This document shows, one piece after another, positions 1 to 64,000 of a stretch of DNA of 64,000 nt (its first letter is position 1; the number at the start of each line of letters is the position of its first letter). The translations under genes were made by a program, and so were the position numbers. A model generated the notes under the pieces. The model made no database searches and was not told the DNA's origin. It saw only the letters and a list, made by a program, of their open reading frames with translations. Source of the stretch: a virus (lineage: Duplodnaviria; Caudoviricetes); IMG/VR virus record IMGVR_UViG_3300035515_000417, positions 1 through 64,000 of that record; one strand, written 5' to 3'.

Positions 1-1086
1 ATGAAAATTAAAACAATTGAGCAGAGGGGTCCAGACACACATCAACGACCACACCTACAATTACATTTACAATTACTGGACTACATACTATTAACAAATG
101 ATTATAACATAGAGGATGAAATTAATATCAAAGAAATAATATTGAGAACAATATTAGATATAGTAAGTTACATCCTAATAGGTATAATAATTATGGTAAT
201 AATGTCACTTGTAAAAATAGACGATACACCAGTTTCAGTAATCAGTGATGATAGTTTAATAGATAACACACTTCCAGTAATAACGGAACAATCGGTCACT
301 CCTATTACTAGTAGAAGTGCAAGAGATACAGATGAAATAGAAGAAAATGCAGTAAATGGTGATACACTAGAGCATCTTAGTAACATTGAAGGTTTAAACA
401 TAAGTGATAGTGAGTCCAAGTGGATACAAGAGAAATTAACCACCCAGCTCAACTATATAAATCAAAATAACATATCAGAAAATAATATACAGTTAATAAT
501 TAATAATAAGAAAACCGTTCAACTTCCAGTAACAGGAAAGGACTTAACAAAATCAGGATTGATTGATACAAGAAGGACAGAAATACCTAGTTACAGTGAG
601 CAATATACAGAGGTAAGAAGACCTAATAATAGTATAAGTACAGATGAAATACAAATCTGTTATAAGAATAACACCAGTATTCCAAGAGACAGAGAAGAGT
701 GTACAGTAACAAGTTTAACAATACAAAATAACTTGATAAGTTTAGACCTGTCAGACACCTTGAATACATTAGAGCTCACAGAGGGACATCCTAAAATAGA
801 AATAGGTAACACCAAAGAGTATATACTAAACACCCTAGAAAATACAGACATACACTATATAATAAAAGAAAATATAAATAATGAGGTAGGAACATGGGAA
901 ATTATTATTGAAACCAAAGATGTAGATAGTACATCAGTTTCAGATAATACAAATAACTTCCCAGACATAACATTATATATAATAAGCCTAACAGGTAAAG
1001 AAACTGGTCTGAATACAATAAGAATTTACATCAAGCAGACAGACATAAATGAATTGCATAGGATATACCAGAATATAATGAATTAA
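1..1086 (+). CDS. Hypothetical membrane-anchored protein (possibly 5'-truncated)
   Basis: 361-aa ORF starting at the window edge; one hydrophobic segment (ILDIVSYILIGIIIMVIMSLV) followed by a Thr/Asn/Ile-rich region; no family recognised. Confidence 0.6.
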   Translation: MKIKTIEQRGPDTHQRPHLQLHLQLLDYILLTNDYNIEDEINIKEIILRTILDIVSYILIGIIIMVIMSLVKIDDTPVSVISDDSLIDNTLPVITEQSVTPITSRSARDTDEIEENAVNGDTLEHLSNIEGLNISDSESKWIQEKLTTQLNYINQNNISENNIQLIINNKKTVQLPVTGKDLTKSGLIDTRRTEIPSYSEQYTEVRRPNNSISTDEIQICYKNNTSIPRDREECTVTSLTIQNNLISLDLSDTLNTLELTEGHPKIEIGNTKEYILNTLENTDIHYIIKENINNEVGTWEIIIETKDVDSTSVSDNTNNFPDITLYIISLTGKETGLNTIRIYIKQTDINELHRIYQNIMN

Positions 1087-1096
1087 GACATTGTAC

Positions 1097-1125
1097 TTGA
1101 CAAAATAGAGTTTATATGATATAAT
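1097..1125 (+). promoter_or_regulatory. Consensus sigma-A promoter with extended -10
   Basis: TTGACA (1097-1102), 17-bp spacer, TGn-TATAAT (1120-1125), upstream of the XRE gene. Confidence 0.85.
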
Positions 1126-1219
1126 AAGTATATAGATTGATATAAATAATAAACTCTAATCAAAGAAAGGTATACTTAAGATAAAATAGAATTAATTTGA
1201 AAGAGAGGAGATTAAATCA

Positions 1220-1525
1220 ATGTCAGACAGCAAGAGCATGAAGCAAAAGGTTAGAGATTTATTAAGTAAGTATGGACAGAATCAGAATGATTTGGCTCAA
1301 ATACTTGGTTTAACATATCAATCTGTTAGTATTAAATTAAATGGGCATAAAGACTTTACACAGAGTGAAATATACAGAATCATGGTTTTGTACAGACTTA
1401 CTCCAGAAGAAGTAGTTGACATATTTTTCACTAGGGAAGAATCAAGAAAAATAGAGATTACAGTTGATAAGTCTAAAATACCACAGAATTTAAAAGGTTC
1501 ACAGGGTGTAGAAGTCACAGCCTAG
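1220..1525 (+). CDS. XRE/Cro-family helix-turn-helix regulator
   Basis: LLSKYGQNQNDLAQILGLTYQSVSIKLNGHKDFTQSEI...LTPEEVVDIFF is a typical Cro/XRE pattern; RBS GAGGAG. Confidence 0.85.
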   Translation: MSDSKSMKQKVRDLLSKYGQNQNDLAQILGLTYQSVSIKLNGHKDFTQSEIYRIMVLYRLTPEEVVDIFFTREESRKIEITVDKSKIPQNLKGSQGVEVTA

Positions 1526-1550
1526 GTAATAAGAAAGGGATTGTGAGATA

Positions 1551-2135
1551 ATGAAAAAGAATAAAGAAATGAACACCAAAACGCAGATGATTAACATAGA
1601 TTTACCAGAGGAACAGCTTAGAGAACAATTTGGATTTACAGATGAGGAAATAGAATTACGAAATAAATTATTAGAGGACTGTAAGGAATTAGAGAATTTG
1701 CACAGTTTGGTTGAGGGTGAATGGGAGACCCTACAGGAAGATGCACTAAAGTTTGACCAGTTAAAATCCAAGGTAAACAGTAGCATGTTAGACTTACAGA
1801 ACAAAATAAATCAGAGTAGAAATAAAAATTATGCACCAGTGATGCAGTCAGACCAGGACACAAACACCAATGAGGATGCTGGTATGGTGTATCACCAGTT
1901 TACATTGGTGTTTGGGCATAAGAGCGTAAGTTTTGTTTTGAGTAATATGAACGTCAAGAGATTAAAGAAATCAATTTCATTGATGAGTATTACAATGCTG
2001 TACATAGTAGGTAATAAACTGTTGGGTGTGGATATAACAGGATTGTATCTTTTGAACCTGTTAATAGGCGTGGCACTGGCTTGTGATTTATCACAATTGA
2101 CAATAGGTATTATTGAGATACTCAGACAAAGATAG
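1551..2135 (+). CDS. Hypothetical coiled-coil protein with two C-terminal TM segments
   Basis: Heptad-rich N-terminal half, hydrophobic C-terminus; RBS GAAAGGG. Confidence 0.7.
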   Translation: MKKNKEMNTKTQMINIDLPEEQLREQFGFTDEEIELRNKLLEDCKELENLHSLVEGEWETLQEDALKFDQLKSKVNSSMLDLQNKINQSRNKNYAPVMQSDQDTNTNEDAGMVYHQFTLVFGHKSVSFVLSNMNVKRLKKSISLMSITMLYIVGNKLLGVDITGLYLLNLLIGVALACDLSQLTIGIIEILRQR

Positions 2136-2158
2136 GTGTAAATGAGGGGATAGAGGAA

Positions 2159-2917
2159 ATGAGAGAAATATTTAATGGCAGTGAAAATATATGGAAAATA
2201 GTTTTAATGAAAACCATAGACAATAAAGAACCAGTATATTACAGACTGGTTAATATGAATACATTTGACATACAAGAGATACCAGCTTATAAAATACTTG
2301 ATACAATTATAAATAATAATATGCAGATTATAAATGCAAAGTGTGTCAATAATAAATTAATGATACTGGACGATGAAGGGTACGAAAGCACAGATGAAAT
2401 AATAGTAATTGATGAGTTTGATGAATATACACCAAGTATATTTGACTGGGCAATAAGGAATGAAGGGCTTGGCTCAGAGATAATGAAGAGGTTTAATAGT
2501 GAAAAGAATAAGAAATCACTTGGTGAATATTCAATAGACTCAAGGGAAAGGTTAATTTGGACGTGTAAGAAAGGACATACAATACACTGTGGTTTTCCAT
2601 CATACTATAGTATGAAATGTGAATGTCCAATGTGTTTAAAGAAGACTCCTTCATTTAGGTACTGGGCTAACATGATGAACAGGCTTGACCTCATTGAAGC
2701 TTATGAAAAATGCAGTGACAATGAACTAAGTACATCAGAGATAGCTTATAATAGTAAAAGAAAAGTGAGGTTGCTCATAACCAACACAGATACAGAGGCA
2801 GAGATAGAGGTTTATGAGCCATTATGTAAGATTACAAAGGGATTAATGAGTGGTGATGATATATCAGAGCAGTTGAAATACAGACTGGACACTCAGAAAC
2901 CCAAAACAGACAATTAA
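2159..2917 (+). CDS. Protein with a DUF4379-like (treble-clef/zinc-ribbon) C-terminal region
   Basis: YSIDSRERLIWTCKKGH...CECPMC and EIAYNSKRKV resemble the DUF4379 zinc-ribbon pattern; the N-terminus weakly resembles the repeated ~70-aa domain (see findings). Confidence 0.55.
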   Translation: MREIFNGSENIWKIVLMKTIDNKEPVYYRLVNMNTFDIQEIPAYKILDTIINNNMQIINAKCVNNKLMILDDEGYESTDEIIVIDEFDEYTPSIFDWAIRNEGLGSEIMKRFNSEKNKKSLGEYSIDSRERLIWTCKKGHTIHCGFPSYYSMKCECPMCLKKTPSFRYWANMMNRLDLIEAYEKCSDNELSTSEIAYNSKRKVRLLITNTDTEAEIEVYEPLCKITKGLMSGDDISEQLKYRLDTQKPKTDN

Positions 2918-2942
2918 AACCAACTAGAAGGAAACCTAAATC

Positions 2943-3608
2943 ATGAGAAATCCAAAAAGAACACAATCAAATATAGATTGGTTACAAGAATTTGAAAATG
3001 TATACAGCGAGAAAAATTCAAGTAGTGACATGAAATCAATGTTGCAGTTAATAAGTCCAGGAACATCAATAATAGTAGATGAGAACATAGGACTTTTAGG
3101 AAATAATATGAAAATTGCTAATAATAACAGCTTATTAGACTTAACCAACAATTTACCAATAAATAGTAAAGTTGAGTTAAAAAGAGGAACAGCTTTTGAT
3201 GTAATAGACAATGAGGGTTGTATATTATTTGATGAAAAAGTAATACTCACCGGTGTAATTGAGGATAGAAGTGCAAATGACAAATACTATATATTTGGTT
3301 TAGGGGGATATTATATAAAAGACAATGTACTGGACTTCTTTGACCAAGATGATTTTGGATTCAACAGTGAAGATGACATGGATAAGACATTATATGAAAA
3401 TCCAGCACTTATATTATATAAGGCTGATGCAAATGAATTATATACCAACTCACCAGAATTAAAGGACAAGTACATTTATAATGATAGAATAAGAATAGAT
3501 ATAAGAATAAAAGACATATTGTTTTATAATGGTAATCAGCAGTATATAGGTATAGCAGTGTCAAAAGAAAATAAGATATACGAGTTTAAGGAAGTACATA
3601 AGAAATAA
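2943..3608 (+). CDS. Hypothetical protein
   Basis: 221-aa ORF, RBS GAAGGA, operon-like spacing. Confidence 0.7.
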   Translation: MRNPKRTQSNIDWLQEFENVYSEKNSSSDMKSMLQLISPGTSIIVDENIGLLGNNMKIANNNSLLDLTNNLPINSKVELKRGTAFDVIDNEGCILFDEKVILTGVIEDRSANDKYYIFGLGGYYIKDNVLDFFDQDDFGFNSEDDMDKTLYENPALILYKADANELYTNSPELKDKYIYNDRIRIDIRIKDILFYNGNQQYIGIAVSKENKIYEFKEVHKK

Positions 3609-3684
3609 ATGTAAATACCTATAAAATAGCATTAAAATATGAAAAGGAAATTTTAATTTTTAATTAGAAAGAATAGGTGGAAAC

Positions 3685-4641
3685 ATGGAGAAAATAGATA
3701 GAGCATTAGAGAAAATAAGAATAGATAGAAAAACAGCAGTAGTCCTATGGGTATTTGGAATAGCTACGGTAGTATTAGGAATAGTTACAAGTACGAAATT
3801 ATTAGGATACATATTGATAATAGAGACACCAGTGATAGGTTTACTCATGATATTGGTATCCAACTTGATAGATTTAATAATGTGTGTGGTACAAGGGGCA
3901 AGTGACATCGGTTCATTAAAGCTTGCAATTCTAGTAATCATTATGGCAATATTGATACACACTAATATAAGTGCTTTAGCGGTAGAGAAAATTGAGTACA
4001 ATAAAGGTGACAGAAGGGAAAGGTCAAGGGATAAGTACAAAAAGTTAAAATCGTCAGAGAAATTAAATAAAGCACTGACATATGAGAGATTACCCTATAA
4101 AGTACCATGGTGGACAAAGATATGTATATACTCAATGATTATAGTGTTAATAATGCAGATAGCAAATAGTGACTCACTTGATTTATATAATAACACAGCA
4201 GGATTTAAAGTATTTGCAGCTATAGCAATATGTCTATCAGCGATAGAATTATTTGGAATAATAACCACTTCAAGTTTTACATATGAAATTTTAGCAATAA
4301 AGGTTATATTGGAAACATATACAGTGAGCTTATTGATAGATTACAATAATTTGCATGAGTTAGAGAGTTCAGATGACTGGACAAAAATATATGAATCAAT
4401 TGCTTTAATAATGATAGAGGTAGTAATATTTGTGTATTACCTGTACAAGATAAGCCAAAGCAAGGAAAAAGAAAATAACAAAAGCAGTCAAGGTGGTAAC
4501 AGAGTAGAATTAAAAGTTATAGAGGAAATTATAAAAGAAGAAAAGGAAAGTGAAAAGAAAGACAATGAAGAAAAAGAGAAAGCAATCCAAGAAAACAACA
4601 TCACCAGTGAAAACAACGGTGAACAGTCAGAGACAGAGTGA
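3685..4641 (+). CDS. Polytopic membrane protein
   Basis: Two clusters of hydrophobic helices separated by a basic loop, charged tail; RBS AGGTGG. Confidence 0.75.
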   Translation: MEKIDRALEKIRIDRKTAVVLWVFGIATVVLGIVTSTKLLGYILIIETPVIGLLMILVSNLIDLIMCVVQGASDIGSLKLAILVIIMAILIHTNISALAVEKIEYNKGDRRERSRDKYKKLKSSEKLNKALTYERLPYKVPWWTKICIYSMIIVLIMQIANSDSLDLYNNTAGFKVFAAIAICLSAIELFGIITTSSFTYEILAIKVILETYTVSLLIDYNNLHELESSDDWTKIYESIALIMIEVVIFVYYLYKISQSKEKENNKSSQGGNRVELKVIEEIIKEEKESEKKDNEEKEKAIQENNITSENNGEQSETE

Positions 4642-6229
4642 AAAACTAGAAAAGCAGAGCAAAAATAGGGATAAGTTAGAAAAGAATTTACAAATTGTCA
4701 CTTTAGATAAACCTAATACACCAAAAGATGTAAGCTCAACACCCAAGGAAGTAAAATCTACACTGGACAAAGTAGAATTTACAGAAAAGTCAACAGAGTT
4801 AAAATTGGATATACTTCCAGAAAGTAAACTAACAAGTAGAACTTCCAAATCAAGAACACATAACACGAAGAAGTTTAAGGGAAGGAACAGGGGAAGAGAG
4901 CAGACATTAAGAATTCAAAATAATCATAAGAATTATGTAAAGAATCACAGACCAAAGACAGTTAAACCAGAAATTCAGTTATATGATATTTCATTAAGTG
5001 TGAATACACAGGGAAGTTTACCAGTAGACACAGAATTAAAAATAACATCCAGTAGGTCAGAATTAACTGATAAGCAGTCAGACATATTGGATATAGCAAG
5101 AATTAAAGCTAGGAACAAAGCAAAACAGAAGGTAAACAGTTTCAAGAGAAAAAGGTTCATCTTAAGACAGTTAAGTAAGCAGAAGATAAATCCAAATTCA
5201 GTAATGAAATTGAGCTTGACAATGATAATTGTAGTAACACTGGTATTTATATCAGAGTATATAATAAATAATACAGTTGAATTGCAGACAATGGCAAAGA
5301 TGAATAATTGTGAGAATGTAATAAATGTAGGAATTGACTCTAATAGTTATAAGATAACATGTGATATAGATGAAATAAGTATTAAGAACAAGAATGATAC
5401 TTACACAGAGTTGAGAGATAACAGTTGGATAAAGAGTAGTGTTGATACAAAAGGTGATAGCTACACAATAGATAATGTAGAGTACACATTGAGTAAAGAA
5501 CTGAAGCTGTCAGCATTTGATATAACGAATAATATGGTTTACATGCAGTATAAAAATATAGAAGGAACAGCTGAAAAGGAAATGATACTTGCAGATGATA
5601 AACCAAATACAGTAGATACAAGAAGTTTATCAAAGTTAAATTCCAGGTTTAAAGAGAGTAGTAATCAGTTACAAATAAAGACCACAGTTAATTCCTATGA
5701 TGATACATTTTTAATGTTAGCTGAAACAATATCAGGAAATAGTTTAATAGATACATCACTAAAGAATGAAGTTATAAGCATTGAGAGTCAAATAGCAACA
5801 TTTGTAGGTAGGAATGGAACAAAGATAAATCTTGAGGAAGTAGGAAGTATTGACCTTGATTTAATAAATAGCATAAAAGGTAATTATGAAATAACATATA
5901 ATAATGTTGACAATGTACTTAAGATAAAAGACCTGACAAATAATGAAGATTGTATATACATTAGTAATGTTGATAATGATATACTAGGAACAAGTGCTTC
6001 AGACTTTATAGCCACGACTGATGCTAAGTTATATATAAGTAGTTGGTATAGTGACAGTGAGAGTAACGAATATAAGACAGTGTTAGTTAAGTCAGATTGT
6101 AACTTATTTATGATAAAGTTCATGGGAATAAATGTTGAGACAGTTGAAAAAGATACATTAGAGCAGTTAGGTATAGATATTAACAATGTAGAAATTAAGA
6201 AAGTACAGAGAGTAATGTATACGGAGTAA
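4550..6229 (+). CDS. Membrane-anchored hypothetical protein (start uncertain)
   Basis: 559-aa ORF; basic N-terminal ~215 aa, one TM (LSLTMIIVVTLVFISEYII), beta-rich extracellular part; overlaps the upstream ORF. Confidence 0.7.
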   Translation: MKRKTMKKKRKQSKKTTSPVKTTVNSQRQSEKLEKQSKNRDKLEKNLQIVTLDKPNTPKDVSSTPKEVKSTLDKVEFTEKSTELKLDILPESKLTSRTSKSRTHNTKKFKGRNRGREQTLRIQNNHKNYVKNHRPKTVKPEIQLYDISLSVNTQGSLPVDTELKITSSRSELTDKQSDILDIARIKARNKAKQKVNSFKRKRFILRQLSKQKINPNSVMKLSLTMIIVVTLVFISEYIINNTVELQTMAKMNNCENVINVGIDSNSYKITCDIDEISIKNKNDTYTELRDNSWIKSSVDTKGDSYTIDNVEYTLSKELKLSAFDITNNMVYMQYKNIEGTAEKEMILADDKPNTVDTRSLSKLNSRFKESSNQLQIKTTVNSYDDTFLMLAETISGNSLIDTSLKNEVISIESQIATFVGRNGTKINLEEVGSIDLDLINSIKGNYEITYNNVDNVLKIKDLTNNEDCIYISNVDNDILGTSASDFIATTDAKLYISSWYSDSESNEYKTVLVKSDCNLFMIKFMGINVETVEKDTLEQLGIDINNVEIKKVQRVMYTE

Positions 6230-6260
6230 AAATAAAAGTGAAAGGACAGATAATACTAAA

Positions 6261-7244
6261 ATGGAAACTCTAAGCAGATTAGGAAGAACAGAAATATGTA
6301 AGAGATTTGGCATAAAGGATAAAAATAGTATATTTGTAAATGATAAAGATGCTTTTATAGATAGAATGAGTTTATTGAATAATTACTATGATGTACAAGG
6401 TTTGATAGATGTATACAAAGAGGAAATGAGTAAACATGCAAGTGAGAGTGTTTACCAGAGTAGTTTAAATGATAAAGAGAATAATATGTACTCAAAGTTA
6501 AAGGATTTAATTGAAACAGTGATAGAAAATAGAGAAACAATTAATATGAGAATGAAGCACTGTAAAACAGAAATGAGTACACCAGTTGAAACAGAGTTAC
6601 CAATTTTAAGAATATATTTTAGAGCACCAGTATATGAGGCAGTACAGTTTACAATTTCTGAGAGGACAAGTAATTATGTAGGTGTTACACTTGAAGATTA
6701 CATACTGATGCATACAGAAAGTAAGTATTTATCAAAGGCAATAAGCGATTTGGACATTAGCAAATTTGATAAAGATTTGATAAATGAAATAATTTACTTA
6801 GAGAATGATATAGCTACAATATTATTTTCACAATTGACACCAAGATTTTTGAATAAAAAAGAGTTGTTAAAAATAGGGCAGTGTGAAGTTGAATATGCTA
6901 CGTCAAAGCACATAAGTGCTGAGACTTTATATAAAATAATTGACTATATAGTAAACATAGATACAGTTGATTTAAGCAGAGTGGAAATGGAAGTTTATCA
7001 GTTAAAACAGCTAAATAATGCTGGAACAATATATAAAAAGGAAATGATCATAGGAGATATAAATAATTCAAGAGTAATATTTGGAGATGACAGTACAGAA
7101 AAGATAGCTTACTTAAGAGGCTTGACTGGTGACTCACCAACTGATTATGACAGATACTTTGAATATAATGGTAAACAGGCAAAGATAAGTCAGAACATTG
7201 ATTTAGATTGGAAAGATAAGAGCATCCTTGAGGGAACTAAATAA
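6261..7244 (+). CDS. Hypothetical protein
   Basis: 327-aa ORF with upstream GAAAGGA. Confidence 0.7.
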   Translation: METLSRLGRTEICKRFGIKDKNSIFVNDKDAFIDRMSLLNNYYDVQGLIDVYKEEMSKHASESVYQSSLNDKENNMYSKLKDLIETVIENRETINMRMKHCKTEMSTPVETELPILRIYFRAPVYEAVQFTISERTSNYVGVTLEDYILMHTESKYLSKAISDLDISKFDKDLINEIIYLENDIATILFSQLTPRFLNKKELLKIGQCEVEYATSKHISAETLYKIIDYIVNIDTVDLSRVEMEVYQLKQLNNAGTIYKKEMIIGDINNSRVIFGDDSTEKIAYLRGLTGDSPTDYDRYFEYNGKQAKISQNIDLDWKDKSILEGTK

Positions 7245-7454
7245 TATGCATTTAAAATAGTAAAGAGTATATTTAAAAAATAACTTAATTGTAAAATTTT
7301 CCGAATTTTCAAGAGAGTGAGCATTAAGTAAAAAGTAGAGATACATTCAAGGCTACAGTGGGTGATTTCAACAGCAATAAATAGTAGAATTAAGAGTAAA
7401 TGGGGATAATTTCACAGATTAAGTTAAATTAGATAATCGTGGAGGAAAACAGGG

Positions 7455-8075
7455 ATGCAGACAAAATTATTATATAAGAATGGTAAATCCTGTATAGCAA
7501 TAAGAAATGGAAAGCTATATGTCATAAGTACAGAGTACAAAGATTTTTCACCAAGAGCATTTACAATAATGAATGGCTTTCAAGTTGAGTTAGGAAGAAA
7601 TATAAATGACTTTATTGAGGCTCTTAAAGAAACAAGATTACCGGTATTATTAAAGCAGGTTACTCAGGTAGGAAATAATGCATATTATCAGATAATAAGA
7701 ATGCATACAGGTAATGTAGAGGATAAACTGGTAGCTACAATATTATGTAAGAATGACATAATAACCACAATATCGTTCAATAGAGATCTAATAAGAGACA
7801 ATCAGTATAGAAAGTACAATAGTATAAGTGTATTGCATCAGTTATCAATGCCATATGATTTTTCTGATAGTGGTTGTTTTACAAGGGGAAGTCAGTTGAG
7901 AGAAACTCTTAAATCAGTAATATCTACAGCCAATCCTATAATAAATGTTGTAGAGAATAATAATCAATTGAGTGCATTAGTAACAGAAGATGATTTGAGG
8001 TTCTGTTTTAAGTTTATAATAAATAAAAATGGGAAAGACATGTATGAATTAGTGAGCATATCACTGGAAAGTTAA
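7455..8075 (+). CDS. Hypothetical protein
   Basis: 206-aa ORF, RBS GGAGG. Confidence 0.75.
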   Translation: MQTKLLYKNGKSCIAIRNGKLYVISTEYKDFSPRAFTIMNGFQVELGRNINDFIEALKETRLPVLLKQVTQVGNNAYYQIIRMHTGNVEDKLVATILCKNDIITTISFNRDLIRDNQYRKYNSISVLHQLSMPYDFSDSGCFTRGSQLRETLKSVISTANPIINVVENNNQLSALVTEDDLRFCFKFIINKNGKDMYELVSISLES

Positions 8076-8103
8076 GAGAACATATAGAAAGGAAGAAAAA
8101 GTA

Positions 8104-8574
8104 ATGGCAGTATGTATAGGTCTAACAGACAATGTAACCTTGGAACTTGGGGAAATGAAAGAGAGACTCATAGCAGAGTTGGATAAAGACAATGTCAAAT
8201 ATGAAATAATGTTTGACAAAATTAACAAGAACAATGTAAAAGAGACAATTGTACACCTAAAAGAAATTGATACAGAAATAAGTATTAGTAATGATATAGT
8301 AACATATGCTAGATTAGGAAATAACAAGTTTACTCAGTTGGATGCAATGAGTGATAATAGTGAGAGTACAAGTATAGCTGAACATATCAATAAGATAAAG
8401 AAACAAATACATGAGATATTTAATGATAATACTTATAATATTAAGATAGAAAAGCTTGACTCAGCTACAATGAATATTACGTTAATACTTGAGTCAAAAG
8501 GTGACAAAGCAAGAGCACAGGTAGTAAGGGATACACGAGGAAAGATATACATTAGTACATTAATGTTAATATAA
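8104..8574 (+). CDS. Hypothetical protein
   Basis: 156-aa ORF, RBS GAAAGGA. Confidence 0.7.
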   Translation: MAVCIGLTDNVTLELGEMKERLIAELDKDNVKYEIMFDKINKNNVKETIVHLKEIDTEISISNDIVTYARLGNNKFTQLDAMSDNSESTSIAEHINKIKKQIHEIFNDNTYNIKIEKLDSATMNITLILESKGDKARAQVVRDTRGKIYISTLMLI

Positions 8575-8593
8575 AAAGGCAAAGAGGAAAAAT

Positions 8594-10156
8594 ATGGGAG
8601 CAGAGGATAGAAGAATAACATATTTTAAAAATAAGATTAAGAACAAGATAGACGACCTGCAACCATATATGTCTGAAACCAAGTATAAGTTGTACATTAG
8701 TCTATTGGATAATTGCAGTTCATTTAATGAATTAAGAGAATTAGCTGAACTGGATATGCAACTGGGTTTAGTAAGATACATGCAAGGTTTAGATGAGAAA
8801 TTAAAATTAACCGATACAGTACTTACTGAATTAGAGGAGGTTACAAATAGGTCAAGTTTAGTTACAAAGACTAGTATAATAGTGCCAAGAAGTAGAAAAA
8901 AGAAACATTCTTCTGATGATATAGATTTTTCATCACTGATGATGGACATTGATAATCCTGAGATAATGGCAGCTATGATACAAATAAGAGCAATGCAAGA
9001 AGCTCAGGATACAGATGATGATATAACCCCATTATTAAGTACAAGTGCTGAGGACTATGATAATGAAGAACTTGACATAGATGAATATGATGATGACACT
9101 GAGGAAAAATTAGGGGACTTAGATAGTGATAGTAGTAGTGAGGATGATTACCTAGATAATTTACTTTCTTCAGAATCATTTGATAGTGATGAAGATTATG
9201 ATGATTTGGGAGACAGTGAGGATGACGAGCTTGACAATTTATTTGTAAATGAGGATGATGAGGAACCAGAGGAAGACACATCTGATGGCGAACTCGACAG
9301 CTTATTTGCAGATGAGGATGATGAGGAACTAGAGGAAGGCAGTGATACTGATAACAGTACAGATACAGATGTATTAGACAGCTTATTTGCAGATGATGAG
9401 GATGATTTTGAGGATGAACAGAGTGATGATGTAGATGTTACATCTGATGATTACCTCGATAGCTTATTTTCAGACGATGAAGATGATGAGGACTCAGATG
9501 ATACACCAGATGAGGATGCACTTGACAGTCTATTTGCAGATGATGAAGATGATTTTGATGAGGAATATGATGATACACCAGATGAAGATGCCTTGGACAA
9601 CATGTTGGATGATGAAGACGAGGACGATTATGAGGACGAGCAGGATGATATTGAGAGTGACACTTCAGAAGATGCACTTGACAGTCTATTTGCAGATGAA
9701 GATGATGATTATGAGGACGAATCAGATGATGAATATGACAACATAGAAGATAATACTTCAGAGGATGCACTTGACAGTTTATTTGCAGATGATGATGATG
9801 ATTATGATGACGAATCAGATGATTATGATAGTAAGTCATCTAAATCAGATAATGATTTATCATCCATCATGGATGAAATAGATAACATATATGATAGTGA
9901 TGATGACATAGATGAAAGCGATTTAGACTTCCATGATGAAACAAGTGATGATGAATTTGACAGATTATTTGGTCTAGGTAGCAATAGTAAGGATACTGGG
10001 ACAAAGGCTAAAGCAGTTCAAAAAAGAAGTAAAGCACTTCAGAGAGTATTTGTAGACGGAACAAAAAGAGGACAACAGACACAACAGATGTTTAACATAT
10101 TGAATAGTATAGTAAATAAAACCACAAAAGGGTTAAGAGGTATGGCACATCACTAG
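8594..10156 (+). CDS. Highly acidic low-complexity repeat protein
   Basis: Helical N-terminal ~135 aa, ~320-aa Asp/Glu tract with repeated (D/E)xLDSLFADD, basic C-terminus; RBS GAGGA. Confidence 0.8.
   Translation: MGAEDRRITYFKNKIKNKIDDLQPYMSETKYKLYISLLDNCSSFNELRELAELDMQLGLVRYMQGLDEKLKLTDTVLTELEEVTNRSSLVTKTSIIVPRSRKKKHSSDDIDFSSLMMDIDNPEIMAAMIQIRAMQEAQDTDDDITPLLSTSAEDYDNEELDIDEYDDDTEEKLGDLDSDSSSEDDYLDNLLSSESFDSDEDYDDLGDSEDDELDNLFVNEDDEEPEEDTSDGELDSLFADEDDEELEEGSDTDNSTDTDVLDSLFADDEDDFEDEQSDDVDVTSDDYLDSLFSDDEDDEDSDDTPDEDALDSLFADDEDDFDEEYDDTPDEDALDNMLDDEDEDDYEDEQDDIESDTSEDALDSLFADEDDDYEDESDDEYDNIEDNTSEDALDSLFADDDDDYDDESDDYDSKSSKSDNDLSSIMDEIDNIYDSDDDIDESDLDFHDETSDDEFDRLFGLGSNSKDTGTKAKAVQKRSKALQRVFVDGTKRGQQTQQMFNILNSIVNKTTKGLRGMAHH
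9290..9792 (+). repeat. Intragenic degenerate repeats encoding DALDSLFADD
   Basis: gatgcacttgacagtYtatttgcagatga at 9515, 9671 and 9764; related gacagcttatttgcagatga near 9296 and 9378. Confidence 0.85.
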
Positions 10157-10173
10157 ATAAAGGAGAAATTAGC

Positions 10174-12849
10174 ATGATTTATTGGGTAGTTGTTGGAAGA
10201 GAAATGAATGGGCATGAGTTAAAGCATATACTGTTGCTGTCTGATAATGGGCAGAGGCAGACAATGACAGCTAAACAGTTGAAGAACTTCCAAAAGAGTA
10301 ACACAGTAGTGAATGTGAGATATCAAGGTGATAGTTTGACAGGCATAGGTATGAGAATGGTAGATATTCCAACATACAGAAAAAGTCCAAGTGGAAGGCT
10401 TGAGCAGACAAGTGGTTTGACAGAACAACAAATAATACAACAGAGTATGAATTTAATCCAACAATTACAGCAAAAGGATATGCAGAAGAAACAGAAAGAG
10501 GAAAGCCAGAGCCAAGAGGAAACAAATAAAAGAGTACAATGGATATTAACAAGATTAGTTGCAATAGATAAGAGTTTATCATTTTCAAAAGAAATGAAAG
10601 ACCTTACAAATGAACAGATAGCACAGAATGGTGTTATGAGGTACTTGAAACAGTTGGACATTGGAAATGCTGATATGTCAGTAGAGAATATGGTAAAGAA
10701 TTATGGTGTAAGAGGCATAGCGCATCATTTAGATGGTAGCCTTGGAAGACTTGAGAATAGAGCAAAGAAATTTGACCTAATTAATATTGACATATCAAAG
10801 GTAACTCCTTATAGAACAATTCAAGAATATGTAAATACATTAAAGCCTAAGACAAAGGAACTTGTAAAACAGCATGATGAAACATATAGTTTGATTAAGT
10901 CAAATAAAGAGGAATTAACAAAACAGGAGGAAGAACAGAAAAGGCAGGAAAAAGAGCAAAAGAAGCAATTAAAAGAACAAATGGAGGCTTTAGAAAATGA
11001 TGATAATGTCCTAATTATAGAGGGTGAGGATAAATTAAGTGATGAAGAAGCAGACCTGTTAAAAGAGCTTACCTGTGAAAAAGAAAAAGAGGCAGAGCAG
11101 GAAAAAGAGGAAAAAGAAAATTTACCTACATATACAGAAATAAAGGAGGCTCAGCAGAAGGCTGTAAATTATATACATAATGAATCAAAGTCAGGTATAC
11201 TTAAACTTGTAGAGGAGCACTTTGGAATAGAGGATAGTAATTTTGAATCAGAACAGATTGTAAAAGATACACTAATTAAATATGTAAAATATGCAGTAAT
11301 GTCCTCTAGGCAGTTATATGTCAATGAGGAATATTTAATACATGGGCTTAAGAGATTTATTTGTGACAAATATAAAAGAGATTATAACGTAGTTAATGAT
11401 GAGGGTAAGCGATTGATATTTATAGAATCATCAGAGATTACTTCAGGTGACATAGATGAAATATCAAAAACAGTAGCATCTAAGCTGTGTAATAATGAAG
11501 ATATACAATCCATAGCAAAGAAGTACATAAAGAAGTCTGAAGAAGCAGGGCTATTAACTTTCAAAAGAATACTTGAGTTACAAGAGGAAACATATAATTA
11601 TTTTTGGAACACATTCCAAGAAGAGTGCATAGAGGACATAGTAGATAGGTTATTAAGTTATTACTTTAAAGTGTCCACTGTTGGACAGCATTATAAGAAA
11701 GAGGATATACCAGATAGCATTATAAAGGAAATAAAATATACAATAAAGAGTGTGCTTAAAGGAAGTAAAACTTATCATATAGATGATAAGTTAACAAATA
11801 CTAAATATGAGGATAGCATATATTATTCAAGTCCATTAAAGAAATTTATAATAACAAAATATATTAAACATACCCATGGTGGTGGTACTGAAATAAGTAC
11901 AGACAGAATGCTGTATATACCCAAAGAAGAGTTTAAGTATGCAGGAAAAGTTAGTATTGTTATAAGTGCAGTATTTGATATACTTAAGAAAAAGAGCAGT
12001 ATCAAAAAGGAATTTGACAATATGCCATTGTTAGATGACTTGAGAAAAGAGAGTATAGAGCTTAAACGTAAATGGAAAGAAGAGTGCCAAGAGAAGTTGG
12101 CAGATTGTGAGGCAGAACTAAACAATTGTGAAAAAGAGGCAAGCAAGTATGAAAGAGAGTTACCAGAGTTTAGAAGTACCATAGGTGCACAGCTTTGTAA
12201 GAAATACATAAAACAAATGTGGCATACATGTGTTGATGTTAACAATAGTGCTTATATGTTTCCAATGAATCTCTTATGTGCTATAGCTGACGGACTAGCT
12301 GTTGATGACCCAACAGATGTGCACTTTAGAAGTCCAGATTACTTTGAGGTAAGAAATAAATCTGATGTGAATATAGATGTATCTATGATAGCATTAGAAC
12401 CATACTTAGAGGAGGAAAACGAAAATCGTTCAGTTAGAGCTTTTAGAGAAACTTTGGAGGAGGTCTTATATGATAATGCAGAATGCATTAATCTAGATAC
12501 AGTTGATATAGCTTTTAGTAGAGCTTGTGACTTTTTCTGGAATGATGAAATACTAAATGGAATATATTTGGCAGAGAAATATGAGGATGACAAAGAAATA
12601 GAATATTGGCACAATTGGGTATCTAAATTAGTTCATATAGCTGAAGATATATGCAGTGACATAAGAACCACTGAACATTATAAATCAAAAGGCACCTGGG
12701 GGTATAATGAGTTATGTGAAAAGATAGCAAAACTAAAGGAAGAAATTGCAGACCTAAATCAAAAGATAGCTGATTATGATTCAGATATCTGGGGTCTGCA
12801 TAATGGAAAGTGGATAAAAGAAGCACTGGAGTTATATAATGACCTTTGA
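10174..12849 (+). CDS. Large hypothetical protein: repeated ~70-aa N-terminal domain plus coiled coils
   Basis: 891 aa; N-terminus aligns by eye with domains in 53040-53966 and 57004-58098; E/K/Q-rich coiled coils; RBS AAGGAG. Confidence 0.8.
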   Translation: MIYWVVVGREMNGHELKHILLLSDNGQRQTMTAKQLKNFQKSNTVVNVRYQGDSLTGIGMRMVDIPTYRKSPSGRLEQTSGLTEQQIIQQSMNLIQQLQQKDMQKKQKEESQSQEETNKRVQWILTRLVAIDKSLSFSKEMKDLTNEQIAQNGVMRYLKQLDIGNADMSVENMVKNYGVRGIAHHLDGSLGRLENRAKKFDLINIDISKVTPYRTIQEYVNTLKPKTKELVKQHDETYSLIKSNKEELTKQEEEQKRQEKEQKKQLKEQMEALENDDNVLIIEGEDKLSDEEADLLKELTCEKEKEAEQEKEEKENLPTYTEIKEAQQKAVNYIHNESKSGILKLVEEHFGIEDSNFESEQIVKDTLIKYVKYAVMSSRQLYVNEEYLIHGLKRFICDKYKRDYNVVNDEGKRLIFIESSEITSGDIDEISKTVASKLCNNEDIQSIAKKYIKKSEEAGLLTFKRILELQEETYNYFWNTFQEECIEDIVDRLLSYYFKVSTVGQHYKKEDIPDSIIKEIKYTIKSVLKGSKTYHIDDKLTNTKYEDSIYYSSPLKKFIITKYIKHTHGGGTEISTDRMLYIPKEEFKYAGKVSIVISAVFDILKKKSSIKKEFDNMPLLDDLRKESIELKRKWKEECQEKLADCEAELNNCEKEASKYERELPEFRSTIGAQLCKKYIKQMWHTCVDVNNSAYMFPMNLLCAIADGLAVDDPTDVHFRSPDYFEVRNKSDVNIDVSMIALEPYLEEENENRSVRAFRETLEEVLYDNAECINLDTVDIAFSRACDFFWNDEILNGIYLAEKYEDDKEIEYWHNWVSKLVHIAEDICSDIRTTEHYKSKGTWGYNELCEKIAKLKEEIADLNQKIADYDSDIWGLHNGKWIKEALELYNDL

Positions 12850-12945
12850 AATTAATAATAAAATCAATCGAAATTCAAATCATACTTAATCAATAGCATA
12901 TGATTTAAGAGAAATTAATTAAATTTTTAGATTGGAGTCTATAAT

Positions 12946-14091
12946 ATGAGAAAACTAGTAAATGGGAAAGTGATAGAGATAGACAATATAGAATTATTTG
13001 AACTAGCAGCAGAGGGTTTGGCTCTACAGAGTACAGCTATAAGTAATACAGGTGATGGAATAGAGGCAAACATTAACTCTCCACTAGTGAGAAAATACAT
13101 AAAGCAGTATGACATATTCTTTAAGTCAATGCCTTATCCATTATATGCTATAGAAAGTGATATAAAGTATGCTACACTTGGAAATTTTATAAAATCCTTA
13201 TCAAAAGATAGAGTAGTAATGTGGGTGGATAGAGGGTTACATATAAAACTTGATGATGATAGTGGAATGACACTTAAGATAGTAAATAATACATGGAGTA
13301 TAATATATGTAAAAGAATTAAAATTAGATAATACATCAATGGATTTATTTGAGAAAGAAGTTGGATATGAGGAATACAGTTGGTTGTTAAAGAAGATAGT
13401 AAATAAAGAGAATACAGCTAACTTCTACATGGAGTTTATGCCAGAGTTTATAAAGGCGTGCAATTCACAGCCAATGATACTTAAATGGGAATTAGAGAAC
13501 ATATTAACATTTGGTACTGTGCCAAACAAAATGGATTTCAGATTAAATAAGATAATAGAGCCACAAGAAAATATAGAATACTCATTGGATATATTCTTTA
13601 CAGGTACAATAGATAGTGATGAAAAAATACAGTCATGGTCATTGTCAGGAAATAATTGTGGCGTACATACAAAGTATAAGCAAATAAAGACATATGGATT
13701 TGATGCCTACTCAAAGTCAATATCAGCTGATGCAACTGGTGACAATGGTAAATTAAAAGGTTGCAAAGTAAATGGACTGCACAATTTGTTTATGCAGTTA
13801 TGTGGTATAAAGAGTGCATGTGATATGACAAGGTTTCCAGATTTTTATGGAATAATATCAGATAGAAATTTGGTATTTACAATTGAAAAAAGATTGTTCT
13901 TAGCAAAGAGTAACAGATTGGTTGACCCAATAGATATAGCACATGGTGTAGAATTGTATAGCGTTGAACAAAATAAGATTTACTTTATAAAATCTAAAAA
14001 GATAAATGATAGGGTTAGTAAGGAAACATTATATAGTTACAATATAACTAATGGAAATATAAGATTGTGTAAGATATTATACACTTATTAA
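12946..14091 (+). CDS. Hypothetical protein
   Basis: 381-aa ORF, RBS GGAG. Confidence 0.75.
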   Translation: MRKLVNGKVIEIDNIELFELAAEGLALQSTAISNTGDGIEANINSPLVRKYIKQYDIFFKSMPYPLYAIESDIKYATLGNFIKSLSKDRVVMWVDRGLHIKLDDDSGMTLKIVNNTWSIIYVKELKLDNTSMDLFEKEVGYEEYSWLLKKIVNKENTANFYMEFMPEFIKACNSQPMILKWELENILTFGTVPNKMDFRLNKIIEPQENIEYSLDIFFTGTIDSDEKIQSWSLSGNNCGVHTKYKQIKTYGFDAYSKSISADATGDNGKLKGCKVNGLHNLFMQLCGIKSACDMTRFPDFYGIISDRNLVFTIEKRLFLAKSNRLVDPIDIAHGVELYSVEQNKIYFIKSKKINDRVSKETLYSYNITNGNIRLCKILYTY

Positions 14092-14103
14092 GGAAATGAT
14101 AAC

Positions 14104-15105
14104 ATGAACATAGAAGAAATAGCAATGCTACTTGAAAATAATAAGAATAATTTAAAAGATGGGGCATGTTACAAAAGAATATTGAATAGAGGTTGTAATC
14201 TATTGAGGTTCGACCCAATCAATAGGTTGTTAATAGATATACAGAACAAAAAAGCATTTGATATAAAGTCAGAGCAAGAGTGGTTTAATGAAGGTAGAAG
14301 TGTAATAGATAGGAAAAAAGTGGTATATATTTTAATACCCAGAAAAGTTACCTCATACATAGATTCAGAAACCAAGAGAGAATTGGAGGATAATGAGTTA
14401 TCTTCTGTAGAATTAAGTAAAGCAGTTGAACTTGGAATAGTGGACATGGTAGAGAATACTGAGGAGTTGTATTTTCAAGAAATGTATGATATTATGAATA
14501 CAAGGTCAATAAAGAAAAAGGCTGTATATAAGGTATCCAAGATACATATAGGAAAAATGGAACTAGTTAATATATTAAGAAGTGAATTAAATTGTGATGT
14601 TAGAACAAGTAAAATTGACGCAATGACATCAAATATAGATTCACATGTACAGTATAATCACCAAGATAACACCTTGTATATAACCAATACAAAATATAAA
14701 ATATTAGCCACAGAGTTAATAAATATATTGTACAATGAGAAATTAAAGACAGACTTGTACAATGTATGGAACACATTACCAATATCAAGTGATACAGAAT
14801 ATTCAGAAGTAAGAGATTTAGCAGAAAGAAGTTTAAAGTATTCCATATACACATTATTGGGTGTACCACATAACAAAGATACAGATATAAAAGAATCAGA
14901 ACTTAGTAAGTTTAGTGTAGATATAATTTTAAATATTATTAACTCAGTTGATATAATAATATCTGACCTATTAAATTATATAGATTTCAATAAAAATATG
15001 AATAGACTTGATGTAAGTAGTAATGTTAACACAGCAAGAAAGGCTGAAGCAATATTAACAGCCTATGATGCTTGTAGGATATCTAATATGACAAGAGGAA
15101 TGTAA
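14104..15105 (+). CDS. ArdC-like protein (N-terminal ssDNA-binding domain plus degenerate zincin domain)
   Basis: RFDPINRLLIDIQ...SEQEWFNEGRSV...ILIP...YFQEMYDIMNT fits the ArdC-N pattern; the expected HExxH position reads TELIN. Confidence 0.65.
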   Translation: MNIEEIAMLLENNKNNLKDGACYKRILNRGCNLLRFDPINRLLIDIQNKKAFDIKSEQEWFNEGRSVIDRKKVVYILIPRKVTSYIDSETKRELEDNELSSVELSKAVELGIVDMVENTEELYFQEMYDIMNTRSIKKKAVYKVSKIHIGKMELVNILRSELNCDVRTSKIDAMTSNIDSHVQYNHQDNTLYITNTKYKILATELINILYNEKLKTDLYNVWNTLPISSDTEYSEVRDLAERSLKYSIYTLLGVPHNKDTDIKESELSKFSVDIILNIINSVDIIISDLLNYIDFNKNMNRLDVSSNVNTARKAEAILTAYDACRISNMTRGM

Positions 15106-15132
15106 TAAAACAAGAATAATGGAGGATAAGAC

Positions 15133-15927
15133 ATGCAAGACGATTTTGATAACTTTGACTTTGGGTCTGATGATTTTGATAGCTTTGACACTGGTAGTTC
15201 AAGTGACAGTGATTTTGGTGGAGGTGGAATGAGTTCACTAGGTTCATTTAATTCACAGGGTGAGTCATTCACAAGTACAGGTGCAAGTAACCAAGAACAA
15301 GATAATCAGTTCAGCGGGGCATTTGATGATACAGGAAGTGTTGTTCAGGATACAGAAGGAAATAGTACCAAGAAACAAAGTTTAATACTAATTCTCATTG
15401 GTATAGTAGGTGTAATACTTGTAATAGTAATAGCAAGTGCAATAGCTAGACATAGAAACAAGAGTGCAGAACAAGAAACAGTGATAAATACACAAACACA
15501 GGTGCAGACAACTACATCAGTTAGCCAAAACGCTAATGACATATTGGGAACTAAGCAGTCATCTAGTAATACAAATCAGACAACCCAGCAGGCACAGAGC
15601 AATAGTACAGTAGTTACTAACACTAAGGATGCTAATTTTACATGGTCTAATATAACAGATTCAGAGAGTATACAATTTAATGAAACTTATTCAGACATGA
15701 CGTTTACGATTACTCAGATTCAACATAAGGCGAGAGTCATTGATACTAATGGAAATCTAGTTGTTAAAACAACTCTACTAGGTAGTATTTCAGGGTTATC
15801 AGGTACCTTTGAGTTAGATGTCCCATATAATAAAGGAATCCAACTAGTTGTTGGAAATGCCTTTACAGTTCATGTTCAGTTAGGAAATTACAATGGAAAA
15901 ACAGTAGTGGGTGAAGTCACTTATTAA
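15133..15927 (+). CDS. Single-pass membrane protein with Phe/Asp/Gly-rich cytoplasmic N-terminus
   Basis: MQDDFDNFDFGSDDFDSFD..., TM LILILIGIVGVILVIVIASAIA, Ser/Thr/Gln linker, beta-rich C-terminal domain; RBS GGAGG. Confidence 0.8.
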   Translation: MQDDFDNFDFGSDDFDSFDTGSSSDSDFGGGGMSSLGSFNSQGESFTSTGASNQEQDNQFSGAFDDTGSVVQDTEGNSTKKQSLILILIGIVGVILVIVIASAIARHRNKSAEQETVINTQTQVQTTTSVSQNANDILGTKQSSSNTNQTTQQAQSNSTVVTNTKDANFTWSNITDSESIQFNETYSDMTFTITQIQHKARVIDTNGNLVVKTTLLGSISGLSGTFELDVPYNKGIQLVVGNAFTVHVQLGNYNGKTVVGEVTY

Positions 15928-15961
15928 GATTAGGTAAATTGAAAATAAGAATTAAAAATAA

Positions 15962-16246
15962 TTGAAAAACTTTTAAAAAAGTGTTGACACTAGCCGATTA
16001 TGGCGTTATGATATTATTGTAATTAAGGGAAAGGAAATTTTAAGATTGGTTTAGAGATTTTGAAATGGTTTGATAAATTGATAGGATTGATTTAGAAAGG
16101 CATTGAAAAATTTAAAAAATTTTAAAAAAGTACTTGACTTGGTAAGACCAAAGCGTTATGATATAGTTGTTAAAGGAAATAAGAAAGTTTATAGCAAAAA
16201 TAAATTTTAAAAAGTCCTTGACAAATAGAAAATGGTCTAGTATAAT
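15962..16246 (+). promoter_or_regulatory. Three tandem sigma-A promoters with A-tract UP elements
   Basis: TTGACA(15984)-17-TATGAT(16007); TTGACT(16134)-17-TATGAT(16157); TTGACA(16218)-17-TATAAT(16241); each preceded by TTTTAAAAA(A)G. Confidence 0.9.
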
Positions 16247-16305
16247 ATAGGTATAAAGCAAAGGCTTTGTATAAATAACAAAAATAATTTAGGAGGAAAC
16301 AAACA

Positions 16306-17088
16306 ATGGCAGAGACAATTGATAGCGTTTTTGATAACGCAACAGTAATCGCAGAGGACTCAAAAGAAGCTGAAAAGAAAGCAGCAGCAAAAGAGAGAAA
16401 TCAGGAAATGAAGTCAGCATTTCTTGACAGGGTTCAGAATGACCCAACATACCAGGAAAGAAATAAGATTTGGTCTAACTATGTTTCAGTAGTTAACACA
16501 TTAGGTTCTTATAAGGGTTCTGGTAACATTAAGTTAGGTGAGGGTTCTACTAAGGAACACAGAGTTCTTGAGCCTACATCAGCTACAGTAGGATATGTTC
16601 TTTCTTATACAGGTGATACTCCAATTCAGTACAGAACTGAGGAATATACATTCAATCCTGAAACTCAGAAGTATGAGGGAACAACTGTTACAAAGACAGC
16701 AGAGCCTAACTCTAAGATTATCCTTAACAGAAAGAATGCAGCTCTTTTCTGCTCAATCAATGAGATCAGCTTTACAGTAGCAAATGGTATTTTCCATCCT
16801 TCTTCAAAGAAGCTTGGTACAAATGCTACATGGGATGATACACTTAACTCATTCCACTTCAGATTCTCTGATTCTCAGAAGTCAGTAAACGATGATGATG
16901 TTAAGATTATCATTGAGGATGCTGATGGAAACATCAAGGATGAGTATGTTTCAACATTTGGTTACTTACTCAATCCAAAGGACAAGAAAGTTCGTGGTAC
17001 TACAAAGAAAGACGGTACAAAGTATACAGCTCAGGATATCTGCGCAGCATACATTCAGAAAGTTCTTCACGATCAGGGAGTACTTTAA
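16306..17088 (+). CDS. Orphan protein, probably highly expressed
   Basis: 260 aa; AGGAGG RBS; frequent TTC/AAC/ATC/CAG codons unlike its neighbours; own promoters and terminator. Confidence 0.85.
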   Translation: MAETIDSVFDNATVIAEDSKEAEKKAAAKERNQEMKSAFLDRVQNDPTYQERNKIWSNYVSVVNTLGSYKGSGNIKLGEGSTKEHRVLEPTSATVGYVLSYTGDTPIQYRTEEYTFNPETQKYEGTTVTKTAEPNSKIILNRKNAALFCSINEISFTVANGIFHPSSKKLGTNATWDDTLNSFHFRFSDSQKSVNDDDVKIIIEDADGNIKDEYVSTFGYLLNPKDKKVRGTTKKDGTKYTAQDICAAYIQKVLHDQGVL

Positions 17089-17124
17089 TTCTGACGACAG
17101 CGATAGAGTCTTCTATAAATATAC

Positions 17125-17156
17125 AAGGGCACCTAGGTCAACTGGGTGTCCTTTTT
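17125..17156 (+). terminator. Rho-independent terminator
   Basis: aagggcacctag-gtcaa-ctgggtgtcctt followed by a T-tract. Confidence 0.85.
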
Positions 17157-17200
17157 GATTTTGTAAGGAACAAAGTTTAACAAGAATTTACTTGTAGATA

Positions 17201-17225
17201 AGCAATAAAATATAATAGGTATAAT
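17201..17225 (+). promoter_or_regulatory. AGCA-N15-TATAAT promoter-like motif
   Basis: AGCA 17201-17204, TATAAT 17220-17225; same spacing at 17809, 48822 and 54699. Confidence 0.55.
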
Positions 17226-17249
17226 TTTTAAATAAAGAGGTAGTTTAAA

Positions 17250-17807
17250 ATGAGTAGGTATGCACGTATAAAATATGAGGGTACTACAATAGGAAATGTA
17301 GAGGTTCTGAATTACCTGGGTAACAGAAAGTACCTATGCAGATGTAAATTATGTGGACAACAGTTTGAAGTTACAAGTGAGGCTTTAAGGCTTAGAACAA
17401 TTAATAAAAATGATAAATTGATTAGGTTTAGTGACCACACTGCAATTCATATGGTTGGACAGAGTATAGGAAATTTTGATATATTGAAATATCTTGGTAA
17501 TGATAGATTTGAGGTCAGATGTAAAAAGTGTGGTAACACTAGCACAGTTTCATATAGCGGTGTAACTTCAAGCCCAAAGTATAAGGGGTATGGCTGTAGC
17601 AAATGTTGTAACAATGTTTTTATAGATGAAACTAATAAGATATATGGTGACTTCTTTGTTAATAAATATGTGGGCAAGGGAAAGTATTTATGTACATGTA
17701 CAAAATGTGGATATACAAAATATACACTTGGGGCTAACTTGAGAAAAGAAAAGTTCTGTGAGTGTATAAAGTGTAGGTCAATGAGAAAAGGGAATGAACT
17801 TGTTTGA
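17250..17807 (+). CDS. Cys-rich zinc-ribbon repeat protein (homing-endonuclease-type DNA-binding repeats, no nuclease domain)
   Basis: Three repeats G..IG...VL.YLG...Y.C.C..CG; homologous by eye to the N-termini of 41477 and 43083. Confidence 0.7.
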   Translation: MSRYARIKYEGTTIGNVEVLNYLGNRKYLCRCKLCGQQFEVTSEALRLRTINKNDKLIRFSDHTAIHMVGQSIGNFDILKYLGNDRFEVRCKKCGNTSTVSYSGVTSSPKYKGYGCSKCCNNVFIDETNKIYGDFFVNKYVGKGKYLCTCTKCGYTKYTLGANLRKEKFCECIKCRSMRKGNELV

Positions 17808-17808
17808 T

Positions 17809-17833
17809 AGCATAAAAATATGTAAGGTATAAT
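17809..17833 (+). promoter_or_regulatory. AGCA-N15-TATAAT promoter-like motif upstream of dnaX
   Basis: AGCA 17809-17812, GG-TATAAT 17828-17833. Confidence 0.55.
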
Positions 17834-17871
17834 ATTTTAATTTTTAGAACAATTAGGAGAAAATGTGATAC

Positions 17872-19296
17872 ATGGAAAATGAAGATAGAAGCAGTTGGTA
17901 TAACAAGTACAGACCTAAGACATTGGAAGAATACTCAGGTAGAGCAATAAAAGACATTGTAGAAAAGAGATTTACAAAAAGGGCAAATATGCCACAAGTA
18001 ACATTTATTCAAGGTACAAGAGGTTGTGGTAAGACCACATTGAGTAGAATTTTGTCTAAGTATTATTTATGCCAGAACTTTACAGAGGAAGGACCTTGCG
18101 GACATTGTGAAATGTGTCAGGCTATAGATGAAATATTGATAAGTGCTGAAAATTTTGGTGTAGAGTGTCCTGGTGTTACAGAGTTAGCAGCTGATAGGTT
18201 TAATACTAAAGAGGCAGTACAAGAGGTACTTGAGGATGCAATGCAGGTGCCAATTTATACAGAATATAAGGTATTAATTATAGACGAGGTGCATGAATTA
18301 TCTAAGTCAGCTCAGACCAGTATGCTAAAGATACTTGAGGAACCACCAAAACATCTTATAGTAATAATGGCTACCACTAATCCTGAACAGGTATTGAACA
18401 CTATATTAAGTAGATGTCAATTAATACTAACTGCTAAAAAGCAGACAATAGCAGATATGACTGATAGGTTACTTACTATAAGTGAGAAAGAGGGATTAAC
18501 TGTAAGTAGAGAAGCTCTTGAAGTAATATCAAAAGCTGGCGGACGAGTACCAAGGGACTGTATAAAATTACTTGAGTCAATTGCAAAGACATATGGAGAT
18601 GAAGTAACAGTTGATATAGTAAAGGAATATGTAGGTACAACATCCTCTGATATGTATATGCAGTATTTTAAGGCAGCTAACAGTTCTCTTGCAGATATAC
18701 TTGAATTTGTAAAACTTGTGCAGGACAAAGATACAAATTTGGCAGAGTTTGTAGACGGACTCATGGAATTTGTAGTAGATGCAATGTATATAAAGTTTGG
18801 TATAGCCTATGATGAATATACTACAGATTTTATAAAGAGCATTAAGGAATTGTTTTCAATGTATGATTCAAGTGAATTTGACACATTGATGCAAATAATA
18901 GAATACCTTACAAATCATATAACAAAGGATAGGGATAATAGAAATACAATGTTATTAATAACTACTGCAATGAGAATAGGTAAGATAAACTTATTAGCAA
19001 ATGGACTTGCATCTGAACAATCAGAGGCAGTAGCAGAAAACAAGATTTCAGTTTATGAGCATAGTAAGATGTTGCAGAGCAATAATAGCGAAATTATTGA
19101 GCAGACCAAAATAAATTTGGACCTTGAAATGATAAAGGATGAGTTTAAGGATTCTTCACAGGTAATTGATACTGGAAACTTGTTAGATAATGTTGAGATA
19201 CCTTATATAGATTTGGATTCAGATATAGAACCAGAGGAGGAACAGAGTAAAGTTAAGAGCCTAGGTAGTGAGGTAGACGAGTTCTTTAAGGACTAA
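17872..19296 (+). CDS. dnaX: DNA polymerase III subunit gamma/tau (clamp-loader ATPase)
   Basis: WYNKYRPKTL, Walker A GTRGCGKTT, C...PCGHCEMC zinc site, IIDEVHEL, LLKILEEPP-like MLKILEEPP, SRC motif. Confidence 0.93.
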   Translation: MENEDRSSWYNKYRPKTLEEYSGRAIKDIVEKRFTKRANMPQVTFIQGTRGCGKTTLSRILSKYYLCQNFTEEGPCGHCEMCQAIDEILISAENFGVECPGVTELAADRFNTKEAVQEVLEDAMQVPIYTEYKVLIIDEVHELSKSAQTSMLKILEEPPKHLIVIMATTNPEQVLNTILSRCQLILTAKKQTIADMTDRLLTISEKEGLTVSREALEVISKAGGRVPRDCIKLLESIAKTYGDEVTVDIVKEYVGTTSSDMYMQYFKAANSSLADILEFVKLVQDKDTNLAEFVDGLMEFVVDAMYIKFGIAYDEYTTDFIKSIKELFSMYDSSEFDTLMQIIEYLTNHITKDRDNRNTMLLITTAMRIGKINLLANGLASEQSEAVAENKISVYEHSKMLQSNNSEIIEQTKINLDLEMIKDEFKDSSQVIDTGNLLDNVEIPYIDLDSDIEPEEEQSKVKSLGSEVDEFFKD

Positions 19297-19380
19297 TGAG
19301 TAAAATTGAATACATATGAGATACAAGTGTTGTAAAATATAGTGCAGTAATATTGTTAATTATAGCAAGGTATGAGTAGG

Positions 19381-19416
19381 AGACCACATTATAAAATATT
19401 GATGTGGTCTTTTATT
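19381..19416 (+). terminator. Terminator-like hairpin after dnaX
   Basis: AGACCACAT-12 nt-ATGTGGTCT followed by TTTATTT. Confidence 0.7.
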
Positions 19417-19530
19417 TATGCCTTGTTTTTAGTTAGTGGAAATTTTAATAATTTAATGAATATTTTAAATGTCGAAAGACATTTGGGATATAAATACTAT
19501 ACAATAATTAAAGAGAGGAGAAGTCTAATT

Positions 19531-20397
19531 ATGAAGAGAGTAGCATTATTAACTCTGTCTTGCTTATTGGTGTTTGGTAGTGTAAGTGTAGCTTATGCAT
19601 CATCTCTTGATGATATTATAGCACAATCTACAGATTCAACTGACAATAGCAGTGTATCGCAGGAAAGTGCTGAACCAGTACAAGAGCAGACACCAGCAGT
19701 AACAAATAGCCAGAGCACAGTGCAGTCAAACAGTGACTATGCAGAACAGTACATGAACGATTTGAAAAATGCCACTAAATTGGACACACCATCCGCAGCA
19801 GCAACTAAGGTAAATCAAGGTATAAAAACCTTTGCATCCTTTGTTGTTCAAGTAATAGCTTATGCTGTTACAGCCTTACTAGTTGTAAGGGTTTTAATAG
19901 ACCTTATGTATATATGTATACCATTTCTTAGGTCTAAATTAGCCAATGGTTATCAAGGAAATGCACAGGCTGGTGGCGGTGCACAAGGTGGTAACAGTGG
20001 ATTTGGCGGAGGCGGCTTCGGTGGAGGTGGCTTCGGCAATAGCGGCTTTGGCGGAGGCTACGGTGGTGGCTTCGGTGGAGGTGGATTTGGTAACAGTAGC
20101 TTTGGTGGAGGGGGCTTCGGTGGTGGCATGAACCAAGGTAACCAAGCTTCACCTGCTACAGGTAGAGTACAGTGGGTATCTGAAGCAGCATTAAATGCTG
20201 TGGCAGCAGGTGCTGTAGTTGACCAGAACAATAAGCCAATAAGTCCACTTAAAGCTTATGCAAAGGACATGGTTCCTACTCTAGTAATAACACCAATATT
20301 ACTAGTTCTTGCTATAACTGGTGTACTTACAGACCTTGGATTCTTAATTGGTAACGTTATAGCAAATGCAGTAAGTGGTATTTCAACAATGTTATAA
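19531..20397 (+). CDS. Pilin-like membrane protein, paralog 1, with Gly/Phe-rich loop
   Basis: Start moved to ATG 19531 (RBS GAGGAG); signal peptide, TM ending IDLMYICIP, GGGF repeats, C-terminal TMs. Confidence 0.7.
   Translation: MKRVALLTLSCLLVFGSVSVAYASSLDDIIAQSTDSTDNSSVSQESAEPVQEQTPAVTNSQSTVQSNSDYAEQYMNDLKNATKLDTPSAAATKVNQGIKTFASFVVQVIAYAVTALLVVRVLIDLMYICIPFLRSKLANGYQGNAQAGGGAQGGNSGFGGGGFGGGGFGNSGFGGGYGGGFGGGGFGNSSFGGGGFGGGMNQGNQASPATGRVQWVSEAALNAVAAGAVVDQNNKPISPLKAYAKDMVPTLVITPILLVLAITGVLTDLGFLIGNVIANAVSGISTML
19972..20127 (+). repeat. GC-rich GGGF/FG coding repeat
   Basis: Encodes GGGAQGGNSGFGGGGFGGGGFGNSGFGGGYGGGFGGGGFGNSSFGGGGFGGG. Confidence 0.85.
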
Positions 20398-20422
20398 TAG
20401 TGTGTGACATAGGAGAAATAAA

Positions 20423-20734
20423 GTGAGCAGGACAAGTGAAGTAATTAAGAATAAGAATAAGATTGAAAAGGCAAGAAAAGCTCGTCGTAAGAATGAAATG
20501 GTTGCATTGAAAAATAAATCAGCATTTAAAGCAAGACTGTACGATGAGTTGAAAAAGGTAGATATAATATTAAATGATAAGGACATAGATGCTGTGGTAG
20601 TGACAGTTCCAGAAAAGTCAATTAGCCAGTTTACCACTGCTATATATTCAGAGGATTTAGTAGGATATACAGTTGAACAGGTACCACAGCATCCAAATCA
20701 ATTCTACCTTAGAAGAAAGTATATATCTTTCTAG
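20423..20734 (+). CDS. Small basic hypothetical protein
   Basis: 103 aa, GTG start, RBS AGGAG. Confidence 0.75.
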   Translation: MSRTSEVIKNKNKIEKARKARRKNEMVALKNKSAFKARLYDELKKVDIILNDKDIDAVVVTVPEKSISQFTTAIYSEDLVGYTVEQVPQHPNQFYLRRKYISF

Positions 20735-20782
20735 TATTTAAGAACGGACATAGAAAAGATTTAAGAAGGGTGGAATTATAAA

Positions 20783-21196
20783 ATGTCAAGAATGAGTATT
20801 CAAGATAGATACGATGAAATATGTAAATTATCAGGTTTGTCTGAAGATGTAGTGCGTAGAGTGTTTAAGGCTACAAAACAGAGTATGGCAAAATCATTGA
20901 GACAAGGTGAGCCGAGCACTGTACCTGGTATAGTAACAATAACACCAGAAGTAAGACAAAAGTTAAGTATAGGTGGTCAAAGTTTAACAAGATATATACG
21001 TTTGAAAGCTAAAGCTTCATCTGCTTTAGAGTCTGAAATATCCAAGTTAGATAACTTTGAATCTGATAGTGATACATTGACAGAGGAAGAGTATGAGGCT
21101 GAGATACAGGCTAAGTTGTTTTTGAAAGACCCCGAACTTAATGCACCTGAGAAACCAAAAGGAATACGTGTGTCACAAATTAATGCATTATTATAA
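20783..21196 (+). CDS. HU/IHF-like DNA-binding protein with acidic C-terminal extension
   Basis: EICKLSGLSEDVVRRVFKA...LRQGEPSTVPGIVTI...YIRLKAKASSALESEI follows the HU fold pattern. Confidence 0.6.
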   Translation: MSRMSIQDRYDEICKLSGLSEDVVRRVFKATKQSMAKSLRQGEPSTVPGIVTITPEVRQKLSIGGQSLTRYIRLKAKASSALESEISKLDNFESDSDTLTEEEYEAEIQAKLFLKDPELNAPEKPKGIRVSQINALL

Positions 21197-21213
21197 AGTA
21201 AAAGGAGTCAGCT

Positions 21214-21834
21214 ATGACAGGACCAACTCATAGAAAGTTTTCCGTAGCCTTTACATTTATAGGTGCAATGCTGATTTACAAGTATAACATTCTTGATATA
21301 AGTTATTACTTAGTAGTTATGGTAATGCTTATGACTGCAAGACATGGTGCATTATTTCCAGACTTAGATCATTCATGGAAGAATGTAGGGAACAAAACTG
21401 TGGTGAATAAGATAGTAAATAGTCTTATACACTTAACTGGGGGAAAGCATAGAAGTTGGCAGACACACAGTATAGATATATGTATGTGGTTTACAATAAT
21501 ATCATTTATATTACCTGATATAACTTATAGGTATGATATAATATCTTATTTAAACTCACAAGTGCTAAAGTTAATAATGATAGGATTTTCCACTGGTTGG
21601 ATAAGTCATGAGTTTAGTGATATGCTAACATCTGGTGGTGTGAGGTTGTTCTTCTTTAATAATAAGATAAAGTTAAAATTAGTACCTAAGAGAATTAAGA
21701 TATTCAGAAAGGAATTAAGGTTTAACACAGGTAATGAATGGGAAGCTTTCTGTTATAAATGGACAAACAGAATAAATAAAGTGTTAGGTGTAATATGCAT
21801 AATATATCCATTTATGCATGAATTAATTAAATAG
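21214..21834 (+). CDS. Membrane-bound metal-dependent hydrolase (YdjM/DUF457-like)
   Basis: MTGPTH, GALFPDLDH, HRSWQTHS, SHEFSDMLTSGGV motifs with TM segments. Confidence 0.85.
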   Translation: MTGPTHRKFSVAFTFIGAMLIYKYNILDISYYLVVMVMLMTARHGALFPDLDHSWKNVGNKTVVNKIVNSLIHLTGGKHRSWQTHSIDICMWFTIISFILPDITYRYDIISYLNSQVLKLIMIGFSTGWISHEFSDMLTSGGVRLFFFNNKIKLKLVPKRIKIFRKELRFNTGNEWEAFCYKWTNRINKVLGVICIIYPFMHELIK

Positions 21835-21849
21835 AAAGGTGGAATAAAA

Positions 21850-22647
21850 ATGCAAGACAGTAGAAATAAAATAAGTGCAAGATTATTAGTGATACTTACA
21901 TTGATTATGACATTAGTAATGAGTATGACAGCTTTTGCAGATTACTCTAGTGCTAAAGATGCTGTAGCAGCTTATAAAAATACTGGTACTCTAAGTAGTT
22001 ATGTATTTACTACTAAACCAGCCGGAAGTAGTATAGATTCATGGAACGACACTAGTACAGGTATTACATACTATTGGGACACAGCTAATGAATCAGCTAT
22101 TATAAGCGCTGCGAACAGTCTGTCAGCTAAGTCAACAGCTACTTCAAATGACCAACAGAAGATTGAGGAATTTTCTAACATAACTAATGGATTTGGCTTA
22201 CAGGCAGATGTAAGTGGCGCAGGTGCTTTATTATCAGGATTCACAGGCGTAATAACTACATTACTTGGTATCTTGACAGTAGTAATTACAATAGGTATGA
22301 CAATATTTACAGGCTTTGACCTTTGCTATATTGCCTTTCCTACATTTAGAAATACTTGTGAGGAGGCAAAGCAGTCAGGTTCAGGATTCATGGCTAGTAA
22401 TAAAAAGACAAGTAGTGGTGAAACCAAGCTTAAGTTTATTTCAGATGAGGCTCAGTATGCTGTAAATGCAGCTCAGACTACAGAGAGTGGTAAGAATCCA
22501 TTTATCATTTACTTCAGTAAGAGAATAGTAGCTTACATGGTACTTGCAGTGTTACTGTTCATTTTCTTAACTGGACGTATTACAATATTTACAGACTTAG
22601 CTTTAAAGCTTGTATCTGGTGTATTGAATATTATACAGGGTGTATAA
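21850..22647 (+). CDS. Pilin-like membrane protein, paralog 2
   Basis: Signal peptide (AFA-D), TM ending FDLCYIAFP, FISDEAQYAV, C-terminal TM. Confidence 0.7.
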   Translation: MQDSRNKISARLLVILTLIMTLVMSMTAFADYSSAKDAVAAYKNTGTLSSYVFTTKPAGSSIDSWNDTSTGITYYWDTANESAIISAANSLSAKSTATSNDQQKIEEFSNITNGFGLQADVSGAGALLSGFTGVITTLLGILTVVITIGMTIFTGFDLCYIAFPTFRNTCEEAKQSGSGFMASNKKTSSGETKLKFISDEAQYAVNAAQTTESGKNPFIIYFSKRIVAYMVLAVLLFIFLTGRITIFTDLALKLVSGVLNIIQGV

Positions 22648-22681
22648 TGAGAGTAACTAGCAAAACTAAGGAGGTTAACAT

Positions 22682-23182
22682 ATGTTATTACTCACTAAAA
22701 CAAGTACTAGCATAGCTTCACTTGTAGAAGAATTGGAAAAGAGAATATATTCTAATGGTGATGTAAACTATTTGTTTATGATACAGAGTACAAATGTGAT
22801 ATATAGTATAGCCTCCTTAGTTCTTGGTATATTATCTTTACTAATAGTAATTATAGTACCTATAGTAATAGCCTTAGAACTTATGTATATATGTTTCCCA
22901 GCAGTGAGAGCAAAAGCTGATGAACTTATAATGAAAATAGAGGGCTCTGGACATAAAAATAACTTAGTCCAATTTACATTAAGAGATGCAGTAGAAGCTG
23001 TGGAAGAAGCTAATACACGAATGGTTGGTGAAAGATCAGCCTTATGGATTTATTTACAGATAAAGGTAAAAAGTGTATTGTTCCTAATGTTTATTGTGGC
23101 ACTGGTAGTAAGAGGAAGTGCCTCTATAATAGCTTTTATGGACGGACTTATTAGTAATATAATATATGCTATGTTTGGATAG
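22682..23182 (+). CDS. Pilin-like membrane protein, paralog 3
   Basis: TM ending LELMYICFP, FTLRDAVEAV, C-terminal TM; RBS AAGGAGG. Confidence 0.7.
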   Translation: MLLLTKTSTSIASLVEELEKRIYSNGDVNYLFMIQSTNVIYSIASLVLGILSLLIVIIVPIVIALELMYICFPAVRAKADELIMKIEGSGHKNNLVQFTLRDAVEAVEEANTRMVGERSALWIYLQIKVKSVLFLMFIVALVVRGSASIIAFMDGLISNIIYAMFG

Positions 23183-23190
23183 ACAAGGCG

Positions 23191-23235
23191 TAAGCTGGTA
23201 CACTTTATATAAAGAGGGACCAGCTTATGTTTTTG
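23191..23235 (+). terminator. Hairpin/terminator after the pilin-like genes
   Basis: TAAGCTGGT...ACCAGCTTA followed by TGTTTTT. Confidence 0.7.
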
Positions 23236-23288
23236 AAAGAAATGTAACAATATAAGAAATTAGATAACTAAGAAAGGAAAGAGTAGGC

Positions 23289-25862
23289 ATGAAGATATCA
23301 AGAAAGATAATAATATTAACAATAGCCACATTTGTTTGTCTAATGTCTACAGCCTGTGGTGAAACATTAAAAGGATATGTACAGCATGACCTAGGTAATC
23401 AGCTTAGTGAGAAAGTGGATGCTAATATTATGATAGTTGACCAATTAAAACAAGCCGGGTTCTTATCAGAAAATGAGGCAGCTAGTGTAACAGCCTCATT
23501 GAACACTCAGAAGGCTGACTTTGAAACTCAGATAAGAACAATAGAGGGCAGTGGAAAGATACCTGGAAACTTGACAGGTGCTATTTCAAGTTTCAGAATA
23601 GCAGATGGAAGTACACTACATTACCTTGGTAATACCGATTCTGTACAGACTGATGAGGGTTCCTTCTGGGATACATTTAATCCAAAGACTTCATCACATC
23701 AACCACTATCAGAAAAATTGAATTGCTTGATATTGACAAATTACTTGTGTTTGTCTAAAGGTGGTGTGGCAATATGGGGTGATACTCCAAAGAAAGGATT
23801 TGTAGAGGAGGATTCAGAGGATAACTGGTATACTAAGACATCTTCTGGTAACTATTGTCCAATAAATGAAAAGCAGTCTAAGATATGGCATGTAAAAGAT
23901 ACAGGTATAAATCCTATAGTGCTAGTGGCTGATGATATTGAGACATCTATAGAGAGTAAGTTTGATTATGAGGTATATGTTTTAAAGCCTGACATAGTCA
24001 CTGGTGACGATTCTGGTTCAATAGATATTATTATAACAGCATTGCAATCAGCTATAACAAAATCAGGTAACAATAAATCAAATACTGGTATGACAGTATC
24101 AAATACAGCTTTACTTGAGCAATATTTTCAAAAGGCAACCACTAAAGATGGTAAATCAATAAAATTAATTGATAAGGATGGTAGTGGAAACATACCAGAT
24201 GAATATAAGTTGGTAAAAGTAAGTAGTGCAAATGACCTTGATACAGGTGACACAACAGCTACACCTGGTAAGGATTTGATAGTAAAGCAGTATAATGTTC
24301 CAATGATGTCATTAAGGTTTAAAGAGTTTGACCAGACAGCTGTAGATAACTTAAATGCATTGATGGGTTTACAAGAGAATAAATATGTATTTTGTGAGGT
24401 AGCAGGTTCAAAAAGAGCTTACTTAATGGAATATCCAGTATCAGTATTATCTAGTATTGAACAAGTAGATGATAACAAGGTTAATGGTACACTTGCAAGT
24501 TCTGGTATAGGTGTGAACTTGTTTACTGGTAAGATAGTAAAGTATGATGTAGATTCTACTGGTGTTAAATGGCTCGCATCTGGAACGGCTATAGATAATT
24601 CAGTAGAGAATTACTTAAATGTAGATGCAGCTTCAAGTAATAATGAAACATCTAAGAGTTCATTTATACTGAAAGGAATGACAACTACCACAATAAGTTA
24701 CAACTTGTCATCTGGTGAAGCAAAGCAGAATATAACGACAGGTAGAATTGTATTAAGAGACTATCTGGAGGCTACCTATGCACCAGGTTTTATAGATAAT
24801 GAGCCTGTGGTCTCGTTTGGGCGAAAGATAAGAGTTAATTTCTCACAATGGGATGAATCGGTGTACGATAAGAATAATGCTTATACACAGTATAGTCCAT
24901 ATTGGGACAAAACACAAACTTTTGGGTACTATGTAGATAAATCGGGTGACCGAATAGAAACCTCACCAACACTAAAGATAACAGACCTAGCAGATATAAA
25001 TTATCTAATGACTGGTACAACTTCAAGTACATGGACAAAGAACAAGTTGTATAGTATAGTAGAGCCTGGTCAAAAGACATCTAAGACAGAAGCTACAGCA
25101 GAGGCTGGTGAGGTACACTCAGCAGACCAACTTGAAAAATATACAGTGGACAGTAAGAAATTACAGACTACACTTCCACTTCCAAGTAAGTATCTGGCTA
25201 AAGAAGATTTTGACAATGATACCACGTCAAAGCAGAGGTTTTATGTATTAGCTACCAAGTATAATATGTTTGACACTGGACTGTTTAGCGATTGGATTGA
25301 AAGTACATCAAGTACAGCTTCATTAGATTGGTGGGACAGTTACCTTGCAACTTACAATTATTTATATAGTCCTGGACATGAGGCTGTAAATAATTACTTG
25401 AAAACGAATTATGCATACGAGTTAAGTCAAAATGGTGTAGTTGTATTGGACCTTGAAACAGTAAGTAAGGTACAAGAGATATTTGATGATAAGACAGCTC
25501 ATGACAGGGTATCGAATATAAGGACATTCTTTATGATACTTGGTTGGGTATTAATAATATATAGTATGATATTAATGCTCTGTTGGGGTGTAGATGCCAA
25601 CATGGATATAGGTGTAAAGTTGTTAGAGAAAGCAACCTTTGGGCATTGGGTGGCTATTAAGTATGAGGATGATGTGCCATACATGAATACAAATGGTAGG
25701 ACATATCTGACAGGTTCAAAGATGTTTATAAGATGCTTAATAATTATATCCTTAGGATTAATAATTATATATGTGAACATCTTCACTGTAGTATTAAGGC
25801 TCATAGAATTGTTTGGTTCGTTCGCATCAAAGATAGAGAAAATAATTCTAGGTACTAGATAG
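23289..25862 (+). CDS. Large lipoprotein with C-terminal TM helices (putative transfer-apparatus component)
   Basis: Lipobox MSTA-C23; ~715-aa extracellular region; two or more C-terminal hydrophobic segments. Confidence 0.75.
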   Translation: MKISRKIIILTIATFVCLMSTACGETLKGYVQHDLGNQLSEKVDANIMIVDQLKQAGFLSENEAASVTASLNTQKADFETQIRTIEGSGKIPGNLTGAISSFRIADGSTLHYLGNTDSVQTDEGSFWDTFNPKTSSHQPLSEKLNCLILTNYLCLSKGGVAIWGDTPKKGFVEEDSEDNWYTKTSSGNYCPINEKQSKIWHVKDTGINPIVLVADDIETSIESKFDYEVYVLKPDIVTGDDSGSIDIIITALQSAITKSGNNKSNTGMTVSNTALLEQYFQKATTKDGKSIKLIDKDGSGNIPDEYKLVKVSSANDLDTGDTTATPGKDLIVKQYNVPMMSLRFKEFDQTAVDNLNALMGLQENKYVFCEVAGSKRAYLMEYPVSVLSSIEQVDDNKVNGTLASSGIGVNLFTGKIVKYDVDSTGVKWLASGTAIDNSVENYLNVDAASSNNETSKSSFILKGMTTTTISYNLSSGEAKQNITTGRIVLRDYLEATYAPGFIDNEPVVSFGRKIRVNFSQWDESVYDKNNAYTQYSPYWDKTQTFGYYVDKSGDRIETSPTLKITDLADINYLMTGTTSSTWTKNKLYSIVEPGQKTSKTEATAEAGEVHSADQLEKYTVDSKKLQTTLPLPSKYLAKEDFDNDTTSKQRFYVLATKYNMFDTGLFSDWIESTSSTASLDWWDSYLATYNYLYSPGHEAVNNYLKTNYAYELSQNGVVVLDLETVSKVQEIFDDKTAHDRVSNIRTFFMILGWVLIIYSMILMLCWGVDANMDIGVKLLEKATFGHWVAIKYEDDVPYMNTNGRTYLTGSKMFIRCLIIISLGLIIIYVNIFTVVLRLIELFGSFASKIEKIILGTR

Positions 25863-25896
25863 ACATTAAGGAACATTGAGGAAAGGAAAAATAAAT

Positions 25897-28800
25897 ATGA
25901 AACAAAGGATTGTTACAATATTAAAAAAGTTAATAATAGCTTTAATGTGTATAACGACCTTATCCAGTGCCATAGTGTCTGTTATACCTATAGCCAAGGC
26001 AGATAGTTTATCTGTATTGGGTACAAATAAGGCTTTGGGTTCTCCAATTTTAAATGAAAATTTCACAGTAGATAACTGGAACAAATGGGAAATAGTTTGT
26101 TGGGGAGTATTCTTAAGTAATTTCTGTCAGCCATTGATAGATACTTATGAATCAGCCTTTAAGTCTGGAACTACAGGTTCATCTGGTGCAGGATATAAGG
26201 CATTATGCTTTGGTAGTGGTAGTGATGCATCAAATAATGAGACTATAGAAGCCTTTTGTGATTATGCTATACAGCAACAGAAGTCAGCTTCATTAAGACA
26301 AGTTTATGTTACCTACTCACATGTAAGATACAGTGGTTTGACCAGTATAGCAGGTCAAGGTAATTTTTTAATAACAGATGAACAAGACCCTAACGTTGAT
26401 GCAAAGGTGGCAAGGCAGGCTACAATATCAGATTTCTTTTTTAAGGATGGTAGTGATGTTGATACGACAAATGCTAAAGTAAAGGGTTCAAGTGTATTGA
26501 GTACAAATGTATTAGTGCAGAGTTGGTATACACATACAGTATCAATAGATGCATATGTACCAACTTTCTGGATTGTAAATACAAATAAGCAGTACGTAAA
26601 GATTTTAGACTTTATGGACACCTGGGATATACAGGTATTTACAGCTATCATAAATGCTGTAAGAGAGACATATGAGTCTGACTTTACAACAGCTTTTGAC
26701 AACTATGTAAATTCAAATGCATTGGTATCTTTGGACGTATTTGGAAATTTAGTAATGCCAGACAGAAAGATGTTCTTCCCAGCATCAGCTAATCAGAATA
26801 TAACAGAGGATAAATCTATAAATCTGGTAAATAGTTGGGTGTTTAACAGTTATAATTCGACATACTCAAATGATAACTTAATTGAGGGTGTAAAACAGGA
26901 GGCATTAAAAGCCATATTTATACCATATAGTATTTTATCTGGTCTTCCTGCTTTTACAGAGAGTAGTTTAGGAAATATAGGATTACTGTATTATGATACA
27001 GACTCAATAGTATTAAGTGATAATAACGTAACAATAACTCCTGGTGAAGCAGTTAAAGATTTATTTGACTGTGATATAAACCAAGGAACTACTCAGAAAT
27101 ATCCATTAAAGTTTGAGATAGCAGGTTGTGATACTAAGTTTTCTCGTGGATTTTGGAAGACAGTTACATTTAAGTCTAGGGATGACTTAGTTCAATCTAG
27201 TTTGGTGGCATCTGTATTGAGCAATAGAAATGATGGTACATCAGCACTGCCAGCTATGTTGAATTACATTGAGGCTACTGATGGTACACATGTAGATTTG
27301 TTTGACTCAGACCCAGTAATAATTCCAGTACAGCTGTTATCAAAGACTCAGGACGGTAAAGCTTTAAGGTATTTTTATAACTATTGTTATAAGGCATATA
27401 CAGGTAAAATAACTAACCAAAGTGAGGGTGGAACATATTATACTAGTATGTTAAAGAGTGGCATGAGTATTCTATCCGCAACCACATTTAAAGAATTTAA
27501 GTCAGAGGCAAAGAATTTATGGGCAGGATTTAAGTCAGCTTATCCACAGTTCAAAAAAGTGGATTTCAGAGATTCAATGATACTTGACATAGGTGATAAT
27601 GAGTCAATAAATCCAGACTCATTTAGATTAGTAAAAGTATACCCTATATCGGATGTGTTGAGGTCAGTGTCTTCTGTATTAGGATGTGTAGACGGTACAG
27701 AGTTTAGTGTGTACTCTACGATGATATACATGACTTATCTTGATTGGTACGGTGTAGCAAATGTGACTACATTAACTTCTGGAACAGAAGGTACAAGTAA
27801 TTTTGATAAAGACATATATGATTCATCTATTGACATGCTAAGTTTAGACCCTGGCGAATTAACAGATTTGAAGTCAGAGGAGGATATGGAAACAGAAGTA
27901 TTAAATATGAGTTACTTGATGCTATCCCCTGACTCAGGACGTACATATAGAAAGACATTGATATATAATGGAATATCAGACTTTTTATATGAGCAGTACA
28001 ATAGAATGGTTTATGGTGGTGCTAGTGCAGATTATTCTGGCTCGGCTTCAAAGAGTAACTCAGGATTCTTTGCTATAGAGACATTTGATGAAAATCCACT
28101 AACAAGTTTCTTCTTAGAGAACTATGTAGATATAGCTGTGTGGATAATTGCAATATGTGTAGTAGCTTCCATAATAATAGGATTACTAAAGAAAAGAAAG
28201 CTAAGTTGGTTTGTATTCTCAATTATAATTGTGGTTAACTGTGTATTATTAGTCCCATCATCAGGTGAATTAGTACCATACACCACATCGCACATAGTTA
28301 ATAAGATGTTTAGTTCCAAAATGACTGCTTGGAGCATGTCAGAGGGTATAGCCAATGCACAGCTTGAGAGTAATGCTCAATCCTCTACTGGTACATTTAC
28401 AGGCATGACAACAGAAGAGGCTGAACTTGCTACAAAACTGATAAAACAGTTGAACGTAGTATATACAGATAGGTCACTGATGCTTAAGCAGGATATAAGT
28501 CAGAAATTGACACAGGAATTAGGTGGTGTATACTCAGAAATTCAGTCTTTGCAGTCTGCTAGGTGGATATTACCAATGGTAATGGAGCAGTTCACAAATC
28601 AAGAGGATACTTATGGAAGTCTATATGTTAAGCTGAGTAATGTTTGGGATGACGCTAGTAATCTGTATTGGTACTTTAACCCAGATGATGCTACAAATGT
28701 AACAAAGAAGACAGCAACTTCAAGTCAGTTTGTACCTGGTTCTGGTTCAGCTGTTACTAAGGTAGATACCATAGAGAGCTATGATTCATTGACAAGTTAC

Positions 28801-30906
28801 TTCCAAGATTTTGTATCTTGCGATTGGGCAGATGATACTTCTACTAATGTAAACTATGCGAATTACTCATATACTTTGAATAATGACCTTAATAGTATAG
28901 TTCATACATATGCTTGGGTGTTACCAGACTCCACAAGAATGGTATACAGCAGAAAGCATACACTTGGTACAAATGGTGAGGATTATGTAAATGCAGACTC
29001 ATGGCAGAAATATATAGATAACATTACTGGTGCAGATGGTTCTTCAAAGAAATTAATGAAATCTAACTTTGAAACCACAAGAACAAGTGATGATGTAGAT
29101 AATAACTATAATAACGGTGGCTTTGAACAAATAGCAGATACATATGATAGAACAGATGCATCCTCATTAAAGGCAGGGTTTAGCTTTTATAAACATACCG
29201 AATCACCTTTCTACTATTTCTTTGATGTAGTAAAGGATTCATTTAATAAAGATATAACAGCAGGAACAACTGCTGGTGCTACATTAGGAAGCGTAGTAGG
29301 AAAGTTACTTGGCACTATAGAGGAAGATGCAGACGGTAATGAAGTAAGGTCAAACTTTATGTATGCAACTATAACAAGTGATAAAGAGGAAGAATCTTCA
29401 ACAACTGGTAGAATTACTAATAGTGATGTAGCTTATACAGGATATGTAAGGGATGTACTTGACCTAGAATATTTCTTTAGTAATGTAGTACCGTACTTAT
29501 ATCAAATGACACTTGAAACAGGTGGATTTGATGGTGAATCTGGAATATTAGGTGACCTTACAATTACGGATGATAGCGATTACTATGAAGGAAATATGCA
29601 ATCATGGGCGTACAGATGTAATTGGGCAGTAAAATTAATGGAAAATCCTGAATTATCAGACCCAATGACAGTAAGAGATAATGCTGGCAACAAGTATACT
29701 GTAAATAATCCATTATTACCAGAGTGTTACCCATCTAATAGACCAATGGTATACAGTGAAGCTCAAATGTATGCACTTGGACTTACAGAATATGACCTTA
29801 ATGTAGTAGAGCTTAAGTGTCTACAAGTTAATGAGGACGTAGCTAAGACATGGACAATGCTTGTAAATTATGCTGGTACATCTGGTGTAACTAAAGAGGT
29901 CTTCTTCAGACAGATGGCTACAGATGCTACAATGATATTTGACACAGAGTTTAGTACTGGTGGAATAATGAATAATTTGTATAGCATTTATCCACAGTCA
30001 ATAGATTTAAGATATTTGTCATTTGACAGTATTATGAAAATGTTGATGTTAAATGTATCAAAGAACTCAAGTTATGTATATGGTGATACAATGTCACAAT
30101 TGATTGAGGACACTGATTTAGTAACCGCTTTGATATTGTTGTTAGTAGCATTTGCATGTGCTTTCATAATGCCTGGCATAAGAGTAGTATTAATGGCATT
30201 AATATTCTACTTAGGATTCACTGCAATAATAAGAGCTTTGTTTACCAGTCCTAAGGCAAAAGCAAAGATATGCTGTGGACAATTAATAAGTAACCTTGCA
30301 TTTATGACCTATACAATAATATATTATGCTTCGTTCTCTTTAATGATGTCTGTTACATCCAGTGATGAGGTATTAAGCATAAATAGTATAACAACTAACA
30401 CTGGAAATCCAGTATGGGTACTCTTATTAGTATTATTGTTCTCAATACTTTATATAGCAGCTATGGTAATTCAGATAAGAGCATGCATATTCAATTATAA
30501 AGATATGGGATTTGAAATGTATGCTCAGTTAGCAAGTGCAGCTGTTGATAGAGTGAGAGGTGCAATAGGTAGCTTCAAGGACTCAATCAGTGATGGCTGG
30601 GGTGATATAAGAGATGCAGTTAACGGAAATGGTTCAGGCTCTGGAAGTGGAGAAAAGAAACAGGTAGGAATAAATGGAACAGGTAGGAAAGATGGTTCTA
30701 CTAATACAAAGATAGATAACAGTACAAATACCTTGACCATAAATAATAATGGTGACAATAGTGATAGTGATATGCAACAAGACATGTTGGCTTCAGCTTA
30801 TGAATCTGGTAGGGACGATGGTGAATCAGTAGTTGACTCACAGGCTACTACAGATAGCATTAATGCTCAGATAGAGGCAGGAAGTTCAATGGGTCAAGAG
30901 GAATAA
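25897..30906 (+). CDS. 1669-aa polytopic membrane protein, putative extended VirB6-like channel component
   Basis: Start at ATG 25897 (RBS GAGGAAAGG); signal peptide, two large extracellular regions, internal TM pair and a C-terminal TM cluster with hydrophilic tail. VirB6 call rests on topology and context only. Confidence 0.6.
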   Translation: MKQRIVTILKKLIIALMCITTLSSAIVSVIPIAKADSLSVLGTNKALGSPILNENFTVDNWNKWEIVCWGVFLSNFCQPLIDTYESAFKSGTTGSSGAGYKALCFGSGSDASNNETIEAFCDYAIQQQKSASLRQVYVTYSHVRYSGLTSIAGQGNFLITDEQDPNVDAKVARQATISDFFFKDGSDVDTTNAKVKGSSVLSTNVLVQSWYTHTVSIDAYVPTFWIVNTNKQYVKILDFMDTWDIQVFTAIINAVRETYESDFTTAFDNYVNSNALVSLDVFGNLVMPDRKMFFPASANQNITEDKSINLVNSWVFNSYNSTYSNDNLIEGVKQEALKAIFIPYSILSGLPAFTESSLGNIGLLYYDTDSIVLSDNNVTITPGEAVKDLFDCDINQGTTQKYPLKFEIAGCDTKFSRGFWKTVTFKSRDDLVQSSLVASVLSNRNDGTSALPAMLNYIEATDGTHVDLFDSDPVIIPVQLLSKTQDGKALRYFYNYCYKAYTGKITNQSEGGTYYTSMLKSGMSILSATTFKEFKSEAKNLWAGFKSAYPQFKKVDFRDSMILDIGDNESINPDSFRLVKVYPISDVLRSVSSVLGCVDGTEFSVYSTMIYMTYLDWYGVANVTTLTSGTEGTSNFDKDIYDSSIDMLSLDPGELTDLKSEEDMETEVLNMSYLMLSPDSGRTYRKTLIYNGISDFLYEQYNRMVYGGASADYSGSASKSNSGFFAIETFDENPLTSFFLENYVDIAVWIIAICVVASIIIGLLKKRKLSWFVFSIIIVVNCVLLVPSSGELVPYTTSHIVNKMFSSKMTAWSMSEGIANAQLESNAQSSTGTFTGMTTEEAELATKLIKQLNVVYTDRSLMLKQDISQKLTQELGGVYSEIQSLQSARWILPMVMEQFTNQEDTYGSLYVKLSNVWDDASNLYWYFNPDDATNVTKKTATSSQFVPGSGSAVTKVDTIESYDSLTSYFQDFVSCDWADDTSTNVNYANYSYTLNNDLNSIVHTYAWVLPDSTRMVYSRKHTLGTNGEDYVNADSWQKYIDNITGADGSSKKLMKSNFETTRTSDDVDNNYNNGGFEQIADTYDRTDASSLKAGFSFYKHTESPFYYFFDVVKDSFNKDITAGTTAGATLGSVVGKLLGTIEEDADGNEVRSNFMYATITSDKEEESSTTGRITNSDVAYTGYVRDVLDLEYFFSNVVPYLYQMTLETGGFDGESGILGDLTITDDSDYYEGNMQSWAYRCNWAVKLMENPELSDPMTVRDNAGNKYTVNNPLLPECYPSNRPMVYSEAQMYALGLTEYDLNVVELKCLQVNEDVAKTWTMLVNYAGTSGVTKEVFFRQMATDATMIFDTEFSTGGIMNNLYSIYPQSIDLRYLSFDSIMKMLMLNVSKNSSYVYGDTMSQLIEDTDLVTALILLLVAFACAFIMPGIRVVLMALIFYLGFTAIIRALFTSPKAKAKICCGQLISNLAFMTYTIIYYASFSLMMSVTSSDEVLSINSITTNTGNPVWVLLLVLLFSILYIAAMVIQIRACIFNYKDMGFEMYAQLASAAVDRVRGAIGSFKDSISDGWGDIRDAVNGNGSGSGSGEKKQVGINGTGRKDGSTNTKIDNSTNTLTINNNGDNSDSDMQQDMLASAYESGRDDGESVVDSQATTDSINAQIEAGSSMGQEE

Positions 30907-30918
30907 AATAAAAATATG

Positions 30919-31039
30919 ATAGACAGGACGTCTTTGAAAAATAATAGAGATGCATCCTGTCTATTATATTACAGTCAGAGAATATTTTATACAGTCCAAG
31001 TACAAGTTAGTCAGAATACTTAAAAGTTGTGGTCTTGGA
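30919..31039 (+). other. Two tandem large-loop hairpins
   Basis: ATAGACAGGA(30919)...TCCTGTCTAT(30964); TCCAAG(30995)...CTTGGA(31039). Confidence 0.55.
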
Positions 31040-31112
31040 TATAAGCATTTGAATGTATAGAATTTGTTATTATTTAATTTTAAAAAATAAATTAAAAGGT
31101 GGATATACAATC

Positions 31113-32483
31113 ATGGCTAATACAAAGCGTAGAGCTGAATATATAGATAGAAATGGAAATATGTTTATACCTATGAACGTTGAGGGTGGTTCCTATAATG
31201 AACACTTTATAACAACTCCAAAATTGGCTTGCATTATAGGTATAATAGTAGGCTATGTAGCAATAATAATGTACATAGGTTCAATAAATGGTTCCTTTAT
31301 GGGTTATTTAATAACATTAGCAGGCTGGTCTGTTATAACAGTGTTCTTATTAAGGTTTGTAATATTTGAGGAAAAGTTCTATTATAGAATGTACCAAGAG
31401 TTGAAAGAACATGAAATTACCACACCTGCAATATTTTGGGACATAGCTTCAATAAAAGATACAGAAGATGGTGCTATAGTAACATATTCAGATGCAAGAA
31501 TAGCAATAATGGTAAAAATTGACAGAGATACAATAACTGGTAAAGAATCCGATTTTAAGGAAATGCATTATGATGCTATATCGGACTTCTATAGAGAGGT
31601 AGTGAATAGTAGATACAGTTTCATACAGATGAATGTAATGGAACAAGCTGGAAAAGACCCAAGGCTTAGTGAGTTGAATAAGTTAGTTAATAATAGTGAC
31701 AATCCAAATATTAACAGACTTATGGAATTGGAAGTAGGATATATAAAGAATATAACAAGAACTTCCTTATATGAGAGTGACTACTTTATATTTTATACCA
31801 CTGATGTGGCTAAGGTGGATACAATAATAAATGATATAACAGAGTGTTTGTTTAAACTACTTGACGGAGCTTATGTAGGATACACAATAATGTCAAGTAA
31901 AGAGATAGTAGATTTTGTTAAAGACCAGTATGGTGTGAATTATTTCAATGCTACAGAGGCGAGCATGAACATGTTTAGTAGAAACTCAGTGAATATATTG
32001 CCACCATTCAATATAACTGGAATAGTTTGGAATAACTCAGAGGAACAGGTGTTAAATAATAAAGAGCAGACAATATTAAAAGATACAGTGAACAGAATAT
32101 CAAGGGAAACATTAAAGCAAGAAGATGTATCATTTAAAGAGTCAATATACAGAAAGCCAGTTAAGAAGAAAGTTGGTGTAGACTTTGATACACTTGGAGA
32201 ATCAAGAGTACAAACGAGAAATAATTCAAGGCAGGTAATAAAGAGAGAACATATAAACCAACCAAACCAAACAGCTCAGAGAGAGTCAGTTGAGCAAAAA
32301 GATTTACAGGAACAGAGATCAAATTCAAATAGTAACAGTAGCCAAGAAATTGGTTTGAATGAAATAGGCAATGTTAAATTAGATAAATCAGTAAATCAAA
32401 ACAGTCAGACTTCAAAACCAATACAAATGCCAGAGATAAGTTTTGATAACAATAGTGATGAAGATGGTTTCATTGATTTATAA
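31113..32483 (+). CDS. PrgI/VirB3-like conjugation membrane protein with cytoplasmic extension
   Basis: Start at MANTKRR (RBS AGGTGG); two N-terminal TMs, globular domain, polar tail; lies upstream of virB4. Confidence 0.5.
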   Translation: MANTKRRAEYIDRNGNMFIPMNVEGGSYNEHFITTPKLACIIGIIVGYVAIIMYIGSINGSFMGYLITLAGWSVITVFLLRFVIFEEKFYYRMYQELKEHEITTPAIFWDIASIKDTEDGAIVTYSDARIAIMVKIDRDTITGKESDFKEMHYDAISDFYREVVNSRYSFIQMNVMEQAGKDPRLSELNKLVNNSDNPNINRLMELEVGYIKNITRTSLYESDYFIFYTTDVAKVDTIINDITECLFKLLDGAYVGYTIMSSKEIVDFVKDQYGVNYFNATEASMNMFSRNSVNILPPFNITGIVWNNSEEQVLNNKEQTILKDTVNRISRETLKQEDVSFKESIYRKPVKKKVGVDFDTLGESRVQTRNNSRQVIKREHINQPNQTAQRESVEQKDLQEQRSNSNSNSSQEIGLNEIGNVKLDKSVNQNSQTSKPIQMPEISFDNNSDEDGFIDL

Positions 32484-32516
32484 AAGTTAAAATTAAAAAA
32501 AAGGAGTAATACAGAA

Positions 32517-35045
32517 ATGAGAGTATTATTATCAGGAGGAATAAAGACAGACAATATACTAAGGGAAGTAGAGAAGAAATTTCAGTCAAGTGGCGAGGAA
32601 TTTTTAGTAGTAAACTATATAGATACTGTGGATGACATATATAGTAAGGGTGATTATTTCGATAAAGCAATAATAACAGAGCAGAGTATAACAAAAGAGT
32701 ACACAATAAATGATGAGGCTGCAATTAGAAAAAGAGTAAATGACTTTGCATTAGATATGCAACGTAGAGGTAAGAAAGTAACATATGTGTTCCTACTTAA
32801 ATCTGAGGAAATAGCTAACATGGTTCAAGAGGAAATACTTCCAATTATAAGATTTAGTGCAGTAGTAGTTCAGCAACCACCTTATGCAGTAACATTTATG
32901 GCTAGTTTAATCATAACAGATGTAGGTCAGTTACCGGATAAAATATTATATCATCCAAAGTCAATAGTAGGTGATACAAGCTACAATTCCAATAACTCAG
33001 ATACAGATTTGGACTTAACAAGTGATATGGATTTGAGTGACAATTATACAGTAAAGAATGCACCAAGTGATATGTCAAATCTGTTTGGGTTTAATGAGGA
33101 GGATAACTTGTTTGGTGATGAGGAGGATGACCCATTTGCATCCCTAAATGAGTTTGATAGCTTCACACCAGATGAGAATACAAGTACATCAGAATCAGAG
33201 TCAGAGGAATTTAACTTTGAGGATGGCCTGTTTGGTGATGAAAATAACAATATGGACCAGGCAGAACAAACATTTGAAAATAATGAGAACATTGATAATC
33301 AATTTGGTTCAAATTCATCAGATGGATTCAACTTTGAGGATGAAAATAGCCTGTTCATAAATGACCCAGATGCAGCCAATTCAAATTCATCAGATGGATT
33401 CAACTTTGAGGATGAAAATAGTCTGTTCATAAATGATTCACAGCAATTTGAACTAAATCAAGAGCAGTTCGAGGTAGAGCAAAATCAGTTGGAAGATGAG
33501 GGAATAGAATTAGAAAATATAGAGCCACTTGGTCAGAGTTATGAAGATGCTCCTGAGTTAGTGGATAAGAAAGTAAAAATAAGTAAAGATGAGGAGTATA
33601 CTGGTGATATGAACTATGAGGATGATTATGGAACAATGCAGGAAAATGATTTATATGCAAATTATGACCCTAATGCTCCAATAGAAGGCTTTGATGATAC
33701 AGTAGAGGATGACAGTTTATATGCTGATACATCAATGAATTATGATAACATGGTGGATGACAGTGACCTGTATGGAAATCAGGGTGGAATGAGCTATGAT
33801 GATAACAGCAACATGGGAAATGCAGAAGAAGAACTCTATAATGTAGATGAGGATATGAATAATGGAAATAATGTAGGGTTTGATATAGATGCTGATTTAT
33901 ATGGTACACCAGAACAAATGGACGATGCACAGTCAAGTGTAGCTGAAGACCCTGAAGCTAATATGTATCAGATGGAAGAGGAGAAGAGAGCAAGAGAGAC
34001 TCAGCTCAGACAGCAAGATATGATGATGCAACAGCAGATGAATAACCAAGGTAAGAAGAAAGGTTTATTAGGTAGGTTTAAGAAAGGAAATGCACAGCCT
34101 CAGCAACCAATGATGGTACCTAACCAGTTAAATGTAAATGCACCAGTACAGAATAATGTGAATCCAATGGGAAACATTGGTAACATTGGTAGAGTAAATG
34201 CCACATCAGTACAGACAGAGTTAAAACCCTTTGCTGCTAGAGGAAACAATATAGTTGTAACTGGTTGTGGTGGTTGTGGAACAAGTACAGTAGCCTACAA
34301 TATAGCCAACATAATAAATCAGCTAGGATATACAGTGTTATTAATTGACCTTGATACAGAGGGTAGGTCGCAGAATTATATTTCAAGAGCAAATTATGAG
34401 AGTATGGAGCCTGATGGCGCTAACCTAATGGCTGCTGTAAATAGCTCTACAAATTTCCAGTCACATGTTAGCGTAGTAAAGAGTGGATTTCATTTATTAA
34501 CCATGGGATTAGGAACAGATGTAGCACCAGTAAATGAGATGTTACAAGAGGATAGAATACCAAGGTTCCTTAATATGGCAAAGTCAGCAAGTAATTTCGT
34601 AATATATGATGTTCCATTTAACAGTGCCAAGGGATACTTGAAAGATGTAGTTTACAGAGCTGATAACCTTGTACTTGTAACAGATGCAAGTAACTGGGGA
34701 GTAACAAAAACCATGTTGAGTGTATGTAACATAGAGGAAAATGATATGCAAGATATAATGTTTACTAAAGCTCAGTTAGTGTTTAATAGATATAGAAATT
34801 TGAGTAAGGTACTTGGTAAGAAAGTTAGGACTTGTTCAGATATAGCAAAGGTAATGGACCAGAAAGTCATAGAACTTCTTGGTGAAGACCCTGGCTTCCA
34901 TTTCAGTGACCTCCATATAGCAGGAATAATTAATGATGACCCTGACTTTGAAAATGGTTGGTTTGATGATATACAATATTCAGATACTAAGAGAGGACAG
35001 GAGGTCTTCCTTAGATTAGCAGAGAGCATAGTATTAAAGAAATAG
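32517..35045 (+). CDS. CpaE/TadZ-like protein: pseudo-receiver, acidic linker, MinD/ParA-type ATPase
   Basis: IVVTGCGGCGTSTVAYNIA...GYTVLLIDLD, FVIYDVP, ADNLVLV; deviant Walker A lacks the lysines; receiver-like N-terminus. Confidence 0.75.
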   Translation: MRVLLSGGIKTDNILREVEKKFQSSGEEFLVVNYIDTVDDIYSKGDYFDKAIITEQSITKEYTINDEAAIRKRVNDFALDMQRRGKKVTYVFLLKSEEIANMVQEEILPIIRFSAVVVQQPPYAVTFMASLIITDVGQLPDKILYHPKSIVGDTSYNSNNSDTDLDLTSDMDLSDNYTVKNAPSDMSNLFGFNEEDNLFGDEEDDPFASLNEFDSFTPDENTSTSESESEEFNFEDGLFGDENNNMDQAEQTFENNENIDNQFGSNSSDGFNFEDENSLFINDPDAANSNSSDGFNFEDENSLFINDSQQFELNQEQFEVEQNQLEDEGIELENIEPLGQSYEDAPELVDKKVKISKDEEYTGDMNYEDDYGTMQENDLYANYDPNAPIEGFDDTVEDDSLYADTSMNYDNMVDDSDLYGNQGGMSYDDNSNMGNAEEELYNVDEDMNNGNNVGFDIDADLYGTPEQMDDAQSSVAEDPEANMYQMEEEKRARETQLRQQDMMMQQQMNNQGKKKGLLGRFKKGNAQPQQPMMVPNQLNVNAPVQNNVNPMGNIGNIGRVNATSVQTELKPFAARGNNIVVTGCGGCGTSTVAYNIANIINQLGYTVLLIDLDTEGRSQNYISRANYESMEPDGANLMAAVNSSTNFQSHVSVVKSGFHLLTMGLGTDVAPVNEMLQEDRIPRFLNMAKSASNFVIYDVPFNSAKGYLKDVVYRADNLVLVTDASNWGVTKTMLSVCNIEENDMQDIMFTKAQLVFNRYRNLSKVLGKKVRTCSDIAKVMDQKVIELLGEDPGFHFSDLHIAGIINDDPDFENGWFDDIQYSDTKRGQEVFLRLAESIVLKK
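33308..33436 (+). repeat. In-frame tandem duplication, 72-bp period
   Basis: 57-bp unit ttcaaattcatcagatgg...ctgttcataaatga at 33308 and 33380, one synonymous mismatch. Confidence 0.9.
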
Positions 35046-35061
35046 CCAAGAGCTAGAGGTG

Positions 35062-35091
35062 GTCTGATTCAGTAGAAATATTGAGTCAGAC
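35062..35091 (+). other. Intergenic hairpin without U-tract
   Basis: GTCTGATTCA-10 nt-TGAGTCAGAC. Confidence 0.55.
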
Positions 35092-35135
35092 ATAGCAATA
35101 AATAAGGAATCCTAAAACGAAAGGAAGTAAATACC

Positions 35136-36575
35136 ATGGTAAAGTACTTGATAAATGAAAATTTTCATGGATATGAGAAAGCAGACATAGGAACGGATGA
35201 ATTAAATGAACTGAGAGACAGTTTAGTGATTGTAGTAATTAATAAGAATTGTGATAATGAGGTAGGAAAATATTATAAAGCAGTAAGTAATTTACTTAAG
35301 CATAATAATAGAGTAATAGCTATAGGAATAGAAGACGAGAACAGAACTTTTAAGACAATAGCAGCTTTAATGGTAACCTTTGAGGCATATGATATATATG
35401 AAGTACATGCTAAAGAAGATATATCAGCACCATATTTACAAAGGATAGAGGGTAGAAATCCTGATATTATAGAGGTTCAGACATATATAGGTGGAGATGT
35501 TACAGCTTATGCAGATATGCAGACAATACTATTTGCAATACAGAGCCTTGTAGATGATGGCGATGTAAATGGATTGGAAAAATACGTTGAACAAAATGCA
35601 GTAAGCATAGAGAATTTAGTAAATAACTTAAATAAAATGAAAAAGAAATGTAATGAGTTTAACAGTAACGAATTAATTGATAAGGCTAACAGTTTAAAAG
35701 AAAAGGCTGACCAGTTAATTGATAAAATAGCTGAGAAAGATAAGCAGTTAGAGGAAGTAAAGCATGATAGAGATGAGAAGGAAGTAGAGGCTAATACAGC
35801 TAAGAGAGATTTAGTAAAGCTTAAGAACTTAAATCAATCACTTCAAGAGCAGGCTAAGTCAGCTGGTTCAGTGGTAAATGATTATAAAGAGTTACAGTTA
35901 AAGGGTTCTGATGTAAAGTGTAATGCAAAAAGGATACTGTATTTTAAGGAAATTTCATATGTAAAGTATATGAATACATTTATAACAAACTTTATGAAAT
36001 ACCTTGACACTAATAAGATTACAAATGTAAAATTATTGATATACGATTCAAATGTAAATGTATCTGCTAAATATGGAAATTTAACTATAGTAACTGGTAA
36101 AGAGTACAATTTACAGAAATCCCATTTGATAAGTGTAAATAAGGCGTTCGTGGTTGCAGAACCAGTTCCGGCAATAATAAGTGATATAGTATCGAGTGAT
36201 AAGTGCTTTGACATAGTTATAATCTATGACAGAATGGGAAAGAAAGAGGACATAGTTACAAATTCAAGTAACATAACTAAGTTCTATGTGGTAAATGGTT
36301 CAGCTGATTATTACAACATAAAGAAAATGTTTAAATTAACATCTACGACAAACATTATAACAAATTATGATACATCAATTGAAACAAAGTCACAGACAAA
36401 TCCAAAGCCATTGGCAAGAGAGTTTTTGGATATACCTTATATAGAGAACTACAAAGGTTCCACAGAGTCAGCTAAGGCAAGTCAGTATATAAAATTACAA
36501 TCTACAGTATCTGGAAAGAATTTATTTGACACGATTAGAAAGTTAGCATGGTTGGATGAGTTCTTCAAGAGGTAG
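35136..36575 (+). CDS. Hypothetical protein with central coiled coil
   Basis: 479 aa; alpha/beta N-terminus, ~90-aa coiled coil, alpha/beta C-terminus; between the CpaE-like gene and virB4. Confidence 0.75.
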   Translation: MVKYLINENFHGYEKADIGTDELNELRDSLVIVVINKNCDNEVGKYYKAVSNLLKHNNRVIAIGIEDENRTFKTIAALMVTFEAYDIYEVHAKEDISAPYLQRIEGRNPDIIEVQTYIGGDVTAYADMQTILFAIQSLVDDGDVNGLEKYVEQNAVSIENLVNNLNKMKKKCNEFNSNELIDKANSLKEKADQLIDKIAEKDKQLEEVKHDRDEKEVEANTAKRDLVKLKNLNQSLQEQAKSAGSVVNDYKELQLKGSDVKCNAKRILYFKEISYVKYMNTFITNFMKYLDTNKITNVKLLIYDSNVNVSAKYGNLTIVTGKEYNLQKSHLISVNKAFVVAEPVPAIISDIVSSDKCFDIVIIYDRMGKKEDIVTNSSNITKFYVVNGSADYYNIKKMFKLTSTTNIITNYDTSIETKSQTNPKPLAREFLDIPYIENYKGSTESAKASQYIKLQSTVSGKNLFDTIRKLAWLDEFFKR

Positions 36576-36591
36576 AGAATGGAGGCAATGA

Positions 36592-38826
36592 GTGTTTGGT
36601 AGTAAAAAGAATAAAAATAAGAATACACAGTCACAACAAGTTCAACAGCCAAATACAAATATGAATAACATGAATAGTTCAAACAGTAGTAGTGATGACC
36701 CATATGGGAACTTAACACCACAGCAGAGAGCATTCATGGAAGAATATAATAACAAGAACAATAAGAAAAAGTCAGCTAAGATGAGTAAGAGAAAAGAAAA
36801 GATTGACATGTATGACATGATATTTGCCAATCTGATAGCTGGAAATTCAATAATTGAGCCAAGCCAAAAGTTAGATAACAGTCAGATAGCAATAGGGTTT
36901 AGTAATATTTCTTCTGCTGAACAGCTGACAAAATATTATATGATTAGTAAATTTCCAGATTTCTTAGCTACACAGATGATTGACCACATAAGAAGTAGAT
37001 GTATGCGAATAGGTGTTAAAATGAACTTTTACTTCTATGTAAATCCCCATACAATAAATTGGGACTCATCTGAAATGAAAAACAGAATGGCTATATGGAG
37101 AAGATACAGTAATGAGCATGATGGTAACATAGATATTTTCTCTTATAGGACTCAGAGAGGTGAAGCACTTGCACGTAAGAGGATAATGACATCTACTAAA
37201 TATTTGAACGAGGCAGAGCTTGAATATAAGAGAAGTTTCTTAAGAGTGTTCTTTATCATAGAGGTTTCTGCTAAGAGAGATGAGGAAAGTTTAGCTAACA
37301 TGTCAGAATCAATAAGTATACTAAAGGCAATGTGTAAAGGTTCAGACATAAAGTTGACCGAATTAAGAATTAACATGATAGATTGGCTGAGAGCTACAAG
37401 TCCATTTAGCTTACAGACGTTACCACAGGTAGATGGAAAGTTATCAAGAAAAGTGTTTACAGATGATGTATTGGCTAACTTCAATAGCTATAAGCAAGGA
37501 CGTGTAGGTGTAAAAGGGGTTCCACTTGGTATAGATGTGTTGTCAGGTGGACCTGTAATGTATCAGTTTAAGTCAGACCCTGATGCAGCAGAGAATTGGT
37601 TAATATCGGCTGGTACAGGTGGTGGAAAATCCTTCTGGTTGAAAGTATTAATGACTTACTTGTTAGCTTGTAACTATACAATGTGTATAATGGACTATGA
37701 GGGTGATGAATATAACTCAATAGCAAATTATGTTAGAGCAGGTAAAGCTGATGATGTAAAGATAGTTTCAATGGGTAAAGGCAGTACAGAGTATTTCGAC
37801 CCATGTGAGATAGCAGAGTTAACAGGTGACCCAGAGGTAGATAATGAGTCAAAAGAGAGTGCAATAGGATTTATAATGAGTTTGTTCCGAGTAATAGTTA
37901 AGGGACTTGAGGGTGAGTTGAGCAAGGAGCAGGAAAAAGTAATAAGCTTGGCAATCCAAAGAATGTATGATACAGCTGGTGTTACAGATGATAAGAATAC
38001 TTGGCATAGGTCAAAAGGATTAAGATTACAAGATGTTTATTTGGAAATAAAGGATATGGTAGAAAGCAAGGAACTTGTAGATAGCGAGGCAGACAATTTA
38101 AAGCATAAAGCAGCAGTATCAATAATAGATACAGCTAGTGTATATTTTGAGCCTGGTGAAGCAAAAGCTACCACATTCAAAAATCCAATAAGTGCTAATG
38201 AATTGTATGAGTCACAGTTGATAATATTCTCGTTTGGTATGAAAGGTGCTTCGACAAATTCTACAGATAATACAGTATTAGCATTAAAGCAGTTGAGTGT
38301 TGCATATGTAAATATTTTGATAAGTAACTATTGTAAGTATGTTAAGCATAACTTCAATGTTAAAGTCTGGGAGGAATTTCAGAGATACGGTGAGATTCCA
38401 GGTAGTGAGGACATTATAGGAAACGTAATAACTGGTGGTCGTAAGAGAGGTGATATAAACTTCATCATAACAAATGACCTTGGTGCAATGCTTGATGATA
38501 ATAACAAGTTAGCAAAAAAGCTAAGACAGAATATTCAGAATTACTCAATAGGTAAGATAAAGGATAGAGCTGTAAGAGAGGACTTCTGTCAAAAGTTTGA
38601 CCAGAAAGAGATAATGCCGGCGCTTGATAGTATAGCAAAGGCACATATGGCAAGGCAGACAGGTGCTCAGAAATTAGCAGGGTCACAGACCAAATATAAA
38701 AATGCATTTTGTATAATACTTGAGGATGGAAAGAAAGCAGTGGTAAAAGCTAAGTTGCCAAAGGCATTAATCAATTCAAATCTGTTTAAGACAGGTGTAA
38801 GAGTTCAGGAAGAATCAAAAGAATAA
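36592..38826 (+). CDS. virB4: VirB4-family conjugative ATPase
   Basis: GVPLGID, Walker A AGTGGGKS, IMDYEGDEY, Walker B-like VWEEFQRY, GRKRG; GTG start with GGAGG. Confidence 0.85.
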   Translation: MFGSKKNKNKNTQSQQVQQPNTNMNNMNSSNSSSDDPYGNLTPQQRAFMEEYNNKNNKKKSAKMSKRKEKIDMYDMIFANLIAGNSIIEPSQKLDNSQIAIGFSNISSAEQLTKYYMISKFPDFLATQMIDHIRSRCMRIGVKMNFYFYVNPHTINWDSSEMKNRMAIWRRYSNEHDGNIDIFSYRTQRGEALARKRIMTSTKYLNEAELEYKRSFLRVFFIIEVSAKRDEESLANMSESISILKAMCKGSDIKLTELRINMIDWLRATSPFSLQTLPQVDGKLSRKVFTDDVLANFNSYKQGRVGVKGVPLGIDVLSGGPVMYQFKSDPDAAENWLISAGTGGGKSFWLKVLMTYLLACNYTMCIMDYEGDEYNSIANYVRAGKADDVKIVSMGKGSTEYFDPCEIAELTGDPEVDNESKESAIGFIMSLFRVIVKGLEGELSKEQEKVISLAIQRMYDTAGVTDDKNTWHRSKGLRLQDVYLEIKDMVESKELVDSEADNLKHKAAVSIIDTASVYFEPGEAKATTFKNPISANELYESQLIIFSFGMKGASTNSTDNTVLALKQLSVAYVNILISNYCKYVKHNFNVKVWEEFQRYGEIPGSEDIIGNVITGGRKRGDINFIITNDLGAMLDDNNKLAKKLRQNIQNYSIGKIKDRAVREDFCQKFDQKEIMPALDSIAKAHMARQTGAQKLAGSQTKYKNAFCIILEDGKKAVVKAKLPKALINSNLFKTGVRVQEESKE

Positions 38827-38845
38827 AGATACAGTGATTTAATAA

Positions 38846-38879
38846 AAAGAGCAAGTTAGAAAAATACTTGCTCTTTAAT
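38846..38879 (+). terminator. Rho-independent terminator
   Basis: AAAGAGCAAGT-9 nt-ACTTGCTCTTT. Confidence 0.75.
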
Positions 38880-38940
38880 TCTATCATTAAGATAAGTAAA
38901 AGATATATTTTTTATTTTTAAAAGGTGAGGATTGAGAGAG

Positions 38941-39096
38941 ATGTATATTTTATTATTTATGTTCATAGCAATTGTGGTTTATATAAAGACATTTAAGGAA
39001 AATTTTAATGAGGAAAATATACAGAAAATAGTACCAGAGTTGTTTGCTGCTGGCGTAATAATTGTAGTATTACTAATATTAAGTGCAATATCATAG
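38941..39096 (+). CDS. Small 2-TM protein (51 aa, not in ORF track)
   Basis: MYILLFMFIAIVVYIKTFKENFNEENIQKIVPELFAAGVIIVVLLILSAIS; upstream GGTGAGG. Confidence 0.65.
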   Translation: MYILLFMFIAIVVYIKTFKENFNEENIQKIVPELFAAGVIIVVLLILSAIS

Positions 39097-39118
39097 AGTT
39101 TAAGGTAGGTGACAGTAT

Positions 39119-41464
39119 ATGAATTTAAAGAACATGATATCACAAGAGGACGTGGACAGAGTAAATGATATAAGAAATCATCCACAATTTGAGGCAGGCT
39201 TTGATGGAGATTCAGATGACCTGTCAAGTAGTGTAGATAATGAACTTGATAATCTATTTACTGATGGTGGCAGTGACTTTGGATTTGATAATGACCCATT
39301 TAGTGGGGATGGAAGTAGCAGTTCAAGTTTCAATGACTCATTCGGAAATGATAGTGGATTTGGTGGTGGATTTACTTCAAATGCAAGTCCATTTGGAAAT
39401 GACTCAAACTTTGGGGGAAGTCCATTTGGAAGTTTTGGAAACAATCCACCACAGGCTCAAGCACAGGTACAACAGAAAGATACAATGGATTTAGCCATGG
39501 AAGCAGCTTCTGATACAATGAAGACATTAGGCAGTATAATGATGGACCTATTTAAGAGTGTATCACTAAGAACAGCTGATGATTTTGGATACTTTAGTAC
39601 AAATATGATAAAAGTCGCCTTAGTAGCAGTGCCAGTATCAGTAGTGCTTGGAATAACAGGTAGCCTAGCAGGAATAAAGATGCTGTCATTTTCAGGTTTA
39701 GGTTTACAAGGCACTTTGGCAGGTGCATTATCACTGACCTCTGGAATAGCAGGTATAGGCATGGCATCCTTGATATTAGTTAAAAAGGGTGACGAGGAAG
39801 AAGGAACAATAGACAATATACCTGATATAGATACTCATGAGAAAGATAGTAATACAGATAACTTTATGAGTGAATTTGAAGACCAAGCAGGTGCATCATT
39901 TGATGATATGTTTGGAAACTCTTCAGAGTTTGATGACTTATTTGGTAGTGATGACGACGATGATACTACGAAAGAAATCAGTGAACCAGAGCCCGAGGAG
40001 CCAGAGGAGGAAGAATTCGACGCTGATTTAGATACTGAAATCATTGATTATAATGCAGAACTTGAAAAGATAGATGAAAATGATGTTATATCAAGAGAGA
40101 ATTTGTTTAATACATTCAAAGTAATGTTACCAACAAATACACCAAAGTTCTATGAACGGTCAGAGATAAGTGTTGATGATACAAACTTCAAGTTACTAGA
40201 GACCATTTGTTTAAAGGCTTTGGCGAACTTAGCTAACTGTGAACTTGAAGAGGTCAACAGTCACTTAGAGTCAGCTACAGAGGGATTTTTCTCTTATGAG
40301 CTTAGACTAAAGAGAATAAATAAAGTTAAAAAGACAGAGGAGCTTGCTAGAGAAATAGAAAACTATATGAGAGAAAGTAGTAGTGATGAGTCAGTTACAG
40401 CTACAGTTGATATAGAGGGTGATTTCTATAAGATAACAGTAGCAAAAGGTGAGACAGCAGTAGTAACATTTGGTGATATATTTAAAGACCAAAAGAACGT
40501 GGACTTCTACCTTGATACAAAGAACAAATTACCTGTTATATTAGGTATAGATGCACTGGGAAATGTGGTGTTGGAAGATGCTAAGCTGTTTGACAGTATG
40601 CTAATAGCTGGTAAGCCTCGTTCGGGTAAAAGTTGGTATGTGCTAAGTATCATATTCAGCATGATGCTTTTCAATTCACCAGAGGAAGTTCAATTTTGTA
40701 TAGTTGACCCTAAGGAATCAAATTTGTTCAAGACAATAGCTCTTATGCCACATGTATTTGGACTACATAATCACAAACACATACTTAAAATATTAGATGA
40801 TTTGATAGATGTTGAGGCTCCAAGGCGTAAAAAATTGTTGGATGACAATCGCTGCGATGATATATGGGCACTAAATAAGAAAGGAATTAAGTTACCAGTA
40901 ATATGGCTTGTCATTGATGAGTTTATGACTGTCATAGGTGACTTTGATGAGAAAGAGGATAAAGATGCATTCAATATTAAATTAAGAACTCTGTTGAGTC
41001 AGTTACCAAGTTTAGGTATACGTTTATTATTTGTACCACACCGTGCAACTGGAGTAGTAGATAAAACCCAACGTACACTTTTACAATTTACAGCAGCTGT
41101 AAGAGCTGATACAGACGATGTAAAAGATACACTTGGCATACAAAAGTGGGACAGAGCATTAGTAAAACCTGGTGACATAGCATTAAAAACTTCTACAATG
41201 AAAAATGCAAGGTATGTAAGAGGTGCAGCATTGACCACAGAAGATGCAGAAAACACATTATTCATTGAAACTGCTGCTAAAGCATTTTATAAAAAGGGTG
41301 TTGACATACCTGATATGAGTAATTTAAGAGTAGCTTACAATAGAGATGAGAAATATATACAAGAGGAACTTGGTGGACAGGCAATAAGAGTTCAATATAA
41401 TGCAGCTAATATATTAAAAGACATAGAGGATGATGAGGGCATATCAATCCACTTAGGAAAGTGA
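39119..41464 (+). CDS. FtsK/SpoIIIE-family DNA translocase (putative TcpA-like coupling protein)
   Basis: Two TMs, acidic linkers, LPVILGID, Walker A AGKPRSGKS, VDPKES, Walker B WLVIDEF. Confidence 0.88.
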   Translation: MNLKNMISQEDVDRVNDIRNHPQFEAGFDGDSDDLSSSVDNELDNLFTDGGSDFGFDNDPFSGDGSSSSSFNDSFGNDSGFGGGFTSNASPFGNDSNFGGSPFGSFGNNPPQAQAQVQQKDTMDLAMEAASDTMKTLGSIMMDLFKSVSLRTADDFGYFSTNMIKVALVAVPVSVVLGITGSLAGIKMLSFSGLGLQGTLAGALSLTSGIAGIGMASLILVKKGDEEEGTIDNIPDIDTHEKDSNTDNFMSEFEDQAGASFDDMFGNSSEFDDLFGSDDDDDTTKEISEPEPEEPEEEEFDADLDTEIIDYNAELEKIDENDVISRENLFNTFKVMLPTNTPKFYERSEISVDDTNFKLLETICLKALANLANCELEEVNSHLESATEGFFSYELRLKRINKVKKTEELAREIENYMRESSSDESVTATVDIEGDFYKITVAKGETAVVTFGDIFKDQKNVDFYLDTKNKLPVILGIDALGNVVLEDAKLFDSMLIAGKPRSGKSWYVLSIIFSMMLFNSPEEVQFCIVDPKESNLFKTIALMPHVFGLHNHKHILKILDDLIDVEAPRRKKLLDDNRCDDIWALNKKGIKLPVIWLVIDEFMTVIGDFDEKEDKDAFNIKLRTLLSQLPSLGIRLLFVPHRATGVVDKTQRTLLQFTAAVRADTDDVKDTLGIQKWDRALVKPGDIALKTSTMKNARYVRGAALTTEDAENTLFIETAAKAFYKKGVDIPDMSNLRVAYNRDEKYIQEELGGQAIRVQYNAANILKDIEDDEGISIHLGK

Positions 41465-41476
41465 AAAGTAAGATAA

Positions 41477-43099
41477 ATGGACTTGACAAATAGAAAAATA
41501 GATAAGCTTACAATAGTAAAGAGTTTAGGAAATAACAGATGGAAATGCATGTGTGAGTGTGGAAATGAATACATAGCACTCACACATAACCTACTAAATA
41601 ATAAAACCCTTAAACAATGTGATAAATGTTACCACAAGAGTAGAGTAAAGGATATGACAGGAAAGATTTGTGGTAACTGGAAAGTGATTGAATATGATAC
41701 AAAAGGAAAATGGAAATGCCAGTGTTTAAATTGTGGAAGGACAGAGTTAGTAATAGGATACAATTTAAGGTCTGGGCATACAAAATCATGTGGGTGTAAT
41801 CGATTAATTGATTTGAAAGGCAGAGAAATTGGTGAGTGGAAAGTTGAGGAATATGTGGGAAACAGCAGGTGGAAATGTAAATGTTCCTGTGGTACAGAAA
41901 AGGTAATACATAGTTATGAATTGAGGAATGGTGAGACAAAGTCATGTGGTTGTAAAAAGTGGCAGTTTGAAAGAGAAACAATGCTTGATAGATATAATGA
42001 ATTGACAGTAATAAAATCTGATAGTAAGAGAACAAAAGAGCAGATAAGTGCAGTATATAGTAAAGATAACTTAGAAGAATTTATAAAGAGCCAATTCAAT
42101 TATAAACCAACTACTTATGAATTGTCAAGAGCACTTGGAATAAATATAGCGAACACACTTAAGAAATTACACAAGTTTAAGTGTGAGGAACTAGTTGATA
42201 TTGATTCAAGGCATTCAAAAATAGAGACAGAAATAGTGGAATACCTAAGAGGAATAACTGATACAGAAATAATATTAGGTGACAGAGAAGAGTTAGATAG
42301 TAAAGAAATAGACATATACTTGCCAGAAAAGAAATTTGCAATAGAGGTAAATGGAATACTCTGGCATAGTAACATATATAAAGATAGTAAATATCATCAA
42401 GATAAAGTGATAAATGCAGGTAAAAAAGGAATACACCTAATACATATATTTGAGCATGAGTGGTGTTTAGATGAGCAGAGAGATAAAATTAAGAATTTAC
42501 TATATAACACCCTCACCCAAGAGCAAGAGACAGTAACATCAAGTTCAGATAGCTTGATAGAAAATATATCAGATACAGAATACAATAAATTCCGAACACT
42601 ATACAGAACAGATGATGTACGAGGAATAAAAGACACAGAGAAACTTGCAATAAGAATTAAAGATGCATGTGACGGAGACATGTATAGAACAGTAGCAATT
42701 TTAAGTATACTTAAGATAGATAAACCAAACAAAGTAATAATTCCGGACATAACTTGGAAAGATAACATAGTGAATTGTGAGATACTAAAGAACGTATACA
42801 GAAGGTACAATGTAGATACAATAGAAATTCATATAGATTTATCAAAATACAGTTTGGAACCATATATAAAGAATAGGAATTTTACAAAAGCAACAATATT
42901 ATCACCAAGATATCAATGGATAAATAAATATACATTTGATTATATGTCAGATGAGCAAGCAAAATTAATGATAAACAGTAGTAATATAAAGAATAAGAAT
43001 GAGGATGAAATAATGACATCTTTAAACTACCTGAAAGTTTATGATGCAGGCTCAATAAGTTTGGAATATGACGTGAGGGAAAATGAAACCAAAGTTTGA
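41477..43099 (+). CDS. Hef-like homing endonuclease (zinc-ribbon repeats, DUF559-like PD-(D/E)xK domain, degenerate C-terminal domain)
   Basis: Three WKC.C.CG repeats; EIDIYLPEKKFAIEVNGILWHS; IHLIHIFEHEW; YLKVYDAG. Confidence 0.75.
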   Translation: MDLTNRKIDKLTIVKSLGNNRWKCMCECGNEYIALTHNLLNNKTLKQCDKCYHKSRVKDMTGKICGNWKVIEYDTKGKWKCQCLNCGRTELVIGYNLRSGHTKSCGCNRLIDLKGREIGEWKVEEYVGNSRWKCKCSCGTEKVIHSYELRNGETKSCGCKKWQFERETMLDRYNELTVIKSDSKRTKEQISAVYSKDNLEEFIKSQFNYKPTTYELSRALGINIANTLKKLHKFKCEELVDIDSRHSKIETEIVEYLRGITDTEIILGDREELDSKEIDIYLPEKKFAIEVNGILWHSNIYKDSKYHQDKVINAGKKGIHLIHIFEHEWCLDEQRDKIKNLLYNTLTQEQETVTSSSDSLIENISDTEYNKFRTLYRTDDVRGIKDTEKLAIRIKDACDGDMYRTVAILSILKIDKPNKVIIPDITWKDNIVNCEILKNVYRRYNVDTIEIHIDLSKYSLEPYIKNRNFTKATILSPRYQWINKYTFDYMSDEQAKLMINSSNIKNKNEDEIMTSLNYLKVYDAGSISLEYDVRENETKV

Positions 43100-44483
43100 T
43101 TTAGAGGATATGCAGATAGGATGTGTACATGTAGACAGTTATGATACAAAGAGTTTGTGGAATTGTACATGTAAATGTGGAAAGAAAATAAAAGTAAAGA
43201 CATTTAATTTAAAAGAGGCAATCAGACTAAATAAGAATTATGCATGTGAAGAATGTAGTGCAGAGTTAAGAAGAAATGATATTACAGGTAAACAGATAAA
43301 TGACTGGAAAATAATAGAATACGTAGGTGATGGATTTTACAAATGTCAGTGTAAGTGTGGTAAGGTATACAATATAAAAGGTAAGACAATCAAGAGTGGT
43401 AAATCAAAGTCATGTAGGGATTGTGGTTGTAAGAAAATGATACAGACCAGACTTGATAGATATGATGATATAGCTACCAATGTAAAGGAAAGGCGTACAG
43501 AGGAACAAGTAATAGCCTGTAGTAGTTCAGAGGATATGAGAGAGTTTATACTAAATAACTTTAATCATAAACCAAAAGCATTAGAAATATCAAGATTGTT
43601 AGGAATTTCAGAGTGTATGGCATTAAGAAAAATACACAAATTTGGTTTAGATGGATATATAGAGATAGATACTGGTTCAGTAATAGAAAGTGATGTGGTC
43701 AATTATATAAAAAGTATATACAATGGTAATATAATTGAGAGAGATAGAAAAGTATTGAGTGGTTCAGAGTTAGATATTTATATACCTGACAAAAATTTAG
43801 CTATAGAAGTAAATGGTGATTATTGGCATAGTAATATTTTTAAAAATACATATTATCACCAAATAAAATCACTGAAATGTTTAGAGGAACACATTCATCT
43901 GATACATATATTTGAGTATGAGTGGAAAAATAAGAATAAGAGGGATAAATTAGAAAGTTATATAGAGACAAAGCTGAGTGATAGTAATACATTAATAGAT
44001 ATAAATGACACACTAATAAAAGAAATAAACACTGATGAATTAAATAACTTTAGAAATAAATACGACATACATGAGTATCAAATACCAGATACAAGTATGA
44101 ATATAGGATGCTATTACAGTAATGAGTTAATAGGAATAATGACATTTAACAAAATAGATTCAACTAATAGGACCAGGTATAAAATACTTGCAAATTGTTG
44201 GAAACCACATATAGAAGTAAAGGCTGGACAGAGTAAATTATTTGAATACTTAACAAGAGAATATAGACCATCCTCAATAGTAGTTTATGTGGACTTAGCA
44301 AAGTTTACTGGAAACTCATATGTAGATGAATTAGGATTTAGAGAGATAGAGATAACAGAGCCAAATTACATATGGCTGAATAATCAGACATATGAAATAA
44401 TAGAGGATAATGAGATAAATAATGGATACTTAAAAATTTATAACTCAGGCAATCTAAAGTTAGAGTGGAAAGATAAAAAGTAG
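43083..44483 (+). CDS. Hef-like homing endonuclease, paralog 2
   Basis: ELDIYIPDKNLAIEVNGDYWHS; IHLIHIFEYEW; ELIGIMTF; SKLF...SIVVYVD; PNYIW; YLKIYNSG. Confidence 0.8.
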   Translation: MKPKFDLEDMQIGCVHVDSYDTKSLWNCTCKCGKKIKVKTFNLKEAIRLNKNYACEECSAELRRNDITGKQINDWKIIEYVGDGFYKCQCKCGKVYNIKGKTIKSGKSKSCRDCGCKKMIQTRLDRYDDIATNVKERRTEEQVIACSSSEDMREFILNNFNHKPKALEISRLLGISECMALRKIHKFGLDGYIEIDTGSVIESDVVNYIKSIYNGNIIERDRKVLSGSELDIYIPDKNLAIEVNGDYWHSNIFKNTYYHQIKSLKCLEEHIHLIHIFEYEWKNKNKRDKLESYIETKLSDSNTLIDINDTLIKEINTDELNNFRNKYDIHEYQIPDTSMNIGCYYSNELIGIMTFNKIDSTNRTRYKILANCWKPHIEVKAGQSKLFEYLTREYRPSSIVVYVDLAKFTGNSYVDELGFREIEITEPNYIWLNNQTYEIIEDNEINNGYLKIYNSGNLKLEWKDKK

Positions 44484-44508
44484 TCTAGTAGAGAAAGGAG
44501 TAAGGGTA

Positions 44509-46395
44509 ATGGATTTTTCAAGAGGCATAGCAAATATGACAGACATAAGTCTTGGTGGTGTAGAAATAGCCACAGATTTTTTATCAAATCCTGATTTATA
44601 TGAGCCAGAACTCACTGAAGTAAAGGCAGTCATATCAAAGAAAGATCCTAAACTTATAAGAAAAGGACCAAAGCCTATAAAGCCAAAAAAGACAAGGGAA
44701 AGTATAATGAGCAAGTTCAGTTTGGTACCACATGAAAAAGTAACAGTACAGACTGATGAATATGTCGTAAATGATTTGGACATAGAGCAAGTAAATTTAG
44801 GGGTGGATGATGATTTTAATTTTGATGACTTTGATGATTTAATAGAGAAAGAAAAAGAAATTGAACCAGCAAAGGTAAAAGAGTTAAGTTCAGAGGAGGA
44901 TACAAGGAACTCAATAATGCTTGCTATAATGCAGGCTCAACAGAACAGCACTTCAGAGGAAGAGGAAACACCAGAGGAGGAAGAAAATCAGCAGCTCAGT
45001 AATGAGATAGACAATATATTTACAGATAATGTCTTTGAGGATGAAGATGAGCAATATGACGAACCAGATGAAACACCAGAGGAGGAAGATGAGTCAGAAG
45101 AAAATATATTTGATGACATATTAGACGAAGCAGATAAGATAGAGGATAAGAAACCAGAAACAATCCAAAAAGAGCCAGTGCAGGAAGTAAAAGAGGAAAC
45201 TAAATCAGACGAGGATGACTTTGGAATAGACATGAGTAGCTTATTTGAGGATGAGGAAGACCCTGATGATTATGATGAGGACCAAGATGATTATGATGAA
45301 GACCAAGATGATTATGATGAAGACCCAGATATAGAAGAAAATATCAAACCAGAACAAAAACCTTTACCAGAGATCAAAAAGGTGGAGCCAGTAAAACAGG
45401 AAAGAACAGTTGAGGATGAACTGGATAACATATTAGGTGATGACGAAGACCCTGATGAAGAAGAGGATGAACTGGAAAATGGTTTAGATAGTTTGTTTGA
45501 TGATGACTCTGACGATGACGAGTATGATGATGACAATGGGTCAATAAGCATACCACCACAATCAAAAGTTGAGACAGTAAAAGTTGAAAAGACAGTTCCG
45601 ACAGTAAATACTCAACCAGTTAAAACTCCAGTCACAGACGAGGAAGAGTCAGACAATGAGGATGATTTCAATAGTTTGTTTGATAGCGAGGATATGCAAG
45701 GATTATTTGATGATGGTGACCCTGATGAAGAAGGACTAGAAGATGAGATAGAAATACCAACAGAAGTTCCTAAATATACACCACCTCAAAAGGTAAATAC
45801 ACCAACTAGTTCACAATCAACACCAGTTACACAGCCACCAGTTCAACAGACACCACAGTCACAGATTGTACAACCAGTAACAGATATACTACAAGAGAAA
45901 GATAAAGAAATAGCAGAGTATAAAGCACAACAGGCAGTAATGCAAAAACAAATGCTAGATATGCAGAAAATGATGCTTGAGATGCAGAAACAAATGCTTA
46001 GTAATAAACAAGAGGGTTCTGTAAAAGATGCAGTTGATTTAGAGGGTAAATATAAAGAAAATATTAATAGACCTAAAAAAGATGTTAATATTGAAACTAG
46101 TGAGAAAATTGCTAGAGCAAAGAAATTAAAAGAAGAATCTGTTAAAAAAGTAGCAAAAGCAGTTGCAGTTAAAGAGGAGGCAAAACCAAAGATAGATAAC
46201 ATAGCAAGATATAATGAGATGCCAGTTGAAAAATTATATGCAGAGGTAAGAAGCACCATGACAAAGTTAGGTGTAAATAAGAAACTTGTGGATATAAATA
46301 CATTAAATGAAAAATTCGGCGAGGCAAATATAAGGAAACTCATTCAAAAAAGTTATCTTATCAAGATTGGTAAAAATATAACTGCTGCAAAATAG
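44509..46395 (+). CDS. Acidic disordered protein with Gln-rich coiled coil and putative C-terminal winged helix
   Basis: Long D/E tract with DxLF motifs, PQ-rich segment, QMLxMQ coil, compact C-terminal helical domain. Confidence 0.75.
   Translation: MDFSRGIANMTDISLGGVEIATDFLSNPDLYEPELTEVKAVISKKDPKLIRKGPKPIKPKKTRESIMSKFSLVPHEKVTVQTDEYVVNDLDIEQVNLGVDDDFNFDDFDDLIEKEKEIEPAKVKELSSEEDTRNSIMLAIMQAQQNSTSEEEETPEEEENQQLSNEIDNIFTDNVFEDEDEQYDEPDETPEEEDESEENIFDDILDEADKIEDKKPETIQKEPVQEVKEETKSDEDDFGIDMSSLFEDEEDPDDYDEDQDDYDEDQDDYDEDPDIEENIKPEQKPLPEIKKVEPVKQERTVEDELDNILGDDEDPDEEEDELENGLDSLFDDDSDDDEYDDDNGSISIPPQSKVETVKVEKTVPTVNTQPVKTPVTDEEESDNEDDFNSLFDSEDMQGLFDDGDPDEEGLEDEIEIPTEVPKYTPPQKVNTPTSSQSTPVTQPPVQQTPQSQIVQPVTDILQEKDKEIAEYKAQQAVMQKQMLDMQKMMLEMQKQMLSNKQEGSVKDAVDLEGKYKENINRPKKDVNIETSEKIARAKKLKEESVKKVAKAVAVKEEAKPKIDNIARYNEMPVEKLYAEVRSTMTKLGVNKKLVDINTLNEKFGEANIRKLIQKSYLIKIGKNITAAK
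45265..45327 (+). repeat. 3 x 21-bp tandem repeat (DDYDEDQ)
   Basis: gatgattatgatgaRgaccMa at 45265, 45286 and 45307. Confidence 0.9.
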
Positions 46396-46425
46396 AGAAT
46401 AGGAAAGGAAGGTACAGTTAGTACA

Positions 46426-48699
46426 ATGAAAAAGAAAAAGGCACTAAAACTTATAGCATTGGTAACTGCAATGAGTTTATTAGGTACTGGATGTGGTTCA
46501 GTAGTTGGTGAAGATGTAGCTTCATACCAATTGGACTCACCACTTACAAGACAAGAGGTAATTGATTATTATGCAAAGGCATTAGACTATGATGCAGTAA
46601 TATCAAAGAATGTAACAGTACATGAAACTGAATATGTCACTCAAGATATAGAGGGAGAAAAGGCAGAAAGACTTAAATCATTGACAGAACAATGTGAAGC
46701 AATATTAGGTCAAAAGACTTATGAACTTACAGAGGATACAAAGAAGCTGGTATCCGAGGATACATTTAACTATATTAAGGTTACACTTGATAATGATACT
46801 TTGAGCAATGGTAAAATTCAGAGTATCACAGGTGCATTAGGATATTACTTTGTAGATGTAACATATGATGTAAGCCCAAGTGTGATAGGTCAGTTTAATA
46901 GCTTAGCAAGTTTCTCAGGAATAAATGGTATATACTATAGTCATTATGATGGTTCATATTCATTAGATGATTCATACGTTGAGTATATAGTAGAAAAGCT
47001 TAATGATTATTTTAATGAGAATAAGATATTAAAGAATGCTGTTTATAATGATGAGTCAAAGTTGTTTGAGATACAAGAGGGTGTCAAGCCAGATGTCAAG
47101 ACTAAAACAGTTGAAAATGTGTCCAACTTAACATCGGATGGTGATAACTATGAGGATGATTGGTTCACAGATGATTATACAACAACTACATCAGATGATA
47201 CTGAATACTTTGAGGGTGATGATGAGGTACTTAATCTTCCTGGTGATAGCAATGAAGATACAGAGGTGTCCACATTAGAGAATACAGAGCAGACAGATGA
47301 TACATTTGGTGGAAATGATTCAGCATCGGACTTAGATTTCTTAGTAGATAATGAGTCAGGTGATACAGATGATACCACTTCAACAACTTCATCAGATGCA
47401 AGTACAAGCAGTGAGAGTGGTTATAAATCATTAAAGAACACAGATTCCAACACAGATGCAATAGACCCAAGCAGACAGGTACAGTTTGATGCAGCTTTAG
47501 TAAATAAGGTAGCTGGTAGTTCAGTAAGACAGAGAGCTACAATACCAGATTTAGCCACAATATACTCAATACCAGAGCCACAGGGTGAAATAAGTGGATA
47601 CGGTATAGCAAATAGTGGTGGTGATGGAGTAAAGTACTTTGGATTGGACAGAGCAAATATGCAGGGTACAGCCACTTTGAGATATGTGTTTAAAGATGAT
47701 GTAAATGGAACAGGTGATATACTTGGTACTAACATTTACATGACAGAGGAAAACATTACAAATGGTATTACATCTTCAGATAATACAGTATTGTTACCAG
47801 AGTTCTTAAAGACGGAACTTGAGAAAGTGGTAGAAAGAGCAGACAGAGTAAATGCCAACTGTGACTTAGCGGGTATGTTAAGTGGTAGTATGTATCAGGA
47901 TTTAGGCGTTGGTGTCTTAAGAAGTTTTAAAGACCAGTCAACTGGTGTAAATAAATACATGTCAACTATAAGACAGATAATTGAAAGAAACACAACCTAT
48001 AATGTTTATTTACTTGAACTTGAGACAACTACGATAGAGGGACCAAGAGATGTTGATTGCTATGGTACTTACAAAGATAAAGGATACATGGTAATTCAGC
48101 AGCAAGGAAATGAATTTGTTATCATGGATTATATAAGAATAAGCAGGTCAATGATTAGTGAGCCACCTATTAATCCAGATTCTACAATTCAAAAGAGACT
48201 AGTAGCACTTAACTTAGCAGGTGAAATTCCAGAGGATAGTAAGGAAGAAATAACAAGCTTGATGAGTGACCTTTATACAGCTGGTACAAATAGATTGTTA
48301 AGAGGTCCAAAGGATATAACAGTTAAGGGTGAAACAATAACACTTGAGAAAGGTTTGTATGACTGTTTCCAAGATGACTCAGACATATTATCAACTACAG
48401 AACTTGAATATACAATGAGTAAGTTAACAAATGCATTAATTAAGCATGGTGCAGATGTAAGTTCAGTATATAGCGGTATAATATCTACATGGAATGGTGG
48501 ATATGATAATCAGGCAGAGTTCACTACGGAAGAGTTGATAACATATAATGGTAGAGATGATGCCTATTACATGGAAGTTTACTACTTAGTATCTAAGTTA
48601 AATGATAAGTGGGTAATTGATGAAAGAACAATCCTTGACGAGGAAGAAATCACAAATGCAGTAGATATACAGACTATCAAGGAAAGAGTTGGACAGTAA
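46426..48699 (+). CDS. Large lipoprotein, possibly with NTF2-like (TcpC/VirB8-like) domains
   Basis: Lipobox LGTG-C23; helix plus beta-strand modules ending in WVIDER / FVIMDY-like strands; acidic S/T/D linker. Fold call is weak inference. Confidence 0.65.
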   Translation: MKKKKALKLIALVTAMSLLGTGCGSVVGEDVASYQLDSPLTRQEVIDYYAKALDYDAVISKNVTVHETEYVTQDIEGEKAERLKSLTEQCEAILGQKTYELTEDTKKLVSEDTFNYIKVTLDNDTLSNGKIQSITGALGYYFVDVTYDVSPSVIGQFNSLASFSGINGIYYSHYDGSYSLDDSYVEYIVEKLNDYFNENKILKNAVYNDESKLFEIQEGVKPDVKTKTVENVSNLTSDGDNYEDDWFTDDYTTTTSDDTEYFEGDDEVLNLPGDSNEDTEVSTLENTEQTDDTFGGNDSASDLDFLVDNESGDTDDTTSTTSSDASTSSESGYKSLKNTDSNTDAIDPSRQVQFDAALVNKVAGSSVRQRATIPDLATIYSIPEPQGEISGYGIANSGGDGVKYFGLDRANMQGTATLRYVFKDDVNGTGDILGTNIYMTEENITNGITSSDNTVLLPEFLKTELEKVVERADRVNANCDLAGMLSGSMYQDLGVGVLRSFKDQSTGVNKYMSTIRQIIERNTTYNVYLLELETTTIEGPRDVDCYGTYKDKGYMVIQQQGNEFVIMDYIRISRSMISEPPINPDSTIQKRLVALNLAGEIPEDSKEEITSLMSDLYTAGTNRLLRGPKDITVKGETITLEKGLYDCFQDDSDILSTTELEYTMSKLTNALIKHGADVSSVYSGIISTWNGGYDNQAEFTTEELITYNGRDDAYYMEVYYLVSKLNDKWVIDERTILDEEEITNAVDIQTIKERVGQ

Positions 48700-48767
48700 A
48701 TCAGAGTGAAAGCTCAAGAAAAATTAAAATAGCTTACAAGAGCCTCCTTAGTTCAATGTTATAGTGG

Positions 48768-48797
48768 AAGGGCTTCCAGTAAAATGGAAGTCCTTTT
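48768..48797 (+). terminator. Rho-independent terminator
   Basis: AAGGGCTTCCA-6 nt-TGGAAGTCCTT-TT. Confidence 0.8.
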
Positions 48798-48821
48798 ACA
48801 TTTTAAGGATACTAAGAAAAT

Positions 48822-48846
48822 AGCATAAATATATAAGAGGTATATT
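48822..48846 (+). promoter_or_regulatory. AGCA-N15-TATATT promoter-like motif upstream of the SNF2 helicase
   Basis: AGCA 48822-48825, GG-TATATT 48841-48846. Confidence 0.5.
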
Positions 48847-48922
48847 TTTATTTATTTAATTAAATTTTGGTTAAAAGTATGTGTAACAGTGAGAAATTTA
48901 AGTAAGAAAGGAAGAAAAATAA

Positions 48923-50554
48923 ATGGCAGTGAGAAACCCTACAATGTGGCATGATATGTACATTGGACAAATGAGTGAGCCACAGGCAAAACTTATAATG
49001 CAGACAAGAGAATCCAAGGTGATACCAAACTTAAAGAAAATGATATTTAATTTTCCATATGAGCTAATAACAAAGAGCTTAGAGGAGGAAATAAGTATCA
49101 GAGAGATAATAAAGAGAGACAATATAGATTATACACAGTACATTGGAGAATTAAGAGATTATCAGACAGTAGGAACAGCTTTCATGTATTTAAGTCCAAG
49201 AAGCATAATAGCAGATGGTGTAGGATTGGGAAAAACAGCAGAAACAGCTGCATTGATAAACTATCTTAAGCAAAAGAATGAGATAACACGATTTTTAATG
49301 GCTGTTGAAACCAGTGCAATTGCCCAGACAGTGGCTGAAATAACTAGGTTTACTGGTTTAAGGGTGGTTGCAATGCCATCAGAGGCACCTAAGATTAAGA
49401 AAGTCATTGAGAAAACAGACTGGACAAAGGTGGATGGAATAGTAATAAAGCATAGTACATTAAGAAGTGACCCGTTCAGTAAATGGTTGGCTTTAAACTT
49501 AGACGAGCAGGGAAGGTGTAAGATATTTAATACATTTTTCTTGGATGAGAGTTCAGTAATTAAAAATCAGAATACAAAGATGTTTGATTATACAAAGAAT
49601 ATATGTCATATAGTAGAAAGAGTACATCTGATGAATGCAACTGCATTTGAAACTTCCATAATTGACATATATAACCAATGTGAAATGATGAACGAAGTGT
49701 TGATGCCAAAGAAATGGCGTATAGAACAAGCTTATTGTACATATCAAAATGTAAGTTACTGGACGAAAGATAAAACTACAGGTAAGGCAAAGATAAATTT
49801 CAAGAGGGATAGGTCAGGATACAAGAACCAGAAAGCCTTCAAGGATAGTTTGCAGTTGGTTTACTTTGGAAGATGCAAGAAAGACATAGGAATGGATATA
49901 CCACATGTGTATAAAGTATATGAGGTTGAACCAACAAATGAAATGTCATTGGCTTTGTCAAAAGGTTACAGATATAATGAATTATTAAATTGTCCATCAT
50001 TAATAGATGACCTTAACATATCAATGGATAGACAGAGTGTACCAAAGCTTAACAGACTGTGTGAACTGGTAGAGAATGAATTTGCAGATGAAAGCATAAT
50101 GGTTTATTGTTTCCACATAGAAGCACAGAAAGCCATAGCAGCTGAAATGGAAAAGATAGGAAGGAAACCAGTCATTCTAAATGGTAGTTGTACAGATGAT
50201 GAGAGATTTGAGGCACAGAGAGGATTTAATGAGGGAAAATATGACATAATAATAACCAACATTAAAAAGTCCTTAAATCTCTATGGAGGAAATGTATGTA
50301 TCTTCTATTCAATGGAGACTAACATAGCAAAAATGGAACAGATAAGGGGAAGGATAGATAGAAACGTGGATAATTCAATAAAGACTTTTGTAATGTTGTT
50401 ATACAAAGGTACAGATGAATATAACTTCTTCTCTACTGTAGTATGTCAGAGAGCAAAAGATGCCAGAGACCTTACAATAGATGCAGAAACAGCAGCAGAT
50501 TTCTTTAAACAAGCCTTAGAGGCAGATGAGCTTCAGGAATTAAAAGAAGTTTAG
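48923..50554 (+). CDS. SNF2-family helicase/translocase
   Basis: LRDYQ (Q motif), IADGVGLGKT, FLDESS, PKLNRL, LNL..., EQIRGRIDR. Confidence 0.88.
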   Translation: MAVRNPTMWHDMYIGQMSEPQAKLIMQTRESKVIPNLKKMIFNFPYELITKSLEEEISIREIIKRDNIDYTQYIGELRDYQTVGTAFMYLSPRSIIADGVGLGKTAETAALINYLKQKNEITRFLMAVETSAIAQTVAEITRFTGLRVVAMPSEAPKIKKVIEKTDWTKVDGIVIKHSTLRSDPFSKWLALNLDEQGRCKIFNTFFLDESSVIKNQNTKMFDYTKNICHIVERVHLMNATAFETSIIDIYNQCEMMNEVLMPKKWRIEQAYCTYQNVSYWTKDKTTGKAKINFKRDRSGYKNQKAFKDSLQLVYFGRCKKDIGMDIPHVYKVYEVEPTNEMSLALSKGYRYNELLNCPSLIDDLNISMDRQSVPKLNRLCELVENEFADESIMVYCFHIEAQKAIAAEMEKIGRKPVILNGSCTDDERFEAQRGFNEGKYDIIITNIKKSLNLYGGNVCIFYSMETNIAKMEQIRGRIDRNVDNSIKTFVMLLYKGTDEYNFFSTVVCQRAKDARDLTIDAETAADFFKQALEADELQELKEV

Positions 50555-50665
50555 ATTTAAAGAATAGATACAAACTTAAAATAATAATTTCTATTTTTTA
50601 GGCATTAGATTAATAGGGAATTAAATTTTTAAGAAAATAAAAAGAAAGAAAGGAAATTAAAGGAC

Positions 50666-51454
50666 ATGAAAAGAAAAGTAATAAGCTTAATAACAATATT
50701 GAGTATCAGTGCTAGTTTATTAGTTGGTTGTGGAAGTGCTACTAATGCGGACGGAACCACAGACATTAGTAAATTAAGTAAATCAGCTTTATTAGAGAAA
50801 TACAATGAGTTAGCAAATAATTACAATGGATTAAGTACACAGTACACTGAAATGTATAATATGTATCAGGCATTGACTACAGAGGAACAGCCAAGTTCAG
50901 CAATATCAGTGGTTGGTGATGGAACAGGTAGATACACCTTTAACTCAGTAGATGCTAAGATGATATTTCCATCAAGTTTCCAATACCCGTCAGCAGAGAC
51001 AATACAGTCAAATGGAAGTATTAACATAGTGCAGAATGTGCAGGTATCACCTGGAAGTAATTGGATATTTAAAATGAATGGAACTACATTGGAACTTGAA
51101 CATACCAGTGGTATATCAGGTACAATTAAAGCTTCAGGTGTTACAACTCAATATGATAAGACACAGTTGAAAGATGAGGTTTTGTCACAGTGGTTTGTAA
51201 ATGTGCCAGATGCAAAACCAGTATATAAGGATATATTTATTGACCAGACAATGTTTGGTGTACAGGCTACGACACCAATTATGATTGATAGTGAAAATGC
51301 ATTTTTAAGGTGTGGAATGCTAGCTTATGGTGATTATGCAATAACTTATGTGTTTGTTTACAGAGGTGAACAAGATGTAACAAAAGATGAGAGCATAACG
51401 AATGTATTAAATACAATAAAGATTATGGGGGCAGAGTTCCAAGTAGAGGACTAG
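50666..51454 (+). CDS. Lipoprotein with short coiled coil
   Basis: Lipobox LLVG-C22; RBS GAAAGGA/AAGGA. Confidence 0.8.
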   Translation: MKRKVISLITILSISASLLVGCGSATNADGTTDISKLSKSALLEKYNELANNYNGLSTQYTEMYNMYQALTTEEQPSSAISVVGDGTGRYTFNSVDAKMIFPSSFQYPSAETIQSNGSINIVQNVQVSPGSNWIFKMNGTTLELEHTSGISGTIKASGVTTQYDKTQLKDEVLSQWFVNVPDAKPVYKDIFIDQTMFGVQATTPIMIDSENAFLRCGMLAYGDYAITYVFVYRGEQDVTKDESITNVLNTIKIMGAEFQVED

Positions 51455-51505
51455 AGAGTTCCAAGTGGTGCAAGAAGATTAAAGGAAAAGGAAAGATAAA
51501 ATAAT

Positions 51506-52426
51506 ATGATTGACATTGATGACGCTCTGGATAACTTAGATGTGGATAATAGTAAAATAATAATAGAAGCCAATAAGTTTGGATTTAGTACACAGAAAAT
51601 TGAAAAACAACATAAAATATATTATGGATTGACAGAAGCTGATAGAGAATTAGCAGTGTATGAAAACCTAATACCAAAGGCTTATAAAAATGCAACATTC
51701 GATATAGATAGGATAAAAGAGAATTTGCAAAACCAGTACAAGAGATTTAATGGTGCATACAAGATATACAGATTGAGTGATTACACACAGGTTTGTACAG
51801 AAGTCCTTAGTAATATACGAATGAAACATTTACCAAAGAGAAGTTACCTGATAGGTGCTCCGAATGGGTTTGGAAAATCCAGTTTTGTATATGAGGCATT
51901 GATAACATTAAGAAAGCATAACTTTAAGGTAGTCCCGTATATTTCATTATGGGAATTGGCACAGTTAAGAGTTGATAATGAACAAAGGTTAATGAATCCA
52001 TACAAAACATTTAAAGATGACAGAACAAATTATAGTTATACAGAGCCAAATAAGATAGTAGGATATATGAAAAAGCCAGAGGTTGTGACTGGAAGGTATT
52101 CATACAGTGAATATATAAATGCTGACTGTTTGTTTGTAAGTTTTACAGATGTAATAAGTAAGGATATAGAGTCACATACATTATATCAATTATTGAACAT
52201 CAGAGGTTCAAAAGGGTTACCAACAATAGTTACCATATCTACATCATTGGAACCCTATGAAAATGATAAAGTGTTAAGAGAGCAGGTATGGGATGAAATA
52301 AAGGCAGACAAGGAAGAGAGAAGCCTGTATGATAGAGTCTATCATATATCTTGTTATAAGAGAAGGAACATGGGACTTGAGAATAAAGATGAAATAATTG
52401 ACAGTGAAACTGGTATAGTACATTAA
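51506..52426 (+). CDS. DnaC/IstB-like AAA+ ATPase (putative helicase loader)
   Basis: IPKAYKNATFD, IGAPNGFGKSS, LLNIRGSKGLPTIVT, DRVY; Walker B degenerate (DCLFVSFTD). Confidence 0.7.
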   Translation: MIDIDDALDNLDVDNSKIIIEANKFGFSTQKIEKQHKIYYGLTEADRELAVYENLIPKAYKNATFDIDRIKENLQNQYKRFNGAYKIYRLSDYTQVCTEVLSNIRMKHLPKRSYLIGAPNGFGKSSFVYEALITLRKHNFKVVPYISLWELAQLRVDNEQRLMNPYKTFKDDRTNYSYTEPNKIVGYMKKPEVVTGRYSYSEYINADCLFVSFTDVISKDIESHTLYQLLNIRGSKGLPTIVTISTSLEPYENDKVLREQVWDEIKADKEERSLYDRVYHISCYKRRNMGLENKDEIIDSETGIVH

Positions 52427-52451
52427 GAATAAAAACAAGAGGCAATTAAAA

Positions 52452-52766
52452 ATGATTAATAGACACGAACATGTAAAATGTGACTGGTGTGGTAAAAAGT
52501 CAGAGCTTGGTGAATGGAATGACCTGACATACAGTAGATGTAGAAATCGTGAAATGAAAAGAGCATTTACACAATTAACTGAAGAAAGAGCATTTTTTAA
52601 AAAGTCTGATACATTTTATGAATGTCCTGTATGTCATAAATGGAGTAGAGGTTGTCAACTAAGAATAGTGGACACAGACAATCCAAAGTTGCTAAGGCTT
52701 GGTGGAGAATCAAGAATGTCAGCTAAAGAAGCTTCAGACGATGAGCTTGATGATGAAGACGATTAA
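52452..52766 (+). CDS. Small zinc-finger protein
   Basis: CDWCG...C...CPVC; RBS GAGG. Confidence 0.75.
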   Translation: MINRHEHVKCDWCGKKSELGEWNDLTYSRCRNREMKRAFTQLTEERAFFKKSDTFYECPVCHKWSRGCQLRIVDTDNPKLLRLGGESRMSAKEASDDELDDEDD

Positions 52767-52813
52767 AGCTTAAAAGAGGACAGAATAGAGTTTAAATAAG
52801 ATGCAAAAGAAAT

Positions 52814-52860
52814 AAAGAGGTAGCTAGTTGGATAAGAGAATGAACTAGTTACTTCTTTTA
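52814..52860 (+). terminator. Terminator-like hairpin
   Basis: AAAGAGGTAGCTAGTT...AACTAGTTACTTCTTT-T. Confidence 0.7.
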
Positions 52861-53039
52861 AATACTAAAAATGAATACCTAACTAGTTCGAAATATACAG
52901 AAACTAGTTGAGAGTTTGTTAAAGACAATCAAATAAAAATAAATTTACACGAGGGGGTTATTTTTAGGGGTACATTGTTTGATGCATTAAATTTATTAAG
53001 GGGTAATTTATTTTTAGTAAAAAGGAAGTGAAATTTCAC

Positions 53040-53966
53040 ATGATTAACAATAATATTTTATACAAAGCAACGGGTAGATACATGGACGGTCAAAAACTAG
53101 TGGGATATCATTTGGTTGGTGAGGATGGAAGTCAGTCACAAGAGAATAAAGAGCGAGTAAAATTTTTGATAAGTCAAGGTATTATTGTGAATATGCGATT
53201 ACAGACTGGTGAGAACGGTGAGCAGATTATAAGAGGCAAGGGTGTAAATTTGAATAACTTACCAGTTTATGATATAGGAAAGCAGAGTTTTAGAAGTGAC
53301 AGTAATTCACAATCAGCAGCCAGTAGTAAGGTATCAGTAAAGAAAAGTCAAGTGTCAGACATTAATTTGATGGGACAGTACAAATTGACTAAGAGGATAA
53401 TGTTGAATGGCAAGTGTATTGGATATGAGATACAGGATTATAGCGGAGCAACTCAGTGGAAAAATAATAATGAGATAAAGAAATTAGCATACCAAAGATT
53501 GATAAACAATGCAGTTGTGAATAAGTACAGAAATGAGGCTGGTGAGGAAGTAATAAAATTAAGGGGTGTAGGAACGGATTTAGCCAGTCTACCTATATTA
53601 ATTGTGACTGAACAAGGTAAAGTAGTTGACCCATCAGTGGAGGCCTCAAGGTTTAGTGTAAGAGCTGCTTATATGAAACATAGTGGTTTAATATATGACA
53701 ATGCATCAAATGCAAGTGTGCCGTTTAAAACAGGTGATTTCATTGTATGTGAAGCAGATGGAAAGTTAGCAATAAAGTCACGCAGTGAAATGGAAAGATA
53801 TTATACAATTGATACAGTGAGTGGAAGTGCAATTTGTGATGATTACTTTGTAAGGTCTAATAGATACAGTGTAGAGATATTTGGTGGCTCAAAGGTCACA
53901 TTGAATGCAAGTATGATAAAATCGTGGAAAATATTTAAACCAGAAAATAAACAGAGGATTCAGTAG
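53040..53966 (+). CDS. Protein with two tandem copies of the repeated ~70-aa domain
   Basis: Likely ATG 53040 (RBS AAGGAAG); two segments ending IIRGKGVNLNNLPVY and KLRGVGTDLASLPIL. Confidence 0.8.
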   Translation: MINNNILYKATGRYMDGQKLVGYHLVGEDGSQSQENKERVKFLISQGIIVNMRLQTGENGEQIIRGKGVNLNNLPVYDIGKQSFRSDSNSQSAASSKVSVKKSQVSDINLMGQYKLTKRIMLNGKCIGYEIQDYSGATQWKNNNEIKKLAYQRLINNAVVNKYRNEAGEEVIKLRGVGTDLASLPILIVTEQGKVVDPSVEASRFSVRAAYMKHSGLIYDNASNASVPFKTGDFIVCEADGKLAIKSRSEMERYYTIDTVSGSAICDDYFVRSNRYSVEIFGGSKVTLNASMIKSWKIFKPENKQRIQ

Positions 53967-54016
53967 GATTTCTGTACAGATAAATTAATGTCCCTTTATC
54001 GTAAATATAAACTTTT

Positions 54017-54076
54017 AAAAATCAAGAGGAATGTCATTTAATGAAAAAGTTGAATGCATTCCTCTTGATTTTTTTG
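54017..54076. terminator. Bidirectional terminator
   Basis: Perfect 17-bp inverted repeat AAAAATCAAGAGGAATG...CATTCCTCTTGATTTTT. Confidence 0.8.
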
Positions 54077-54267
54077 ATACATAATCAGAGAGACAGAGAT
54101 GAAAAACAGGTATGCAGGGAGGGTAAAATCAGCAATATTTACAAAACGGAATCCTGAATGATTTGAGTGTCATTAAACAAAAAGACTTAAACAGACTTTC
54201 AAAAAATCTTGAATGCATAGGAGGAATTTTAGGTAGAACTAGTGAGAAAAATTGGTATGCATTTGGG

Positions 54268-54541
54268 GAACAAGTGTTTGTGTAAAAATGGGTTGAATTT
54301 TGGAAGTAAATTTGATAGGATAGTGGGTGGGAAAGGGGGAAATTGGATTGGGTGTAACGGTGTGGAAATTTACTATTGTATATCTAGTGGGAAAAATTGG
54401 GTTGAAAAGCACCAGACAAACCAGATTTAAGTGAAGCACCGAGCACAAATCATGGTACAATTTCCAGTATGTAGTTTAATGGAATGGGAGTGGCGGTAAG
54501 TATGAACAAATGTTCAGAATATATGGTTGGAACAAATGTTT
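54268..54541. promoter_or_regulatory. Three Firmicute LexA (SOS)-type boxes
   Basis: GAAC-AAGT-GTTT 54268-54279; GAAC-AAAT-GTTC 54504-54515; GAAC-AAAT-GTTT 54530-54541. Confidence 0.6.
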
Positions 54542-54698
54542 GAAATTTTGAAAAATAAAAGAGAACAATGGATTTAAGAGTGACTCAGTTGTAATTAAAA
54601 ATTACTTGAGAGCAAAAATCAAAATACCTATAATTAAAAAGATATACAATACCAATCAAAGGCTAAACTAGTGATAAACCAGGTAGTTCTATGAAATG

Positions 54699-54723
54699 AG
54701 CAATTAAATATATAAAGTATAAT
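54699..54723 (+). promoter_or_regulatory. AGCA-N15-TATAAT promoter-like motif upstream of gyrB
   Basis: AGCA 54699-54702, TATAAT 54718-54723. Confidence 0.55.
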
Positions 54724-54773
54724 TTTAATTTTTTAATTTTAAGTTGGAATTTAGAAAGGTAGGACATTTAAAA

Positions 54774-56816
54774 ATGATGGAAAAAGATAATCGTAACATG
54801 CGAAGTCTTAAAGACGAGCAGCAGGTTAGACAGAGAGCAAATGTTATATTTGGTACAGTAGATATAAATGGTGCTTTCAAGTGTATTGACGAGATAGTAG
54901 CTAACTCTGTAGATGAGGCGACAGAGGGTTATGGTAAGGAAGTCAGGGTAACAGTAAGGAAGCCTAATGAAAGTGATATTAAATTAGGTGCAAAGAACAT
55001 AGGTGATGTAATTGAAATCTCTGATGATGGACGTGGCTTACCCATGGACTGGAATGAGGCAGAGCAGAAATATAACTGGGAACTCGCTTGTTGTACTCTA
55101 TATGCATCTGGAAAGTATGATAGTTCACAGTATTCTCAGTCAGTAGGATTGAATGGGCTTGGTTTGACAGCTACTCAGTATGCTTCATCTTTCATGGTAG
55201 TAGAATCTACATATGAGGGAAAAACAAGGTATATGAGATTTCAGTTAGGTAAGCCAGTAGGAAAAATGGTAACAGTTGATGCTGTGAGAGAAGGTTCAGG
55301 AACTACAATAAGATTTCAGACAGACTATGAGGTATTTCCATGTTTACAGTATGAACAGATAAGTATGGACAAGTATTTGAATTTGTTTAACAATCTGGCT
55401 ATGATAAATAAGGGATTGGTAATCAAGTTAAATCATTATGAGTTAAACACAGAAGCAGTGTTTTACTATGAGGGCGGAATAGTAGAGTTTATAGACAGAC
55501 TTCTTGAAGACCCTGAAATGACGGCTAAGCCAATGATACAAACCACTTCATTCTATGATACAATGTATGGCACAGATGATGCAGTGACAAATCCCGAACA
55601 GTACAAATTTGACCTTGAGTTAGCATTTAACTTCTGTAGGGACAAATCAATAGTGGGAATATATCATAATGGTTCACACTTGTTTGAGGGTGGTACTACA
55701 GCTGACGGATTTGAGCAAGGCATCACAATGGCTTTTAATCATGTATTAAAAGAGACAAATAAAATGGCAAAATCAGAAAGAGTTCTTTATAAAGATATAG
55801 AGCAAATGCTGTTATGTACACTCAGTACAAAATCTCCTGGATATCGTACAAATTTCAAGAGTCAGACAAAGAGTGCAGTAACGAATCCATGGATGGGAAA
55901 GGCTACAGCTTCATTTACATATGAGAAGTTTAGATACTGGCTTGAGAATAATAAGAATCTTGCTGATAAAGTATTGAACGAGGTTTTAATTAATAAGAAA
56001 GCTCGTGAGGATGGTGAGGCAGTAAGCAAGAAAGTAATTAAAAAGTTAAGTACAAATGTAAGTTTTACTAACAAGCCAAAGGGATTTGAGGACTGTGCTA
56101 CAAAGGACGTTTCAATAAGAGAGGTATATCTAGTAGAGGGACTTTCAGCTCTTGGTTCAGCAAAACAGGCTTGTGATAGTAACTTCCAAGCAGTAATGCC
56201 ACTTAGAGGTAAAATTATTAACAGTATAAAAGAAACCCCTGCACGAGTATTGAATAATGAGATAGTAGTAAATTTATTCAGAATACTTGGTTGTGGAATA
56301 GAGTTAAAGACAAAGTACCTTGAGGACCTTCCAAAATTCGACATAAACAAGTTGAAATGGAATAAAATCATCATATGTACTGATGCAGACGTAGATGGTT
56401 TTCATATAAGATGTTTAGCACTGGAGCTGTTTTATGTATTAGCACCATCCCTAATTAAAGAAGGTAAGGTGTTTATAGCAGAAACACCTCTGTATGAAAT
56501 GTCATACAAAGAGGATTACAAGTTTGCTTATGATGATAGTGAGTATGACTTAAATATGAAATACTTCACAGATACCTATGGAATTAATCCAACTAAAGTA
56601 GTAGTTAAGCGTTCTAAGGGACTTGGTGAGAACGATGCAGAAATGATGCATCGTTCAACAATGAATCCAGAATCACGTAGATTAATTAAAATACAGTATC
56701 CAGAAGATGACACACAGTTAAGAAGTCAGTTCAATGCTTTATTAGGTGATGACATTGAAACACGTAGAATGTTAATCAATGAATACTTTGATAAAATAGA
56801 TGCAGACCTTGAATAA
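54774..56816 (+). CDS. gyrB: Type IIA topoisomerase subunit B (GyrB/ParE)
   Basis: EIVANSVDE, DDGRGLP, ASGKYD, GLNGLG, TOPRIM EGLSA, PLRGK, TDADVDG, KGLGE; likely start ATG 54774. Confidence 0.93.
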   Translation: MMEKDNRNMRSLKDEQQVRQRANVIFGTVDINGAFKCIDEIVANSVDEATEGYGKEVRVTVRKPNESDIKLGAKNIGDVIEISDDGRGLPMDWNEAEQKYNWELACCTLYASGKYDSSQYSQSVGLNGLGLTATQYASSFMVVESTYEGKTRYMRFQLGKPVGKMVTVDAVREGSGTTIRFQTDYEVFPCLQYEQISMDKYLNLFNNLAMINKGLVIKLNHYELNTEAVFYYEGGIVEFIDRLLEDPEMTAKPMIQTTSFYDTMYGTDDAVTNPEQYKFDLELAFNFCRDKSIVGIYHNGSHLFEGGTTADGFEQGITMAFNHVLKETNKMAKSERVLYKDIEQMLLCTLSTKSPGYRTNFKSQTKSAVTNPWMGKATASFTYEKFRYWLENNKNLADKVLNEVLINKKAREDGEAVSKKVIKKLSTNVSFTNKPKGFEDCATKDVSIREVYLVEGLSALGSAKQACDSNFQAVMPLRGKIINSIKETPARVLNNEIVVNLFRILGCGIELKTKYLEDLPKFDINKLKWNKIIICTDADVDGFHIRCLALELFYVLAPSLIKEGKVFIAETPLYEMSYKEDYKFAYDDSEYDLNMKYFTDTYGINPTKVVVKRSKGLGENDAEMMHRSTMNPESRRLIKIQYPEDDTQLRSQFNALLGDDIETRRMLINEYFDKIDADLE

Positions 56817-56826
56817 ATTGAGGTAA

Positions 56827-56949
56827 ATTGTAGAGTCATTTAGGTTTTTCAAGTACAAATTGAATAACACTGGGTGACTCTACAATAACACTAATGCATA
56901 AAGGAAAACAGCTCAGAATTTAGATGAATTGCTTTCTTTTGTGCATTAG
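56827..56949 (+). other. Two tandem large-loop hairpins after gyrB
   Basis: ATTGTAGAGTCA(56827)...TGACTCTACAAT(56886); CTAATGCA(56891)...TGCATTAG(56949) with G-U extensions. Confidence 0.6.
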
Positions 56950-57003
56950 AAGTAAAAGAATTTGTAATTTTAATTTTAAAAATTTGAAAGGAGCCTATCA
57001 AAA

Positions 57004-58098
57004 ATGACCTTACCAAATTATATAAAGACAGATGGTAAAATGGTAGACGTTGAGTTTCAAAAGCTTCCAGACAGTGTATTTATGGATGCTGTTAAGAATA
57101 GAGACATATCAAAGTTTATGATACTAGCCAAAGGTAAAAGGAAAGATATGGCACCAGGTGCACCAGACGTACAGATAGTTAGTTCAACAGGTGAGACAAA
57201 GATAATATCTCGAAAAGATTTGTGTAACAATTATGTGTTTGCCACAGGTAAGAAAATTAGATTAGCATTACTAAGAAATAATAGACCTTACTTATGTGTA
57301 TCACAGTGTGATAAGCCTTATAAAGTTTTGGCTGTGCCAGATAATTGTAAAGGAAGCATATTATCAAATGGAAATGTAGTTCAAGTGAGTCCTGGTTCTG
57401 TAATAATTGTACCTATAAAAAGTGATGGAACACTTGATAAAATTCATATGTCAGTATCTACAATGAGAAACTTCAAAAAGGGTTTCAGAGTTCCAAAGCA
57501 GGCTGTATTGCTTAGGCATAGGGGACAAAATGGTGCAAGACAATTTACACTGCATAATCAGTCAGAGAACAATGTAAATGGTGGTTCAAGGCAGAGGTTT
57601 GGAAGACGACCAACAATTAATTTTGGAAATCCAGCAAGTCCAAGTATGAACATTGGTGGAAATACACAGCATCAGATTAATTTGGAAAAGAAAGAGTTTA
57701 ATACTCAGATACGTGTACAACCACAGATGACAAGCAGACCAAATCCAAATATGAACGTAAGGTCAAATACCAACATGCCAAATAGAAATGTGAAGTCACA
57801 GCCTCAAAATAACAGACCAAATGGTGTAGATATACAGAATCAACAGAAACAAGTACAGCCCAAGTATCAATATACAGTAGTAAATCAAGTATTAGATACA
57901 AAGAATAATCAGCTAAAGGGATATACCTTGATGCACCTGGAAACAAAGAAAAAACAGGTAGTATCTCCAAATGTACTTCTTCAATTATGTAAGCAGTACA
58001 GGGTAGCAAATGTGGAGGCTGTACAGAATCAAAATGGAATATCTTATTTAAGAGGAAATGGCATAGTTCTTAAGAACTTACCATCAGTGTTAGGATAA
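57004..58098 (+). CDS. Hypothetical protein with N/Q/R-rich linker and C-terminal repeated ~70-aa domain
   Basis: C-terminus ...LKGYTL...VANV...YLRGNGIVLKNLPSVL; RBS GAAAGGAG. Confidence 0.8.
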   Translation: MTLPNYIKTDGKMVDVEFQKLPDSVFMDAVKNRDISKFMILAKGKRKDMAPGAPDVQIVSSTGETKIISRKDLCNNYVFATGKKIRLALLRNNRPYLCVSQCDKPYKVLAVPDNCKGSILSNGNVVQVSPGSVIIVPIKSDGTLDKIHMSVSTMRNFKKGFRVPKQAVLLRHRGQNGARQFTLHNQSENNVNGGSRQRFGRRPTINFGNPASPSMNIGGNTQHQINLEKKEFNTQIRVQPQMTSRPNPNMNVRSNTNMPNRNVKSQPQNNRPNGVDIQNQQKQVQPKYQYTVVNQVLDTKNNQLKGYTLMHLETKKKQVVSPNVLLQLCKQYRVANVEAVQNQNGISYLRGNGIVLKNLPSVLG

Positions 58099-58120
58099 GA
58101 GATGAGTTTGTGAATAAAGG

Positions 58121-58612
58121 GTGATAGCAATAAAAGCAGTGAAAATCAAATACAAAAGAAATAAGTCAAAAGAATTAAAAGAGTATACAATTCAAGAAGA
58201 ATTATTGTCAAAGCCATCAGATAAACTAACACCTTATGAAAAACGAGTAGTAAGAGATATGAATAAAATACAATATACTGTATTAGATGTTACAGTAATG
58301 TTGGTAATAGGAATTTTGTTGTTAATATGTACAGCAGTATTAGTTTTGGGCGAGCAGCATCCAGTACAAATAATACACAAGATATGCAGACAGGAATCAA
58401 TAGCAGAATTAGAGAGTGTAGAGGGAATATTTTCCTATTCAGCTAATATGATATTCTTTAGCATAGTCTTGAATATAGTAACAGTAATTCTTCCATTCTT
58501 AGTAGCATGCATATTTTGTTTAAGAAATGTAATATACCGAGAGGAAATTCTAAGATACTTTAACCTAGAGAACAATAAGAACAGGGAATTGGTGGTTTAT
58601 CCGATAAGGTAA
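58121..58612 (+). CDS. Membrane protein, 2 TM
   Basis: GTG start; two long hydrophobic segments. Confidence 0.65.
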   Translation: MIAIKAVKIKYKRNKSKELKEYTIQEELLSKPSDKLTPYEKRVVRDMNKIQYTVLDVTVMLVIGILLLICTAVLVLGEQHPVQIIHKICRQESIAELESVEGIFSYSANMIFFSIVLNIVTVILPFLVACIFCLRNVIYREEILRYFNLENNKNRELVVYPIR

Positions 58613-58770
58613 CATTAAGGTGTCCAAGATGTAAATATACAGATACATATTTGGTTAGACCGATATACTCTAATACAAAAGACCAAGCAGACCTAACAGT
58701 AGAATGTCACTTCTGTGATGAAATGATAGACAGTAGAATTTATAGTAATAACTTTGATATAAAATTATAA
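58588..58770 (+). CDS. Putative small zinc-ribbon protein (no canonical start codon)
   Basis: Open frame encoding VTLRCPRC...VECHFC, stop TAA 58768-58770; overlaps the end of the upstream gene. Confidence 0.4.
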   Translation: MGGLSDKVTLRCPRCKYTDTYLVRPIYSNTKDQADLTVECHFCDEMIDSRIYSNNFDIKL

Positions 58771-58790
58771 AGCAAGGAGATTTGATAGAT

Positions 58791-59537
58791 ATGCTAAAGA
58801 CTAATTATTACAACAATTCCAGTTACTTTGAGGATAATTGGAGATTTGGTAAAGGTGATGGAATAAAGCTAGCAGACTTGTGTCAGAATATGGAGAACAT
58901 AGAGGATAATAGGTGTTTCTGCTATGATATAGCTACTTCTATGACAATGCTGGGACTTGATTGTGATGTAGTTCCACTTTATAAATACTATACATTGCAG
59001 ATAATACATGCAGCAAGACTTGGTGAATTTGCAACTACAACTGAGGAATACTCTATACTTAGTAATTTGTGCTGCAAATGTGGTGCACTTACAGCTATAT
59101 TAAAATTAAATACAGACATAAATCAAGCTGTAACATTAGCAAAGGCATTTATACCAATATCCAGTATATTAAATGACCAGGCAGGTACAAGTGTTTTTGG
59201 ATGTAAGGCAGTGTTTCTACAGCCACTATACGATTATAGAAATACAGACCTCACAGCTGTAGTAAGAACACTCAATTTGTTAAACACTGAGATACGTGAG
59301 AATTTTATAGACCAGAATGGTAGACTTTTTGGTAACATGCCAGTTGGACCTATTGAAGGGTTGGACCCAGAGAGTATAATGATATTGGCAATTGATAAGT
59401 TTATTGAGTTTGTAAGTAGTGAGGGATTCATGGTACTTGAATATAAACACATACCATTATTCTATGAATACAATAAAGGTTACAATGTAGAATTGGCAGA
59501 TAGATATAGACAGATGTATGGTGGAAAAACATTATAA
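58791..59537 (+). CDS. Hypothetical protein
   Basis: RBS AAGGAG favours ATG 58791 over TTG 58782. Confidence 0.7.
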   Translation: MLKTNYYNNSSYFEDNWRFGKGDGIKLADLCQNMENIEDNRCFCYDIATSMTMLGLDCDVVPLYKYYTLQIIHAARLGEFATTTEEYSILSNLCCKCGALTAILKLNTDINQAVTLAKAFIPISSILNDQAGTSVFGCKAVFLQPLYDYRNTDLTAVVRTLNLLNTEIRENFIDQNGRLFGNMPVGPIEGLDPESIMILAIDKFIEFVSSEGFMVLEYKHIPLFYEYNKGYNVELADRYRQMYGGKTL

Positions 59538-59630
59538 AATATTGAGTAGTCAATTACAAAAATCAATAATCAAATTACTAAAAAATGTCAATAAAGAGTA
59601 TAAAATTAACTTATAATTTACAGTGAATAC

Positions 59631-59669
59631 ATGCTGGTGAATAAGCCATACTTGTTCACTAGCATTTTT
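59631..59669 (+). terminator. Rho-independent terminator
   Basis: ATGCTGGTGAATAAG-5 nt-CTTGTTCACTAGCAT-TTTT. Confidence 0.75.
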
Positions 59670-59757
59670 ATATAAGTAGGTATATTTTATTTTTTAATTA
59701 AATTTTTAAAAATAAAGGTGATTTAAAACAATTAAAAGTGAAAGGACAATTAAAATT

Positions 59758-62067
59758 ATGGAGACAAACTTAGAGTTAGGTAAAGCGTTGAATGAGTTTA
59801 TGTTACCATTTGCAAAGTATTCTATCATTGATAGGGCAATATCTAGGATAGATGGTTTAAAGCCAGTACAGCGTCGTGTAATATATACAATGCATAATAA
59901 GGGGTTGGACAAGCCAAGTGCAGCTAAGGTCAAGAGTGCTAAAGTAGTAGGTGATGTAATGGGTAAATATCATCCACATGGTGACTCATCTATTTATGAG
60001 GCTATGGTGACAATGTCAGATAATCATGAGGGATATAATATACCTTATATAGCTGCTAAAGGAAACTGGGGAAAGAAATACTCAAGCAATATTCAAGAAG
60101 CAGCTTACAGATATACAGAGGCGGCTTTAACTCCAATATGTGCAGAGTTCTTTGATGGTATAAAAGAAAATGCAGTAGATTTTGTACCTAACTATGATAA
60201 TACAGAGGAAGAGCCAGTAGTGCTTCCAGTAAAATTTCCTAGCATATTGGTAAATCCAAATGCAGGTATAGCTGTTGGAACCAGTTCAAACTTACCAAGT
60301 TTCAGACTCGAGAATGTATGTAAGGCTACCCAGGGAATTATAACTGGTGAAATTAAAGATGTGAATAAGCTTGCTGAAGTGTTAGGTGCACCAGAGTTTA
60401 CCACTGGAGGATATTTACACGCTAGCAATGAATCTTTAGCAAAGTTGTGTAAAACAGGTAAAGGTTCATTTGTAATCAGTGGTAGAGCTGTATTGTACAG
60501 TAGTAAAATTGTAATAGAGGAAATTCCATATAACACGACAGCTGAGGCAGTAATTGAGTCAATCACAAATGCAGTATCAGAAGGAACTTTGAAAGGTGTA
60601 TCAGATGTTCATAATCAGATTGACATTCATGGTTTCAGAATTACAGTAGAACTTAAAAAGGGCATGGACCCCAGAGCTATACTTAAAGAGTTATATAGAC
60701 TTACACCATTAAGAAGTACAATATCATTTAGAACCAGAGTAATAGTAAATGATAGGTGTGAAGAAATTGGTTTATTAACACTGTTGGATGAGTGGATAAA
60801 GTTTAGAGTTTCTTGTATACGTAGAACCTATGAGTTTAGGTCAAAGAAAATGGCTGAAAGGGAACACCTATTAACAGCTTGGGAATTAATTATAGCAGAT
60901 TTACCAACAGTAGTGCACATGATAGCTAGTAATACAGAAGATGTTGCAAGAGCTACATTACAGACAAAGTATAAGTTAGATGAATTACAGTGTGATTATC
61001 TGTTAGACATGCCTATTAAAAGAATTACAAAAGATAGAGCAGAGAAGTCTATTAAAGAATTAAAAGAAATCAGAGAGGAAATTAAGAGATTACTTGCTAT
61101 AGTAAACTCTGACAATGAGATAAAGAAGATAATCGTTACAGAATTGACAGAGATAAGTAATAAGTACAGCAAAGAAGGAAAAGTAACTCTTGTAGAGGAA
61201 CTAAGACCTGAGGATAATAAGCCACAGGCAGTACAGATTACAGATGAAGTAGTAGCTATCATTTATACAAAGAATGGTTTCATTAAGAGATTATCAAGTA
61301 ACAGTCAAAGATGGCTTGATACTTATGAAACAGATGATGACTATGAGGTATCAAGGTGGACAATGAAAAATAATCAACACTTGTTAGTATTTGATAGGTT
61401 TGGATATGTTCATAAGATATTAGCAGATGATATAGATGCAGGACGTGGAAGATTAGTAGAAGAACTTCATAAAAAGGCTGGACTTGAAAAGAAATCAGAT
61501 ATAATATGGGCAGATGCAGCTGGTGATTATTCAGGATACTTTAACTTAATGACTCCATTTGGTAAAGGTTTAAGAGTATACTATGATGAGGCTAAGCCAG
61601 AGGGAAAGAGAGTAAAGTACAGATTAAATTATGATGAGTTACAGCCTGGTTCATTCTTTACCACTAGGGAAGATAAGTTCTTCATGATAACAAAAAAGAA
61701 TAAAGCAGTATATAGAGATATTACAAATTTAGGTTTAATATCAAGGCGTACAGCTTTCAATGTGGCACGAGTAAATTCAGGTGACCAATTTGTAAGATTA
61801 CAGCCACTTGGTAAAGTTCCAGTATTAGAAGCTATTGATATAAACAGATATATTAGAGAATATACAGTTGCAATTGGTGATGATATACTGTGGATACCAG
61901 ATGAAGAGCTGACAAAACTTAGAATCCAGCAGAGAGTAGCTAGAGAGAACTATGAAAGAGAACAGAGAGAAAAAGAAGAAGCTGAGAGGCAGGCTAAGTT
62001 GGCTGATAACGTAGAAGGTGGAGAGGAAATAGCACAGGAAGATGTGCAAGACCTTGATACAGTTTAA
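59758..62067 (+). CDS. gyrA: Type IIA topoisomerase subunit A (GyrA/ParC)
   Basis: DGLKPVQRR, KSAKVVGDVMGKYHPHGDSSIY, catalytic AAYRYTEA, LPVKFPSILVN; divergent CTD without a recognisable GyrA-box. Confidence 0.93.
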   Translation: METNLELGKALNEFMLPFAKYSIIDRAISRIDGLKPVQRRVIYTMHNKGLDKPSAAKVKSAKVVGDVMGKYHPHGDSSIYEAMVTMSDNHEGYNIPYIAAKGNWGKKYSSNIQEAAYRYTEAALTPICAEFFDGIKENAVDFVPNYDNTEEEPVVLPVKFPSILVNPNAGIAVGTSSNLPSFRLENVCKATQGIITGEIKDVNKLAEVLGAPEFTTGGYLHASNESLAKLCKTGKGSFVISGRAVLYSSKIVIEEIPYNTTAEAVIESITNAVSEGTLKGVSDVHNQIDIHGFRITVELKKGMDPRAILKELYRLTPLRSTISFRTRVIVNDRCEEIGLLTLLDEWIKFRVSCIRRTYEFRSKKMAEREHLLTAWELIIADLPTVVHMIASNTEDVARATLQTKYKLDELQCDYLLDMPIKRITKDRAEKSIKELKEIREEIKRLLAIVNSDNEIKKIIVTELTEISNKYSKEGKVTLVEELRPEDNKPQAVQITDEVVAIIYTKNGFIKRLSSNSQRWLDTYETDDDYEVSRWTMKNNQHLLVFDRFGYVHKILADDIDAGRGRLVEELHKKAGLEKKSDIIWADAAGDYSGYFNLMTPFGKGLRVYYDEAKPEGKRVKYRLNYDELQPGSFFTTREDKFFMITKKNKAVYRDITNLGLISRRTAFNVARVNSGDQFVRLQPLGKVPVLEAIDINRYIREYTVAIGDDILWIPDEELTKLRIQQRVARENYEREQREKEEAERQAKLADNVEGGEEIAQEDVQDLDTV

Positions 62068-62156
62068 AGTATGCAGAGAGTGACAGTAAATAAAGGCGTG
62101 CAGAGAAAGTTAAACTAGTAGGAAAATTAAAAGAACAAACATAAGGAGACATAAGC

Positions 62157-63734
62157 ATGTGGGATAGAGTAAATATACCACTTGGAGTAGAAAGTTCTAT
62201 AAGAAATATATTTAGTGCTCTGTTAGTTGGTGGAATAGATACAAACGACCCAAATAATGTACAATTGCTACAAGACAAAGTAACAATTGCTAAGATAGCA
62301 AGAGCAAGATTCACAGCAGAATTTGCATTTAATATATTTTATAACAATTATGCTATATTTTATGAAATACTGAATACTTTACAAGTTAAGGTATTCAGTG
62401 TGGAACAGCTGAAATCTATATTGGAAACAAATAGGGACTTGGTTCTTGATAGTCCATACATAGATAAAGCAAGATATAGTACCACAGAGACTGGTAACAT
62501 TGCTAGTGATGATGACATATTAAATGCAATAACAGCTTCATTAGAGGAAGACTTGGTAGAACTGTCAAATGTATTTGTAACAGAGGAACAATTTACTTCT
62601 GCTTGTAATATATACAAAGAGTGGTACAAGAAGGCTTTTGCAGAGTTTACTGCCTTGAACATGTCATCAATAATGTCAGACATAGGGTTTGATTGTAAGA
62701 AGCCCAATAGAAGGACAAGACACTATCAGGGTTTAAGTGACATGATGGAGTACTACAATGAAAATATAAAGATTATAAGGTCATTATCTGATGAGAACAG
62801 AATAAAAAGTACAGTGCTAGATGAAAAATGGTTATATGACCAGTTAAAAAATGAAACTACAAAGGATAAAAATGGATTATTTACCATTGGAATCAAGGAA
62901 ATGGACAGAACAATTGGTGAGTTACGTAGAGGAAATATATTAGGTGTCCTTGGACCACCAAAGGGTGGAAAAACAAGATTTACAAATTACCTTGTACAAA
63001 GAGCATTAAGCCTTGGATATAATGTATGTGTCTGGCCTCTTGAGGGTACACGAGAAGAATGGGAATCCACACAGATATCCTGTTTAATAGCCCAAAACTC
63101 ATACAATACCATGCGAAGAAAAGGCAAGAAAGATGGTATGATAAGAATTTCAAGCAAGGATATATTACAAAAGAAATACTTGAGTTCACCAGAGTTAAGA
63201 AAACAAGTAGCAGGTGCAAAAACTATAATGGCAACTAGTCCAGAATATGGAACATTAAGTTTTATAGATGGAACAGCTTATGTAGAGGACTTTATAGATG
63301 TATTAGAGAATCATTGGGAAACAGAAAATCCATTTGATGTATTGGTAATTGACCAGTTGATAAATGTAATGTCACATAAACCAATGAGTAGACCAGAGAA
63401 AATATCTGAAGCATACATTACATTAAAGGACTTCTTGGCAAATAGGCTTAAAATACCTGCTCTTGGAATAATGCCAGCTCAGCTAAAACAGACGGTCGTT
63501 GATTATATGAGGTCACATCCAGACGATACCATAGATGTTACTGCCGGAGGAGAGTCATCGGAAACGATTAGAACACCAGATGAGAGCATCGGACTCTTCA
63601 GTAGTAAGGAAGAGCGTGATAATAATATGATGAAGATTTATAGTGTGGCTTCAAGACATAATGGCTCTTTCCAAGATTTTCAATGTAAATGTTACTTAGA
63701 GTGTTGTTTCTTTACAAGTGCAGATGATGAATAA
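62157..63734 (+). CDS. dnaB: DnaB-like replicative helicase
   Basis: TIGIKEMDRTIGELRRG, Walker A LGPPKGGKT, WPLEG, LVIDQL, AQL. Confidence 0.8.
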   Translation: MWDRVNIPLGVESSIRNIFSALLVGGIDTNDPNNVQLLQDKVTIAKIARARFTAEFAFNIFYNNYAIFYEILNTLQVKVFSVEQLKSILETNRDLVLDSPYIDKARYSTTETGNIASDDDILNAITASLEEDLVELSNVFVTEEQFTSACNIYKEWYKKAFAEFTALNMSSIMSDIGFDCKKPNRRTRHYQGLSDMMEYYNENIKIIRSLSDENRIKSTVLDEKWLYDQLKNETTKDKNGLFTIGIKEMDRTIGELRRGNILGVLGPPKGGKTRFTNYLVQRALSLGYNVCVWPLEGTREEWESTQISCLIAQNSYNTMRRKGKKDGMIRISSKDILQKKYLSSPELRKQVAGAKTIMATSPEYGTLSFIDGTAYVEDFIDVLENHWETENPFDVLVIDQLINVMSHKPMSRPEKISEAYITLKDFLANRLKIPALGIMPAQLKQTVVDYMRSHPDDTIDVTAGGESSETIRTPDESIGLFSSKEERDNNMMKIYSVASRHNGSFQDFQCKCYLECCFFTSADDE

Positions 63735-63750
63735 CATTTGTAAATAATAA

Positions 63751-63786
63751 GTAATAGCAGTGATGAAACAATGACACTGCTATTAC
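63751..63786 (+). other. Perfect 12-bp inverted repeat after dnaB
   Basis: GTAATAGCAGTG-12 nt-CACTGCTATTAC, no U-tract. Confidence 0.6.
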
Positions 63787-63834
63787 AATATAAAATATAG
63801 GATTAGCAATTAAGAAAGGTGGTATAACATTGAC

Positions 63835-64000
63835 ATGAAACCAATGCCAAAAGAATTAAGAGATATGTTATGTGAGTTCTTCATTTGTGAAATAGGAGCT
63901 TCTGCAATGGATGGAGTCACATATACCATGATAATAAAAGATGAGAACAATAAGAAATCAATGGCAAACATAGAGAGATATAAGCAAATTAAGACAGAGG
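63835..64000 (+). CDS. Partial CDS running off the window
   Basis: ATG 63835, MKPMPKELRDMLCEFF..., upstream GAAAGGTGG; open to the end. Confidence 0.55.
   Translation, partial: MKPMPKELRDMLCEFFICEIGASAMDGVTYTMIIKDENNKKSMANIERYKQIKTE

What the first reader, a model, noticed from the sequence alone, without database searches (positions are those of the whole stretch)
1..64000. Giant element combining its own replisome genes with a conjugation-like apparatus
Seen: dnaX, a dnaB-like helicase, a DnaC-like loader, both type IIA topoisomerase subunits, HU-like and SNF2 genes, beside VirB4 and FtsK ATPases. All are co-oriented over 64 kb, most other genes are orphans, and there are no housekeeping operons or recognisable virion genes. 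The core genes are divergent and not in chromosomal synteny (no dnaA-dnaN-recF-gyrB-gyrA order). Inference: a self-replicating, self-transferring megaplasmid or phage-plasmid of a gut Clostridia-like host, possibly an uncharacterised lineage.
Basis: partly seen in the sequence, partly recalled or inferred. Interest (0 to 1): 0.7.

Follow-up and report, generated by a model that had tools for sequence, protein, structure and literature searches.

The report
Giant plasmid-like element misfiled as virus
The window is the conserved backbone of a giant (at least about 0.3 Mb), almost entirely one-stranded, plasmid-like DNA element from animal-gut Firmicutes that carries a DNA-transfer machine and replication helper genes but no detectable virus-particle genes. 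It resembles the recently described Inocle and Hodor megaplasmids but could not be placed in either.

Summary
The observation largely holds. 66 of 68 ORFs lie on one strand. DnaX, both type IIA topoisomerase subunits, SNF2 and an FtsK-type ATPase are solid. The "VirB4" is now confirmed by fold: AF2 pLDDT 88.5, best PDB match full-length TrwK/VirB4, E 7e-18. The DnaB-like call is weak. The HU-like and DnaC-like calls are not confirmed.

The window is 64 kb of an 88-kb IMG/VR "provirus" record. It is collinear with 250-kb and 268-kb relatives. Its VirB4 has hundreds of relatives on contigs up to 526-600 kb, mostly from what look like animal-gut samples. One relative's lineage stays co-oriented for at least 287 kb.

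About 765 kb of family sequence shows no terminase, capsid, portal, sheath, integrase, Rep_3, sortase, known relaxase or Pol III alpha. Relatives carry tRNA arrays and ROOL RNA, and between them tmRNA, a Ter stress cluster and McrBC. The window's own record has SmpB, IF3 and ClpB.

Best reading (0.6): a giant extrachromosomal, T4SS-bearing plasmid-like element of Bacillota, of the same kind as Inocles and Hodors but not shown to belong to either. Transfer is unproven because no relaxase was found. A huge phage with virion genes in the unsampled part is not excluded.

Other first-stage notes of this scan flagged similar transfer clusters in two other genomes.

The parts
1220..1525 (+). Cro/C1-type HTH regulator (DUF739/HTH_26)
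   Evidence: Pfam E 1.7e-7; ortholog in G001
17872..19296 (+). DnaX-like clamp-loader ATPase
   Evidence: PF13177 E 5.5e-30; 46% identical ortholog in G001
20783..21196 (+). Small conserved protein; the HU-like call is not confirmed
   Evidence: PF00216 E 0.0066, below the cut-off; no PDB match; conserved in G001
21214..21834 (+). YdjM-type membrane metal hydrolase. The same family as the metal-dependent hydrolase gene I take to be tcpI in the pCW3 tcp locus.
   Evidence: PF04307 E 2.4e-13; weak BLASTP of that pCW3 protein to the G002/G001 orthologs, E 1e-4
21850..23182 (+). Two small membrane proteins (265 aa and 166 aa, 2-4 TM segments)
   Evidence: Hydropathy scan; conserved in G001
23289..25862 (+). 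857-aa secreted protein with an N-terminal signal and two C-terminal TM segments
   Evidence: Hydropathy scan; no Pfam or PHROG hit; ortholog in G001
25876..30906 (+). 1676-aa polytopic membrane protein, candidate VirB6-like channel component
   Evidence: About 5 TM segments. The same gene order (giant protein, three ORFs, VirB4) holds in distant family members. Atlas gives only weak leads to TrbL/TraG_N/TrbL_3 clusters, 0.78-0.86.
31053..32483 (+). 476-aa protein with two N-terminal TM segments
   Evidence: 54% identical ortholog in G001
32517..35045 (+). 842-aa protein with a C-terminal ParA/MinD/CpaE-type P-loop domain
   Evidence: PF13614/PF10609/PF01656 E about 1e-6; same position in the 526-kb and 600-kb contigs
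35136..36575 (+). 479-aa conserved cytoplasmic partner directly upstream of VirB4
   Evidence: Conserved position in all loci examined
36592..38826 (+). VirB4-family T4SS ATPase
   Evidence: AF2 pLDDT 88.5. Foldseek top hits are TrwK/VirB4 of R388 over about 640 columns, E 7e-18, and T. pseudethanolicus VirB4, E 1e-12; HerA and TrwB rank lower. Pfam tally over 68 family members: DUF87 44, P-loop_TraG 17, AAA_10 14.
38941..39096 (+). 51-aa protein with two hydrophobic segments, candidate VirB3/TcpD-E-like partner
   Evidence: Translation; a 51-54 aa gene lies between VirB4 and the FtsK-type gene in every lineage where that gene was identified
39119..41464 (+). FtsK/SpoIIIE-type ATPase with two N-terminal TM segments, candidate coupling protein
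   Evidence: PF01580 E 4e-16; TM segments; PDB EccC/FtsK hits E 5e-8 to 1e-5
41477..44483 (+). Two paralogous HNH/homing-endonuclease-like genes directly downstream of the FtsK gene
   Evidence: PHROG 3339/559/374, E 1e-50 to 1e-21; a homolog sits at the same position in G001
46426..48699 (+). 757-aa secreted protein, probably a lipoprotein
   Evidence: Signal peptide ending in Cys; ortholog in G001
48923..50554 (+). SNF2-family helicase
   Evidence: PF00176 and PF00271; 63% identical in G001; also near VirB4 in a distant member
50666..51454 (+). 262-aa lipoprotein
   Evidence: Lipobox LVGC
54744..56816 (+). Type IIA topoisomerase subunit B (GyrB/ParE-like)
   Evidence: PF00204, PF00986, PF01751 and PF02518
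59758..62067 (+). Type IIA topoisomerase subunit A (GyrA/ParC-like); no C-terminal beta-pinwheel repeats were detected
   Evidence: PF00521 E 5e-115 was the only family hit; 31-36% identity to the best phage, plasmid and MAG-chromosome homologs
62157..63734 (+). Divergent DnaB-like helicase candidate
   Evidence: PF03796 E 8e-5, below the cut-off; PDB DnaB E 0.05; 50% identical in G001

Best explanation
The window is the conserved core of one member of a widespread, undescribed family of giant plasmid-like extrachromosomal elements of Bacillota, mostly from what appear to be animal, especially herbivore, guts.

Size and layout (shown): the G001 lineage is inferred to be at least about 346 kb, and family contigs reach 526-600 kb. 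Almost every gene points the same way.

Maintenance (inferred): the element probably uses the host's replicative polymerase. It supplies its own clamp loader, a DnaB-like helicase, a type IIA topoisomerase, SNF2, a degenerate LigA-like protein, and ParA-like and ParB-HNH proteins.

Envelope machine (VirB4 shown by fold, the rest inferred): a cluster of the Gram-positive type IV secretion kind. It contains VirB4, a small 2-TM protein, an FtsK-type coupling ATPase, a giant polytopic VirB6-like protein, lipoproteins and a YdjM hydrolase. It most likely moves the element's DNA, or other cargo, between cells.

Accessory load (shown by annotation): translation-rescue and stress genes. The window's record has SmpB, IF3, ClpB, MscS and MoxR-VWA. 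The two large relatives both carry tRNA arrays and ROOL RNA; tmRNA (G002) and the Ter cluster, McrBC and flotillin (G001 lineage) were each seen in one.

Virus-calling pipelines label it "provirus" because of virus-like accessory genes, not because it makes particles.
For: - Fold-level VirB4 next to an FtsK-type ATPase with 2 TM segments.
- The module giant membrane protein, three ORFs, VirB4 is conserved down to about 25% identity.
- 329 clusters at 50% identity belong to this VirB4 clade. Hundreds of close relatives sit on contigs up to 526-600 kb.
- The record is collinear with G001 and shares its core with G002.
- In G000-G004 (about 765 kb), direct family searches were negative for Terminase_6N and 6C, HK97 capsid, portal and sheath. 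Per-protein Pfam found no virion family in G000 or in G001 1-140 kb.
- No tyrosine or serine recombinase was found, so integration is unlikely.
- The "provirus" cut of G001 removed only about 19 kb of a 268,789-bp contig. The flank continues co-oriented with Eco57I, McrBC, flotillin, a Ter cluster and a P-type ATPase.
- Precedent: Inocles (PMC12340149) and Hodors (10.64898/2026.02.21.707213) are giant VirB4/VirD4 megaplasmids of Bacillota. The Hodor authors report that geNomad consistently classifies them as viral.
Against: - No relaxase was found with MOBP, MOBT/Rep_trans, MOBH or Replic_Relax. No plasmid initiator such as Rep_3 was found.
- No complete replicon was examined, so circularity, copy number and the content of the remaining roughly 150-250 kb are unknown.
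- Several features are also typical of huge phages: tRNA arrays, tmRNA/SmpB, IF3, ROOL RNA, many free-standing HNH and GIY-YIG endonucleases, ThyX, and similar contig lengths in diverged lineages (526,440, 526,267 and 525,681 bp; 268,789 and 268,054 bp).
- Pfam is insensitive to very divergent capsid and terminase genes. The PHROG scan of the non-core part of G002 showed only the top 25 of 137 matched families.
- The host link rests on the binning of a single MAG.
Confidence: 0.6

Rival explanations
1. It is part of a huge (0.3-0.6 Mb) tailed phage. The virion and packaging genes lie in the unsampled part of the genome or are too divergent for Pfam. The VirB4/FtsK cluster would serve some phage-specific envelope or DNA-handling role.
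For: - IMG/VR and geNomad call it viral, and CheckV gives completeness estimates.
- The nearest Atlas clusters are labelled Uroviricota.
- tRNA arrays, tmRNA and ROOL RNA. The literature describes ROOL as phage- and prophage-associated near tRNA islands (PMC5737381; 10.1101/2024.12.08.627333).
- SmpB and IF3, many homing endonucleases, and ThyX and RNase H.
- The best GyrA identities include Bacillus phages.
Against: - No TerL, MCP, portal or sheath in about 765 kb, nor in the 37 kb of annotated flank.
- The VirB4 protein has no tblastn match in 50,697 GenBank phage records.
- The gene content beyond the "provirus" cut is plasmid- or chromosome-like: a Ter cluster, a P-type ATPase, flotillin, McrBC.
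- The standard genetic code is used, unlike Lak megaphages (PMC8346664).
- The Hodor paper shows that the same kind of viral label was wrong for another VirB4-bearing group.
Confidence: 0.17
2. It is an integrated element, a giant ICE or genomic island, lying in a bacterial chromosome as the IMG/VR "provirus" flag implies. The 450-600 kb contigs would then be element plus host flank.
For: - G000, G001 and G003 carry the provirus flag.
- The G001 boundary lies at a tRNA cluster.
- The family has a VirB4 and coupling-ATPase pair, as ICEs of Firmicutes do.
Against: - No tyrosine or serine recombinase in G000-G004.
- The G001 cut removed only about 19 kb. The flank has the same strand, the same style of genes and no housekeeping operons.
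- G002 is a whole 268-kb contig with uniform skew and strand, and no host-like end.
- The family occurs in only one of 185,579 species-representative genomes, and there only on short contigs.
Confidence: 0.06
3. It is a secondary chromosome or chromid, or a fragment of a very reduced cellular genome.
For: Housekeeping-type genes are present: DnaX, GyrA/B, DnaB-like, IF3, SmpB, ClpB, MscS, and in relatives tmRNA, MetK and up to 27 tRNAs. Contigs of about 0.5 Mb exist.
Against: - Most genes are orphans.
- No rRNA was found in the parts scanned with Rfam: all of G000 and G002, and G001 1-140 kb. No ribosomal-protein or RNA-polymerase family appeared in the Pfam scans, which covered G000 and G001 1-140 kb.
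- Only 81 of 229 G001 ORFs have a homolog in G002, so content outside the core is highly fluid.
- The "housekeeping" genes are extremely divergent (31-36% for GyrA).
Confidence: 0.05

Closest known systems
Inocles: giant extrachromosomal elements of oral Streptococcus (Kiguchi et al., Nat Commun 2025, PMC12340149)
   Same: - Hundreds of kb, GC about 32%, and more than half of the genes unknown.
- VirB4 plus a coupling ATPase.
- Gyrase and DNA polymerase III-type genes, tRNAs, and cell-wall and stress genes.
- Genes oriented with the replichore.
- Not recognised by plasmid or phage databases.
   Different: - The Inocle marker InoC (Replic_Relax, PF13814) was not found in G000-G004.
- The apparent habitat is animal gut or cecum, and the only MAG link is to Lachnospiraceae, not oral Streptococcus.
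- Contigs reach 526-600 kb, against 245-395 kb for Inocles.
- No strand switch in at least 287 kb.
- Sequence homology to Inocle genomes could not be tested because those sequences are not in the tools.
Hodors: conjugative megaplasmids of human-gut Bacillota (bioRxiv 10.64898/2026.02.21.707213)
   Same: - Giant elements with VirB4, VirD4 and a cryptic VirB6.
- No common relaxase, and large surface or secreted proteins.
- Bacillota affinity.
- Consistently called viral by geNomad and stored in virus databases.
   Different: - Rep_3, sortases and the MOBH-type relaxase domain are absent here.
- GC is 30-39% rather than 45-47%.
- This family adds DnaX, a type IIA topoisomerase, a DnaB-like protein, tRNA arrays, ROOL RNA and SmpB, with tmRNA in one relative, plus near-total co-orientation.
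Gram-positive conjugation systems of the pCW3 Tcp / Tn916 / ICEBs1 type
   Same: - A VirB4-like ATPase with an FtsK-type coupling protein that has two N-terminal TM segments.
- Small 2-TM proteins, a polytopic VirB6-like protein, and a YdjM-family hydrolase like the pCW3 gene I take to be tcpI.
- An M23 peptidase next to VirB4 in a distant family member.
   Different: - No significant BLASTP or hhalign similarity to the proteins I take to be TcpA-H (the record names only tcpM and tcpD) beyond the Walker A motif.
- No relaxase was found.
- ParA/CpaE-like proteins are embedded in the cluster.
- The carrier is 5-10 times larger.
Lak and other huge phages (PMC8346664; PMC11165621)
   Same: Gut habitat, 0.45-0.66 Mb contigs, low GC, tRNAs and translation-related genes, and mostly orphan genes.
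   Different: - The standard code is used, with TAG as a stop.
- No capsid, terminase or portal.
- The VirB4 gene has no match in GenBank phage records.
- The affinity is to Bacillota, not Prevotella.

Membership tests
Type IV secretion / conjugation system | VirB4-family ATPase with N- and C-terminal domains | tested here: met
   AF2 model pLDDT 88.5. Foldseek best hits are full-length TrwK/VirB4, E 7e-18 over about 640 columns, ahead of HerA and TrwB.
Type IV secretion / conjugation system | Coupling protein (VirD4 or FtsK/TcpA type) with membrane anchor | tested here: met
   PF01580 E 4e-16 and two N-terminal TM segments. PDB similarity is only to the FtsK/EccC P-loop region, so the function is inferred.
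Type IV secretion / conjugation system | Relaxase and oriT, needed for conjugative DNA transfer | tested here: not met
   PF03432, PF02486, PF07514 and PF13814 are absent from G000-G004. No relaxase family appears in the per-protein Pfam scans. The records are incomplete, so absence is not proven.
Type IV secretion / conjugation system | VirB6-like polytopic channel protein | tested here: inconclusive
   The 1676-aa protein has about 5 TM segments. Atlas gives only leads of 0.78-0.86 to TrbL/TraG_N/TrbL_3 clusters. No fold was obtained because it exceeds 1200 aa.
Inocle | InoC marker gene (about 454 aa, N-terminal Replic_Relax PF13814) | tested here: not met
   No PF13814 match at E <= 0.01 in G000-G004. 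These records are fragments.
Inocle | Closed circle of 245-395 kb with ORF orientation switching at ori and ter | not testable with these tools
   No closed genome could be read. No switch was seen in 268 kb (G002) or in at least 287 kb (G001 lineage).
Inocle | Sequence homology to Inocle genomes | not testable with these tools
Hodor | Rep_3 initiator | tested here: not met
   PF01051 is absent from G000-G004.
Hodor | Multiple sortases and a sortase-anchored surface module | tested here: not met
   PF04203 is absent from G000-G004.
Hodor | MOBH-like HD relaxase | tested here: not met
   PF07514 is absent. The Hodor authors needed structure comparison to find theirs, so a cryptic homolog is not excluded.
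Tailed (huge) phage, Caudoviricetes | Large terminase subunit | tested here: not met
   PF03237 gave only sub-threshold P-loop matches inside the FtsK gene. PF17289 gave none.
Tailed (huge) phage, Caudoviricetes | HK97-fold major capsid, portal and tail sheath | tested here: not met
   PF05065, PF04860 and PF04984 gave no match in G000-G004. Sequence profiles only; no structure-based search of all orphans was possible.
ICE / prophage (integrated element) | Tyrosine or serine recombinase and host flanks | tested here: not met
   PF00589 and PF00239 are absent. The flank beyond the G001 "provirus" cut is more of the same element.
DNA gyrase, as opposed to topo IV or phage topo II | GyrA C-terminal beta-pinwheel repeats with GyrA box | tested here: not met
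   Only PF00521 (residues 26-463) matched in the 769-aa protein at E <= 0.01. The name "type IIA topoisomerase subunit A" is the safe one.

The most novel reading that the evidence does not exclude
A third, so far undescribed lineage of giant extrachromosomal elements of Bacillota, common in animal and ruminant guts. It may be the largest of the three, at 0.3-0.6 Mb. Practically every gene over hundreds of kilobases lies on one strand. A cryptic, relaxase-less T4SS is combined with an element-encoded translation-rescue kit: tRNA arrays, tmRNA with SmpB, and IF3. It also carries ROOL RNA at a conserved position, which makes this family one candidate source of the ROOL RNAs first found in rumen metagenomes.
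Probability: 0.45. Interest if true: 0.75.

Novelty: new variant of a known kind. Interest (0 to 1): 0.6.

Why it matters
If it holds, virus catalogues such as IMG/VR contain a whole family of giant non-viral replicons from animal guts, as the Hodor authors report for human-gut Hodors.

- These elements would add hundreds of kilobases of mobile stress, defence and cell-envelope genes to gut Firmicutes.
- They would give a defined genomic home and a conserved neighbourhood for ROOL RNA, whose function is unknown.
- They are an extreme case of strand co-orientation that could inform how very large plasmids replicate and are transcribed.
- The VirB4 gene is a ready marker for finding hosts and closed genomes.

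Tried and rejected
- Lak megaphage identity: rejected. The element uses the standard code with TAG as a stop, the VirB4 gene has no tblastn hit in GenBank phages, and Lak properties are as described in PMC8346664.
- Sequence-only proof of VirB4: failed. Profile A1 found nothing in the PDB, hhalign against the pCW3 protein I take to be TcpF aligned only the Walker A motif, and BLASTP against the proteins I take to be TcpA-I (the record names only tcpM and tcpD) found nothing significant beyond the weak metal-dependent-hydrolase match to the YdjM orthologs.
- First AF2 run on a shallow alignment: unusable, pLDDT 49.6. It was solved by building a deep alignment from the representative search.
- Finding the parent contig of the window: the scan of metagenome contigs with the window's first ORF found nothing. 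The G001 end query returned only distant GIY-YIG homologs.
- Extending past the G001 end through IMG/VR: two scans returned only G001 itself.
The other half of the largest genomes therefore remains unseen.
No read-level test of circularity, coverage or expression was done.
- PHROG scan of 137 non-core G002 proteins: 137 families matched but only the top 25 were listed, mostly HNH endonucleases and transposases. It says little about rarer families.

Full report
WHAT THE WINDOW IS. The window is bases 1-64000 of an 87,960-bp IMG/VR record flagged "provirus", with a CheckV completeness of 39%. I read the remaining 24 kb as well.

Of the 68 non-overlapping ORFs of 80 aa or more in the record, 66 lie on the + strand (binomial p 1.6e-17). 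GC is 0.30-0.35. GC skew is +0.2 to +0.33 in every 4-kb bin, and the + strand is 60% purine. The standard code gives a coding density of 0.92, with TAA, TAG and TGA all used as stops. The 88 kb contains no tRNA, rRNA or other Rfam family.

CHECK OF THE GENE CALLS. These calls are solid:
- DnaX-type clamp loader at 17872-19296 (PF13177, E 5.5e-30).
- GyrB-like at 54744-56816, with four domains.
- GyrA-like at 59758-62067 (PF00521, E 5e-115). No C-terminal pinwheel repeats were detected, so "type IIA topoisomerase" is the safe name.
- SNF2 at 48923-50554 and FtsK/SpoIIIE at 39119-41464.
- YdjM at 21214-21834 and a ParA/CpaE-like C-terminal domain in 32517-35045.

These calls are weak or unconfirmed:
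- DnaB-like at 62157-63734 is below the Pfam cut-off, with PDB DnaB at E 0.05.
- HU-like at 20783-21196 has E 0.0066 and no PDB match.
- No ORF matched a DnaC/IstB family.

Beyond the window, the record encodes the following:
- a degenerate LigA-like protein;
- ParB-HNH;
- IF3;
- a BspA-LRR protein;
- a DUF2201 zincin-VWA protein with a MoxR ATPase;
- SmpB (PDB E 8e-29);
- MscS;
- ClpB.

About 40 other ORFs have no Pfam hit. The ten large ones I tested have no PHROG hit, apart from two homing-endonuclease-like paralogs.

IS THE "VirB4" REAL? By sequence, the protein at 36592-38826 matches only DUF87/HerA (E 5e-8). A profile of close relatives found nothing in the PDB. hhalign against the pCW3 protein I take to be TcpF aligned only the Walker A motif.

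An exhaustive profile search found 329 clusters at 50% identity. A 97-sequence alignment of these gave an AlphaFold2 model with pLDDT 88.5. Foldseek places it first with full-length TrwK/VirB4 of the R388 T4SS (E 7e-18, about 640 aligned columns), then with VirB4 of Thermoanaerobacter pseudethanolicus. HerA, DndH and TrwB rank lower. Across 68 family members, Pfam hits are DUF87 (44), P-loop_TraG (17) and AAA_10 (14). The Atlas neighbours include Bacillota conjugative-transfer ATPase clusters. I take it as a divergent VirB4.

THE CLUSTER AROUND VirB4. The surrounding genes encode:
- small membrane proteins;
- an 857-aa secreted protein;
- a 1676-aa polytopic protein;
- a 2-TM protein;
- the ParA/CpaE-like protein;
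- a 479-aa partner directly upstream of VirB4;
- VirB4 itself;
- a 51-aa protein with two hydrophobic segments;
- the FtsK-type ATPase with two N-terminal TM segments;
- two HNH-like nucleases;
- secreted proteins, at least one a lipoprotein.

The order giant protein, three ORFs, VirB4 is kept in relatives with only about 25% VirB4 identity. In one of those an M23 peptidase follows VirB4. The 1676-aa protein gets only weak Atlas leads to TrbL/TraG_N/TrbL_3 (VirB6-type) clusters. The whole looks like a Gram-positive T4SS. It has no detectable sequence similarity to the pCW3 Tcp proteins, except between the metal-dependent hydrolase I take to be TcpI and the YdjM orthologs in G002 and G001.

THE FAMILY. 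The VirB4 protein has several hundred relatives at 60-85% identity. Many are on contigs of 450-600 kb: 526,440, 526,267, 525,681, 600,378, 487,341 and others. IMG/VR holds four further records:
- G001: 249,770 bp, flagged "provirus".
- G002: 268,054 bp, flagged "linear".
- G003: 133,586 bp.
- G004: 26,124 bp.

Among 185,579 species-representative genomes, only one MAG carries the gene, a Lachnospiraceae bacterium from water-deer cecum, and there only on short contigs.

The window's record is collinear with G001 positions 140-246 kb at 25-64% amino-acid identity, so the window is the conserved backbone. Outside this core the content is fluid: only 81 of 229 G001 ORFs have a homolog in G002. G001 has 218 of 229 ORFs on one strand. 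G002 has 256 of 260 on one strand, with a GC skew near +0.2 across nearly all of its 268 kb; one 10-kb bin holding a TnpB-like gene is near zero.

The "provirus" boundary is not a real end. The parent contig of G001 is 268,789 bp. The DNA beyond the cut continues on the same strand with:
- Eco57I and McrBC;
- NfeD and flotillin;
- UDG;
- an ATP-grasp / C-C lyase / PRTase / TRSP / PELOTA set;
- a serpin;
- vWA-TerF, TelA and three TerD genes;
- a P-type ATPase.

Contigs carrying identical proteins (297,767 bp and 112,760 bp) imply a genome of at least about 346 kb for that lineage, co-oriented for at least 287 kb.

PHAGE, PLASMID, ISLAND OR CELL?

Against a phage:
- Across G000-G004 (about 765 kb), direct searches found no Terminase_6N or 6C, HK97 capsid, portal or sheath.
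- Per-protein or batch Pfam scans of G000 and of G001 1-140 kb list no virion family.
- The VirB4 gene has no match in 50,697 GenBank phage records.

Against an integrated element:
- No tyrosine or serine recombinase was found, and no host flank was seen.

Against a cell or chromid:
- No rRNA was found in the parts scanned with Rfam (G000, G002 and G001 1-140 kb).
- The Pfam scans show no ribosomal-protein or RNA-polymerase genes, and most genes are orphans.
- The element's GyrA is 31% identical to the MAG's chromosomal GyrA, but 46-57% identical to element copies in that MAG.

For a plasmid-like element:
- The T4SS cluster, and ParA-like and ParB-HNH proteins.
- Cell-envelope genes in G001: three SLH proteins, LytR_cpsA_psr, YkuD, M23 and TraX.
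- The stress and defence cargo listed above.

What is missing for a textbook conjugative plasmid:
- No relaxase: MOBP, Rep_trans, MOBH and Replic_Relax are all absent.
- No recognised initiator: Rep_3 is absent.
- No Pol III alpha. A PolA-like gene is present in G001 and G002 but not in the window's record.

PHAGE-LIKE TRAITS THAT REMAIN.
- Relatives carry 18-27 tRNAs, all on the coding strand.
- G002 has a tmRNA.
- Both large relatives have ROOL RNA about 183-185 kb downstream of VirB4 and next to a tRNA: 288 bits in G002 and 358 bits in G001.
- ROOL is described as occurring in phages and prophages near tRNA islands (PMC5737381; 10.1101/2024.12.08.627333).
- There are many free-standing HNH and GIY-YIG genes.
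- Diverged lineages have strikingly similar contig lengths, about 526 kb three times and about 268 kb twice.

I could not read the rest of the 0.5-Mb contigs, so a virion module there is not excluded. I put this rival at 0.17.

COMPARISON WITH WHAT IS KNOWN. Two recently described groups are the closest kind.

Inocles (PMC12340149):
- They are 245-395 kb circles with GC about 32% in oral Streptococcus.
- They carry VirB4 and VirD4, gyrase and Pol III genes, and tRNAs.
- ORF orientation follows the replichores.
- Their marker is InoC, with a Replic_Relax domain.

Hodors (10.64898/2026.02.21.707213):
- They are 211-389 kb, with GC 45-47%, from the human gut.
- They encode Rep_3, ParABM, VirB4/B6/D4, a MOBH-like relaxase and sortases.
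- Their authors report that virus-calling pipelines, including geNomad, consistently classify them as viral.

The present family shares the general design and the same kind of misfiling. It fails the Hodor markers, and no InoC was found. It differs in habitat, in contig size and in near-total co-orientation. It also has a tRNA, SmpB and ROOL set, with tmRNA in one relative. Homology to Inocle sequences could not be tested.

VERDICT. It overstates the "own replisome" and the proof of self-transfer, and "phage-plasmid" has no support. I rate it a new variant of a known kind, with interest 0.6.

Other first-stage notes of this scan had flagged similar VirB4/FtsK/ParA-like clusters in two other genomes and several sub-features in this genome. 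I treated these as leads only.

Noticed in passing
L047:4756-5374 (G002:264756-265374, +) and L013:13651-14220 (G001, -): ROOL RNA (RF03087, 288 and 358 bits) occurs in both large relatives. It sits on the coding strand, next to a tRNA, about 183-185 kb downstream of VirB4. The position is conserved, which suggests that this element family is one candidate source of the rumen-derived ROOL RNAs.
   Followed up: partly
L003:1-456 (record 83001-83456), L002:7714-8238, L041:3831-4242 (G002): The window's record encodes SmpB (PDB E 8e-29) and IF3. The relative G002 encodes a tmRNA (126 bits) and 27 tRNAs. Together these form an element-borne translation-rescue set.
   Followed up: partly
L086, L090 and L091 (contigs of the G001 lineage, downstream of the IMG/VR provirus cut): A full Ter-type stress cluster, all co-oriented: ATP-grasp_Ter, C-C lyase, PRTase/TRSP, StiP/PELOTA, vWA-TerF, TelA and three TerD genes. 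It is accompanied by a P-type ATPase, a serpin, flotillin/NfeD, McrBC and Eco57I.
   Followed up: partly
ENA contigs behind L026 and L066, and P0043's longest contig; G002 and the parent contig of G001: Lineages whose VirB4 proteins are only 73-76% identical sit on longest contigs of almost the same length: 526,440, 526,267 and 525,681 bp. Two relatives from one metagenome, whose shared proteins average 41% identity, are 268,789 and 268,054 bp. This is unexplained. It could reflect constrained genome size, shared assembly breakpoints, or chance.
   Followed up: partly
window 53028-53966; record 71172-71633, 74449-77328, 77339-79558, 81582-82571: Several otherwise unrelated proteins start with a similar N-terminal module of roughly 70 aa, of the form hydrophobic strand ... 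(V/I)GY ... . Other first-stage notes also flagged it. Its function is unknown.
   Followed up: no
window 41477-43099 and 43083-44483; window 17250-17807: HNH/homing-endonuclease-like paralogs share an N-terminal Cys-rich motif. One sits directly downstream of the FtsK-type gene here and in G001. It is a candidate for a non-canonical nicking function, but nothing tests this.
   Followed up: no
L002:2198-3382 (record 66198-67382): A LigA-like adenylation-domain protein matches Pfam only weakly (E 9e-4, below the cut-off). Another first-stage note reports that its catalytic motifs are degenerate.
   Followed up: no
G002:30479-32059 and G001:241820-243160: A roughly 530-aa family A DNA polymerase domain protein is present in two relatives but not in the window's 88-kb record. 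In G002, a gene that looks by eye like TnpB (545 aa, not tested) sits next to it, in a 10-kb bin with GC skew near zero.
   Followed up: partly
L034:5489-5556 and L040:17928-18064 (G002): A RAGATH-18 RNA (70 bits) and a group II intron domain (47 bits) occur in the relative G002.
   Followed up: no

Follow-up and report, generated by a model that had tools for sequence, protein, structure and literature searches.

A putative conjugation locus of the pXO16 tip lineage on a giant plasmid-like element of gut Bacillota

A co-oriented block of ~32 kb, lying at 19.5–51.5 kb of the 64 000-nucleotide window analysed here (the first 64 000 positions of IMG/VR record IMGVR_UViG_3300035515_000417), probably encodes the mating pore and DNA pump for conjugation of a giant plasmid-like element in gut Bacillota, and shares its lineage with the tip locus of plasmid pXO16. 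An earlier sequence-only reading had called it a DNA-transfer locus resembling a type IV secretion system (T4SS), on a very large replicon and outside the standard family models. All of this stands: like pCW3, the locus combines a VirB4-fold ATPase with an FtsK-type coupling ATPase, the replicon is very large, and Pfam and NCBIfam give only weak P-loop matches. The further proposal of an unrecognised, new machine stands as far as no standard family model fits; however, the cluster is not undescribed: its gene order and eleven proteins match the pXO16 tip region. The part that is already known is a transfer machine of the pXO16 tip type, described for a Bacillus thuringiensis plasmid. Two points go beyond the pXO16 reviews. 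A MinD-like pseudo-ATPase, not detectable in pXO16, belongs to the core of three other lineages. A 456-aa protein, which combines a TM hairpin with a VirB4-N-domain-like fold, is predicted to bind the VirB4 ATPase. This odd, poorly understood machine is common to a large family of 250–720 kb elements from animal and human gut metagenomes.

Gene content and collinearity with pXO16

The plus strand carries all long ORFs from 17.8 to 54 kb, and those of the cluster are without interruption. GC is ~0.34, and GC skew and AT skew are both strongly positive. The ~32 kb of co-oriented genes, three ATPases, three paralogous small membrane proteins, 1669-aa polytopic protein, three lipoproteins and acidic disordered proteins listed by the earlier reading were all recovered (Table 1). 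The same interval holds two HNH-like genes, an SNF2 helicase, a YdjM-family protein and a weak HU-like protein that were absent from that list.

Table 1. Genes of the block and its upstream flank, in window coordinates
Feature	Coordinates	Strand	Evidence
DnaX-like AAA+ clamp-loader subunit (flank)	17872..19296	+	Pfam DNA_pol3_delta2 E 5.5e-30; pXO16 AAA ATPase E 7.5e-57
Small membrane paralog 1	19531..20397	+	BLASTP to paralogs 2 and 3; pXO16 paralog at same position
103-aa basic protein	20423..20734	+	No family match; pXO16 92-aa gene at same position
137-aa weakly HU/IHF-like protein	20783..21196	+	Pfam Bac_DNA_binding E 0.0066, under curated cut-off
YdjM-family membrane protein (metal-dependent hydrolase family)	21214..21834	+	Pfam YdjM E 2.4e-13
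Small membrane paralog 2	21850..22647	+	phmmer to three pXO16 paralogs 9e-10, 9.5e-9, 4e-6; BLASTP to paralog 3 E 1e-5
Small membrane paralog 3	22682..23182	+	BLASTP to other paralogs; pXO16 comparison
857-aa lipoprotein, two C-terminal TM segments	23289..25862	+	Lipobox, hydropathy
Giant membrane protein, 1676 aa (1669 aa from ATG at 25897)	25876..30906	+	phmmer E 3e-29 to pXO16 1834-aa protein
456-aa protein: TM hairpin, VirB4-N-terminal-domain-like fold, disordered tail	31113..32483	+	Homologs, AF2 model, VIA-align
MinD/ParA-like 842-aa protein	32517..35045	+	C-terminus AAA_31/ParA/CbiA E ~1e-6 (Pfam, NCBIfam)
479-aa coiled-coil protein	35136..36575	+	pXO16 412-aa homolog, phmmer E 9e-8; weak SMC-like coiled-coil matches
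VirB4-type ATPase	36592..38826	+	DUF87 E 5e-8; VirB4 by profile and fold
51-aa two-TM protein	38941..39096	+	Translation; ORF unlisted
FtsK/SpoIIIE-type ATPase	39119..41464	+	Pfam FtsK_SpoIIIE E 4e-16; pXO16 FtsK E 8e-44
Two overlapping HNH homing-endonuclease-like genes (540 and 466 aa)	41477..44483	+	PHROG 3339/559/374, E 1e-50 to 1e-21
628-aa acidic protein	44509..46395	+	Composition, 28% D+E
757-aa lipoprotein	46426..48699	+	Lipobox; 42–51% identity in relatives
SNF2-family helicase	48923..50554	+	Pfam SNF2-rel_dom and Helicase_C; phmmer to pXO16 E 6e-67
262-aa lipoprotein	50666..51454	+	Lipobox

pXO16 is a giant conjugative plasmid. Work on its conjugation dates back to 1987, and the limits of the tip locus were defined in 2018. 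This locus comprises 25 kb and 16 CDS with two ATPases and a cell-wall hydrolase, and transfers ssDNA; experiments have shown that it drives conjugation, and the literature treats it as a novel T4SS without a known relaxase (PMC9673590, PMC6199540). Our comparison used tip (transfer of israelensis plasmid) of pXO16/pBTHD789-1 (NC_018516.1) from B. thuringiensis sv. israelensis. Eleven proteins have significant collinear matches there (the DnaX-like protein, YdjM, the paralog set, the giant protein, the 456-aa protein, the coiled-coil protein, VirB4, FtsK and SNF2), at 22–32% identity, a low figure that counts against the conjugation reading. Both loci run in the order DnaX-like gene, small membrane paralog, small genes, YdjM (E 6e-11 to the pXO16 'metal-dependent hydrolase'), two more paralogs, giant membrane protein, 445/456-aa protein, mid-sized protein, coiled-coil protein, VirB4-like ATPase, tiny TM proteins, FtsK-like ATPase and SNF2/DEAD helicase. 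The DnaX-like gene forms the upstream edge of the common block; replisome genes on both sides are also collinear, and collinearity runs on into GyrB, GyrA and DnaB.

The VirB4 ATPase and its partner proteins

The VirB4 call of the earlier reading was confirmed against HerA by both profile and fold. The top PDB profile match is a Gram-positive VirB4 (4ag5, E 1e-17, versus 0.005 for HerA), and by fold the AF2 model (pLDDT 85) is closer to full-length TrwK/VirB4 (E 3e-17), N-domain included, than to HerA (1e-10). Walker A is intact (AETGGGKS type), acidic and arginine motifs are present, and the catalytic motifs are invariant in 59 diverse homologs. Identity to the pXO16 counterpart is 31.6% over 85% of the length.

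We propose that the 456-aa protein is a membrane anchor or partner of this ATPase, judging from structure predictions. Homologs occur in pXO16 (445 aa, 1.6e-19), a B. subtilis plasmid (2e-9) and the metagenomic lineage L037 (1.5e-15). The AF2 model has pLDDT 60 overall and 70–88 in the core, and VIA-align places it on TrwK residues 16–220 (Z 7.5–8.6, rmsd 4.3–5.2, 155–164 residues aligned). Complex prediction with VirB4 gave ipSAE 0.73 (best of three controls, 0.00), a mark that 58 of 80 solved complexes and 2 of 110 mismatched pairs attained. At least 87% of contacts agreed between runs, and partner pLDDT was at least 80; the score may reflect the solved VirB4–VirB4 N-domain contact in R388 and so not be an independent prediction.

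The MinD-like protein has an N-terminal alpha/beta domain, an acidic disordered linker of ~400 aa and a C-terminal MinD/ParA fold. Its lysine-less Walker A, GCGGCGTST, is conserved in an alignment of four elements, and homologs are found in the B. subtilis plasmid (hhalign 91%) and L037 (95%). The CpaE/TadZ likeness first suggested for it is an analogy only; no Tad component was matched in any window ORF scanned. The coiled-coil protein has 34–49% identity in relatives.

FtsK-type ATPase and DNA-processing genes

The FtsK-type protein, presumed to be the coupling protein or DNA pump, has an acidic, FG-rich disordered N-terminus, two TM segments and a single motor domain with intact Walker A (GKPRSGKS) and Walker B (LVIDE). 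The adjoining HNH genes are probably selfish passengers: relatives carry one copy, its position around FtsK varies, and no homolog was detected in pXO16. The SNF2 helicase has its pXO16 homolog sited after the FtsK gene, and L037 also has one. The 137-aa protein is a possible DNA-bending accessory factor, a lead from a sub-threshold family match. A search for a relaxase and oriT found none, and no peptidoglycan hydrolase was found in the cluster; both results count against the conjugation reading, though pXO16 also has no known relaxase.

Membrane proteins and lipoproteins

Paralog 1 has a signal peptide, a TM segment, a (D/E)LxYIxFP motif, a Gly-rich loop and a C-terminal TM segment. Its start at 19531 is favoured because a 20-pair hairpin with a T-run lies at 19372–19419. 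The three paralogs match each other (BLASTP E 1e-5, 1e-4 and 5e-4) and have the motif in common after a TM segment. The giant protein has about five strongly hydrophobic segments, similarly placed in the pXO16 protein, and is 35–47% identical in the relatives L004, L005 and L007; from position and topology we presume that it takes the VirB6 role as a channel and surface component.

The 857-aa lipoprotein had no match in Pfam, PHROGs, NCBIfam, PDB or Atlas. For the 757-aa lipoprotein a PDB profile search gave nothing, and a low-confidence Atlas model gave weak NTF2/SnoaL rows; its C-terminal half is possibly NTF2-like, with a putative VirB8/TcpC role assigned by position and topology. Only short stretches of the 628-aa acidic protein are conserved in relatives. 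The 262-aa lipoprotein, with which the earlier interval ended, has no pXO16 homolog, and the loci of relatives stop before its position; its membership of the system is unproven.

A PrgI/VirB3-like gene was also claimed, and no family model matches one as such. Candidates are the TM hairpin of the 456-aa protein and the 51-aa protein, possibly a VirB3-like subunit, whose gene is called in L006 and has counterparts of 51–57 aa at the same place in L004, L005 and L007.

Proposed mechanism and alternatives

In the machine we envisage, the giant protein, small membrane paralogs and lipoproteins would span the envelope. The VirB4-fold ATPase would power assembly and transport, held at the membrane through its predicted contact with the 456-aa protein, and the membrane-anchored FtsK-type ATPase would serve as coupling protein and DNA pump, like TcpA in pCW3. 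The MinD-like and coiled-coil proteins would position or gate the machine, acting as scaffolds that either lack catalysis or cycle slowly, and the SNF2 helicase and HU-like protein may take over DNA processing from the missing relaxosome.

A membrane machine for another task, either T7SS-like protein secretion through the FtsK-type ATPase or replicon segregation by FtsK and the MinD/ParA-like protein, is very unlikely. The top NCBIfam and PDB sequence matches of the FtsK-like protein are indeed EssC/EccC, and a MinD/ParA fold lies within the operon. Yet the FtsK-like protein has a single motor domain where EssC has three, and FHA domains are absent from it; neither lysine is present in the P-loop of the MinD-like protein, which therefore is no canonical ParA; the partner ATPase has the VirB4 fold with its N-domain; and the homologous pXO16 locus was delimited through its transfer phenotype.

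That the element is a huge phage or phage-plasmid, using the cluster for virion DNA packaging, delivery or another phage process, is very unlikely. IMG/VR lists both the contig and a 250-kb relative as viruses, and co-oriented genes, homing endonucleases and an own replisome are phage-like traits; pXO16 itself is said to look phage-like, but it moves by cell contact and plaques were never obtained (PMC6199540). Phage_capsid, Phage_portal and TerL_ATPase are unmatched in the contig, the 250-kb relative and pXO16, and tblastn of the VirB4-like protein found no match in 50 697 phage records. IMG/VR classes the contig as a provirus, which counts against the plasmid-like reading.

Least likely of all is a decaying, non-functional remnant invaded by homing endonucleases: two such genes adjoin FtsK, hydrolase and relaxase were not detected and the MinD P-loop is degenerate, but every ORF is unbroken, the VirB4 motifs are invariant, the lysine-less P-loop is itself conserved, and hundreds of relative contigs keep the cassette with long intact ORFs.

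Comparison with known systems

Relatives with 60–85% identity lie on contigs of recurrent sizes (~340, 470 and 520–630 kb), some binned with Lachnospiraceae; the host is probably Clostridia/Lachnospiraceae. Lineages whose VirB4 identity is as low as 26% still retain the core cassette of giant protein, 456-aa type, MinD-like protein, coiled-coil protein and VirB4.

Like pXO16, the element is a giant low-GC replicon with its genes on a single strand and no recognisable relaxase. In place of the MinD-like pseudo-ATPase, pXO16 has an unrelated-looking 306-aa protein. The 857-aa and 757-aa lipoproteins, the 628-aa protein and the two homing endonucleases have no detectable pXO16 match, whereas the presumed TipB of pXO16 (710 aa, weak NlpC/P60 domain), its two 200-aa proteins and its SpoVG were not found in the window.

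The ~143-kb plasmids of B. subtilis/velezensis (e.g. NZ_CP032858.1) and L037 share the 456-aa type, the MinD-like protein, a 500–590-aa protein and the VirB4-like ATPase (25–27% identity); unlike in the window, an M23 peptidase follows VirB4. The plasmids also have an FtsK-like gene (1127 aa in B. subtilis), while L037 has the giant protein and SNF2 helicase, with FtsK absent within the 10 kb read downstream of VirB4.

Inocles are giant extrachromosomal elements of oral Streptococcus (245–395 kb, GC ~32%), with ~95% of genes without known function; they encode gyrase and Pol III themselves, and all are reported to carry VirB4 and VirD4 (PMC12340149). Size, GC, genes of no known function, replisome and VirB4 liken them to the window element. 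Their marker InoC (Replic_Relax, PF13814) was not found in the 88-kb contig or the 250-kb relative, and they are rare in faeces, whereas the window's relatives come from gut-type samples.

With the Gram-positive T4SSs of pCW3 (Tcp), ICEBs1 (Con) and pCF10 (Prg) the window has in common a VirB4-fold ATPase with a membrane-anchored FtsK-type coupling protein (cf. TcpF/TcpA), a large polytopic protein, lipoprotein and surface components, and no outer-membrane core. Unlike them, it fits no family model of these systems, lacks a detected relaxase and hydrolase, and reaches by phmmer only 285 clusters (50% identity) among 1.84 billion representatives. Its components are about twice as large, and it adds the MinD-like pseudo-ATPase, the VirB4-N-domain paralog, the triple membrane-paralog set and the SNF2 helicase.

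Cluster organization

The window spans positions 1 to 64,000 of a single IMG/VR contig of 87,960 bp. GC content in the window is ~0.33, all long ORFs lie on the + strand, and GC and AT skew are both strong. From 19.5 to 51.5 kb, Pfam, PHROGs and NCBIfam assign few genes to known families; the features are collected in the table with their matches in pXO16, the giant conjugative plasmid of Bacillus thuringiensis sv. israelensis.

Features of the cluster and its flanks, counterparts in pXO16, and HNH genes of relatives
Feature	Position	Strand	Source	Match in pXO16
DnaX-like, GyrB, GyrA, DnaB-like genes (flanks)	17872-19296 and 54744-63734	+	window flanks	DnaX-like: E 7.5e-57, collinear homolog
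Hairpin, 20 pairs, with T-run	19372-19419		terminator scan	
137-aa protein	20783-21196	+		157-aa gene in this position
YdjM-family protein	21214	+	Pfam/PHROGs/NCBIfam scan	E 6e-11, collinear homolog
Small membrane paralogs (three)				E 9e-10 to 4e-6; three in pXO16 too, positions equal
857-aa lipoprotein	23289-25862	+	lipobox, hydropathy	
Giant membrane protein, 1676 aa	25876-30906	+	hydropathy	1834 aa, E 3e-29; upstream of VirB4, collinear
456/476-aa protein	31113-32483	+		E 1.6e-19, collinear homolog
842-aa protein, MinD/ParA fold at C-terminus	32517-35045	+	Pfam/PHROGs/NCBIfam scan	
Coiled-coil protein, 479 aa	35136-36575	+		E 9e-8, collinear homolog
VirB4-like protein, DUF87/HerA-type P-loop	36592-38826	+	Pfam/PHROGs/NCBIfam scan	phmmer E 3.6e-89, collinear homolog
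51-aa two-TM ORF	38941-39096	+		
FtsK-like protein, FtsK_SpoIIIE domain	39119-41464	+	Pfam/PHROGs/NCBIfam scan	phmmer E 8e-44; downstream of VirB4 in both
Two phage-type HNH (HNH/zinc-ribbon) homing-endonuclease-like genes	41477 and 43083 (41477-44483)	+	Pfam/PHROGs/NCBIfam scan	
HNH/zinc-ribbon gene, relative L004	14640-16622			
HNH/zinc-ribbon gene, relative L005	12279-14414			
HNH/zinc-ribbon gene, relative L007	15011-16696			
Acidic protein	44509	+	composition	
757-aa lipoprotein	46426-48699	+	lipobox, hydropathy	
SNF2 helicase	48923	+	Pfam/PHROGs/NCBIfam scan	E 6e-67, collinear homolog
Third lipobox protein	50666	+	lipobox, hydropathy	

Much of the gene inventory of the sequence-only reading was borne out. 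Its three lipobox proteins were seen again in motif and hydropathy checks, its 1669-aa polytopic protein has several hydrophobic segments (1676 aa, or 1669 aa counted from the first ATG), the product claimed as acidic is 28% D+E, and its three small membrane paralogs have weak but consistent similarity, with the motif (D/E)LxYIxFP common to all. The gene that it called PrgI/VirB3-like was not confirmed as such. A 51-aa ORF between VirB4 and FtsK, below the usual ORF-list length, is conserved in relatives; in the same interval pXO16 has TM proteins of 92, 72 and 52 aa.

The hairpin just 3′ of the DnaX-like gene and the upstream ATG of the following ORF overlap; the hairpin is likely a terminator, which would place the real start of that ORF at 19531. 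Promoter and terminator scans were otherwise uninformative, with site counts not above those in shuffled sequence, and do not delimit operons. The 456-aa protein probably starts at 31113. Similarity to HU/IHF at the N-terminus of the 137-aa protein is weak (Pfam E 0.0066, under the cut-off).

Relation to pXO16

When searched against plasmids with tblastn, the VirB4-like (DUF87) protein matched ~350-kb B. thuringiensis sv. israelensis plasmids (31.6% identity, 85% coverage, E 2e-70), and also ~143-kb plasmids of the Bacillus subtilis group. The 350-kb NC_018516.1 is pXO16 (PMC6199540). Its 25-kb tip locus of 16 CDS, whose products include a pair of ATPases and the cell-wall hydrolase TipB, was marked out as the conjugation locus by bioinformatics and experiment; pXO16 has no known relaxase or oriT, its DNA is moved single-stranded, and it is the only one of the elements compared here with demonstrated conjugative transfer (PMC9673590, PMC6199540).

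Judged by sequence comparison, the cluster is a divergent variant of the tip locus, with extra and missing parts. The system had been claimed as undescribed, and that claim falls, its closest relative being this experimentally defined locus. What does hold is the accompanying idea that a very large replicon here encodes a T4SS-like machine, with transfer as the predicted function. From the NlpC/P60 match and the gene count, TipA would be the 1834-aa protein of pXO16 and TipB its 710-aa protein.

Against the complete pXO16 sequence, collinearity runs on past the transfer locus through GyrB, GyrA, DnaB and two more genes, so the contig reads as a distant pXO16-type replicon and not merely the carrier of a common cassette. 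The equal order of the DnaX-like, GyrB, GyrA and DnaB-like genes indicates a replicon backbone common to both. Among the 71 contig ORFs, tblastn gives a match in pXO16 for only 12.

The VirB4-like ATPase

The VirB4-like family is small and isolated: phmmer found only 285 clusters among 1.84 billion cluster representatives. Single-sequence search of the PDB and tblastn against phage records gave no match for this protein, and the contigs of two distant representatives were too short for synteny. Curated models match members weakly (DUF87 in 46 of 59, AAA_10 in 23, P-loop_TraG in 12). Walker A and acidic and arginine residues are invariant in the 59-member alignment.

The alternative is a HerA-type non-conjugative translocase (HerA-NurA, DndH or defence HerA), which would have a HerA fold lacking the VirB4 N-domain and a partner that is a nuclease or acts in defence. 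A profile built from the 59 diverse members prefers the C-domain of Thermoanaerobacter VirB4 (4ag5; E 1e-17) to HerA (0.005). The AF2 model (pLDDT 85) aligns with full-length R388 TrwK/VirB4 over ~630 columns (E 3e-17) and with 4ag5 at TM 0.71, both ranking above HerA (1e-10), and the gene has no NurA-like neighbour. On fold and profile, the HerA alternative is therefore not supported, and the protein would group with VirB4.

A predicted VirB4 partner

Homologs of the 456-aa protein occur in pXO16, in the B. subtilis plasmids and in a distant metagenomic lineage (L037). In its predicted model a TM hairpin leads into an alpha/beta domain, for which the top structural matches are all residues 16-220 of TrwK/VirB4. 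The match is moderate (Z 7.5-8.6, rmsd 4.3-5.2, 155-164 residues aligned), with the next unrelated row at Z 6.8 and 83 aligned. The likeness is structural only, as hhalign between the two families gave no sequence-profile signal.

Controlled complex prediction of this protein with the VirB4 ATPase scored 0.73, against 0.00 for the best of three controls, and the mark that it reached was attained by 58 of 80 solved complexes but also by 2 of 110 mismatched pairs. Contacts agree to at least 87% among runs, and the partner is modelled at pLDDT 80 or higher. The predicted interface is a strand pairing between the two N-domain-like folds, residues 143-152 of VirB4 with 167-176 of the partner. This pass may reflect likeness to the solved VirB4-VirB4 dimer 7o43, and not be an independent prediction.

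The MinD-like protein

Where a deviant Walker A would be expected, the MinD-like protein has GCGGCGTST, conserved in four elements. Homologs occupy the corresponding position in the B. subtilis plasmid and also in L037, whose VirB4 is 26% identical. Neither phmmer nor hhalign detected similarity of the MinD-like domains to the 306-aa protein at that position in pXO16, and hhalign gave no signal with the 412-aa protein of pXO16. Since homologs are present in the B. subtilis plasmid and L037 and none was detected in pXO16, the scaffold would be core to a wider family; pXO16 would either lack it or have one whose sequence is no longer recognizable. Separately, a ParA-like reading of the 479-aa protein found no sequence support by hhalign.

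The MinD-like protein had also been read as CpaE/TadZ-like, and CpaE/TadZ belongs to Tad pilus systems. That context is not seen: the 45 scanned window ORFs of at least 100 aa gave 0 matches to the TadA/CpaF ATPase, TadB/C, Flp pilin or prepilin peptidase, and the best NCBIfam matches of the MinD-like domain are far under cut-off.

The FtsK-like protein and HNH genes

In the FtsK-like protein a disordered head, acidic and FG-rich, precedes two TM segments and a single intact motor domain, an architecture of TcpA/SpoIIIE type and not EssC type. Residues 1-160 (39119-39600) are acidic and rich in Gly, Phe, Ser and Asn, with FG/GF dipeptides recurring before the TM segments.

An HNH/zinc-ribbon homing-endonuclease-like gene adjoins the FtsK gene in all gut relatives read, its position varying between 3′ of FtsK and the VirB4-FtsK interval. 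These genes are probably selfish. Given their constant place beside FtsK and the lack of a known relaxase, the HNH product is also a candidate nickase.

Missing or divergent parts

No cluster ORF has a hydrolase domain by Pfam, and phmmer found no match in the cluster to the NlpC/P60-bearing protein of pXO16 or the M23 peptidase of B. subtilis. In pXO16 a gene that follows the giant one encodes a 710-aa protein with a weak NlpC/P60 domain, and in the B. subtilis plasmid and L037 an M23 peptidase follows VirB4; neither was found in the window. A very divergent hydrolase within the 857-, 757- or 1676-aa protein is possible. Single-sequence PDB searches with these three gave no match, nor did a four-sequence profile for the 757-aa lipoprotein. 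As a candidate for the VirB6-like polytopic part, the 1676-aa protein shows TM clusters and no family match. From ESM Atlas the 757-aa protein, a candidate for the VirB8/TcpC-like NTF2 part, gave weak NTF2-like rows with a model of low confidence, and the 857-aa protein nothing informative.

The two relaxase models (MOB, PF03432; Replic_Relax, PF13814) had no match in the partial contig, a 250-kb relative or pXO16, and the few Pfam models for capsid, portal and large terminase had none in the same three.

Distribution and host

For the VirB4-like protein and the 456-aa protein alike, relatives at 50-85% identity number in the hundreds, and cassette order is preserved in every locus read. The metagenome contigs of relatives fall into recurrent sizes of ~335-342, 460-494 and 520-630 kb, with a maximum of 720 kb, and such a contig is often the largest scaffold of its assembly. 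Closed examples are the 522-kb CHAT13-1 scaffold_1 and the 342-kb VALL22-1 scaffold_2. Among species-representative genomes, relatives occur in Bacillus glycinifermentans, in a Clostridia bacterium and, as two different copies, in a Lachnospiraceae MAG from water-deer caecum, and one relative protein is labelled Lachnospiraceae in NCBI; MAG binning is weak evidence of host.

The Lachnospiraceae MAG RGIG8543 has two VirB4-like copies (L028 and L029), 75% and 61% identical to that of the window, from either two such elements in one host or co-binning. In the ~340-kb lineage, the 342-kb VALL22-1 scaffold_2 has extra 632-, 582- and 700-aa genes in the MinD-like/coiled-coil and VirB4/FtsK intervals and a shorter FtsK-like protein (662 aa), so the cassette tolerates insertions.

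Comparison with known systems

Few known conjugative plasmids of Gram-positive bacteria are as efficient as pXO16, which can in addition transfer 'non-mobilisable' plasmids, as well as chromosomal segments reaching 791 kb. To our knowledge its apparatus has so far been treated as nearly unique, and we know of no relaxase or oriT for it. The presence of this type of cassette on hundreds of giant elements from the gut gives a comparative set for separating core from accessory parts, and highlights the MinD-like scaffold and the VirB4-N-domain partner as two core candidates. It also suggests a pXO16-type route by which very large replicons, mostly unannotated, may pass between gut Clostridia.

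We raise tentatively, with rather more doubt than confidence, the idea that machines of the pXO16 type form an ancient class of their own among Gram-positive mating apparatuses. Such a class would be defined by three parts: a paralog of the VirB4 N-domain that is anchored in the membrane and docks on VirB4, a MinD-like scaffold that is lysine-less, and a pump of FtsK type whose disordered tail is FG-rich. It would move 250-720 kb replicons among gut Clostridia without a canonical relaxase.

Our literature search found no link between pXO16 and metagenomic giant elements, and the giant gut elements are apparently a large, unpublished family. The InoC marker (~454 aa, Replic_Relax PF13814) of Inocles, giant oral Streptococcus elements, has no match in the partial 88-kb source contig or the 250-kb relative. 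The likeness to Inocles is by description, in size, GC, replisome genes and reported VirB4/VirD4. With the canonical Gram-positive T4SS (MPF FA/FATA; Tcp, Con, Prg), the window has the VirB4 ATPase in common, by both fold and profile.
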